48,008 nucleotides of DNA from Chiloscyllium plagiosum (lineage: Eukaryota): NCBI RefSeq assembly GCF_004010195.1, contig NC_057753.1, positions 5,263,505 through 5,311,512 on the forward strand. Reading direction: 5' to 3'. Both the position numbers and the translations under genes were made by a program. Position 1 is the first letter of the stretch; the number at the start of each line of letters is the position of its first letter. The notes under the pieces are model-generated. The model saw only the letters and a program-made list of their open reading frames with translations, was not told where the DNA came from and ran no database searches. Positions 1 to 48,008 of the stretch are shown here, in pieces.

Positions 1-1418
1 GAGCTGGGCTGAGAGGTGGCAAATGGAGTTTAATGTGGACAAGTGTGAGGTGATACACTTTGGCCGGAGTAATCGGAATGCAAAGTTCTGGGCTAATGGT
101 AGGATTCTTGGGAGTGCAGATGAGCAGAGAGATCTCGGTGTCCATGTACACAGATCCCTGAAAGTTGCCACCCAGATTGACAGGGTTGTTAAGAAGGAGA
201 AAGTGAGGACTGCAGATGCTGGAGATCAGAGATGAAAAATGTGTTGCTGGAAAAGCGCAGCAGGTCAGGCAGCATCTAAGGAGCAGGAGAATCGACGTTT
301 TGGGCATAAGCCCTTCTTATTTTGTTGGTCTGAACGTGGTCCGGAGTCCATGTGGGGTCAGCCGGTTCCGTAGACAGGTGCTGAGGAAGGAGATGTGGCT
401 GTGGTAGCGAGTCTGTTTGAGGACGTGGCTGAAGAGCTTCAGGGCCGAGGAGATGACCTGGGGGGTGCAGTGAGAGAGGGACTCACTGAAATCTTTGTAG
501 AGGGAGGAAGAGAGCTTCTTCAAGGAAGGCATCCTTACAAGAGGATTCACAGTAGGTTAAAATCAATTAGGAGAAAGTGAGGCCTGCAGATGCTGGAGAT
601 CAGAGCTGAAAAATGTGTTGCTGGAAAAACGCAGCAGGTCATGCAGCATCCAAGGTGCAGGAGAATTGACGTTTCGGGCATAAGCCCTTCTTATTTTTTA
701 AATATAAGGGCTTATGTCCGAAACGTCGATTATCCTGCTCCTCGGATACTGCCTGACCTGCTGCGCTTTTCCAGCAACACATTTTTCAGGGTTGTTAAGA
801 AGGCATACAGTGTTTTGGCCTTTACTAATACAGGGATTGAGTTCTGGAACCAGGAGGTTATGCTGCAGCTGTACAAAGCTCTGGTACAGCCACACTTGGG
901 GTATTGTGTACAGTTCTGGTCACCGCATTATAAGAAGGATGTGGAAGCTTTGGAAAGGGTGCAGAGGAGATTTACTGGGATGTTGCCTGGTATGGAAGGA
1001 ATGTCTTACGAGGAAAGGCTGAAGGCCTTGAGGCTGTTCTCATTAGAGAGAAGAAGGTTGAGAGGTGACTCAATAGAGACACACAAGATAATCAGAGGGT
1101 TAGATAGGATGGACAGGGAGAGCCTTTTTCCAAGTATGGGGACGGCAAACATGAGGGGACACAATTTTAAAGTGAGGGGAGATAGGTATAAGACAGTTGT
1201 AGAGGTAGTTTCTTTACTCAGAGGATTCTAGTAAGGGTATGGAATGCTTTGCCTGCACGGTAGTAGATTTGCCAAGTTTAAGTGCATTTAAGTCGTCATT
1301 GGACAGGCAAATGGACGTACACGGAATAGTGTAGGTGGGATGGGCTTCAGATTAGTATGACAGGGCGGCACAACATCGAGGGCCGAAGGGCCTGCACTGC
1401 GCTGTAATGTTCTGTGTT
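1..1418 (+). mobile_element. CR1/HER1-type LINE 3' part (RT C-terminus and 3' tail), split by a Penelope-like insertion
   Basis: ORF pieces MEFNVDKCEVIHFG...RDLGV and YKALVQPHLGYCVQFWSP...LFSLERRRLRGD are typical of CR1 ORF2. 3' tail ...gggccgaagggcctgcactgcgctgtaatgttctgtgtt. Confidence 0.93.
198..786 (-). mobile_element. Penelope-like element fragment: tandem pLTRs, ORF N-terminus and an inverted pLTR
   Basis: 17-bp TSD cagggttgttaagaagg at 181-197 and 787-803. pLTR copies at ~198-318 and ~570-692; inverted arms 606-689 / 706-789. Minus ORF 317-550 has HISFLSTCLRNRLTPHGL, resembling the H..FL..C.....P.GL N-terminal motif of Penelope-like ORFs. Confidence 0.85.
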
Positions 1419-1452
1419 TGACCGCACCACTGACCAATTACTTAAGGGAAGA

Positions 1453-1578
1453 TCACCCAGTGCTTGAGCAGTCCCCTACCTCTTCTGGCACCCAGTTATC
1501 GTATTATTGCTAACTGCTTGCATGTTGTTTTTATTCACCTGCATACTGGCCGGTAAACATTGTCACACGTATAATTAG
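1453..1578 (+). pseudogene. Retroviral env C-terminal (membrane anchor) remnant, paralog of 40567-40998
   Basis: Translates as SPSA*AVPYLFWHPVIVLLLTACMLFLFTCILAGKHCHTYN*, matching DCLLLVLFTGIMAYKLCHMYN* ending at 40998. tgtcacaYgtataattagctt is shared at 1561 and 40981. Confidence 0.65.
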
Positions 1579-1597
1579 CTTCCAACCATTGGACAAC

Positions 1598-4500
1598 ACA
1601 GAGTCATCGAGTAATATAGCATGGGAACAGGCCCTTCGGCCCAAACTGTTCCATGCTGATCACGTTGCACACTCAGCCAATTCCAATTACCCGCATTTGG
1701 TCTGTATCCCTCTAAACCCTTCCCATCCATGTACCCCTCTGACTGTGTTTTTTAAAATGCTGCTGTTGTACCTGCCTCAACTTTCTCTGGCAGCCCAGTC
1801 CATGTACGCACCATTGTCAGTGTGAAGACGTTGCCCCTCAGGTCCTTCTTAAATCTTTTCCCTCTCACCTTAAACCTATGTCCTCTAGTTTTCAATTCCC
1901 CATCTCTGGGGAAAATTAGACTATCTGCATTCATCCAATCTATTCCCCTCATGATTTTATACACCTCAGTAAGGTAACCCTTCATTCTCCTATGTTCCAA
2001 GGAATAAAGTCCTATCCTGGCCAAGTTCTCCCTCTACCTCAGGCCTACTACTCCTGGCAACATCCTCGTCAATTTTCTTTGCACTCTTTCCAGTTTAACT
2101 ATATCTTTCCTATGACAGGGTGACCAAAACTATTCACTATACCCCAAATGTGGACTCACCAATGACTTACACAACTATAACATGACGTCCCAAATCCTAT
2201 ACTCGATTCCTTGTCTGATGAAAGCCAGAATGCTAAATGTCTTCTTCACCACCCTGTCTACCTGTGACGCTGCTTTCAATGAACTATGTACTTGTACTCC
2301 TAGCTCCCGCTGTTCCACAATACTCCTCAGGACCTTACCATTTACTGTATAAGTCTTATCTTGGTTTGACTTTCCAAAAGGCAACACCTCACATTTATCT
2401 GTGATGAATCGCATTTACCAATCCTCAGCCCACTTCCCCATCTGAGCGTGATCCCTCTGATAACCTTCTTCGCAATCAACGATACCTCCTAGTTTTGTGT
2501 CATCCGCAAACTCATGAATCGCGCCTTGCATATTCACATCTAGATCATTTATGTAAATACCAATAGTCCCAGCACCTACCCCTGTGGCACACCACTCGTC
2601 ACACACCTCCAGTCCGAGAAACAACCTTCAACCATCACCCTCTGTTTCCTACCATTGACCCAATTTCGTATCCAGTTAGCTAGCTCTCCCTGCATCCCAT
2701 GCAACCTAACCTTGATGACTGGCTTGCTGTGCAGGACCTTGTCAAAGGCCTCATCTATCCCTTTGGTTACCTCTTCAAAAAACTCTGGAAGATTTGTCAG
2801 ACATGACTTCCCACTGCGCACAAATCCATGTTGACTATCCCCAAGCAGACTATCCAAATGTTAGTTGATCCTGTCCCTCAGTATCCTCTCCAACGATTTG
2901 CCCACCACTGATGTCAGGCTGACTGGCCTGGAGTTCCCTGGCTTGTCTTTGCTACCTTTCTTAAACAATGGAACAACATTAGCCACCCTCCAGACTTCTG
3001 GAACTTCACCAGTGGCTAACATTGAAACAAAAATCTCTGCAAAGTCCTCTACAGTTCCTTGCCTAGCCTCCCACAATGTCTGAGGATGGACTTGATCAGG
3101 CCCAGGGGATTTATCCACTTTAATGAACTTTAAGGCGACAAACACCTCTTTTCTGGTAATATGTGTGCGTTCCAAAACATCCCCTCTTTTTTTCCCTTCT
3201 TTCCTTAGCATCCTTGATTCTCTCTTCAGTAAACACCGAGGCGAAATATTCATTAAAAAATTTCCCCCATCTCCTGCAGCTGCACACATAAACGGGCATG
3301 CTATTTCTCTCCCTTGCCACCCTTTTATGCTTAATATCGCTATAGAACCTCTTGGGATTATCTTTAACCTTATCTGCCAGATCCATCTCACACCCTCTTT
3401 TGATTTCCCACTTTAAGTGTGCTCCTACACTTTTTATGGTCCCCTTGGGATTCACTTGAGCCCGTTAGCTTAAACCCAATGTATGGCACCTTTTTCCTGA
3501 CCAGACCCTCAATATCCCTCGTCAGCCAAGGATCCCTAAAGCTGCCAAATTTTCCCTTCACCCTAACAGGGACATACTGGTCCCCGGACTCTTGATATCA
3601 CACTTTTAAAAGCCTCCCATTTGCTAGTCGTTCCTTTTCCTTCAAACAGACTCCAATAGATCCTGCCTAATTGGCCCTGCTCCAGTTCAGCACCTTAATG
3701 ATATGGACCTGTCCCTATCTTTTTCCATAGTTATTTTAAACTATAGGAGAGTGATGGTCACTGGTCCCAAAGTGCTCTTTGACATATTTGACACTTCAGA
3801 CACTTGCCTGAAATTAGTTCCGAAGAGGAGGTCCTGTGTTGCACCCTTCTGGGTAGGGCCCTCTCCATAGTGATTTAGGAAACAAATTCCACCCCGTCTG
3901 GGCCTTTTACACTCTGGGTGGCCCAGTCAATACAGGAGAAATTACAATCTCCAACCAATACGACTCTAATATTCCTACAGGTATCTGCAATTTCTCTACA
4001 AATCTGCTCCTCTAGTATCTGCTGGTTATTTGGGGTTCTATAATACAGTCCTAACAGAGTGACCATCCCCTTCGTGTTTCTAAGTTCTAACCATATGGCC
4101 TCATTTGATGACACCTTAAGAATATTCTCTCTAAGCACTGTTGTTATGTCCTCCCTTATCAAAAGGGCAGCACCCCCTCCTCAATTACTTGTCCTTCTGT
4201 CCCGCCTGTAGCTTCTGTATCCTGGAACACTGAGTTGCCAGTCCTGTCCTCCTTTCAGCCATGTTTCTGTTATGGCTAGAATATCCCAGTCCCCAGAGCC
4301 GATCCCTGCTCTGAGCTCGTCTGCCTAAGCCGTCAGGCCTTGTGCACTGAAATAATTGCACTTTAAACCAGAAGTCTTTTCCTTCCCTTTGCTGTGCCCC
4401 GGGCTATCCTGAGTAGTAAACTTGTTCTCGATGGCTAGTGTATTTTCCCTTGACTTCTCGAAGGCCCCTCTCTTATTCAGAGTGCCAACCGGCCAAAACT

Positions 4501-4616
4501 GGTTTAAACCCTCCGGGGTAACACTCCTCGCAAGGATATTGGTCCCCCTCCGGTTCAGGTGCAACCTGTCTCTCTTGTAGAGGTCACCTCTACCCCAGAA
4601 GAGGTTCCAATGAGAC
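1598..4616 (-). mobile_element. CR1 LINE, 5'-truncated: ORF1 esterase C-terminus, decayed ORF2 (APE and RT), 3' tail
   Basis: Frameshifted segments DLYKRDRLHLNRRGTNILA, GLYYRTPN...VGDCNF, KSPGPD, RPVSLTSVVGK, QHGF, SGVPQG, FADDTK; tail near 1598. Confidence 0.92.
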
Positions 4617-4696
4617 AAGAAGACCCTGCCCCCCCAAGTGAATCCCGAGGGGACCATAAACAGTGTAGGAGCACACTTAAAGTGGGAAATCAAAAA

Positions 4697-7600
4697 TTTT
4701 GGTGTCATCAGCAAACTTACTAACTATACCTCTTATGCTCACATCCAAATCATTTATATAAATGACGAAAAGTAGAGGACCCAGCACCGATCCTTGTGGC
4801 ACTCCACTGGTCACAGGCTTCCAGTCTGAAAAAGTAGAGGACCCAGCACCACCCTCTGTCTTCTACCTTTGAGCCAGTACTGTATCAAATGGATAGTTGT
4901 CCCTGAATTCCATGAGATCTAACCTTGCTAACCAGTCTCCCATAGAGAACCTTGTCGAATGTCTTACTGAAGTCCACATAGATCACGTCCACCACTCTGG
5001 TCTCATCAATCCTCTTTGTTACTTCTTCAGAAAACTCAATCAAGTTCGTGAGACATGATTTCCCACTGACTATCCCTAATCAGTCCTTGCCTTTCCAAAT
5101 ATATGTATATCCTGTCCCTCAGGATTTCCTCCAACATCTTGCCCCCACCACTGAGGTCAGGCTCACTGGTCTATCGTTCCCTGGCTTGTCCTTACCACCC
5201 TTCTTAAACAGTGGCACCACATTTGCCAATCTCCAGTCTTCCGGCACCTCACCTGTGACTATCGATGATACAAATATCTCAGCAAGGGGCCCAGCAATCA
5301 CTTCTCAAGCTTCCCACAGAGTTCGAGGGTACACCTGATCAGGTCCTGGGGATTTATCCGCTTTTATGTGTTTCAAGACACTCAGCACTTGCTCCTCTGT
5401 AATATGGACATTTTTCAAGGTATCACCATCGATTTCCCTATATTCTGTATCTTTCCTGTCCTTTTCCACAGTAAATACTGATGCCAAATACTCGTTTAAT
5501 ATCTCCCCCATTTTCTGCAGCTCCACACAAAGGCCACCTTGCTGATCTTTGAGGGGCCCTATTCTCTCCCTAGTTACCCTTTTGTCCTTAATGTATTTGT
5601 AAAAACTCTTTCGATTCTCCTTAACTCTATTTGCCAAAGCTATCTCATGTCCCCTTTTTGCCCTCCTGATTTCTCTCTTAAGTATACTCCAACTGCCTTT
5701 ATACTCTTCTAGGAATTCATTCGATCTTTCTTGTCGATACCTGACATATGCTTCCTTTTTCTCAACCAAACCATCAATTTCTTTAGTCATCCAGCATTCC
5801 CTATACCTACCAGCCTTCCCTTTCACCCTGACAGGAGTATACTTACTCTGGATTCTCGTTATCTCATTTCTGAAGGCTCCCATTTTCCAGCCGTCCCTAT
5901 ACCTGCGAACATCTGTCCCAATCAGCTTTTGCATGTTCTTTCCTAATACCATCAAAATTGGCCTTTCTCCCACTTAGAACTTCAACTTTTAGATCTGGTC
6001 TATATTTTCAATCACTATTTTAAAACTAATAGAATTATAGTCGCTGGCCCCAAACTGCTCCCCCCTGACACCTCAGTCACCTGCCCTGCCTTATTTTACA
6101 AGAGTAGGTCAAGTTTTGCACCTTCTCTAGCAGGTACATCCACATATTGAATCAGAATATTTTCTTGTATACACTTGACAAATTCCTCTCCATCTAAACC
6201 CTTAACACTATAGCAGTCCCAGTCTATGTTTGGAAAGTTAAAATCCCCTACCATAACCACCCTATTATTCTTACAGATAACCGAGATCTCCTTACAAATT
6301 TGTTTCTCAATTTCCCTCTGACTATTCGGGGGTCTATAATACAATCCCAATAAGGTGATCATCCCTTTTTTTAATTCTCAGGTCAACCCAAATAACTTTC
6401 CTGGATGTATTTCCGGGAATATCCTCCCTCAGTACAGCTGTAATGCTATCCCTTATCAAAAACGCCACTCCCCCTCCTCTCTTGCCTCCCTTTCTGTCCT
6501 TCCTGTTGCATTTGTATCCTGGAACATCAAGCTGCCAAACCTGTCCATCCCTGAGCTATGTTTCTGTAAATACTGTGATATCCCAGTCCCATGTTCCTAA
6601 CCATGTCCTGAGTTCATCTGCTTTCCCTGTTAGGCCCCTTGCATTGAAATAAATGCAGTTTAATTTATTAGTCCTACCTTGTCCCTGCCTGCTCTGACTG
6701 TTTGACTCCTTTTCCCAACTGTACCAGTCTCAGATTGATCTCTTTCCTCACTATCTCCCTGGGTCCCACCCCATCACCTTAATAGTTTAAATACTCCTGA
6801 GCAGCTCTTTCAAATCTCCCTGCCACTATATTAGTCCCCTTCCAATTCAGGTGCAATCTGTCCTTCTTGTACAGGTCACTTCTACCCCAGAAGAGAGTCC
6901 AATGATCCAAAAATGTGAATCCTTCTACCATACACCAGCTCCTCAGTCATGCATTCATCTGCCACATCCTCCTATTCCTGCCCTCACTAGCTTGCAGCAC
7001 TGGGAGTAATCCAGATATTACAACTCTCGAGGACCTTTTTAAATTGCTGCCTAACTCTCTATATTGTCCCTTCATAATCTCATCCTTTTCCCTTCCTATG
7101 TCATTGGTTCCAATGTGTACAATGCCCTTCCCCTTGAGAACATTCTGCACCCTCTCTGAGACATCCTTGATCCTGGCACTAGGGAGGCAACACACCATTA
7201 TGATTTTTCGCAGTTGGCCACAGAAACATCTGTGTCTCAGACCAGAGAATCTCCGAACACAATTGATCTCTTGGAACCCGACGTACCCCTCATTGCATTC
7301 GAGCCAGTCTCAATACCTGAAACTTGGCTGTTTGTGCATAGAATCCATCACCCCCTACATTTTCCAAAACAGCATACTTGTTTGAAATGGGGATAACCAC
7401 AGAAGACTCCTGCACTACCTGTCTACCTCTCGTACCTTTCCTGGAGTTAACCCATCTATGTAACTGTATCTGTGACTTTCCTCCCTTCCTATAACTGACG
7501 TCCATCACATCCCCTTGCTCTTGTGCCAGGGTTGGTGGATCTGAGCTACAGGGAGAGGCTGAACAGGCTGGGGCTGTATTGGCTGGAGCGTCGGAGGCTG

Positions 7601-8597
7601 AGGGGTGACCTTATAGACGTGTATGGAATGAGCTGCCAGAGGAAGTGGTGGAGGCTGGTACAATTGCAACATTTAAGAGACATTTGGATGGGTATATGAA
7701 TAGGAAGGGTTTAGAGGGATATGGGCCGGCTGCTGGCAGGTGGGACTAGATTGGGTTGGGATATCTGGTCGGCATGGACGGATTGGACCGAAGGGTCTGT
7801 TTCCATGCTGTACATCTCTATGACTCTTGTAAATTCCTCATTGCCTCTAACTGTCGCTCCAATCGATCCATTCGATCTGATAGGATTTTCAACCAATGGC
7901 ATTTATTGCAGATATAATCCTCAGTAACACGTAAACTCTCCCTGAACTCCCACATCCAACAAGAAGAGCATGTCACTCTACTAAAGGTCATTTTTGTTTC
8001 TTTCAATCTACACTCCCCGAAAATAGCACTGTCTTATTCCTCTACAAAACAGTGCTCCAGCCTAACGTAATACTTATGGCTTATATTTTTTAATATCTCA
8101 ATTAAACATATAATCAAGAAAGAAACCAGTTTACTCACTACTGCAGACTTACTGTAAGGCAACACTTAAAAATATTCACTGATCCATCTCTGTGCTGTGA
8201 CCTCTCCTACACAGGTTCCTCCAGGATTAGTTGTGAATTTCACTGTTTGTTAATTTTCCCAGATGCACTCTGATGTCCAGTGATACATGAATCCAACAGT
8301 AAAGGCAGTACCTGGGCAGGTTCACTGCTGTGTCAGGGAGCAGTGTGGGTTGCTTTCTGTCTCTCTCTCTCTCTCTCTCTCCTACACTGACCTCACCTTT
8401 GTCTGTTCCTCTCCCTTTTAAAAGTGCTGTTTTGACTCTTTTTGTTTTTCCAAAGTTCCAAAGCAATGCAGCAGCATATAAAACAGTAATTTATGCTCCT
8501 GGAATTCACACTTCCAACACCTAAAATACCTCAAAAAGGAGCAACCTGTTAGAGCCAGAAAGATTTCCTGTCCTCCATCTTGGATTACCCAGAATCC
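4697..8597 (-). mobile_element. CR1 LINE with 5'UTR, ORF1 (CxxC N-terminus and SGNH esterase) and ORF2 up to FADD; 3' end missing
   Basis: ORF1 pieces VTCSSCWMWE...YICNKC and VHIGTND; ORF2 GLYYRPPN, VMVGDFNFPNIDW, KSPGPD. Breaks off at the FADDTK codons (~4700). The 5' boundary is approximate (YY1-like aagatgg near 8575). Confidence 0.88.
7525..7823 (+). mobile_element. Short CR1 3' fragment nested in ORF1 of the previous element
   Basis: 7-bp TSD ctcttgt at 7518-7524 and 7824-7830. Removing it rejoins ORF1 (MRNLQE/QGDVMDVSY). Tail ctctatgact. Confidence 0.9.
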
Positions 8598-10281
8598 TGT
8601 TCTGTGGAGGTGGGGTGTCATTGGTGGTGGGAATTGTTCATCCTGAAGAAGTCCCACCCGAAATAGTGACCACGAATTTCTTCACTTTCTAATGATGAGT
8701 GATCGGCTGTCTATTTCCCCATGTTTGTTTTTTTTTCCCCTTTCAATCTGTCTGGGACTGCCCCACTGTTCAGGTTTTGTTTGGCCTCAGCTGGAATGTC
8801 CAGTTCTAGGGGGCCGTACTTCAGAAAGGATGTGAAACATTAGGGAGCGTAATTGAGTAATACAGCACAGAAGGAGACCCTTTGGGTCATCGTGTCCAAT
8901 ACAGTCGTCAAGTGCCCATCTAATCCAATCCCTTTTCCCAGCACTTACTCCTTGGTCATTCATCAAAATATTTCTTCAACGTTCTGATGGCTCCTGCCTC
9001 GACGCAGTGAATTCCAGATACCTACCACCCTCCGGCGGAAACGGTTTCTTCTCAAATACCCTCTCATGCTCCTGCCCTGTATCTTCAATCCGTGTAGCTT
9101 TGTTATTGATCCTGTGACTAAACGGGAGAAGTTTCTTCCTGTCATTCCCTACGTCTGCCTCTCATCATTTTGCAACCTCAGTCAGGTCCCCTCTCGATCT
9201 TCTCTGCTTCAAAGACGACACTGGAGCTTGTCCAGCCTTTCTTCATGGTTACACTGCTCCATCCCAGGAACATTGTGGTGAATGTCCCCTGCACCCTCTC
9301 CAATGCAGTGCAGTGACCAGAACTGTGTGCAACACCCCAGCTGTGGCCTGATCAATAACATTTCCAGTTCTATCTTAAACCCTGCTGTTCTGTTCACTAC
9401 CTTAACAAGTAAAGGCAAGTGTCCCATCGGCCTTCTTAACCACCCGTTCCGTTCAGAGTGCAGGTTTGTTTTTCTTTAATCTTTCACGGGATGTGTGTGT
9501 CTCTAACAAGGCTGGCACTAAATGGACCCCGGAGAGAGTGGTTTTGGGCTTACCTCTTCAAAAGACAGCAGCCTGTGGGTTGTCGGGACACCCACAATAT
9601 AGGGAGTTCCCGGATTTCACCCAGTGACCGTGAAGGATCCGTCAGTGCAGTTCCAATCAGGATGGTGTGCGGTGACGGTGATTTGGTTTGAGGTTTCCGC
9701 CTCAAGGAAGTTTCCCCAATGTCCAATAAAAAATATTTGCAAAAGAAAATTGCTGTCAGTCTGGGACAGAAACTCAGTCGGGTTTGCTGCTCATAAATCC
9801 TCCCTTCTAAGCCCTTATCAACAGAGTTTCCAAAATCCATCACAGTCAGTCGAGGATAGAAATTCGGAAGAGCCAAATGCATTTCACTTGGTTTGAGTTT
9901 GTTGTGCGTTAATTCTCCCCTTGTGATGAGAACATGAGGGATCTGTAGAAATGTATGTATAGATTGAGTGTGTAGGCGAAAACATGGCAAGATGCAATTT
10001 TAATGTCGGAAAGTGTGTGGTCATGGACTTTTGGTAGGAAGAATCAAGAGGCAGACTGTGATTTAAATGGAGACTCCAATAAAGAGCAGCACAGAGGGGT
10101 GTTGTGCATGAAACACAAAACAAATTATGGTGCAAGTGCGAGTAATTAAGGGAAATATAATTTGGAAGTTTTGTTTCAAGTGTACAAGATGTTGGTGAGA
10201 CTGCACTTGTGGCAATGTAGCTGAAAATGTGTTGCTGGAAAAGCGCAGCAGGTCAGGCAGCATCCAGGGAACAGGAGAATC

Positions 10282-10309
10282 GACGTTTCGGGCATAAGCC
10301 CTTCTTCAG
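10282..10309 (-). ncRNA. Minimal type-I hammerhead ribozyme motif (inverted pLTR)
   Basis: Reverse complement reads CTGAAGA-A-GGGC-TTAT-GCCC-GAAAC-GTC. Confidence 0.75.
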
Positions 10310-11003
10310 GAATGAGGAAAGTTTGTCCAGCACGCTAAGATAAAAGGTAGGGAGGAGGGACTGGGGGAGGGGCGTCGGAAATGTGATAGGTGGAAAGAGG
10401 TCAAGGTTGCAGGGGTTGCGGTTGCGCCCTCACCTCCCTCCAAGGCCCCAAAGGAAACTTCCACATCCGCCACAGATTCACCTGCACCTCCACACACATC
10501 ACCTATTGCATCCTCTTCACCCAATGTGGCCTCCTCTATATTGGGGAGACAGGCCGGCTACTTGCGGAGCGTTTCAGAGAACACCTCTGGGACACCCGGA
10601 CCAAACAACCCAACCACCCTGTGGCTCAACATTTCATCTCCCCCTCCCACTCCACCAAGAATATGCAGGTCTTTGGACTCCTCCATCGCCAGACCACAAC
10701 AAAACGACGGTTGGAGGAAGAACGCCTCATCTTCCGCCTAGGAACCCTCCAACCACAAGGGATGAACTCGGATTTCACCAGTTTCCTCATCTCCCCTCCC
10801 CCCAGCCTGTCTCAGTCAAATCCATCAAACTCAGCACCGCCTTCCTAACCTGCAATCTTCTTCCCGACCTCTCCGCCCCCACCCCAGTCTGACCTATCAC
10901 CCTCACCTTGACCTCTTTCCACCTATCACATTTCCGACGCCCCTCCCCCAAGTCCCTCCTCCCTACCTTTTATCTTAGCCTGCTGGACAAACTTTCCTCA
11001 TTC

Positions 11004-11031
11004 CTGAAGAAGGGCTTATGCCCGAAACGTC
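11004..11031 (+). ncRNA. Minimal type-I hammerhead ribozyme motif (pLTR)
   Basis: CTGAAGA-A-GGGC-TTAT-GCCC-GAAAC-GTC: CUGANGA box, perfect 4-bp stem II, GAAA box, GUC triplet. Stems I and III are very short, as described for Penelope-like element hammerheads. Confidence 0.78.
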
Positions 11032-11278
11032 GATTCTCCTGTTCCCTGAATGCTGCCTGACCTGCTGCGCTTTTCCAGCATCACATTTTCAGCTCTGATC
11101 TCCAGCATCTGCAGACCTCACTTTCTCCTTGTGGCAATGTACACAATTTTTAAGAAATGATATACTGGCATTGGAAACAGTTCAAAAGAGATTTACTCAG
11201 CTAATTACTAGAGTGAAGGGGTTAACTTATCCAGAATAGCTAAGCAGATTAGGTCTCAGTTATGAAGAAATGCCATAT

Positions 11279-11602
11279 GGGCAGCATGGTGGCTCAGCAG
11301 TTAGCACTGCTGCCTCACAGCGCCAGGATCCCGGGTTCAATTCCAGCCTTGGGCGACTGACTGTGTGAAATTTGCACGTTCTCCCCGTGTCTGCGTGGGT
11401 TTCCTCCGGATGCTCTGGTTTCCTCACACAGTCAAAAGACATGCAGGTCAGGTGAATTGGCCATGCTAAATTGCCCATAGTGTTAGGTGCATTCGTCAGG
11501 GGTAAATGTTGGGGAATGGGTCTGGGTGGGTAGCTCTTCGGAGGGTCGGTGTGGACTTGGGCCGAAAGGCCTGTTTCCACACTGTAGGGAATCTAATCTA
11601 AT
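11279..11602 (+). mobile_element. HE1-type tRNA-derived SINE
   Basis: A box tggctcagcagttag, B box ggttcaattcc, CR1-like tail gggccgaaaggcctgtttccacactgtaggga, then (tctaa)n. Confidence 0.92.
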
Positions 11603-11978
11603 TAATGTTTGGGACAACGAAGTGACCTTATTGAAACACAACATCTGGGAGGGGGGTTTGAAAGGATAGATATTGAGATGTTGCTATGAGTGTATATAAG
11701 GTACACTGTTACAGAATAATGGCACTCTAATTTTAAATTGTGAAGGGAAGAAATTTTTTTTTTAAAAGAGTAGTGAAGGTCTGGAATTTTCTAGCTAGAG
11801 AATTGTGGGGGCTAGATCACTGAAAGTAATTTCAAAAGATGTGTATAGATTTTTTGAAACGTTTTGGGGCTATTGAGGCCTTTGATGAGCTGACACAAAA
11901 GGCAGTGGAGGCCTGGGGCAGATGAGCCATGATCTGTTAAAATAGCTGGAGAGGTTTGAGGGGGATGAATGGTCGACA

Positions 11979-14487
11979 TCAGTCCACTCTACCTCCACTC
12001 CCAGTGCCGCCCCACAGCCCTGTGGTATTTTCTCAAACAGCTACAGGAGCTGTAACATCTCGTGTGTTTGCTTCCTCCCTCCTCACTATCCAAGGCTGCA
12101 GACACAGCTTCCAGAATGAGGCAGCGATTTACTTGCACTTCAGTCTAGCCTACTGTGTTTGTTGCTGACAATGCAGTCTCATGTCCATTCTGGAGACAAA
12201 AGTGCAGACTGGGTGACTGTTTTGCAGAACACCTACGTTCTGTCGGCAGATATGACCTTGAGGTTCTGGCTGCCTGCGGTTTCAACACTTCACTGTGTTC
12301 ATTGGCTAACCTTTGGCTCCTATTTCTTATAGTTATTCCAACCCTCATTCACAAGAATTTCTAGACTCCCTCAATGGCAGTCAGTTCAAAAAGGTTTCCT
12401 TGGGTGGAAATTGCTGTGCATAAGTCATCTCCTAACAAAAGCAAACAAAGAACTGTGGATGAGAAAATCAGAAACAAAAGTAGAATTTGCTGGAAAAACT
12501 TTCCAGCAGCACCTGTGGAAAGATATCAGAGAACAGCTTCTTCCCTGTTATTATCAGATATTTGAATGGACCGGTTTAACGTTAATATTGATCCCTCTCT
12601 GCATCTTCTCGGCAGCTAAAACTCTGTTTGCTGCACTCTCTTCAGTTACCCTGATGTACTTGTTACAGTACGATCTATCTGTCAAGCAAGTAAGTCAAAC
12701 TTCACTGTACCTTGGTCCATGTAACTGTAATAAATCAGTTAACGGTTTGGGTCCTATCACCCTTCTTCAGAACTGATCGTAGCTGGCACAAATTTCATAT
12801 ATATGCTAAAGGAGGGGTGGATGGAGACGGGAGGAAGAAATGATAGGTGGAGATGGAGCCCAGAGACAGAGAAAAATAGCCCACCCCAACAACATCCACA
12901 TTCAAAGGATTATTAGATTCCATTTCTGCCACTTCTATTGGATTGCCACACCAGATACATATTCCCCTCCCCTCCTTTGTCAACTTCCCACAAGGGGCAT
13001 TTCTTCTGGAACCCCTCAGTCCACTCTACGTCCACTCCCAGTGCCGCCCCACAGCCCTGTGGTATTTTCTCAAACAGCTACAGGAGCTGTAACATCTCGT
13101 GTGTTTGCTTCCTCCCTCCTCACTATCCAAGGCTGCAGACACAGCTTCCAGAATGAGGCAGCGATTTACTTGCACTTCAGTCTAGCCTACTGTGTTTGTT
13201 GCTGACAATGCAGTCTCATGTCCATTCTGGAGACAAAGTGCAGACTGGGTGACTGCTTTGCAGAACACCGACGTTCTCTCAGCAGATATGACCTTGAGGT
13301 TCTGGCTGCCTGCGGTTTCAACACTTCACTGTGTTCATTGGCTAACCTTTGGCTCCTATTTCTTATAGTTATTCCAACCCTCATTCACAAGAATTTCTAG
13401 ACTCCCTCAATGGCAGTCAGTTCAAAAAGGTTTCCTTGGGTGGAAATTGCTGTGTATAAGTCATCTCCTAACAAAAGCAAACAAAGAACTGTGGATGAGA
13501 AAATCAGAAACAAAGTAGAATTTGCTGGAAAAACTTTCCAGCAGCACCTGTGGAAAGATATCAGAGAACAGCTTCTTCCCTGTTATTATCAGATATTTGA
13601 ATGGACCGGTTTAACGTTAATATTGATCCCTCTCTGCATCTTCTCGGCAGCTAAAACTCTGTTTGCTGCACTCTCTTCAGTTACCCTGATGTACTTGTTA
13701 CAGTACGATCTGTCTGTCAAGCAAGTAAGTCAAACTTCACTGTACCTTGGTCCATGTAACTGTAATAAATCAGTTAACGGTTTGGGTCCTATCACCCTTC
13801 TTCAGAACTGATCGTAGCTGGCACAAATTTCATATATATGCTAAAGGAGGGGTGGATGGAGACGGGAGGAAGAAATGATAGGTGGAGATGGAGCCCAGAG
13901 ACAGAGAAAAATAGCCCACCCCAACAACATCCACATTCAAAGGATTATTAGATTCCATTTCTGCCACTTCTATTGGATTGCCACAGCAGATACATATTCC
14001 CCTCCCCTCCTTTGTCAACTTCCCACAAGGGGCATTTCTTCTGGAACCCCTCAGTCCACTCTACGTCCACTCCCAGTGCCGCCCCACAGCCCTGTGGTAT
14101 TTTCTCAAACAGCTACAGGAGCTGTAACATCTCGTGTGTTTGCTTCCTCCCTCCTCACTATCCAAGGCTGCAGACACAGCTTCCAGAATGAGGCAGCGAT
14201 TTACTTGCACTTCAGTCTAGCCTACTGTGTTTGTTGCTGACAATGCAGTCTCATGTCCATTCTGGAGACAAAGTGCAGACTGGGTGACTGTTTTGCAGAA
14301 CACCGACGTTCTGTCGGCAGATATGACCTTGAGGTTCTGGCTACCTGTGGTTTCAACACTTCACTGTGTTCCTTGTCTAACCTTTGGCTCCTATTTCTTA
14401 TAGTTATTCCAAACCCCATTCACAGGAATTTCCAGACTCCCTCACTGGCAGTCAGTTCAAAAAGGTTTCCTTGGGTGGAAGTTGCTG
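11979..14487 (+). repeat. Tandem array, ~1035-bp unit x ~2.4, built from decayed Penelope-like sequence
   Basis: Unit starts tcagtccactctac at 11979, 13016 and 14051. Contains decayed GIY-YIG (CRLGDCFAEH) and a degenerate minus-strand hammerhead at ~12738-12770 and ~13773-13805. Confidence 0.95.
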
Positions 14488-14539
14488 CAGTTTCTAACTG
14501 GGGTCTTGGGGATGGGGGGGCATGTTCCTGTCTCAAGGT

Positions 14540-14812
14540 TCCGCCCTTTGTCCCTTTAAATCCCACCCTCGGTCCTTCCAGCTCCAGCTCCAGCGATGCG
14601 CATGCTTCGCTCTGTAGACCGGTCCCGCCCCTTCGTTGACTCCGATTGGTTGGAGGACCAGCCCGGTGCCACAGTCATCCAGGCCTGCCCCTTCACTCAC
14701 TATTGGTCCGCATCCTGCGTCAATCATTCCCCCCCCCCCCCGCCCGGAGAGGCAGACATGCGCAGCATGATTTGCTCCCTGAACGACTGTGCACATGCGC
14801 GGTGGCCATTTT
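14540..14812 (+). promoter_or_regulatory. CpG-rich candidate promoter of the ZNF gene
   Basis: GC boxes ccgccc (14541, 14625); inverted CCAAT (attgg 14645, 14702); NRF1-like tgcgcatgc (14597) and catgcgc (14757, 14794); YY1-like gccatttt (14805). Local CpG enrichment. Confidence 0.65.
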
Positions 14813-15174
14813 AGCAGTTGCCTCAAAATGGGGTCATGGTCTTGTCTCCAGCTGTAACCATTAGTCAGAATGGGTTGGAGATAATTATCCAATATTTTAT
14901 TGGGATTTCACCCAGGAATGAGGGTGGGAGAGAGGAAGAGAGAGTGTGGGGGACTGGGAATTATTATTTGGAGGGAACAAGAGAGGAAAATACACCACAG
15001 AAACTGGAATTGTCTGTTTAATGAATTCTCTGCCTCACTGACAGTGAACTGTTTGGTCACAGGGACTAGAAGAGGAGGGTCACATCAAGGAAACCCAAAA
15101 CAAAGCATCAGGTCAAGATCTGGCAGAGTCACTCTCTTCATCAGAAGCTGAAAATCACTGCCCTCTGATTGTGG

Positions 15175-15421
15175 AAGGAGAAATGTTTGTCTGAGGGGAA
15201 AGGTTTCAAACATCAGTGTGACTGGAAGAGCACCGAGACACAGACACACCTGAACGAGAGCGTTCCAGTGAACCGACTGTGCAAGGAGCTTTCCTTTTGT
15301 TGCATGACTACAAAAGTAAATTGCACCGTTTAAAGCGGGGCAAAGACGCACATGTGTTTTGTGTCTGGCTCAAGATTTAACTGATCCTTCAGTGTGGACA
15401 GGGCACAAAGACCCTGGCACC
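15175..15421 (+). pseudogene. Decayed C2H2 finger repeats upstream of the ZNF start codon
   Basis: Finger-like remnants with stops and frameshifts: GEMFV*..RFQTSV*LEEHRDT, FQ*TDCARSF, ..RFN*S....HKDPGT, leading into MEKP. Confidence 0.6.
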
Positions 15422-16891
15422 ATGGAGAAACCATGTAAATGTGTGGAGTGCGGGAAAGGATTCAGATTTCCATCCAGGCTGGACGTTCATCGGCGCAAAC
15501 ACACTGGGGAGAAGCCATTTACCTGCTCCACGTGTGAAAAGGGATTTGCACGTTTATGCAGCTTACAGATACACCAGAGAACTCATACTGGCGAGAAATC
15601 ATTCACCTGTGCCAAGTGTGGTAAGGGGTTCGCTCATTTATCCAGTTTACATGTACACCAGAGAACTCACACTGGGGAGAAACCGTTCATCTGTACCAAG
15701 TGCGGTAAGGAGTTTGCTCATTCATCAACTTTACACGTACACCAGAGAATTCACACTGGGGAGAAACCATTCACCTGCTCTGAGTGTGGGAAGGGATTTG
15801 CACAGTCATCAAAGTTATATCGACACCAGAGAACTCACACTGGGGAGAAACCATTCATCTGCTCTGACTGTGGGAAGGGATTCGCTCGGTTATCCACCTT
15901 GCAGGTGCACCAGGGAATACACTCTGAAGAAAAAATGTTCACCTGCTCCAACTGTGAGCAAAGATTTGCTCATTTATCCAGCTTACAGACACACCAGAGA
16001 AGTCACGCTGGGGAGAAATCATTCATCTGCACCACATGTGGTAAGGGGTTCGCTAATTCATCTGGATTGCATGTACATCAGAAAGTTCACGCAGGGGAGA
16101 AACCATTCACCTGCTCTGACTGTGGGAAAGTGTTTGCTCAGTCCTCCAAGTTACGGCAACCCCAGCAAACTCATACTGGAGAAAAACCATTTACCTGCCC
16201 CGATTGCGGGAAGGAATTCACTCAGTTATCCGACTTACATTCACACCAGGAAGCGCACACCGGGGAGAAACCATTCCCTTGCTCTGACTGTGGGAAGGGA
16301 TTCACTGAGTTGTCCACTTTACAGGTGCACCAGAGAATCCACACTGGAGAGAAACCGTTCACCTGCCCTGAGTGCGGGAAGAGATTCTCTCAGTTATCCA
16401 ACTTAAATCGACATCAGAGAACTCACACTGGAGAGAAACCGTTCACGTGCTATGAGTGCGGGAAGAGATTCTCTCAGTTATCCAACTTAAATCAACATCA
16501 GAGAACTCACACAGGAGAAAAGCCATTCATCTGCCCTGAGTGTGGGAAGGGATTCACTCAGTTATCCAATTTACATTCACACCAGGGAGCTCACTCTGGG
16601 AAAAAAACTTTCACCTGCTCTGAGTGTGGGAAGGGGTTTGCTCAGTCGTCCAAGTTATGCGAACACTGGAGAATTCACACTCGGGAGAAACCATTCATCT
16701 GCTCTGACTGTGGGCAGGGATTTGTTCAGGCATCCACCTTACGTGTACACCAGCGAACTCACACAGGAGAAAGACCGTTCACTTGCCTTAAGGGCGGGAA
16801 GAGTTTCACCCAGTTATCCAACTTACAGCAACCCCAGAGGACTGACTGTCAGCTGCGCACTATCAGGCAGGCAAGCTCACATCCAGAGTGA
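15422..16891 (+). CDS. Tandem C2H2 (Kruppel-type) zinc-finger protein, 489 aa, 17 repeats (15 canonical), no KRAB/SCAN/BTB in this ORF
   Basis: Uninterrupted ORF; first ATG in strong context caccATGg; 28-aa CxxC...HxxxH repeats with TGEKP linkers. Finger 9 (H>P) and finger 17 are degenerate. Confidence 0.93.
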   Translation: MEKPCKCVECGKGFRFPSRLDVHRRKHTGEKPFTCSTCEKGFARLCSLQIHQRTHTGEKSFTCAKCGKGFAHLSSLHVHQRTHTGEKPFICTKCGKEFAHSSTLHVHQRIHTGEKPFTCSECGKGFAQSSKLYRHQRTHTGEKPFICSDCGKGFARLSTLQVHQGIHSEEKMFTCSNCEQRFAHLSSLQTHQRSHAGEKSFICTTCGKGFANSSGLHVHQKVHAGEKPFTCSDCGKVFAQSSKLRQPQQTHTGEKPFTCPDCGKEFTQLSDLHSHQEAHTGEKPFPCSDCGKGFTELSTLQVHQRIHTGEKPFTCPECGKRFSQLSNLNRHQRTHTGEKPFTCYECGKRFSQLSNLNQHQRTHTGEKPFICPECGKGFTQLSNLHSHQGAHSGKKTFTCSECGKGFAQSSKLCEHWRIHTREKPFICSDCGQGFVQASTLRVHQRTHTGERPFTCLKGGKSFTQLSNLQQPQRTDCQLRTIRQASSHPE

Positions 16892-17023
16892 GAGACAGCC
16901 CGAGTAAGTACGTAGTTTGTGGGATTTGTAGGCAGCATTGGAATCTCGTGTAGAGGGCAAGAGGTGCTTTATCGGTTCATTGTTTGTAAGGTCTTTTTAA
17001 ATGATCAAAAGAAGCCCAGGTTC

Positions 17024-17913
17024 GGGGCCCAGCACGGTGGCTCAGTGGTTAGCGCTGCTGCCTCAGTGCCAGGGACCCGGATTCGATTCTAACTTCGGGC
17101 AACTGTCTTGTGTGAAGTTTGCAAGTTCTCCCCATGTCTGCGTGGGTTTCCTCCAGGGGCTCCTGAGAAAGTGTATAAGGTAGGAGCAAGTTGGGAAAGA
17201 GTTGGGTTTTGGGTGACCAAAGTCTCAGCTAGCATGACTTGGATCAGATAAGAACTTGCAGTAAACAATGAGGTGCTGGAGGCAAGGATTAGTGGTTTAA
17301 CAAGGTGAAAAAGCTGTCTTTATTTAAAGCCATTTAACAAGATGAAGAAGCGTTCATTATGCAAAGTCAGTTTAAAAAGGTGCAACACATTCATTATGTG
17401 AAGCCAGTTAAAGTTAAGAGCATTTATTGTATAACACCAGATGGCTCAATCTCTCCTATTAACAGTTGTTGATTGTAACGGCCACCCCAATCAATATGCA
17501 TATTGCCTTATCTGGATGCTCCTCCCTGTAAAATGACTATATAGTTCATTGAGAAACTGCTGTTCCAGAGAAGACCATGAACTCATGTCCCTGTGCACAT
17601 GGGCGATCGTTCTCTCTCCCTCCAGGGCCTGGAACAAAGACGAAGGAGGTAAAACTATACTGTCTCTGAGTGTTTTGCTTCGACTGAGGCCGGAATGGGA
17701 CGACTCTCCGGTTTCCTCCCACAGTCCAAAGATGTTCAGGTCAGGGTGAATTGACCATGCAAAATTGCCCATAGTGTTCAGGGATGTGTCGGTTAGGTGC
17801 ATTAGTCAGGGGTAGATATAGGGTAGGCGAATGGGCTGTTTGGGTTGCTCTTCGGAGGGGTCGGTGTGGACTTGTTGGGCCGAAGGGCCTGTTTTCACAC
17901 TGGAGGGATTCTG
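17024..17913 (+). mobile_element. HE1-type SINE split by an insertion
   Basis: 5' half 17024-17163 and 3' half 17706-17913 join into a normal SINE at ...gctcc/ggtttcctcccacagtcc. Confidence 0.88.
17164..17705 (+). mobile_element. Probable solo LTR inserted in the SINE
   Basis: Starts TG; flanked by ctcc at 17160-17163 and 17706-17709; TATA-like ctatatag near 17538; non-coding. Terminal CA is absent. Confidence 0.55.
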
Positions 17914-18949
17914 TAAGCACAGTGCAAAGATTGACATCACACAGAAACGATAACTTTGTCCGTTGGTTACAGCAACTAGTTTCATTGTGGGTCAAAGGTT
18001 ACTTTCAGGTTGAAGGTAAGTAGGGGAAATATTTATAGGTTACAGGTTACGAAGTAAAAGATCAGTAGGAAAATTTTAAAAATCGAATTCAGAACTAAGT
18101 AAATAACATAGAGATTCAGAGCCAAGTGATGTATTGTTTCTGTCTGATGTGGGGGCTGGTGGGTCCTTATTGTGGTTCGTAGTGACCCCATCTGGAGCGA
18201 GTGTTGGTTGATGAGCTGGAGTCTGAGCTTTGAACAGAGCGACGCATCCGGGAGAGAGAGAGTTGCCTGGATGCTGTGCTTCAGGAGCTATCCCACCTCT
18301 TAGCTTAACAACCTCGAATTCAGTCAGCTATCAGAGACGGGAGGGTCTGACCATGAGCGAGGCAGGTATAGGGATCCATAAGATAGTGCTGAAGGAGCCT
18401 CAGCCCTCGAGTTTGTTGGAACAGGTTTGAGATTCATGCTCCCTGTGTGGATAAGAAATAGATATCTGAGGAGGACATGCCAATTGACCATGGTACCACG
18501 GTGCAAGGAGTTATTCAAAAAGGGGAAGAGAAATATAGTTGTAATTGGGAATCGTATAGTCAGGGGAATAGTCATTGTTCTGTCTGGACACGATCAAGTG
18601 TCCTGAAGGTTGTGTTTCCTGCCTGGTGTCCAGGTTCAGGATATTCTCATCTGGGCTGCAGAGGAACTTGGAATGGGAGGGGTAAGATCCATTTGTCGAG
18701 GTCCGTGTGGGTAGCTGGAAGCAGGAAGAAGGTTCTGCTGAGGGAATGTCAGCAGCCAGGGACTAAGTTACAAAGCAGAACCACAAAGGTGGTAATCTCT
18801 AGATGATGACCTGATCCTTGAGCTATTTGGCTTTAGGTCAACACGTGGAAGAGGCAACCAAGTGGCTCAGAGCTCGGTGTGGGAGAAATGGATTCAAACT
18901 CATGGGAAATTGGCCCCAGTACCGGGAAAAGAGGGAACTGTTCTGGTGA

Positions 18950-19637
18950 ATCGTGATGAACAGAGGGACCTTGGAGTGCAGGTTCATAGCTCCTTGAAAT
19001 TGGAGTCGCAGGTAGATGGGATAGTGAAGAAGGTGTTTGGTATGCTTTCCTTTATTGGTCAAGAGTATTGAGTACAGGACATTGGTTCGGCCACTTTTGG
19101 AATCTTGTGTGCAATTCTGATCTTCCTATCGGAAGGATGTTGTGAAACTTGAAAGGGTTCAGAAAAGATTTACAAGGATGTTGCCAGTGTTGGAGAGTTT
19201 GAGCTACAGGGAGAGGCTGACTAGGCCAAGGCTGTTTCCCCTGGAGCATCAGAGGTTGAGGGGTGACCTTATAGGGGTTTATAAAATCATGAGGGGCATG
19301 GATAGGATGAACAGACAAAGTCTTTTTCCCTGGGATCTAGACAACTAGAGACCATAAGTTTAGGGTGAGAGGGGAAAGATGTAATAGGGACCTAAGGGAC
19401 AACCTTTTCACACGGAGGGTGGTGCGTGTATGAAATGAACTGCCAGAGGAAGTGGTGGAGGCTGGTACAATTACAGCATTTAAAAGGCATCTGGATGGGT
19501 GTTTGAATAGGAAGGGTTTGGAGGGGTATGGGACAGGTGCTGGCAGGTGGGACTAGATTATATTGGGATATCTGGGCAGCATGGACGAGTTGGACCGAAG
19601 GGTCTGTCTCCGTGCTGTACATCTCTTTGACTCTATG
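18950..19637 (+). mobile_element. CR1 3' fragment
   Basis: EQRDLGVQVHSSLK...LERVQKRFTRMLP and tail ctctttgactctatg. Confidence 0.9.
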
Positions 19638-20045
19638 CTGGGACCAGACTCCTTGCAAATTACATGACCACGGCAGTGGATGAGGCTTGAACTGAATACT
19701 GGGGCATGGGTTTAATTGCATGGGAAACTATGGACAAAGATAAAGGTGGCGCAAGGGCTAAGCAGAGGTTATGAAATCTTCCAGAACATCAAATAGGACA
19801 GAGAGAAAAGGTCAGGAATCTAACTGTAGATACAGCAAGTGAGGGGGTATCTGTGAGAAGTGGTGCAATCAACACAGGACTGAGGGTGTTGTACTTAAAT
19901 ACACGCAGCATATGGGCCAACATTCATAAACTCAAAGCGCAGATTGAATATGGTGGATACAACTTTGTGGGTTTGACAGGGACTTGGCTCTGACCGGACC
20001 AGGGCTGGGAACTAAATCTCTAAGGATACGTGTATTGAAAGGACA

Positions 20046-20412
20046 TTTATAAAATCATGAGAGGCTTGGATAGGATAAATAGGCAAAGTCTTTTCCCCGG
20101 GGGGGTGGGAAAGTCCAGAACTAGAGGGCATAGATTTAGGCTGAGAGGGGAAAGATATAAAAGAGACCTAAGGGGCAACTTTTTCACACAGAGGGTGGTG
20201 CGTGTATGGAATGAGCTGCCAGAGGAAGTGGTGGAGGCTGGAATAATTACAGCATTTTAAAGGCATTGGATGAGTATATGAATAGGAAGGGTTTGGAGGG
20301 ATATGGGCCAAGTGCTGGCTAATGGGATTAGATTAGGTTGGGATTTCTGGTCGGCACAGATGGGTTGGACCGAAGGTTCTGTTTCCGTGCTGTTTATCTC
20401 TGACTCTATGAC
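20046..20412 (+). mobile_element. CR1 3' fragment
   Basis: YKIMRGLDRINRQSLFP...WNELPEEVVEAG and tail tctgactctatgac. Confidence 0.9.
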
Positions 20413-20635
20413 ATGCTGATGGGCAGAGCGGGTGAGGCCAGCCTTATTAATAAGGAATGAAATCGATAGGAAGAAGTGATATTGAGTCACAAGGCAAGGA
20501 ATCTGTGTGGGTAGGGTTGAGGAGCCACAAAGAATAAAAGGACCCTGATGAGAATTACGTGCAGGCTTCCTAGCAGTCCTCAGGACGTGGGGCAGAAAAT
20601 AAATCCGGAGATTGAAACGGCGTGTAAGAAAGGTA

Positions 20636-20853
20636 CAGCAGGTCGTTCCGCTCTAACGTGTTTCGTTAACACAAATTTGCTGTAACGTGATTGATGGATT
20701 GGGGACTGTTTCTAAAGCGTGAATGTTTAAAACGTGTTGGCTGTAACACGATTACGTCGTCAACAGTTTAAGCGCTGTTTCGAAAGAGCGATTTTTCTAT
20801 AATGCAGGGTTGCACAAGAAAGCAACCATCGCATCACAAGGATCTTACCCGTG
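20636..20853. mobile_element. Possible Tc1/mariner (Tigger-like) MITE
   Basis: Interrupts the old CR1 after a TA; degenerate terminal inverted repeats; internal ctataacgcg-like motifs; CpG-richer than its flanks. Confidence 0.45.
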
Positions 20854-21160
20854 TTACAATAATCATGGGGAGACACATATGCAGGTAGACTGGGACAATC
20901 AGGCTGGTCGTGGATCCCGAGAAAAGGAATTCATGGAACATGTGTGGGATTGTTCTTTGGGAGTAGCTAGTGGTAGAATCGAATAGAGAACAGGCAAAGC
21001 TGGATTTGGTGAGGCATAATGAGGCAGACTTGATTAGGGAGCTTAGTGTAACGGAATCCCTTTGGTGTAGTAACCATAATCTGATCAAATTCACCCAGCA
21101 GTTTGACAGAGAGAAATTTGAATCCGATGTACCAGTATTACATTTGAGTAAAGGAATCTC

Positions 21161-21507
21161 CACGGTGGCCAAGTGGTTAGCACTGTTGCCTCACAGCGCT
21201 AGGTACCCAGGTTCAGTTCCAGCCTTGAGCGACTGTCTGTATGGAGTTTGCAGATTCTCCCCCCGTGTCTGCGTGGGTTTTTTCCGGGTGCTCCGGTTTC
21301 CTCCCACAGTCCAAAGATGTGCAGGTTAGGATGAATTGGCCATGCTAAATTGCTCACAGTGTTCAGGGATGTGCAGGTGAGGTGCATTATTTGGGGTAAA
21401 AGTAGATAAATAGGGTAGAGGAATGGGTATGGGTGGGTTACTCTTCGGAGGGTCAGTGTGGACTTGTTGGGCCGAATGGCCTGTTTCCACACAGTAGGGA
21501 TTCTATG
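21161..21507 (+). mobile_element. HE1-type SINE
   Basis: cacggtggccaagtggttagcactg...cacacagtagggattctatg. Confidence 0.92.
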
Positions 21508-22016
21508 AATATTACTTGCTATGAACACAAGGGAGGAGCTGGCCAGAGTTGAATGGAACAAGAGTCTGCGGTTCCACCGTTTCCCTGCTAATGACAGGAG
21601 TTTCTGGGGTAATTCGGGACACAGTCCCGAAATTCATCCCAAGAGTCAAGGACGCTACATTAACCGCACAGATGGATGCAAAATGGAGAACTGCGGATCC
21701 AACATGATGAATGTTTTGTGAAGTGATTGCAATAACCTCTCCCAATTGACCTGTGCCTCAACATACTACCCCTGAGGTATAGCTATCGCGAAGACGTCTG
21801 ACACAACTTGTTTTACGTAAAATGGGAGTAACTGTTCATTACTGACACAAAGCACTTTCCAAAATGCTAGGAATTGCAACGATTCAAATGCTTAACTCAC
21901 AACCCGGATGATAAGCCTAAAAACCCTCTATTTCCCCCAAGCCGGCATGTAAAACCTGACAGACAAGACAAAAGTTTGGTCATGGAGGTTAAATGTCAGG
22001 TTAAAGACAGACAGGT

Positions 22017-22510
22017 CATAGTCATAGAGATGTACAGCATGGAAACAGACCCTTCGGTCCAACCCGTCCATGCTGACCAGAAATCCCAACCCAATCTAGT
22101 CCCACCTGCCAGCACCCGGCCCATACCCCTCCAAACCCTTCCTATTCATATCTGCCTCTGAAATGTTACAATAGTACCAGCCTCCACCACTTCCTCTGGC
22201 AGCTCATTCCATACCCATACCACCCTCTGTGTGAAAAAGTTGCTCCTTAGGTCTCTTTTATATCTTTCCCCTCTCACCCTAAACCTATGCCCTCTAGTTC
22301 TGGACTCTCCGACCCCAGGGAAAAGATTTTATCTATTTACCTTATCCATGCCCCTCATAATTTTGTAAACCTCTAGAAGGTCACCCCTCAGCCTCCGAAG
22401 CTCCAGAGAAAACAGCCTCATCCTGTTCACCCTCTCCCTGTAGCTCAAATCCGCCAACCCTGGCAACATCCTTGTAAATCTTTTCTGAACCCTTTCAAGT
22501 TTCACTACAT
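22017..22510 (-). mobile_element. CR1 3' fragment
   Basis: Reverse tail catagtcatagagatgtacagcatggaaacagaccc followed by ORF2 C-terminus. Confidence 0.9.
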
Positions 22511-22645
22511 GTGGTGAGCTCCGTGGCTGGATTCAGTGGATTTGAATCTCAGGCTAGCAGTTCTGCCCTCTGGACGTGCTAACCCCCACTGAGCAGCTCT
22601 ACGACAGTTCGGTGAGGAAAGAGCTGAAACTTTTGAGTTCTTTGA

Positions 22646-22956
22646 GTGGCTCAGTGGTTAGCACTGCTGCCTCACAACGCCAGGGACGCGGGTTTGGTTC
22701 CAACCTCGGGCAACTGGAGTTTGCATATTCTCCCCGTGTCTGCGTGGGTTTCCTCTGGGTGCTCCGGTTTCCTCCCACAGTCCAAAGATGTGTAGGTCAG
22801 GGTGAATTGCCAATTCTGGGATGTGTAGGTGAGGTACATTAGTCAGGGGAAATGTAGAGTAATAGGGGAGGGGAATGGGTCTGGGTGGGACACTCTTCGG
22901 AGCGTCGTTGTGGACTTGTTGGGCTGAATGGCTTGTTTCTGCACTGTCGGGATTCG
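22646..22956 (+). mobile_element. HE1-type SINE
   Basis: gtggctcagtggttagcactgctgcctcac...gcactgtcgggattc. Confidence 0.9.
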
Positions 22957-22974
22957 ATCTATCCACTTGCTGAG

Positions 22975-23060
22975 TTCTGAGGAAAGATGACCGGATCCGA
23001 AATGCTAACTCTGACTTCTCTTCAGACCTGCTGAGCTTTTCCAGCAACATCTGTTTTTTT
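22975..23060 (+). mobile_element. Short pLTR-like fragment of a second Penelope-like family, degenerate hammerhead
   Basis: ctgaggaaagatgaccggatccgaaatgcta...gacctgctgagcttttccagca; related to 44335-44525 and ~43310-43400. Confidence 0.6.
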
Positions 23061-23257
23061 TTGGTTGTGAAAGAGTTGGGGTTGGTTCCTTCTTCGGGAC
23101 AATCTCTTGGTGGCACCCGAACAATCGGACGCTGACCCTACAGTTCCTCACCGACAACCATCTTCCAGCTTGACCTTCAGTGCTCCAGCCACGGTCATCT
23201 GTTCTTTGCTTGACGCAGTCTCCTTCTTACCAGTTGGACACCCATGGTCTGATACAG

Positions 23258-23425
23258 TAGAATCCCTACAGTGTGGACGCAGGCCATTCGGCCCATCGAG
23301 TGCACACCGACCCTGCGAAGAGCATCCCACACGAATCCCCCCCCCCCTCCCACCATTAGCCTACACATCTCTGGAAACTGTAGGCAATCTAGTGGAACCA
23401 ATCCACCTCACCCGCATATCTCTGG
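23258..23425 (-). mobile_element. HE1-type SINE 3' part
   Basis: tagaatccctacagtgtgga...ggcccatcgagtgcacaccgaccc. Confidence 0.8.
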
Positions 23426-23584
23426 AGGCACTGTAGGTCTCCTCTCCTCGAGCAATCCTTCCTCGGACCTCGCTGCTCAAACTCCAGCCGTCAATTCCTC
23501 AGACAGGGTTTGCCTTTACAGCTCCGGGCCCTTGTTTCCCCTCCAGGTCATAACTTTCCTGATTGATAGTCTCTTTTTATGCCG

Positions 23585-23783
23585 AAGACTGTGGCGCAGG
23601 AAAAGCACAGCTGGTCAGGCAGCGTCCGAGGAGCAGGAGAGTCGACCGAGATTCCTGATGAAGAGCTTATGCATGAAACGTCGACTCTCCTGCTCCTCGG
23701 ATACTGTCTGACTGGCTGTACTTTTCCAGCGCTGTACGTTTCGCCTCTGAACTCTCCAGCATCTGCAGTCCTCCCTTTCTCCT
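23585..23783 (+). mobile_element. Palindromic Penelope pLTR-only element
   Basis: Inverted arms around ctgatga-agagcttatgcat-gaaac-gtc (23655-23682); ends ctccagcatctgcagtcctccctttctcct. Confidence 0.8.
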
Positions 23784-24336
23784 AATCGGTGTTTCGTTTT
23801 TGCACATATTGTGAGGGTTAAATTTCCTCTCCGCTTTGGCTGGCTTGCTGCAGAATAGCGAGGGGAGTGACCAATCAAGAGACAATCCTGATCTGTGCTG
23901 GTTCCTGCTCTCTCCAAGGTTGATTCCCCAGTGCACAGGTGTGTGTGTGTGTGTTTGTTGTGGGGGAAGACTCGCTGAGTGAACCATGAACATTATACAG
24001 AATCCCAATCTTTTCGGATAAATTGTTTGAAAATATTAATAGAAGTGACCTATCAAAGGTAAAATCAGAAAGGACAAATCGGGTTATCACACAAGGAGGA
24101 AGAAACACATGAAGGTGAGGGGAGGGAATGAAGCAACCACGGCCCACAAGAGAGGTCAGGGACGGTATAAAAGCAAGAGTACAGTGTGGTGACAGTTAGA
24201 GGACTGGGAAGCATTTAAAAACTAGCAGATAACTCAAAAAGCACTAAGTGGGGAGAAGATGAAATATGAGGGGAAGCTAGCGAGAAATAGAAAAGAAGAT
24301 TTGCAAGAGATTTTTGTTTAGATATGTAAAAGATAA

Positions 24337-26307
24337 TATAGAACGTTACAGCGCAGTACAGACCCTTCGGCCCTCGAATGTTGCGCACACCTGTGTAATT
24401 AATCTGATGCCCATCTCACCTCCACCGTTCCGTTATTATCCATATGTCCAATGCCCATTTAAATGCCCTTAATGTCGGCGAGTCTACTACTGTTGCAGGC
24501 AGCCTGTTCCATACCCCCTACTACCCTCTAAGTAAAGAAACTACCTTTGATATCTCACCTATATCACCTCTCAATTTAAAGCTATGTTCCTTCATGCTAG
24601 CCATCGCCATCTGAGGAAAAAGGCTCTCACTGTCCACCCTGTCTAACCCTCTGATTATCTTATATGTCTCAGTTAAGTCACTTCTCAACCTCCTTCTCTC
24701 CAATAAAACAGCCTCGGTTCCCTCAGCCTTTCCTCGTAAGACCTTCCTTCCGTACCAGGCAACATCCTGGTAAATCTCCTTTGAACCCTTTCCAAAGCTT
24801 CCACATCCTTCCTATAATGCAGTGACCAGAACTGCATAGAATACTCCAAGTCTGGTCTTACCAGTGTCTTGTACAGCTGAAGCATAACCTCATGGCTCTG
24901 AAACTCAATCCAATAAAAACAGCCTCGGTTCCCTCAGCCTTTCCTCGTAAGACCTTCCTTCCGTACCAGGCAACATCCTGGTAAATCTCCTTTGAACCCT
25001 TTCCAAAGCTTCCACATCCTTTCTATAATGCAGTGACCAGAACTGCATAGAATACTCCAAGTCTAGTCTTACCAGTGTCTTGTACAGCTGAAGCATAACC
25101 TCGTGGCTCTGAAACTCAATCCCCCTACCATTAAATGCCTTCTTAACAGCCCTTTCAACCTGGGTGGCAACTTTCGGGGATTTATGCAGCTGTACACCAA
25201 GGTCTCTCTTTCATCTACACTGCCAAGAAGTTTACCATTCGCCCAGTACTCTGCATTCCTGTTACTTCTTCCAAAGTGAACTACCTCACACTTTTCCACA
25301 TTAAACCCTATTTGCCAATTCTCAGCCCAGCTCTGCATCTTATCTATGTCCCTCTGTAACCCACGACATCCTTCGGCACTGTCCACAACTCTGCCTACCT
25401 TAGTGTCATCTGCAAGTTTACTAACGCCCACACCCAGGTCATTTATAAAAATGACAAACAGCAGTGGCCCCAAAACAGATCCCTGTGGTACACCACTGGT
25501 AACTGAGCTCCAGGATGAACATTTCCCATCAACCACCACCCTCTGTCTTCTTTCAGCTAGCCAATTTCTGATCCAAACTGCTAAATCACCTTCAATCCCA
25601 AAACTCTGTATTTTGTGCAATAGCCTACCGTGTGGAACCTTATCAAACGCCTCACTGAAATCCATATACACCACATCAACCTTCATCCACCTGTTTTGTC
25701 ACCTTCTCAAAGAACTCAATAAGTTAGTTAGGCATGACCTACCTTCACTATCCCGAATCAAATTATTCCTTTCCAGGCGATTATAAATCCTATCTCTTAT
25801 AAACTTTTCCAACCACCAAAGTAAGGCTCACTGGCTTATAATTCCCAGGGTTGTCCCGACTCCCCTCCTTAAACAAGGGAACAACATTTGCTATCCTCCA
25901 GTCTTCTGGCACTACTCCTGTCGACAATAACGACATAAAGATCAAAGCCAAAGGCTCTGCAATCTCCTTCTTGGCTTCCCAGAGAATCTGAGGATAAACC
26001 CCATCCAGCTCAGGCTCTTATCTATTTTTAGATCTTCCAAATTTGCTAAAACCTCCTCTTTGTCAACTGCAATCCCATCTCATCTAGTAGCCTGTATCTC
26101 TGCATTCTCACTAACATTGCCCTTTTCCGATGTGAATACTGACGAAAAATGTTCATTAAGTGCTTTCCCTATGTCCTCTTGTCTTTGATTTGCCCTAATT
26201 CTGTTCTAGTCATTCTCTTATTCCTGGTATATCTATAGAAGGCCTTAGGCTTTTCCTTGATCCGATTCACTAACAACTTCTCATGTCCCCTCCTGGCTCC
26301 TCTTAGG
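24337..26307 (-). mobile_element. CR1 ORF2 3' half with an internal ~210-bp tandem duplication
   Basis: [33 protein letters not shown]. Duplicated segments start at ~24700 and ~24910. Confidence 0.92.
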
Positions 26308-26309
26308 CA

Positions 26310-26857
26310 AGAGTGGACAGTGAGGCTGGTGAAATAGCGTTTGGGACAAAGACTTTAGTCACATGGGCCAAATGGGCTGAGGAGTGACAGACAGAGATTC
26401 AGATAAACGTGAGGTGTGTATTTTGGTAAGGCTGACCAGGGTAGGACTTATACAATTGATGGTAGGGACCTGGTGGGGGGTGTCACTGGCAAAACAGGCC
26501 CAGGGGTGCAGCTACATGGCTCCTTGAAAGTGGATAGATCAGGTGGTGAAGAAGGCGATTGGCACGCTTACCGTCATTGGTCAGAACACTGAGTAAAGGA
26601 GTTGGGATGTCACGTGGCAACTGTGCAAGACATCGATGAGGCCACTGTTCGAATGCTGTGTACAATTCTGGTTGACCTCCTGTAGGAAAGGTGTTGCTAA
26701 ACTTGAGAGGGTGCAGTAATGATTTACAAAGAATGTTGTCGGGACTGGAGAGCTTGAATTATAGGGAGAGGCTGAATAGGCTGGGGCTGTTTTCCCTGGA
26801 TTGTCAGGGGCTGAGGGGTGCCCTTGTAGAGGTTTACGAAACCATGAGGAGCATGGA
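26310..26857 (+). mobile_element. Older CR1 ORF2 C-terminal fragment
   Basis: Remnants of RPLFECCVQFW, LERVQ and LFSL..LRG.LVEVY. Confidence 0.75.
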
Positions 26858-27340
26858 GTGACTTGTCTAACTTGCTCAAAGAATTCTAATAGCTTTGTCA
26901 GCCATGCCTTCCCCTTGATGAATCTGTGCTAACTCAGTCCTATTTTACCATGCACTTCTAAGTACTCTGCAGTCTCAACCTTAATAATGGACTGTAAAAT
27001 CTGATCGACAACAAACTGGTCTACAAGGTTTCTGTCTTCTGCCTCTCTCCATTCTTAAACAGGGGCGTTGCATTCGCCATTTTCCAGTCCTCTGGGACCC
27101 TCCCTGAATCCAGTGATTCCTGAAAGATCACTACCAATGCCTCCACAGCTATTCCCTTCAGAACTCTGCGGTCTGGTACAGGTGATTTTTCCAACTTCAG
27201 ACCTTTCAGCTTCCACCTTCTCCATGTTAATGCCCACTACGCTCACCTTTGCCCCCCCGATTCTGTCGAAGTTCTGGTATGCTACTTGTGCCTTCCACTG
27301 TGAAAACTGATGCAAAGCACTTTTTTCAGTTCCCCCACCA
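26858..27340 (-). mobile_element. Older CR1 ORF2 central fragment
   Basis: Remnants of PEDWKMANATPLFK and HGFIKGK.C.T on the minus strand. Confidence 0.7.
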
Positions 27341-27467
27341 TTTATAGTCATTGAATCATAAGAGTCATTCAACACGGAAAACAGACCCTCTGGTCCAGCT
27401 CATTCGCACTGACCAGACATCCCGATCTGACCACGTCTCATTTGCCAGCATTTGTCCCATCTCCCTC

Positions 27468-28338
27468 TGAAGATCTGGACCCCTCGGTGTGGGGTGGGGT
27501 CTCTCTGCACTGTGATTGATCAATAAGCACTGTCAATCATTCTGGTCCTTTCAGACTTCACTTTCTATTTCTTCATACGGTTGGGCACAGATCGTTAAGA
27601 AACACAGTGGTTGTGTACTTCCGTATTCCTTGGAGGAGCTGCACATATGATTTAAAACATGGACATCTTTATACTTTTCTTAAAGCAAGGTACAGGCCAT
27701 GATCGTATAGTACATTCAGACAATTTACCAATCAATTTACAATATCGCTTTATTTGACCATTGCTTGGTCCAGTGATATTTCCTGGGAACCAACTTTGTT
27801 TTCGAACAGGTAAAAGCAATGACTGCAGATGCTGGAAACCAGATTCTGGATTAGTGGTGCTGGAAGAGCACAGCAGTTCAGGCAGCATCCGAGGGGCAGT
27901 AAAGTTGATTTTACTGCCCCTCAGATGCTGCCTGAACTGCTGTGCTCTTCCAGCACCACTAATCCAGAATTTGTTTTCCAGCAGTTAGGCCACCCTTATC
28001 TCACTAACCGAGCCACTGCACCTGCATTTGAAGGTCAGTTAGGCTGGCCAGTAATGTCTGACCTCATCTAGTTATTTCTATGCTGTAAAGGGAGCATTGC
28101 CTGCTAATCTCTATCGAAGCAGACATGGTTAGTTAATTGTGCAGCTATAGCAGAATTAAAAGCCATTTTATGCAGCTTTTAGCAGAATTGTCAATTTGCA
28201 GCCTGGAAGCCATTTTGTCATATTATTTGCATTGAGAAGCCATTTTATTGCCACCTAAGTTATTTAAGAGCTTGTGTTAAGCGGTTGTTCCTGACAACAA
28301 CTAGTTACCTCAGCCTGCATTCAGGTTTCAGATGCTCA
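27468..28338 (-). repeat. 3' LTR of the ERV
   Basis: TG...CA ends (tgaagatctg ... cagatgctca); homologous to 33985-34826. Confidence 0.88.
27810..27983. mobile_element. Palindromic Penelope pLTR-derived element within the 3' LTR
   Basis: Near-perfect ~74-bp arms 27830-27903 / 27910-27983 with loop gttgat. Confidence 0.85.
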
Positions 28339-28694
28339 TAGAGTCATAGAGATGTACAGCACGGAAACAGACCTTTCGATCCAACCCGTCCATGCCAACC
28401 AGATATCCCAACCCAGTCTAGTCCCATCTGCCAGCACCCCACCCATATCCCTCCAAACCCTTTCTATTTATATACCCATCCAAATGTCTCTTAAATGTTG
28501 CAATTGTACCAGCCTCCATCACTTCCTCTGGCAGCTCATTCCATACCCGTACCACCCTCTGTGTGGAAAAAGGTGCCCCTTAGGTCTCTTTTATATCTTT
28601 CCCCTCTCACCCCTCTAGTTCTGGACTCCTCGTCCCCCAGGGAAAAGACTTTGTCTATTTACCCTATCCATGCCCCTCATAATCTTGTAAACCC
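28339..28694 (-). mobile_element. CR1 3' fragment inserted between the PPT and the 3' LTR
   Basis: Reverse tail tagagtcatagagatgtacagcacgg directly abuts the LTR end. Confidence 0.88.
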
Positions 28695-29309
28695 CTCTCC
28701 CCCCGCCTTGGTCATTCCATGACCACACCATAGGATGAGAGAGCATAGATTAGATCGGTCCAATCGAATGAATGTGAGAGGCTGCCATGCACCTTCCTCC
28801 TCCGAGAATGCTGGGGTAGGCAACCGCTCCTCCTCATCTTCATTTGGGCGGAAAATAAGTATTTTCTGGGGGGAGCCGATATTGTCAACAGAAGTTATTA
28901 GCTTGGCAATAATACATTTAACAGTAGCAATGCCAGCAAAGAGACAAGTTAAAATAACACCAACATACATAGCCAGATTTATCAACCAGTTGTAGCATGA
29001 GCCAAAAGCCCAATCTCCCCGTCCAGTGCCTTCTGTCATTTGACTGACGAAGACGCGGATGTTACCTACATGCTTGGTAATGTTCTCGATGAGGTCAGTA
29101 ACCCCCATCATGCATTTGCCCTTTGCTATGGCGCAAACCCCACCCTCTTTGGTGAGTAGGTAGTCGAGGGGGCACCGGTTTTGCTGGGAAAATAGATGTA
29201 ATTCTGAGAGTGTGTGCTTCACTCCTGCCAGGGCCGAGGCAGTCTCGTTGCCCAAGAGGGTATGGCCGCAAATAAGGTAGTTTGCGTTTTGATGGCTAAT
29301 AATTCCTGG
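28677..29309 (-). pseudogene. env: Retroviral env transmembrane subunit remnant (gamma-type)
   Basis: Heptad region, immunosuppressive domain QQNRCPLDYLLTKEGGVC, CX6C loop (CAIAKGKC), anchor WLINLAMYVGVILTCLFAGIATV. Frame stays open upstream to 29309; SU is missing. Confidence 0.88.
28696..28708 (-). other. Polypurine tract
   Basis: Minus strand aaggcgggggaga, between env and the (displaced) 3' LTR. Confidence 0.6.
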
Positions 29310-29319
29310 CTAATAACAT

Positions 29320-31090
29320 GAGTTAGGAAGCATGGACTGGGAGCAATTGTTCCATGGTAAAGGCACTATAGACATGTGGAGACTGTTTAAGGAACAGTTG
29401 TTGGCGAGTGATGAATAAATATGTCCCTCTGAGACAGGCAAGATGGGGTAAGATAAAGGAACCTTGGATGACGAGAGCGGTGGAGCTTCTCGTCAAAAGG
29501 AAGAAGGTAGCTTCCATGAGGTGGAGGAAGCTAGGGTCAAGCTCAGCTCTAGAAGGTCCTGAAGAAGTGCTTATGCCCGAAACGTCGATTCTCCTGTTCC
29601 CTGGATGCTGCCTGACCTGCTGCGCTTTTCCAGTAACACATTTTCAGCTCTAGAGGCTTACAGGCAGGCGAGGAAGGAGCTCAAAAGTGGTCTGAGGAGA
29701 GCCAGGAGGGGGGCACGAGAAAGGCTTGGCAGAACGGATTAGGGAGAACACAAAGGCATTTTACACTTATGTGAGGAATAAGAGAATGGTCAAAGAAAGA
29801 GGGCCGATCAGGGATAGCATAGGGAACTTGTGTGTGGAGTCTGAGGAGGTAGGGGAAGCCCTAAGTGAATTTTTTGCTTCTGTCTTTACGAAAGAAACAA
29901 ACTTTGTTGTGAATGAAACCTTTGAAGAGCAGGTATACATGCTGGAATGGATAGAGATAGAGGAAGCTGATGTGTTGAAAATTTTGTCAAACATTAAGAT
30001 TGACAAGTCGCCAGGCCCGAACCAGATTTGTCCTCGGCTGCTTTGGGAAACGAGAAATGCAATTGCTTCGCCACTTGCGAAGATCTTTGCATCCTTGCTC
30101 TCCACTGGAGTCCTATCTGAGGACTGGAGAGAGGCAAATGTAATTCCTCTCTTCAAGAAAGGAAATAGGGAAATCCCCGGCAATTACAGACCAGTAAGTC
30201 TCACGTCTGCAAGGTATTAGAAAGGATTCTGAGGGATAGGATTTATGACCATCTGGAAGAGCATGGCTTGATTAAATGCAGTCAACACAGCTTTGTGAGG
30301 GACGGGTCATGCCTCACAAACCTTATTGTGTTCTTTGAGGATGTGACTAGAAAAGTTGATGAGGGTCGAGCTGTGTATGTGGTGTATATGGACTTCCGCA
30401 AGGCATTTGATAAGGTTCCCCATGGTAGACTCATTCAGAAGGTCAGGAGGAATGGGATACAGGGGAACTTAGTTGTCTGGATACAGAATTGGCTGGCCAA
30501 CAGAAGACAGCGAGTGGTAGTAGAAGGAAAATATTCTGCCTGGAAGTCTGTGGTGAGTGGTGTTCCTTGGGCCTCAACTGTTTGTAATTTTTATTAATGA
30601 CTTGGATGAGGGGATTGAAGGAAGGGTCAGCAACTTTGCTGACGACACAAAGGTTGGTGGTGTCGTTGACAGTATAGAGGGCTGTTGTAGGCTACAGTGG
30701 GACATTGACAGGATGCAGAGATGGGCTTACACGTGGAAGATGGAGTTCAACCTGGATAAATGCGAGGTGATGCATTTTGGAAGGTCGAATTTGAAAGCTG
30801 AGTACAGGATTAAGGATAGGATTCTTGGAAGTGTGGAGGAACAGAGGGATCTTGGTGTGCAGGTACATAGATCCCTTAAAATGGCCACCCAAGTGGACAG
30901 GGTTGCTAAGAAAGCATATGGTATTTTGGCTTTCATTAACAGGGGGATTGAGAGAGGGGACCTAATTGAGGTGTACAAGATAATGAGAGGCATAGATAGA
31001 GTCGATAGCCAGAGACTATTTCCCAGGGCAGAAATGGCTAACACGAGGGGTCAGTTTTAAGCTGGTTGGAGGAAAGTATAGAGGGGATGT
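29320..31090 (+). mobile_element. CR1 ORF2 fragment inside the ERV
   Basis: KSPGPN, NYRPVSLTS, YMDFRKAFDKVPH, FADDTK. Confidence 0.92.
29555..29643 (+). mobile_element. Single short Penelope pLTR fragment with hammerhead motif
   Basis: Flanking direct repeat tcagctctaga (29543-29553, 29644-29654); ctgaaga-agtgcttatgccc-gaaac-gtc at 29559-29586. Confidence 0.85.
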
Positions 31091-31104
31091 TCTGTGCTAT
31101 GTTC

Positions 31105-31290
31105 TAACGCTATTAAGTTGGTAAGGCACAATCTCTCCTGCACAAAACCATGTTGCCTATCACGGATAAGCCCATTCGTTTCCAAATATAAATAGATTTT
31201 ATCCCTCAGTAGCTTCTCCAGCAACTTTCCAACCACTGATATCAGGCTCACTGGCCTGTAGTTATCTGGAATATCCCTACTACCCTTCTT
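31105..31290 (-). mobile_element. CR1 RT fragment
   Basis: SLISVVGKLLEKLLRDKI...QHGFVQERLCLTNL. Confidence 0.8.
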
Positions 31291-32812
31291 GTATTTGTTA
31301 GGGGCTCAGTGGGTATCCAAGAATAAAATCCCCATCCTCAAATAGGGTCGGTATGCCAGATGTAGGCTCAGGATTCCAAGTAGAATCTATGTTCTTTATT
31401 TTACAGCGTAGTTGCTTTAACCCTGTTTGTATATTCCTCAGTCTTAGTGGCCTTACACTGTTTCTCTTGTCCCTTTTACTTTATTCATCTACCCATTCAC
31501 AGTCAGCTACGAACACCTCCCAGCTTTTGGGAGTTTCACGCTCCATCCATATATACCTCCATCCCCCAATGACATGCAGAATTCCTTCAACTGGCCAGTA
31601 ATTCCTTCTATTCTGTAGTTAGCAATGAATTAATGCAGCCATGCTTCACATTACCCATGAGGCAATGAGGTAGGTCACTGACAATGTGTAAAGGAATCAA
31701 ACCAAGCGATCCTGCCAATTAATTCTGATTTTGTGATTCAGGGCTAATACAATCGATTATTAAAACATAACAAATAAGATAATCATTGTCTGTAATTCAG
31801 AGGTGGAAATTAAACAAGTGACTAAGACATTTTAAAAGTCATTTTAAACTGGAAATTCATTTATTCAGTATTCAATATTTAAAATGTAAAATGTATACAG
31901 TTTCCAACTCTGAAATCCATTGTAGTTACCTGGTTCGAGTCCCTTAATGTAAATCCCAGATTAGGTTCCTTAAGCGGTCCTGACCAGACATTGCTCATTT
32001 ACAACGCTATAGGCCGTGAAATGACTGCAGCTGCATTAAAAGGTCTTGTCTACTCACATGAGAACTAACAAACCTCTAATGCACGAATAATGGCCGAATC
32101 CAAAGACACAGATGTTAATTTTGTTACATGATTTATCACAGCCTAGTGTTGAACTGAAACTTCAGTTGTCATTGAGGGAGGGGAATTGATATAAAATAAA
32201 GCTACAACTGGCACACCATAATCACCAATGAAACACAGCAATCTTAAAATTAAGTGGAAACAAACGAGTCTGAGACAAAAATTAAATCTGCTAGTATCAT
32301 TTTCTGAAAACAATGCTATTGGTATTTTGGATCTATCTTTATACTTCCAGTTTTACAAAATTTAACTAAATTAAATAAGGTTCATGCAATTCCTCCACTC
32401 AATGAGCAAATGTTCAAGTCTGAAGTGATTTTCCTCAATGTTAGGTTTAGGTTATAACTAAAATTGAGCAGAGACCTGCCCTCATCCTGGAACAGATGAT
32501 TCTGCACCCGAGGCCCAGATTTCATGCTACTGCTTTGCTTCCTTTGGTCAATTCTTTCATTAGTACAACACGTCAGGGTGAGGGGGGTGAAAATGATCTT
32601 TGGCATTAGCATGAAATAATGGGGAATTTGAGAGCAAGTTTATACTGATGTCAAATGGTGCAGAATCAAAGGAGAAGAATTTTTAAATAAAGATTATAAT
32701 GTCGTCTTCCTCCGTATTAAACTGGTTTGAAATTAAATAAGGTTGGCTTTCACGTAAGCATAAAAGTGATTAGTTAGAAATTGACAGTAGGGCAGTCATG
32801 GCCTGTAAGAAG

Positions 32813-32928
32813 GGCTTTTGCCCGAAACGTCGATTTCTTGCTCCTCGGATGCTGCCTGACCTGCTGTGCTTTTCCAGCACCTCTCAAATCTTGACTCTAA
32901 TCTCGGGCATCTGCAGTACCCACTTCCA
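32813..32928 (+). mobile_element. Short Penelope pLTR fragment
   Basis: 17-bp TSD tcatggcctgtaagaag (32796-32812, 32929-32945); begins within the hammerhead (gggc-tttt-gccc-gaaac-gtc). Confidence 0.88.
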
Positions 32929-33668
32929 TCATGGCCTGTAAGAAGAACAGGGGTTAATATTTCATTTTGTAATCACTGGTGGATCCTTCCCCTTAAAAGA
33001 AATCATGTTAAATTCCCAAAATGCAAATCAAATTCAAAACAGTCCCAGATCTCAAGCTCCAGGGAACAGATCACAAACATTCAATCCCAAAAAGCAAATG
33101 TGCATTTAACTTTCTGCAAGCTTTCAGCGTTGATTCTCTCTCTCTCTCACTCACTTAGACACACACATGAACATTTTAAGGGTCCGAGGCATTGACATTC
33201 CAAAACAGTCAAAGTTAGGGAGTTTAGCCTCATAAATCCTGGCTGTGGCGCATTGCTGCTTAACCGAGTGTGCGAGAATTGTATCACTGGCCGGCTTTCT
33301 TTTTTAATGCGACAAAAGCAGCAGCCACCCTCTATATTTCACAAACAGAGAACAAACACCAAAACAAACAGGACAAAACCATAACAGACAGACAAGGCAA
33401 AGCAGCAAAGCAAGACAAGCCAAGCTGAACAGGTACAACAGAGAAAATAATCTCGACCTAAACCTTACACTAATCAACAACCCGGCAACAAGACTAATGA
33501 TTTCTGCAAAACATTCTCGACATTCTAAAACCCTGACAGTCTCTTTGTAATATATCGCGATACTTCTTTGTTATGTCTTTCACAGAATAATTTGAAAATC
33601 AATTTAGACAACGCCAATTTGACCAAATTTGAGTCCTCGACTCATTTGAAGTACATCCTTATGCAGAC

Positions 33669-33751
33669 CCCTGACCTGTTAGTGGGAGTCCCTGACTCTA
33701 TTTGGATCCTGATCTGCGGATCCCTAACCTGTTAGTGGGAGTCCCCGACTC
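33669..33751 (-). repeat. 30-bp direct repeat in the ERV leader
   Basis: ccctgacctgttagtgggagtccctgactc (33669-33698) and ccctaacctgttagtgggagtccccgactc (33722-33751). Confidence 0.85.
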
Positions 33752-33964
33752 GTTTTTAATCTTTTCTGATGAATTCTTACCAAGGCCGATCCTTCTCAGG
33801 CTGGACTGAGATAATAAGCAGCGAGGAGTCGAGTCAACTGCGACTTGAATGCGAGAAAAACCAAACAGAGAAAATACTCACATTTGGCCGGCCTTCCTCA
33901 ACACTCAATAGTGGAGGACTCAAGGCTGTTACACTGCTGCCCACAGTCCGTCAGTCTGTGCCGA

Positions 33965-33982
33965 GTCCGAGTCACAGCATCA
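33965..33982 (-). other. Primer-binding site, tRNA-His-like
   Basis: Minus strand TGATGCTGTGACTCGGAC vs tRNA-His complement TGGTGCCGTGACTCGGAT (15/18), 2 nt from the 5' LTR. Confidence 0.8.
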
Positions 33983-33984
33983 GA

Positions 33985-34826
33985 TAAGGATCTGGACCCG
34001 TCTGGGTTGGGGGTAGGGGTGGGGGGTCTCTCTATTCCGTGATCGGTCAATAACACTCACAATCAGTCTGGTTCTTTAAAACTTTATTTCTTCACACGGC
34101 CGGGCACAGATCGTCCAGAAACACAGTGGTCGTGTACATCCGTATTCCTCGAAGGAGCTGCACGCTTGACTTAAAACATAGACGTTTTTATATTTTTTCT
34201 CAAAGCAAGGTACAGGCCATGATCGTATAGTACATTCAGACAATTACCAGTCAATTTACGATATAGCTTTATTTGACCATTACTTGGTTCAGTGATTAGA
34301 TTAGATTAGATTACTTACAGTGTGGAAACAGGCCCTTCGGCCCAAGTCCACACCGACCCGCCGAAGCGTAACCCACCCAGACCCATTCTCCTACATTTAC
34401 CCCTTCACCTAACACTACGGGCAATTTAGCATGGCCAATTCACCTAACCCACACATTTTTGGACTGTGGGAGGAAACCCACGCAGACACAGGGAGAATGT
34501 GCAAACTCCACACAGAGAGTCGCCTGAGGCGGGAATTGAACCCGGGTCTCTGGCGCTGTGAGGCAGCAGTCCTAACCAACTTTATTTGCTAATCTCTATT
34601 GAAGCAGACTGTGGTTAGTTAATTATGCAACTATAACAGAATTAAAAGCCATTTTATGCAGCTTTTAGCAGAATTGTCAATTTGCAGCCTGGGGGAAGCC
34701 ATTTTGTCATATTATTTGCATTGAGGAGCCATTTTATTGCTGCTGAAGTTATTAAGAGCTTGTGTTAAGTGGTTGTTCCTGACAACAACTAGTTACCTCA
34801 GCCTGTATTCAGGTTTCAGATCCTCA
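33985..34826 (-). repeat. 5' LTR of the ERV
   Basis: Minus strand starts TGAGGATCTG; TATAAAA (34186-34192) precedes AATAAA (34083-34088) in U3-R-U5 order; interrupted by a SINE. Confidence 0.88.
34295..34578 (-). mobile_element. HE1-type SINE in the 5' LTR
   Basis: (attag)n tail followed by reverse SINE body; an adjacent LTR segment is missing relative to the 3' LTR. Confidence 0.9.
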
Positions 34827-35644
34827 CCTCTAAACCATTCTTATTGATATACCATCCTGATGCATTTTAAATGTTGTAATTGTACCAGCCTCCATCACTT
34901 CCTCTGGCAACTCGTTCCATACACGTATCACTCTCTGCATGAAAACGTTACCTTGTTAAATCTTGCCCCTCTCACCTTGAACCTGTGCCATATAGTTTTG
35001 GACTCACCTACCTTGTCGATTCATTTTATCCATGGCCCCTCATGATTTTATAAATGTCTATAAGGTCACCCCTCAGCCTCCGACAGTCCAAGGAAAATAG
35101 CCCCAGCCTATTCAGCCTCTCCTATAACTCAAACCTTTCAATTCTCACAACATCTTTGTAAATCTTCTCTGAACTCTTTCAAGTTTAACGTCTTTCCTAT
35201 TAGCAAGAAGACCAGAACTGAATGCAGTATTCCCAAAGTGGTCTAACCAATGTCCTACACAACCACAACATGACCTCCCAACTCCTATACTTAATGCACT
35301 GACCAATAAAGGCAAGCATACCAAATGCTGTCTTCACTATCCGATCTACCTGTGACTCCACTTCCAAGCAGCCATGAACCTCCACCCCAAGGTTGCTTTG
35401 TTTGGTGAACAAACTGTTCCGGACTCGGACGAGTTGGAGTTTCAGCAAGTGATTCCTAACTGTGACTTCCCATGGAATCTCGTGATGCTGTTTCCCCCTG
35501 GATTGGAAAACAGCATGTGAGAACCCGTGTCCGAATGTACCTTGTTGCCAAGGGGTGTGTTTATGGGATGTTAATGTAGTGGAACAGTTAATTAGTAATA
35601 GGTGCTGTATCTAATATTAAGATAAGTTTTCCAATAGTTAAGTT

Positions 35645-36455
35645 ATAGAACATAGAACATTTCAGCGCAGTACAGGCCCTTCGGCCCTCGATGTTGCGCC
35701 GACCTGTCATACCAACCTGAAGCCCATCTAACCTACACTATTCCATGTACGTCCATATATTTGTCCAATGACGACTCAAATGCACTTAAACTTGGCGAAT
35801 CTACTACCGTTGCAGGCAAAGCATTCCATACCCTTACTACTCTCGGAGTAAAGAAACTACCTCTGACATCTGTCCTATATCTATCACCCCTCAATTTAAA
35901 GCTATGCCCCCTCGTGTTTGCCGTCACCATACTTGGAAAANNNNNNNNNNNNNNNNNNNNNNNNNNNNNNNNNNNNNNNNNNNNNNNNNNNNNNNNNNNN
36001 NNNNNNNNNNNNNNNNNNNNNNNNNNNNNNNNNNNNNNNNNNNNNNNNNNNNNNNNNNNNNNNNNNNNNNNNNNNNNNNNNNNNNNNNNNNNNNNNNNNN
36101 NNNNNNNNNNNNNNNNNNNNNNNNNNNNNNNNNNNNNNNNNNNNNNNNNNNNNNNNNNNNNNNNNNNNNNNNNNNNNNNNNNNNNNNNNNNNNNNNNNNN
36201 NNNNNNNNNNNNNNNNNNNNNNNNNCCCTCAATTTAAAGCTATGCCCCCTTGTGCTCACTGTCACCATACTTGGAAAAAGGCTCTCCCTGTCCACCCCAT
36301 CTAACCCTCTGATTATCTTGTATGTCTCTATTAAGTCACCTCTCAACCTTCTTCTCTCCAACGAAAACAGCCTCAAGTCCCTCAGCCTTTCCTCGTAAGA
36401 CCTTCGCTCCATACCAGGCAACATCCTAGTAAATCTCCTCTGCGCCCTTTCCAAA
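35645..36455 (-). mobile_element. CR1 3' fragment spanning the assembly gap
   Basis: tagaacatagaaca tail; LERAQRRFTRMLP...RRLRGDLIETYKI. Confidence 0.9.
35941..36225. other. Assembly gap (285 N)
   Basis: Run of N; the flanks overlap by ~53 bp of similar but non-identical CR1 sequence. Confidence 0.99.
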
Positions 36456-36699
36456 GTATTCTAAATTCCTCTTTCTTTTGTTTGTATTTTAACTATAGTG
36501 TTGAAATAAACGGTGTTTTCCTTCTTGTCGGGTGGTTGCATCACATCTGGAACACGCACTTCCCATCTACCTTCAAAATAAGACAAGTCAGGGTCTCGGC
36601 TATGCTCTTATTGAGGGGGTCTGGTCCGGTCCGTAGCACTGGAAAGCCGTCGTGTTTAACCCAAAGACGCAGACAGTAATAGAAAAGGAAGTTGTGGTT

Positions 36700-37600
36700 G
36701 GCTTCAGTCAGATGGTGGTAGGAGCAGCTGTAGTTGTTGCCCTCGAAGCGGAACCAAGGGTGGTGCACGTTTTCCCGCATTCCCCAGGCTGTTGCCAATG
36801 CTTTAGTGGTTTGGATGTCACCATTGGATGATAGGGAAAAGCCTAATGAGGGCAACAGCTATGGGAGGAGATCTGGCAAGACGCTCAACGACACTCATAT
36901 CACTGTGTACCGCGTCGATGACCAAACACACCTCTGAACTAACTACACATAATTAGAACAGTTGATAGCCTTACAAAGGATGCGCACCGCGTGGCTAACT
37001 GCAGAAGAAGAGCTCCGACAGTTTGACATGTGGGTGCGTACCAAGTCTGGAAGTTTGAGTATCAGGTACCAAACAATGGGCTGCAGCGCAAAGGATCCCA
37101 CTGAGGCATGCCATCACTCAGGAAGTCGTGGAGCAATTCAAAACTTGCCAAAAGATGAACAGTTCCACTTGAAGAGTGGTTAGATCTTGCAATTGGGCTA
37201 TACTGGACCGTTGTCCTTGCAACAAACCTTTCGACATATTTTGACCAGGCTGAGTACCAAATCGGTAACCTGGTAATCATACACCCCTGTGTGAAAGGAA
37301 CCTGAGCCAGGACAGTAAAAGGATTGCATTTCCTGATCTTACCATATGGGGGAGCCAGTGGAAATACAAACTGACAATGGGCCATGTTCTGCAGCGTGAA
37401 CAGCGCAGTATGTGATAATGGGATCCAGTGGGTGTAGCACAGTTCCTGTTACCCACACGCTGCAGGGTTATTGGAACATATCAATGGACTTGTGAGGCAA
37501 ACTGTTGACACCCTCGTAGACGCTCAGGGTGGGTTGTGAGTCTTACCCCCAGGTAGAATGCGATCTAGACAACCGCTCCCAACCTGGGTACAATGACGAG
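36700..37600 (+). pseudogene. pol: Decayed retroviral pol (RNase H and integrase), ERV-L/class III-like
   Basis: AVANALVVW...HITVYRVD (RNase H); GEPVEIQTDNGP (from 37349) and GIQWV*HSSCYPHAAGLLEHINGLVRQ (37420-37500) match the integrase D..E region. Confidence 0.8.
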
Positions 37601-37639
37601 TGATACCCAGATGACCATAAGCGGATGACAGAGTTTACA

Positions 37640-37944
37640 TTAGATTAGATTTAGATTACATTACAGTGTGGAAACAGGCCCTTCAGCCCAACAAGTCCAC
37701 ACCGACCAGCAACCCACCCATACCCCTACATTTACCCCTTACCTACAGGCAATTTAGCATGGCCAATTCACCTGACCTGCACATCTTTGGACTGTGGGAG
37801 GAAACTGGAGCATCCGGAGGAAACCCACGCAGACAAGGGGAGAACGTGCAAACTCCACACAGTCAGTCACCTGAGGCGGGAATTGAACCCGGGTCTCTGG
37901 CGCTGTGAGGCAGCAGTGCTAACCACTGGGCCACCGTGCCACCC
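37640..37944 (-). mobile_element. HE1-type SINE
   Basis: Full-length reverse copy with (ttaga)n tail. Confidence 0.92.
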
Positions 37945-38470
37945 ACGAGTTGTCTGTCTGTAATGGGTACAAGGTATTGGATCCACTATCCCAGCCAGCC
38001 AGTCATACCTGGGGACAGGGAGATATTTATCGGATATTATTACAGGGTAAAGATATCCCTGATGGGGTGGGGGGGGGGGGGAGAGAAGAAAAAACAAAGG
38101 TGGGGTAAGCATGAATATGGTATGGTGAATCGGATATTAAACTAACAACAAAACTCCCTTCTGTTGCAGCAAACTGATGACGTGGTAACTGCTGCAGTGC
38201 CTGTGTTTTCTCCTGCCTTGAATGACACGAGATCTACCATCACCTGCACAATCTCACCACAGGATACGGTCTCGAGGATGGAGTCGTCATAATAATAACT
38301 GTAGGCAAAATAATTTTCATTGTTCACTGGGTGAAGAGAGTACCTTGTTGAACATTACATGCACGTGTAACAACCCACGTACTCCCATCTCCAGGGAACA
38401 GGAGCTTAGTCATCTTTATCCCACATGGCTACTGTTCACTAAAAAACAACTACTGTTACTCTGTGACATA

Positions 38471-38593
38471 GTTAAAAATCACACACGACACCAGGTTATA
38501 GTCCCACAGGTTCATCTGGAAGGACACGCTTTCATAGCACTGTTCCTTCATGAGGTAGCTAGTGGAGTAAAGTCATAGGGCACAGAATTTATG
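38471..38593 (-). mobile_element. Short fragment of a third, probably Penelope-like, family
   Basis: aaaaatcacac..caccaggttatagtcc; degenerate minus-strand hammerhead (ctcatga-aggaacagtgctat-gaaag); related to 47030-47122 in the opposite orientation. Confidence 0.55.
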
Positions 38594-38796
38594 GCACCTC
38601 CACATCATGACTGTATGACGTGGAATCGCACCGTACCCCTCGATTACTGTGCAACATTAGATGGCAATAACTACACCTCACTGTTGCCCTGAAATAAGAC
38701 TATCAGAAGGCAGTGTCTAAAGGAGGTCTTGTCTAACAGTAGCTCACATGAAAATTGGTGTAATATCTTGCTTTTAAATGATGATGGCTAATATTC

Positions 38797-39118
38797 CATA
38801 GAATCCCTGCAGTGTGGAAACAGATCCATACTGACCCTCTGAAGAGTAACCCACCCAGACCCATTCCCCTGCCATATTATCCTACATTTACCCCTGACTA
38901 ATGCACCTTGAATATTATGGGCTGTTTAGGCCAGCCAATTCACCCTAACCTGCACATCTTTGGACTGTGGGAGGAAACCGAAGCACCCAGAGGAAACCCA
39001 CGCAAACACTGGGAGAAGGATGTGCAAACTCCACACAGACAGTCGTCCGAGGTTGGAAACAAACCCGGGTCCCTGGCCCTATGAAGCAGTATCACTAACC
39101 ACAGCCACCGTGCCAGCC
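38797..39118 (-). mobile_element. HE1-type SINE
   Basis: Reverse copy catagaatccctgcagtgtgg...gccaccgtgcc. Confidence 0.9.
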
Positions 39119-39348
39119 AAAGCTAGCATCTTATGTCAAGATGTTAGAGAGATATGGGACATGGATTCTGGTGTGTGAGCTTACAGTGGACTGAGTGGAA
39201 GGGCCCATCCAAAACATATAGATACCCCATCTTCACTTGTATGATGGATATATTCCAGTGGCAAAACAAAATATGGTTTTGACTGTGACAGTGGAAATAA
39301 CTAATGGAAAAAAAAAATTACCCTTCTATTGCTGTCCTATTAACATTA

Positions 39349-40998
39349 CAGAGGTGTGGTAGAAGCAATGTACTCTGTTTCATTCTAGATGGAGCAGGGA
39401 CAGAGACAGGTGCATTAAATTCTAATGATATTGCAACTTTGCGAAATGGGATTGTTAAAGTTGGGCAACTATCAAATTAGCTGCTGTATGGACCAAGCCA
39501 TTAGCACATAGAGATTTAGCAGATTGGTCTCTGACCAACATGGTTTGGAGGTTTGCTGATAGCCTATCTAGGGCCTCACACTTAGGCGGATCTTAATGCA
39601 GAAGTCATTTGAACATAGTGCAATTTGTTAGAGGGATTTGACACATGAACTAACAACCTCGTTGCTATCCAAATTTCTGTGCTGTTGAAAACGGTTATTT
39701 AGTCTCACACATGCTAACTTAATGCTTAGAAGTGATGCATTAAAATCTAATTGTAACCCCATAGTATGACATGCTACTATTTTGACTTTAAATAGTAAAC
39801 AGTGATAAATATGGTGCAAGTTTATCGCCCCATCTGTTGGGAGGTATGTTGTGGGAACCTGTATTTATGGGAAATGGCTGGATGATAACAATCAAACCCA
39901 CAGGTGGGTGGTTGTGAATAGCCTGAAGGCCTAGTGTGCCTCTTCCACACCCCTGCCTTCGAACCATGTAGATTGTAGTCTAGCAGGGCTACCTGCACAT
40001 GAAGGAAATTACTGTCAGTGATACAGCCATTCACACAACTGGTCCTGTCCACAGATGTGTAACTAGTATTCATACAGTATATCTTAATGATGAGAGAGAG
40101 AGAGATAGAAAATCATCCACTCATCAACCTTTATAGTGACAAAAGTTATGTTCTCCATGATACTGTTGGAAATAAACATACAGAGTTAAAGAACAGCAGC
40201 TGGTAACTGTGAACTGCTGCACTACAGTTACAACATTTCAAAGACACATGGACAGGTACGTGAATAGGAAAGGTTGAGAGGGATATGGGCTAAACACAAG
40301 CAAGCAGGACTAGTTTAGTTTGAGAAACTTGGTCAGCGTGGACGAGTTGGCTTGAAAGGTCTGTTTCCATGCTCTACGACTCTAGGCACCTCTATATAGG
40401 ACGTTTGATAAACTACAGGTGTTCCTTGCACATTATAAACACGCTTCACTGTCGTTTGATAGCAGTGTACCATGATGTATTGCAGCGAGAATCTGCCATC
40501 ACTTACAGCAGTGATCAATTAATTCATAAAGTGGACAATTTAGGAATTCTTACCATATGTAATTAGTGGGATGTATTTAACGGGTGGTCACCAATGCTTC
40601 AGCAGCTTTTATTGGCACCAGCGTATTTTTTTTAGATTAGATTCGATTCCCTACAGTGTGGAAACAGGCCCTTGGCCCAACAAGTCCACACCGATCCTCT
40701 GAAGAGCAACCCACCCAGACCATTTCCCTCTGACTAATGCACCCAACACTGTGGGCAATCCACCCTAACCTGCACATCTTTGGACTGTGGGAGAAAACCG
40801 GAGCATCTGGAGGAAACTCACACAACCACAAGGAGAATGTGCAAACTCCACACAGACAGTCGCCCGAGGCTGGAATTGAAACTGGGACCCTGGTGCTGTG
40901 AGGCAGCAGTGCTAACCACTGAGCCACCCTCAGACTGTTTGCTTCTTGTTTTATTTACTGGTATAATGGCTTATAAACTTTGTCACATGTATAATTAG
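39349..40998 (+). pseudogene. Decayed env-like gene of the class III-like retrovirus
   Basis: RCGRS-NVLCFILDGAGTETGALNSNDIATLRNG (cleavage site / fusion-peptide-like), Cys-rich middle, *WDVFNGWSP (40564-40593), hydrophobic anchor ending at 40998. Interrupted by a CR1 tail (~40215-40385) and a SINE. Confidence 0.6.
40632..40928 (-). mobile_element. HE1-type SINE
   Basis: Reverse copy splitting the env anchor region. Confidence 0.92.
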
Positions 40999-41003
40999 CT
41001 TGC

Positions 41004-41390
41004 AAAGGTTGGGATGTCGGGTATAGATCCCAAAACGATACCTCCAAGCCAGATCATTAGGGTTAAATTGGACATGGCAATAAGCAGACGGAGAGTGGAG
41101 AAATTTGTGAGAACAGGCTTTCATTTTGCAAGAGAGTGGCCTCAGCGTGAGAACAGGCCATTTTGCCGTGACCCAGAGACTTGGTTTTGACATGTTTGTG
41201 ACTGCCAAGCATTAAGGCAATTCAGCACATAACATCAAGTCCAGTACCTTATTAATATTGGGGACTTTTCCCAGTCCATTGGACTTCACCATCAGACTGG
41301 GTGCCCTGGAAATTGAGATCGATTTTGAAGTGCCAGCCATCACCAGGATTCTTGATAAGCAGAAGGACGCGAGACTCACTTGTTTTAACA
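41004..41390 (+). repeat. PPT-like tract and start of a putative 3' LTR
   Basis: aaaggttggga followed by TG at 41015, just after the env stop; the end of the LTR could not be fixed. Confidence 0.4.
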
Positions 41391-41581
41391 TATCTAAAGT
41401 AGTTTTAAGTTAATAATTTTCTTTAAATATATCTGAAGTACTTAAGAGATATTAAGTAATCTTAGCTAATATATTTGCATTATATCGAAGCGCACATGTT
41501 CTCCCTAAAATCAGACAAGACTGAATGTCAGTGCATGCAGGGATACAATGGCTGAGTGGTCGATGGAATATTCAGTGCACA

Positions 41582-43798
41582 TGGAGGTAGGGGCTGGCAA
41601 ATGTTCATTCTAAAGAAGTCCCACCCGAAATAGTGACCATTCATTTGACTTTCTCGTCATGAGTGATCTACTGTGCAATTCCCCACGTTTGGTTTTCCAT
41701 TTCAATTTGTCCAGGGCTGCCTCAGTATTCAGGCTATGTTTCAGTTTGCATGACACTGCAGTTTGGTCTCAGCTGGAACATCGTGTCTGGTTCTGGGGGC
41801 CTGCCTTTAAGAAGGATGTGAAGGATTCAAGAGAGTCATCGAGTGATGCAGCACAGGAAGAGACCCTTTGGGTCATTGTGTCCGAGTCAGTCATCAACTA
41901 CCTATCTATTCTAATCGCTTTTCCCAGCACTTGGTGCGTGGTCAGTCATCAAAATATTTTTAACTTGTTGTGATGGTTCCCGTCTCTCCGCAGATACCTA
42001 CCACTCTCTGGCTGAAACAATTTATTCTTAAATACCCTCTAATGCTACTGCCCTGTCTCTTACATCTATGCTCCCTTGTTATTGATCCTGTTACTAATGA
42101 GGAAAAGTTCTTCCTGTCATTCCTATGTCTGCCTCTCATAATTTTGTAGATCTCAATCAGGTCCTCCCTCAACCTTTTCTCCTTCAAAGAGAACACCGGA
42201 ACATACTCTGCCTCTGTTCGCAGTTAAGCTTCTCCATCCTCGGAACATCCCAGTGAGTCTCCTCTGTACCCTCTCCAGAGTAGTCACAATCCTTCTACGA
42301 TGCAGTGACCAGAATCGCACACAGTACTCCAGCTGTGGCTTGAGTAATGTCATATAAAGCTCCACCACAACCTCCCTGCTCTTGTATTCAATGCCTCGAC
42401 AAATAGAGGCAAGTAAATTATGTGCCGACTTAACCACCTGTTCTGTTTGGAGTGCAGATTTGTTTTAAACTTTCACAGGATGTGGGTGACACCAGCGAGA
42501 CTGACATTTAGTGACCATCACTCTATGTCGGGACTCCTACAGTGCTGTTAAGTTGGGAGTTCCAGGATTTCACCTAGCGACAATGAAGGAATGGTTGATA
42601 GAGTTCCAAGTCAGGATGGCATGTGATGATGGCGATGTTCGGTTTGAGGTTTCTGCCTGAAAACGTTTCCCCTAACGTCCAATAAAAGGTATTTCCAACA
42701 GATAATCCATCTCCGTCCGGGACAGAAATTCAGTAGAGTTCGCTGTACATAAATCCACCCCCATCTCAGCCCCTACAATGGAGCTTCCAAAGTCCATCAC
42801 TATCAGAAATGCAGAAGCGCTGAATACAGTTTGTTCTGTGTTAATTCTCCTGTACCCGTATTGTGAGGAGGACATGAGCAATCTGCAAAGGTATAAACAT
42901 TGGTGGGCAAAAACATGGCAGATGCATTTTCTTGCAGCAAAGTGTATGGTCATGCTCAGTAGTAGGAAGAATCAAAAGGCAGGCTGTTATTTATATGGAA
43001 ACTCCAAAAGAAGAGCACATGGAGGGGTCTTGTGTATGGAACACAGAACAAATTATCATGCAGGTGCAGCAAGTAATTAAGAAGGCAAATAAAATTTGGG
43101 TCTTTATCGCGAGTTGATGTGAGTTTAAAAATAGAAAAGTTTTCCTTCAACTGTACAAGGTGTTGCTGAGACTATACCTGCAGTACTGTATACAGTTATT
43201 TTTAAAAAAGTGATATACTGGCATTAGAAATAGTTCAAAAGCTGGGATGGTTCCGAGGATGAAGGGGCTGACTTATCGAGAATGGCTAAAGAGGTTAGGT
43301 CTCAGTTCTGAAGAAATGTCCTACCAGACTCAAAATACTAACTCTTTATCTCTTAAGATGCTTTCACACTTGTTGAGTTGCTCTAGCATTTTCTATGTTT
43401 TTTCTAGGCTTTTATTAATTAGTGTTAACAACAATGGGCTGATCTTATTGAAGCATACAAGTTTCTAAGAGGTGGGGGTTGACGGGATAGATGTTGAGAT
43501 AATCCCACTCCTGGAGATCTATGAAACATGGATACACTTCCACAGAATAAAGGGACTCTCACCTAAAACTGAGAAGGGAAGGAAATTTTCCTGTGAGGGT
43601 ACTGAATTCTGGAATTCTCTACCCCACAGAACTAGAGAGGTTACATTACTGAAAGTAATTAAACAGGATGTATATAGATTTTTGAAATATCAGGCTGTTG
43701 AAGCAATGAGGAGTTGTCACAAAAGGCAGTAGAGGCCTGGGGCAGATTAGCCATGATCTTTCAAAAAAGCTGGAGAGGCTTGAGGAGATGAATGGCCT
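41582..43798 (+). repeat. Segmental duplication copy 2
   Basis: Same order and orientation of old repeat fragments as 8605-11975, without the Penelope element (10220-11127) and SINE (11279-11602). Confidence 0.85.
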
Positions 43799-44334
43799 GT
43801 GCCTACTCCTATTGTAATGTTTATTCCAACCATCTGTCAAAGAAGTTTCCAAACTTCCTACTGTCACTCAGGATAGAAATCAAAAACAGCCAAATATTTC
43901 TTTTCTCAGGTGAAAGCTGCTGTGTGTATAAGTCCTCCCCTTCTACCAGGCTTGAATGGCTGACTGGCCAATTTGTGTTCCTACCTCCTATGGTTAGAAT
44001 CTTGTTTTCTGGAGATGGTTATTGCCTGGCCATGGTGTGGATGAATACCACTTGCCGGTTTTCAGTCAAGATTGAATTGAGTCTCATTTAGCTTCACATG
44101 GATACGGACTACTTCTGGTGCTGAATATCGTACAATCATTGGGGAATATAATGAGCGAGGGAAAAGCATTGCTGAGTCAACTGCAGTTAGTTGGACCAAA
44201 GGCACAATCCTGAGGAACTCCTGCAGTGATTGAACTCGAGCACCCATAAGGGTCTTCCTTTGTATTAGAGAGCACTCTAACAAGTGGAGTGTTTTCATCC
44301 TAATCCCCACAAAGCTCATTCAGGCTTCCTTGAC

Positions 44335-44525
44335 AAAAACAGGAATTGCTGGAAAAGCACAGCAGGTCCGGCAGCATCTGCGGAGAGAAATCAGATGAGG
44401 AAGGATCACAGGACCCGAAGCATTAACTTTGATTTCTCTGCCCAGATGCTGCCAGACCTGTTGAGCTTCTCCAGCAACTTCTGTTTCCATTTCTGATTTA
44501 CAGCATCTGCAGTTCTGTCGGGTTT
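44335..44525. mobile_element. Palindromic pLTR-like element (second family)
   Basis: Arms ttgctggaaaagcacagcaggtccggcagcatctg / cagatgctgccagacctgttgagcttctccagcaa around a degenerate hammerhead (tgaggaaggatcacaggacccgaagc). Confidence 0.75.
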
Positions 44526-45128
44526 TTAAATTAGTACAGCCTCATTGATCTAATTCTGGTCAGCAGGAAAAGTGTGACATTGACAGACCGGTGAAGGATT
44601 TAGCAATAACTTGCTCACTGAACATTCAGTTGTGTTTCCACCAAGGCCAGTCAGCTCCTGCCAGTGTGATACCCTTAGTGCAAATATGGACAAAAGAGCT
44701 GAGAATTCCTGAGCTGAGGTTACTGACCGGATGCTGCATTCAGTTAAATGTAGCCTTGATGTTAAAGGCAGTTACTCTGGTATTGTCGCTGCATCTTCTC
44801 ACACAACAAGCTTTTAAGATGAGTGAATTATATCATTCCAGAATTAAAAGATTCATCCATATGTTAAAATAATATTTGGACATCCACTCTGGCCAGAAAA
44901 TTAAATTTCAAAGATGATTCTTCAATCAGAAAGCTTCTGAAATTCACCATTTAGCCAGTAGTCTTTCTTCCTACGAAATACAACACAAATCATACAGTAT
45001 TTTGTGAAGTAGTAGTAATTTCATTTGATTTTTCTTTATATGACTAATTAATTCTGAGGTAATTTTTTTTAATATAATGCCCTTGGAAAAACTACCTCCA
45101 AATAAATATTAGACTGCCTTAAAGAATT

Positions 45129-45339
45129 AGGAGAAAGTGAGGACTGCGGATGCAGGAGATTGGAGTTGAAGAGTGTGGTGCTGGAAAAGCACAGGCGGCC
45201 AGGCAGCATCCAACGAGCAGGAGAGTTGACATTGCGAGCATAAGCTCTTCATCAGGAAGCGCTTATGCTCAAAACGCCGACTCTCCTGCTCCTCGATGCT
45301 GCCTGCCCGGCTGTGCTTTTCCAGCACCACACTCTGACT
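45129..45339 (-). mobile_element. Palindromic Penelope pLTR-only element
   Basis: 15-bp TSD ctgccttaaagaatt (45114-45128, 45340-45354); back-to-back decayed hammerheads at the fold-back centre (~45228-45280). Confidence 0.88.
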
Positions 45340-45474
45340 CTGCCTTAAAGAATTCACAATTTCTCACATGATCAGGCAGATGCCTGGGTTGCAGCTGCAC
45401 TCAAAACGCTTGGCTAGGTGTTCAGCAAAGTCAAACCAAGAAATGTTCTATTCCCAGACTGACAATTTTTCCTA

Positions 45475-45970
45475 GTCAGACCATATTTGGAGTATTGTGT
45501 GCAGTTTTGGGCCCCATATCTCAGGAAGGATTTACTGGCCCTGGAGCATGTTCAAAGGACAGTCATGAAGAATGGTCCCAGGAATGAAAAGCTTACTATG
45601 AGGGATGTTTGAAGACTCTGCGTTAATACTTGATGAAATTTAGAAGATGAGGGAGGGATCTAATTGAAACATACAGAATACTGAATGGCTTGGAACGGTA
45701 GGTGTTCCAGTTGGTAGGAGAGACAAGGACCAGAGGGCATAGTCTTGGAGTAAAGGGAAAACCTTTTTGAACGGAAATAAGGAGAAACTTCTTCAGCCAG
45801 AGTGAGAGAATCTGGAATTCATTGCCACAGAAAGCTGTGGAGGCCAGGTCATTGAGTATATTTAAGACTGAGATAGATAGGGGATCAAGGGTTACAGGGA
45901 GAATGGGGTTGAGGAACATATCAGCCATGATTGAATGGCAGAGTGGATTCAATGGGCTGAATGGCCTAAT
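45475..45970 (+). mobile_element. Older CR1 3' fragment
   Basis: [20 protein letters not shown]...DLIETYRIL and tail. Confidence 0.85.
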
Positions 45971-46278
45971 TTAGATTAGGTTAGATTAGATTACTTACAG
46001 TGTGGAAACAGGCCCTTCAGCCCAACAAGTCCACACCGACCCGCCGAAGCGCAACCCACCCACACCCATTCCCCTACATTTACCCCTTCACCTAACACTA
46101 CTGGCAATTTAGCATGGCCAATTCATCTAACCTGCACATCTTTGGACTGTGGGAAGAAACCTGAGCACCCGGAGGGAACCCACACTGACACGGGGAGAAT
46201 GTGCAAACTCCACACAGTCGCCTGAAGGCGGGAATTGAACCCAGGTCTCTGGCGCTGTGCTAATCACTGTGCCACCGT
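45971..46278 (-). mobile_element. HE1-type SINE
   Basis: (ttaga)n tail and reverse SINE body. Confidence 0.92.
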
Positions 46279-47691
46279 ACCGTTCTGCTCCTATGTCTTA
46301 TGATGACTTCTGAAAAAAAGCTACATTTGCAGGTGTCACAGATGGATTGAGAGTTTTAAAAACTAATCTCCCTCCATATTTTCACAACCCATCCAGAAAC
46401 AGATTTTCTCTCTCCCCCTGTTTTAAATAGCCTTGGCATATTTTCGTACTCCTTTTGCTTGACTCTGTATGGACGGCAGCGACATCACAGCAGACGGAAG
46501 TTTAATGCAACACTATTCGATGTGGGGGTGGGGTGGTGTGGGGTGGGGGAAATGCTTGGAAGGGAAGACACACAAGTATGCAAGGAGAGATACAAATAAA
46601 ATGAAACAGATTATTCAGTTAGCAATAACCCAAGTTGTAAAACAGCCATGGGGTACCAATTTACCAAAGTCTTTGCATTTAAGATGGAGTCCAAAACGAG
46701 TTAGCAGCCTGGAATTCCTTTGAGGGGTCTCATTCATTGTCCAGCTGGCAGTTTAGAAATTATGGATGTTTCCTATCTGTAAAATTCCTTCAGAGGTGGA
46801 AGAATATTGCTGAAATTTCATGATAACATGCAGAGAACATAAACACATGGTTTCTGGCTGCCTTTTACAGGACAGGCTTCACTTTTTGGCCTGGAAATAG
46901 GGGTTCTGAGCTGGTCAGTAGATGGTGTATAAAGTAACATTGACACTGCGACTGACAAATATTTCAAAACAACTGAGCTCCAAACGTTTAAAAATCGCAT
47001 AAACACCAGGTTACAGTACCAACTGTTCATTTTCAAACAAACCTGCCTGGACTATAATCTGGTGTTGTGCGATTTTTTTAAAAAAAAAGACTTTGTCCAT
47101 CCCAGTCCAACACTGGCACCTCAAAACCATGAGTTCCCAGTGATGGGAGTTACGTGACCACATCTCCTTGGCGGGCATTGGAGTGAACATTTCCCTCAAG
47201 ACAGAGGCTTGCATTGCAGACTTAAAAATACGAAAAAAAAAACTGCCCATCTCAAAGATTACGTGAGGAAATTTATATCTTTTCACAGGATAGGGGCAAC
47301 TTACACTCATTTGAATCCTGTCTCTGTAGCAGTTGATAACATAATATTTTAATTCTCCAGTCCCATCAGGAAGTACATGATTCTGCAGCCCACTGACTTC
47401 TGAACAGGTTTCTGGAAGGCGACTGCTTTGTCCCGTCACATGGTTGTAGCAGCTGTCTTTATTAGGCTGTGTTTTTAAAACAGTCACCAAATCATTATCG
47501 GTACATGCAAAAGTTGGTTTTAAACCAGTTCATGACAAGATAATAAACAGGAAAAGTACAATATAACTGCCAATGCCGACCTCTCAGGAACTCGACTACA
47601 AACCTTCCCCCAGCTTAAAACAAACACACCCATTAACCACTACTCTTTGTTTACTGTCCCTCGATCAATTCTGGATCCATGTTGGACTGCC

Positions 47692-48008
47692 ATAGTGTTA
47701 AAGGTTTAGAAGGAGAGGAATTTCTTAAGTGTGTACAAGACGATTTTCTGATTCAGTATGTGGATGTACCTACTAGAGAAGGTGCAAAACTTGACCTACT
47801 CTTGCGAAATAAGGCAGGGCAGGTGACTGAGGTGTCAGTGGGGGAGCACTTTGGGGCCAGCGACCATAATTCTATTTGTTTTAAAATAGTGATGGAAAAG
47901 GATAGACCAGATCTAAAAGTTGAAGTTCTAAATTGGAGAAAGGCCAATTTTGACGATATTAGGCAAGAACTTTCAAAAGCTGATTGGAGGCAGATGTTCA
48001 CAGGTAAA
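47692..48008 (+). mobile_element. CR1 ORF2 APE fragment running off the window end
   Basis: LIQYVDVPTREGAKLDLLL...SDHNSI; closely similar to the reverse of ~5920-6220. Confidence 0.9.

Follow-up and report, generated by a model that had tools for sequence, protein, structure and literature searches.

The stretch analysed here, referred to as the window, comprises 48,008 nt of repeat-rich animal DNA from Chiloscyllium plagiosum with a C2H2 zinc-finger exon at 15320-16891. It contains 12 inserts bearing pLTR sequence, which fall into family A (seven inserts), family B (three) and family C (two), while further, longer pieces of family B lie in a 1036-bp triplication (Table 1). A motif scan of the window with the family pattern gave seven matches at up to three mismatches, against 0.00 expected from 100 shuffles; those at 10282-10309 and 11004-11031 are the only exact ones, and sites 668, 23655, 29559, 32804 and 45228 carry one to three mismatches. 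Sites 292, 706, 22977, 44395 and 38525 were seen directly, so that every motif site named in an earlier, sequence-only reading of this DNA exists, and its estimate of about one copy per 3-5 kb also holds (12 inserts in 48 kb). The inserts at 27806-27969, 43304-43393 and 46988-47080 are additions to its list. The five clean TSDs that it reported were recovered, at 11-17 bp, in five of the 12 inserts; one further insert (27806) has a weak TSD of 9 exact bp and the remaining six have none, a TSD of at least 8 bp having been sought and not found at 22973, 23590, 38465, 43305 and 44337, and the search at 46988 having returned just an A/T-run match.

The same reading had treated these sites as separate short inserts and the ribozymes at 10282 and 11004 as intact members of the population. 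The sites are real, but 292, 668 and 706 all belong, as arms, to a single 589-bp insert (198-786); likewise the two ribozymes match exactly, but they are the two arms of a single 908-bp insert that also carries a GIY-YIG frame, and both 'intact' ribozymes therefore lie in a longer, ORF-bearing copy. None of the ten inserts shorter than 220 bp has an intact ribozyme, defined as core, stem II and cleavage triplet together; the nearest is 29559, where stem II contains a single mismatch and the two opening bases of stem I are missing.

Table 1. Features of the window; positions within inserts given as 11000, 11129 and similar refer to the longer family-A copy
Feature	Position	Strand	Remarks
Compound family-A insert	198..786	-	17-bp TSD (181-197/787-803); inverted tail-less arm, pLTR, 250 nt of ORF start, pLTR (374-bp unit)
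PLE ORF 5' end after pLTR tail	319..568	-	323-532 translates to PLE N-terminus
5'-truncated family-A copy with inverted arm, 908 bp	10220..11127	+	14-bp TSD (10206-10219/11128-11141)
Inverted tail-less arm (element positions 10905-11094)	10220..10407	-	Intact hammerhead core at 10309-10282
GIY-YIG endonuclease fragment, C-terminus of PLE ORF	10408..10845	+	
Initiator-like motif	10998..11004	+	A at 11000 is the modal short-copy 5' end and putative transcription start
Minimal type I hammerhead	11000..11035	+	Predicted cut after C11031
Optional ~36-nt PLE tail	11094..11129	+	Between two putative RT start sites (PMC11167929)
Longer family-B copy with 3' UTR	12737..12850	-	TATA-like run at -29, initiator A at 12774
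Duplicate of longer family-B copy	near 13772-13885		A at 13809
Family-B solo	22973..23060	+	Starts at +1-equivalent A; ribozyme decayed; no TSD found
Family-A head-to-head pair	23586..23783	.	Minus arm from ~11029, tail-less; plus arm from exactly 11000, tailed; stem II disrupted
Diverged family-A-type head-to-head pair	27806..27969	.	Pivot is the palindrome at the cleavage site; no core
Tail-less 90-bp solo from 11002	29554..29643	+	11-bp TSD (29543-29553/29644-29654); one stem II mismatch
116-bp solo	32813..32928	+	17-bp TSD (32796-32812/32929-32945), its end core-like (5' microhomology; start 11003-11012)
Family-C copy, decayed core	38470..38560	-	Ends approximate
Family-B solo, decayed	43304..43393	+	Starts at +1-equivalent A
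Family-B head-to-head pair	44337..44519	.	Minus arm from just past the cut site; plus arm from inside the core
Family-A head-to-head pair	45129..45339	.	Arms from 11001 (tailed) and ~11007-11009 (tail-less); 15-bp TSD (45114-45128/45340-45354)
Family-C head-to-head pair	46988..47080	.	Without ribozyme core

The endonuclease fragment of the 908-bp insert matches the Pfam GIY-YIG entry with an E-value of 0.002, below the curated cut-off, and is 47% identical to a related protein of 902 aa (P0007) in which both RVT_1 and GIY-YIG score above the cut-off; its best named protein matches are from Chiloscyllium punctatum (76% and 69% identical). The open reading frame P0001 (10344-10892) was considered as the element frame and rejected, being in the wrong frame. 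In the compound insert the translation of 323-532 is 39% identical to residues 7-63 of P0007 (E 7e-10), and the pLTR (692-569) runs directly into the ORF start (568-319), a partial tandem as in endonuclease-positive Penelope-like elements (EN+ PLEs), the general structure of which is described in PMC8969392. The direct arms extend to 11129, whereas the inverted ones stop at 11085-11094. The inserts thus display the GIY-YIG domain, the pLTR followed by the ORF, the inverted arm, the optional tail and the minimal hammerhead that are hallmarks of EN+ PLEs; no RT domain is found within them, RT being present only in the relatives P0007 and P0010. A Cx4CxxC linker, degenerate in the window copy, occurs in the consensus of the relatives and points to the Neptune type (PMC8557442). 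Judged from these sequence features, the inserts are the ends of EN+ PLEs, probably of the Neptune type, and the original proposal that they derive from hammerhead-bearing PLE pLTRs is supported, the hammerhead being of the minimal type I. The pattern of an inverted copy plus tail is already known for PLEs (PMC8557442, PMC3846280).

The hammerhead is built from stem I (11000-11003 with 11032-11035, three of four pairs formed), the core (11004-11010), stem II (11012-11015 with 11020-11023) and a palindromic stem III, and its stem I of 3-4 bp falls short of the ~6-bp stem I of the canonical type I retrozyme hammerhead. Across 14 aligned copies (13 distinct), 81.4% of the cells of stems I and II are paired versus 74.2% in shuffles, a level that one of 500 shuffles attained, and pairing drops to 18-45% when the alignment is slid. 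Five of the eight pairs of stems I and II show compensatory, two-sided changes, most of which separate family A from family B. As many were seen in 26 of 500 shuffles, and the relatedness of the copies inflates all of these scores. As far as the alignment goes, the covariation shows selection in the parent lineages and not in the short copies. An Rfam search of the window matched no hammerhead model, and its sub-threshold miRNA matches (27865-27948, 653-742 and 23624-23702) are head-to-head hairpins; the exact 28-nt pLTR pattern had no match in the viral, genome and metagenome contigs searched. A self-complementary hexamer spans the cut site and would form a competing duplex of -21.9 kcal/mol versus -18.9 kcal/mol for the active-like pairing, the latter energy being calculated without stem I, with a model that is unable to score the junction. 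The unit does not fold more stably than its shuffled versions (z 0.62). A downstream hairpin, with an outer stem and an inner 5-bp stem, is kept in eight arms; with two-sided changes at only two of 20 pairs, it is an unproven candidate for a conserved structure. Hammerheads of this minimal kind are described as inactive as monomers and weak as dimers (PMC4209133).

The short copies have discrete ends, a feature that the earlier account did not include. Among the 13 family-A arms in the window, eight start at 11000-11012, three at ~11029-11032 and two are long. When truncation was simulated as a memoryless process, with two arms that have a common junction counted once, the probability that 7 of 12 arms fall in any 13-nt window was 4e-4 to 7e-5 at a mean extra length of 100-150 nt and 0.011 at 30 nt; counted per insert (5 of 7) it was 0.002-0.0005 and 0.06, respectively, with the arm starts read by eye and the 13-nt width picked after the data had been seen.

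Sequencing reads from four of 24 listed runs (X1, X10, X16 and X21), mapped on 10430-11209 at 85% similarity, give a 5' end at exactly 11000. Depth over 11002-11079 exceeds that over 10898-10975 by 4.9-fold (X1), 14.4-fold (X10), 43-fold (X16) and 10.4-fold (X21), where depth is summed over contigs, is not equal to copy number, and could owe part of the step to the diverged 3' UTR of other subfamilies; it collapses past 11131. All four runs have loose ends before exactly 11000 (272, 305, 44 and 187 records), and agreement with the consensus upstream of these is just 0.31-0.40, so the flanks before 11000 are unrelated, whereas at the other breakpoints among the loose ends listed (10804, 11050, 11084 and 11093) it is 0.52-0.79, as expected for subfamily differences. 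No loose end at 11032 is among those listed. The 3' ends of reads lie at 11128-11129 and ~11085-11093. Exact joints from 11129 to 11000 were found in at least 23 contigs in X1 and in 17 in X10, beside at least 1265 and 1290 loose 3' ends at 11129, which makes tandem units rare; the joints listed also include four between 11034-11041 and 11000-11001, of a kind that is not given, and single-contig joints from 10738, 10801 and 10804 to 10999-11000. In X21, depth upstream of the step decays gradually, from 110-196 at 10898-10975 to ~31 at 10430, and reads over 11002-11079 lie on both strands about equally (548-723 and 707-996). The raw RNA of this run, a poly(A) single-cell library poorly suited to the purpose, contains no pile of molecule starts or ends.

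The modal end, 11000, is 32 nt before the cut site, is the first base of stem I, and is also the A of an initiator-like motif: 10998-11004 resembles the initiator consensus, a loose form of which occurs at 1.1% of window positions. Two family-B solos (22973 and 43304) have as their first base the counterpart of A12774; in the longer family-B copy this A follows a TATA-like run at -29. Family A has only a weak T/A stretch at about -30. A wider comparison used 80 metagenome loci fetched with a related endonuclease, 38 of which contain 43 hammerhead-like matches. In the largest family, which is distant and not from sharks, core base C3 is preceded at a distance of 37-41 nt by a TATA hexamer in 20 of the 25 matches to the ribozyme, these being related copies and not independent, and this spacing predicts a start at about -7. 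Of the 71 pieces matching reference L028, 59 are long, having been selected for length, and three of the other 12 start at -7, -7 and -6, the start that the TATA predicts; L037 is a solo of ~155 bp with an 11-bp TSD. In six other reference families of the 80 loci, no short pieces near the ribozyme were found and no TATA was evident by eye. The short copies of family B and of the distant family thus lack a TATA that sits 29-31 nt upstream in longer copies, and its spacing in these two families points to a transcription start site. A splice acceptor at 11000 was considered and rejected, there being no AG before it in family A and no upstream exon common to the loose ends. A sigma-70 promoter scan of the window found nothing; the model is bacterial and irrelevant to a eukaryote.

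We therefore favour, with a probability of about 0.6, the reading that the short inserts are run-off cDNAs, produced by internal initiation of reverse transcription on RNA that starts at +1, and that they are dead on arrival and not retrozymes. Transcription from the promoter of a longer copy would start at A11000, which would make the hammerhead the first ~36 nt of the RNA. The PLE protein would then start reverse transcription internally, at 11129 or ~11093, by analogy with the anole element PAc, for which internal initiation has been demonstrated in vitro and the inverted copy and tail are traced to two internal RT start sites, which define the tail, and to extension of both strands (PMC11167929). 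Where initiation took place on the 5' pLTR, the cDNA would reach the 5' end of the RNA after ~130 or ~94 nt and then be joined to the target, and extension of both target strands would give head-to-head pairs with one tailed and one tail-less arm. Jumps from the end of the RNA could give the rare 130-nt dimers and the internal joints. An mRNA from +1 would carry the RT start site in its 5' pLTR and, directly after it, the ORF start that the PAc protein needs; for PAc the first 172 nt of the ORF are reported as needed and ribozyme cleavage as not needed (PMC11167929). The solos have neither the upstream TATA nor the downstream ORF-start RNA, which favours their being by-products, and we infer that most are inactive on arrival and decay. 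Of this scheme, the anatomy of the copies, their discrete ends, their TSDs and their decay are observed here, whereas the start site, the template and the inactivity are deduced.

The evidence can be read in other ways. The solos might propagate themselves in the manner of SINEs, as a 130-nt unit with an internal promoter, transcribed from solos and mobilised in trans by an autonomous PLE, and this would suit the discrete 5' and 3' ends, the TSDs and the large excess over upstream sequence. It has precedents in the TATA-less internal promoter of Drosophila virilis Penelope (PMC2377424), in the report that pLTR cis-sequences alone are enough for trans-mobilisation in Adineta vaga (PMC3846280), from both of which it follows that solos could be active, and in the existence of non-autonomous PLE derivatives (PMC8557442). 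We nevertheless consider it unlikely, given the loss of the TATA in two families, the absence of the ORF-start segment required on PAc templates (PMC11167929), the similar depth of X21 reads on both strands, which is as expected from host transcripts, and the 95.7% identity of the young solo 29554 to the long copy. ARAGORN found no genes in the window, a result that does not test for a SINE, and the head of the unit is the hammerhead. Less likely again is a stop induced by structure, in which RT coming from the 3' pLTR falls off at the 5' edge of a folded, possibly protein-bound or dimeric, hammerhead. In families A and B stem I does begin with the modal end, and the PAc ribozyme is said to fold only with protein (PMC11167929), but RT would have to stop on the distal side of a helix of 3-4 bp instead of on the side that it meets first, the unit shows no stability beyond that of shuffles, and the position of the TATA in two families speaks for a start site instead.

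The sequence-only reading had proposed SINE- or retrozyme-like behaviour. In a retrozyme cycle, tandem units would self-cleave as dimers, circularise and re-insert. Exact head-to-tail 130-nt joints do occur in X1 and X10, the stems covary between families, four arms (three of family A and one of family B) begin at the cut site or shortly after it, and a 2026 preprint derives retrozymes from pLTRs (10.64898/2026.07.22.740005). Yet the cut site is 32 nt downstream of the modal 5' end, tandem units are rare, a pLTR tandem array was sought in the window and not found, none of the ten short inserts has an intact ribozyme, and the hexamer duplex would compete with the active-like pairing; the near-cut arms pivot on this same hexamer and are explained without cleavage. 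We consequently regard the retrozyme interpretation as very improbable. The least probable is ordinary random 5' truncation of autonomous elements, which PMC4209133 assumes for dispersed minimal hammerheads and which, according to the sequence-only reading, would refute its proposal if it explained the lengths in full; the gradual decay of depth upstream of the step in X21 and the two long arms among 13 in family A agree with it, but the single-base modal start in four runs, the equivalent start position in the second and third families and the simulated probabilities do not.

The element class, the ribozyme type, the tail and the dispersed single motifs are known and not new. Minimal hammerheads with the same core, an extra base before stem II, a palindromic stem III and a short stem I were described by Cervera and de la Pena in 2014 (PMC4209133), who report thousands of dispersed single motifs per genome and attribute them to truncated PLEs; we found no fixed 5' boundary in their description of single copies, whereas here the copies have a sharp one, at the base with which stem I opens. 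Neptune-type EN+ PLEs (PMC8557442; PMC3846280) likewise have a C-terminal GIY-YIG, a pLTR followed by the ORF start, an adjacent inverted copy, an optional 30-40 bp tail and TSDs, together with the Cx4CxxC linker found in the relatives of the window element. The only solo pLTRs that we found in a Penelope-like context in the open-access literature are those of A. vaga, described as being without TSDs and ascribed to recombination or deletion (PMC3846280), in contrast to the TSD-flanked direct insertions that dominate here. PAc, a Poseidon element of Anolis carolinensis, also has two 3' ends split by the tail, an AT-rich target and a ribozyme about 60-100 nt upstream of the 3' ends, and its mechanism explains head-to-head pairs; its ORF starts at stem II, whereas here the ATG is just past the tail (PMC11167929). 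The main text of that paper and a term search of its supplement mention no short copies bounded by a start site, although its supplementary figures may show them. Non-LTR retrozymes (PMC7229834; 10.64898/2026.07.22.740005) are similarly short, non-coding, related to pLTRs and equipped with a type I hammerhead, and dispersed monomers occur, but what defines them is a tandem arrangement of units whose ribozymes are complete (canonical in PMC7229834), together with circular RNA, whereas almost all copies here are single or in head-to-head pairs, and their ribozymes are minimal and for the most part broken. Start-site-bounded solos were not found in the open-access literature, and may be described in subscription papers or supplementary figures, and no paper found there brings together a hammerhead, a start site and a TATA.

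If the solos are run-off products, any assembled genome would reveal to the base where PLE transcription starts and at which two sites RT initiates, the ribozyme would lie at the very 5' end of the mRNA, and dead by-products may make up most of what is counted in sharks as dispersed hammerheads or 'retrozyme monomers'. We also put forward, tentatively and with the odds against it as a whole, a wider proposal: that the mRNA of Neptune-type PLEs opens with the ~36 nt of the hammerhead, 30 nt past a TATA; that solos made by internal RT initiation on the 5' pLTR record the start site; that the minority class of ends (11029-11041) records cleavage in vivo; and that the 374-bp unit (198-571), with its putative protein-binding RNA, is a true non-autonomous mini-element. 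Were this so, cleavage would remove the capped leader alone and could switch the RNA from translation to template. What the PLE hammerhead does and how pLTRs arose are described as open questions (PMC8557442; PMC2377424). The compound insert is of note here as both of its direct pLTRs begin at one junction, without the first three core bases, and this junction occurs twice with the same five extra bases. A repeated template jump may also account for the doubling, but a junction shown twice may already have been carried by the template, and this makes the unit a candidate non-autonomous element. The 374-bp unit of pLTR and ORF start, which begins without +1 and the first core bases, occurs at a single locus in the window.

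A downstream hairpin, which is conserved across eight arms (single pLTR copies within inserts) of families A and B, adjoins the inferred RT start sites and displays little covariation among these arms. In the distant family, a non-shark PLE family found in metagenome loci, one copy (L013:723-847, + strand) has the TATA box itself as its 5' end, at -38 from the ribozyme core base C3, and this start differs from that predicted for the family.

Further PLE pieces occur in the window. Three near-identical copies of a 1036-bp unit form a triplication, in which pLTR pieces of family B lie on the strand opposite to the endonuclease pieces, and a core-like motif elsewhere is perhaps an old, decayed copy.

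Features in the window outside the main inserts, with the hairpin
Feature	Position	Strand	Remarks
Core-like motif	8641-8716	+	weak profile score, E 0.51
Hairpin	11049-11115
Triplication	11979-14549
Decayed PLE endonuclease pieces	13109-13270, 14144-14308		inside triplication
523-aa open frame	15320-16891	+	C2H2 zinc-finger array inside, 16 copies of 84 bp
Tandem duplication	24699-25122		211-bp, 98% identical, within LINE-like repeat
210-aa frame	28677-29309	-	Pfam envelope HR1-HR2 region match, weak, sub-threshold, E 6.5e-4
N gap	35941-36225		285-base
SINE-like repeat, copies	11281-11489, 17858, 21450, 22902, 34424-34588
SINE-like repeat, further copies	37743-37945, 38936-39102, 40756-40928, 46089-46219

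The zinc-finger frame is probably a host gene exon, and the 210-aa frame, judged by its Pfam match, is possibly a remnant of an endogenous envelope. ORFs called across the N gap are artefacts. One SINE-like repeat, which may resemble shark HE1, is present in many copies across the window.

Follow-up and report, generated by a model that had tools for sequence, protein, structure and literature searches.

The region at 36700..41015 of the window (the whole stretch of Chiloscyllium plagiosum DNA that was analysed, 48,008 nucleotides) is the decayed 3' half of an old endogenous retrovirus and has no present coding function. The features of the provirus remnant, of the repeats in and beside it and of a second env tail are as follows:

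1435..1585, plus strand: second, independent-looking env tail fragment with membrane-proximal motif, anchor and stop (bird profile, block rank, hhalign)
36226..36472, minus strand: LINE 3' tail beside an assembly gap, 5' limit of the recognisable provirus (window-internal repeat, LINE-type ORF)
36637..36990, plus strand: RNase H remnant, frameshifted (stork fragment alignment at the expected place, motifs)
37030..37633, plus strand: integrase remnant with decayed zinc finger and catalytic core, first Asp position not kept (stork alignment, PDB match, spacing by hand)
37634..37945, plus strand: nested SINE-like repeat 1 (~80% to several window copies)
38141..38169, plus strand: candidate env splice acceptor with branch-point-like CTAAC, pyrimidine tract and CAG (read from sequence)
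38177..39360, plus strand: candidate signal peptide, then a candidate SU-like stretch rich in Cys and with N-glycosylation sequons (by position)
38789..39119, plus strand: nested SINE-like repeat 2 (window-internal repeat comparison)
39391..39468, plus strand: fusion-peptide-like block, start of TM (family block rank, hhalign)
39469..40611, plus strand: TM (F1-like) ectodomain remnant, ending in membrane-proximal motifs of the Ovex1/GGLTR11 family (blocks, hhalign)
40176..40384, plus strand: nested repeat 3, LINE-tail/SINE-like (window-internal repeat comparison)
40632..40928, plus strand: nested SINE-like repeat 4, within the membrane anchor (missing from the second env tail; translations match shark gene-model proteins)
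40929..40998, plus strand: membrane anchor, second half, with the stop codon of env at 40996-40998 (the second copy has this stop in the same position)
41004..41017, plus strand: polypurine-tract-like stretch and TGT, candidate 3' LTR start (direct reading)

All six motifs quoted in the original prediction were located on the plus strand in the order given, two in RNase H (36788 and 36899), two in integrase (37364 and 37450) and two in env (39391 and 40567). Two different frames are involved, and the four nested repeats interrupt the series. Every frame carries 15-18 stops in the ~345 codons of the pol remnant and 35-51 in the ~670 unmasked codons of the env remnant, and any current coding capacity of the locus is rejected. 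The predicted limits were shifted: the RNase H remnant begins before 36700, at ~36637 (on a weak alignment), and the env motifs are present in 39349-40998 as proposed, with the env start probably at ~38177 and not at 39349. On the 5' side, the minus-strand ORF at 36226..36472 is LINE-type and adjoins a run of N (assembly gap) at 35941-36225. A shark host had been assumed, and five of the six named proteins matching the nested SINE do come from sharks.

RT, gag and LTRs were not found in the window, the best scores of an RT search (21-24.5 bits, elsewhere in the window) being at background level, and PBS and TSD are missing at the provirus remnant. Rfam returned 0 matches, and single-frame library searches gave no significant match for the locus; with 16 single-frame readings and an E cut-off of 1, the single Pfam match for it was a DUF (E 0.14). 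In a sequencing-run word index, at least half of the words occurred in 16 of 24 rows (4 studies, 2 organism labels), and no RNA run was among those listed.

The RNase H remnant resembles that of CrocERV17 by eye, and its alignment to a stork RNase H fragment (16.5 bits) was not significant, being reached by 26 of 200 shuffles. Within integrase, the stretch 37229-37381 aligned in three frame pieces (55 residues) to the stork fragment P0241 with 26.5 bits, a score reached by 0 of 200 shuffles. P0241 is a predicted gene model joining RT, integrase and env pieces, and it carries a YIDD RT and an env of the Ovex1/GGLTR11 family. With statistical support at the sequence level, the integrase stretch thus appears to fit best a stork element with class III-type RT and this type of env. 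A PDB sequence search with the pol piece had an integrase as its top match (E 0.29), and a second piece gave nothing. None of 555 candidates was retained in a word-index protein search with the pol frame, and none of the retrieved proteins had a true tblastn match in the pol region.

Counted by hand, the spacing between the first and second catalytic positions is 58 residues, the first position not being Asp in the shark copy. A spacing of 58 is tabulated for ERV-L, XtERV-S and foamy virus, and 56 for MLV (PMC8278194, Table 2). From the second Asp to Glu, the distance by hand is 101 nt across a frameshift, instead of the 108 of DX58DX35E. The HX4HX28CX2C zinc finger fits roughly in its spacing, with one of four ligand positions preserved by hand count, in a register assumed from a likeness to ERV-L. 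By position, there is no room for a dUTPase ahead of env, and Pfam, which has low sensitivity on decayed DNA, detected none in the frames after integrase. Membership in mammalian ERV-L is rejected, as an env remnant is present and no dUTPase match follows integrase.

Of the class III-like pol proposed originally, the ERV3-like integrase features (stork match and spacing) stand, and the relatives have changed: the closest look like avian and crocodilian ERV3 without dUTPase, not like mammalian ERV-L or HERV-S. We infer class III from the 55-residue integrase stretch, the spacing and the comparison by eye. Because RT is absent from the window, the locus has no standard class assignment; lacking RT, gag, PBS, LTRs and TSD, it is a probable and not a proven member of ERV3.

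The pol could instead derive from another lineage outside classes I and II (ERV4, SnRV-like, Ovex1-like or lokiretrovirus), with the env still being of the F-like family. Only the 55 integrase residues were compared with an ERV3-type reference, class III is not monophyletic in PMC4299795, SnRV-like ERVs are present in elephant shark (PMC4422223), and lokiretroviruses carry an F-like env (PMC7947760). However, Ovex1 RNase H and integrase were not significant against the window pol (156, 29, 16 and 94 of 200 shuffles), and the Ovex1 integrase failed to align where the stork fragment did. In the lokiretrovirus integrases of the supplement, judged by eye, the spacer between RNase H and integrase is long and the core differs; CrocERV17, by contrast, is similar to the window by eye. 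We therefore regard such an origin of the pol as unlikely.

The env remnant probably begins at 38177, with an ATG that precedes a hydrophobic stretch, and six sequons lie in one frame from 38351 to 38735. Against a bird env profile, the SU region gave no significant match (38 kb segment, 30 of 60 shuffles), and its putative identity as SU is therefore assigned from position. The fusion-peptide-like block ranked first of 95,874 six-frame positions (14.3 bits; hhalign E 0.023). Two Arg precede it in the same frame, and a canonical furin/basic cleavage site is not preserved. The TM blocks at 40453 and 40564 were each first among about 95,900 positions (hhalign E 0.0047). As had been reported, neither an ISD nor CX6CC was seen: CX6CC, CX7CC and QNxxxLD are absent from all three repeat-masked plus frames of 38150-41010, although decay could hide such motifs. 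On the lack of ISD and CX6CC in these frames, a gamma-type env was rejected, and the proposed retroviral pol-env remnant with a non-gamma env is supported. Note that the Pfam TLV_coat and Ebola-like HR models match a different TM at 28677-29309, not the provirus locus. A 59-residue open stretch was uninformative in the Atlas (best score 0.77).

A second env tail, proposed at 1453-1578, is real and spans about 1435-1585. It shares 79% over 73 nt with 40934-41005 and is identical to 40574-40630 at 44 of 57 positions, a score reached by 0 of 1000 shuffles; the repeat at 40632-40928 is absent from it. This copy scored 27.4 bits against the bird profile (0 of 60 shuffles; hhalign E 0.00027), and its TM block ranked first of 95,820. 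Downstream of the env stop of the main copy, the predicted PPT-like tract followed by TG was found as 9 purines in 11 positions at 41004-41014 and TGT at 41015-41017, a 5'-TGT being described as conserved in class III ERVs (PMC8278194). AATAAA, ATTAAA and TATAA do not occur in 41011-41600, and this segment has no second copy within the window.

A frameshift-aware alignment of env, as had been proposed, showed that the TM half matches the bird family: its score against a 56-member profile was reached by 0 of 400 shuffles and at 0 of 143 other positions of the window. Of the nine family blocks, three ranked first among about 95,900 positions, and in order; the other six were not first. The Cys-rich middle of TM gave little signal by itself (13 of 300 shuffles; in local mode, 42 of 60; hhalign E 0.41), the z-score dropped from 4.2 to 3.4 and 2.1 as gap and frameshift costs were relaxed, and hhalign probabilities for the env comparisons were low (2-42%). 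By hand, the distance from fusion peptide to membrane-proximal motif is ~326 codons in the shark copy versus 373 in the bird member P0178; the env span without repeats is ~662 codons versus 694. CX6CC or QNxxxLD occurs in 0 of 56 bird family members. The two ends of TM thus appear, with statistical support, to be homologous to the Ovex1-ORF3/GGLTR11/TERV env family.

When the bird profile was run on the window frames, hmmsearch found one domain, in the second env tail. A PDB sequence search with the bird env profile gave nothing, a word-index protein search with the two env tails gave 0 of 112, and HMMER with one env frame against 1.84 billion proteins placed the best 150 of 175 matches all in or at nested repeats. 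In viral-contig scans, 0 of 25 matches were confirmed in one case, sets of 8 and 1 matches contained none that was env-like on translation, and another scan had 0 matches. A further viral-contig scan had a single match, to an unclassified integrase that was set aside. A genome-contig scan gave 9 matches, none retroviral, and in a metagenome scan the single useful match of 46 was a bird Ovex1 locus (L023).

The fusion protein had been predicted to be unlike gamma- or beta-type TM. The env is not a new type: it matches a known avian family, described in 2009 (PMC2717909) as being of uncertain envelope identity. The shark copy shares with Ovex1 ORF3, GGLTR11 and TERV env the ordered fusion-peptide block, membrane-proximal blocks and anchor, the lack of ISD and CX6CC, a splice acceptor (a candidate one in the shark copy) just before the start codon and a similar length. 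It differs in its shark host, its dead locus, a TM ~47 codons shorter, an SU with no detectable similarity and a pol that is not Ovex1-like. One could argue that the env belongs to a separate F-type or an unrelated lineage and that its bird likeness consists of short convergent motifs, as the TM middle and SU give weak or no signal and direct tblastn with bird Ovex1 env gave E values no better than 0.93-2.1 where the three matches lie. Given three blocks that outrank every other window position and follow the family's order at roughly the expected spacing, and an independent second copy that matches the family anchor region, this has little probability.

The structure prediction that had been proposed was performed on an intact bird relative, as the shark env sequence is too broken to be folded directly. 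For P0178 (model built with 57 sequences; pLDDT 71.6, pTM 0.42), a paramyxovirus-F-like fold was predicted: residues 188-556 of this bird protein, which is not the shark sequence, resemble paramyxovirus/pneumovirus F (PF00523). Foldseek matched the model to hPIV3 F with E 1.8e-11, and comparison with postfusion Nipah F gave Z 11.9 and an rmsd of 5.4 over 285 residues. Atlas neighbours carry PF00523 and PF12259. Bird Env differs from these F proteins in that the identity is about 10-13% and that some 160 residues form an additional domain at its N-terminus, and Pfam found no PF00523 match in 57 bird-family members. By analogy with P0178, the shark protein itself may have had an F-like fold.

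A SINE does separate the integrase core from env, but it is very improbable that the two remnants are adjacent independent insertions, as they lie on one strand, their order and spacing are canonical, their junction has a splice-acceptor-like site, and the best pol match is a bird gene model also carrying an Ovex1/GGLTR11 env. We consider it probable that the locus is the 3' half of a long-dead, env-bearing, dUTPase-less ERV3 (class III) provirus in a shark genome, similar in kind to those of birds and crocodilians. In such a provirus, Env would have been translated from spliced RNA, with an acceptor at about 38169 and the start at 38177, as a type I glycoprotein of ~660 residues. Cleavage would yield SU and TM, with the fusion peptide at the new N-terminus of TM. 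Fusion may then have followed the route of paramyxovirus F, with a long N-terminal helix, beta and Cys-rich domains, a C-terminal helix and the anchor, and would have required neither an ISD nor a CX6CC disulfide of gamma type. Once fixed, the provirus decayed and gained the four nested repeats.

The supposed novelty of an env-bearing class III lineage does not hold, as env-bearing ERV3 lineages are already published (PMC4299795). Class III pol with Ovex1-type env is reported in chickens, and some ENS-3 proviruses have Ovex1 envelopes (PMC3482500). Like avian ERV3/aviervIII/ENS-3 and CrocERV16/17, the shark element has a putatively class III-type pol followed by env, leaves no room for dUTPase and includes the integrase match to the stork element; it differs in its host, one of the cartilaginous fish, a group in which clade III ERVs abound (PMC11089739), and in the missing RT, gag, PBS, LTRs and TSD. 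Mammalian ERV-L, HERV-S and XtERV-S have the class III-type spacing in integrase that was counted here, and LTRs beginning with TGT, as the candidate 3' LTR does (PMC4724089, PMC8278194 and bioRxiv 2024.03.17.585361). However, ERV-L has dUTPase and no env, and HERV-S, XtERV-S and ERV-S.1-Dbi have gamma-type envs, that of HERV-S being class I (PMC4724089). Lokiretrovirus Env (PMC7947760) has a likeness to paramyxovirus/pneumovirus F, as the shark Env may have had; lokiretroviruses are sister to canonical retroviruses, whereas the shark pol looks ERV3-like. In the literature searched, no published shark member or F fold was found for the Ovex1/GGLTR11 family; Calcraft et al. 2024, cited in PMC12583693, may discuss such envs.

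In conclusion, the locus is a dead fragment whose value is that of a pointer. Sharks, it suggests, were infected by the avian Ovex1-type envelope lineage as well, and it qualifies the view (PMC4724089) that those class III envs which are credible belong to class I. The predicted F fold of the Ovex1-type family bears on the origin of retroviral Env, for which four scenarios are left open in PMC7947760. Possibly, though on balance doubtfully, an F-type env was ancestral to the ERV3/class III branch of canonical retroviruses and was kept from cartilaginous fish to crocodilians and birds; HERV-S and XtERV-S would then have captured their gamma-type envs later, and the state of ERV-L would be a loss. 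If so, F-like Env would not be a peculiarity of lokiretroviruses, and Ovex1 ORF3, a conserved gene of the chicken, would encode a fusogen like paramyxovirus F that has been co-opted.

The locus at ~36637-41017 (plus strand) is probably, judging from its sequence, what remains of an ERV3-type provirus (its 3' half) with a spliced, F-route env, now non-coding. All six motifs quoted in the original prediction were found on the plus strand in the predicted order (36788, 36899, 37364, 37450, 39391 and 40567), spread over two reading frames. The element was likewise confirmed to be closed in every frame, with 15-18 stops per ~345 pol codons and 35-51 per ~670 unmasked env codons. Four window-internal repeats are nested in it:

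37634-37945, first nested repeat
38789-39119, second nested repeat
about 40176-40384, third nested repeat
40632-40928, fourth nested repeat

Ten protein matches of the nested SINE were looked up among at least 150 listed; six were named, five of them shark, which makes a shark host likely, though on indirect grounds. On its upstream side the element is preceded by a LINE tail and a gap in the assembly. Frameshift-aware scans of both window strands with stork protease-RT and gag gave background scores only, indicating that the 5' half of the element does not lie in the window. Downstream of the env stop (40996-40998), a purine-rich tract (41004-41014) is followed by TGT. No polyadenylation or TATA hexamer occurs between the env stop and 41600, and a 3' LTR is therefore at most suggested.

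The pol motifs may resemble those of HERV-L. In a stork gene model (P0241), an RT of YIDD type occurs together with 55 residues of integrase and an env of the avian Ovex1 ORF3/GGLTR11/TERV family. Its integrase piece aligned to 37229-37381 in three frame pieces with 26.5 bits, a score reached by 0 of 200 shuffles (null maximum 25.5). None of four Ovex1 pol queries reached significance at the locus (16-156 of 200 shuffles), nor did the stork RNase H piece placed at 36637-36747 (26 of 200). Integrase was the best PDB match of the pol frame, at E 0.29. Counted by hand, the second catalytic Asp lies 58 residues from the first such position, which is not Asp at the locus. ERV-L, XtERV-S and foamy virus have the same spacing, whereas MLV has 56 (PMC8278194, Table 2). 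By eye, in the supplement of PMC4299795, CrocERV17 has a Pol like that of the window and an env helix motif resembling that of the bird family. A pol from another lineage outside classes I and II is an unlikely alternative.

The observation behind the original prediction of an env-bearing class III-like (ERV-L/S-related) element with a non-canonical env was confirmed, while its interpretation holds in part only: ERV3 groups with an env were already published from crocodilians and further species (PMC4299795), so that absence of env is not a trait of the class. ENS-3, probably a class III element, includes a few proviruses that carry Ovex1 envelopes (PMC3482500). Clade III loci make up the majority of ERV RT matches in six cartilaginous fish genomes (2843 vs 2018; PMC11089739), and elephant shark ERVs cluster with SnRV and epsilonretroviruses (PMC4422223). 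Gamma-type env is described for HERV-S, XtERV-S and ERV-S.1-Dbi (PMC4724089, PMC8278194, bioRxiv 2024.03.17.585361).

Direct library searches with the locus sequence did not recover the env family. By eye, the fusion-peptide and membrane-proximal motifs of the locus recur in chicken Ovex1 ORF3, GGLTR11 and TERV, proteins in which CWLC, CX6CC and the immunosuppressive motif are all missing (PMC2717909). Scanning metagenome contigs for a pattern produced 46 matches, among them a JGI contig (L023, 6469-12814, minus strand) in which a bird Ovex1 locus, presumably host DNA, has kept both pol and env intact. Every named protein among the 82 homologues of this env is avian. We took 56 into an env profile; the others were 21 Ovex1 copies that were partial or nearly redundant, 3 models fused to pol or LINE sequence, and 2 matches of short length. 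Two unnamed Logan/ENA proteins (P0222 and P0224) are divergent family members, 38-42% to Ovex1 env, and may come from non-avian hosts.

In the proposed frameshift-aware check, the TM half aligned end to end at the locus above 400 of 400 dinucleotide shuffles and all 143 other window positions (-47.6 versus -80.8 ± 9.4 for shuffles). The z-score was 4.2, 3.4 and 2.1 across three penalty sets, the reversed profile scoring lower under each. When ~95,900 six-frame positions were scanned without gaps, three of nine family blocks peaked inside the locus, in order (39397, 40453, 40564), and the anchor block ranked first at a second copy; the remaining five did not indicate their expected place. In local mode, segment 40385-40631 and the second copy each exceeded 60 of 60 shuffles. 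Scores of the SU, middle and last segments were reached by 30, 42 and 56 of 60, respectively, and end to end the middle segment was marginal (13 of 300). With hhalign, four pieces gave E 0.0047, 0.023, 0.00027 and 0.41 at low probabilities. On these combined comparisons, homology to the bird family is well supported at both TM ends and weak between them. As predicted, CX6CC and QNxxxLD are absent, from all three window frames and all 56 family members. A splice-acceptor-like site ends at 38169, and an ATG with a hydrophobic stretch lies at 38177; from env start to stop, minus repeats, there are ~662 codons, versus 694 residues in the intact bird member P0178. A different env with convergent motifs could account for the weak middle; beside the ordered blocks it is improbable.

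The predicted second env tail is present at 1435-1585 (plus strand) and matches the sequence on either side of the fourth repeat, one flank at 79% over 73 nt and the other with 44 of 57 identical (0 of 1000 shuffles, versus 468 of 1000 when a control stretch was scored). This indicates that the repeat entered the membrane anchor at a later stage. The env stop codon is common to both copies. Two adjacent insertions as the source of pol and env are very improbable given the motif order and the stork model combining both.

Structure prediction, as proposed for the env, was run on P0178 and gave an F-like fold (AlphaFold2, 57 sequences; pLDDT 71.6, pTM 0.42); for the shark sequence, the fold is carried over from this bird model by inference. 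Foldseek against the PDB placed paramyxovirus and pneumovirus F on top (hPIV3 F, E 1.8e-11). VIA-align, a second look at Foldseek's own matches, gave Z 11.9 and rmsd 5.4 over 285 residues for postfusion Nipah F, with F proteins in 50 of 50 among the matches listed. In BFVD the best match by far was A0A384ZVF2, an unnamed 928-residue viral protein (E 3.4e-23), followed by F proteins and the Env of walleye epidermal hyperplasia virus (E 4e-12), with that of feline foamy virus further down at E 1.3e-4. Atlas neighbours at 0.91-0.93 carry PF00523, PF12259 and PF07253. In Pfam searches with 57 env-family members, PF00523 was absent among the best 25 of 30 families, and PF12259 matched one member (E 0.03). 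Lokiretroviruses (PMC7947760, PMC9040795) and errantiviruses (PMC13524379) have been described with an F-like env, and common ancestry of some retroviral Env and F is cited in PMC12583693. In the preferred reading of an ERV3-type provirus, env would have been made from spliced RNA as a cleaved type I glycoprotein, fusing membranes by the paramyxovirus-F route without gamma-type disulfide and ISD; the element is now non-coding.

Other elements occupy the window. An ORF at 10390-10848 (plus strand) resembles the part of Penelope-like elements that ends in a GIY-YIG endonuclease. Near-identical tandem units of ~1035 nt (about 11979-14549; 98-100% over blocks) reflect either an artefact of assembly or a duplication of recent date. 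A 523-codon ORF at 15320-16891 (plus strand) encodes a C2H2 zinc-finger array with 84-nt repeats. At 28677-29309 (minus strand), a different element left a gamma-type TM fragment, open over 210 codons, that includes an ISD-like stretch and has weak Pfam matches (Ebola-like HR1-HR2, E 0.00055; TLV_coat, E 0.0084), reminiscent of filovirus-like ectodomains in cartilaginous-fish ERVs (PMC11521997). Its 5' end may be an LTR- and leader-like stretch seen by eye at about 33280-34250 (minus strand), with TATA-like and AATAAA-like sites and a short direct repeat (about 33670-33750).

Our literature search, with Repbase and most subscription papers outside its scope, returned no text joining 'Ovex1' and 'paramyxo' and no report of the Ovex1-type env family in sharks. 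In conclusion, the locus is a badly decayed new member of a known retroviral kind. Its interest lies in the F fold predicted for Ovex1-type envs and in the probable occurrence of that family in a shark.
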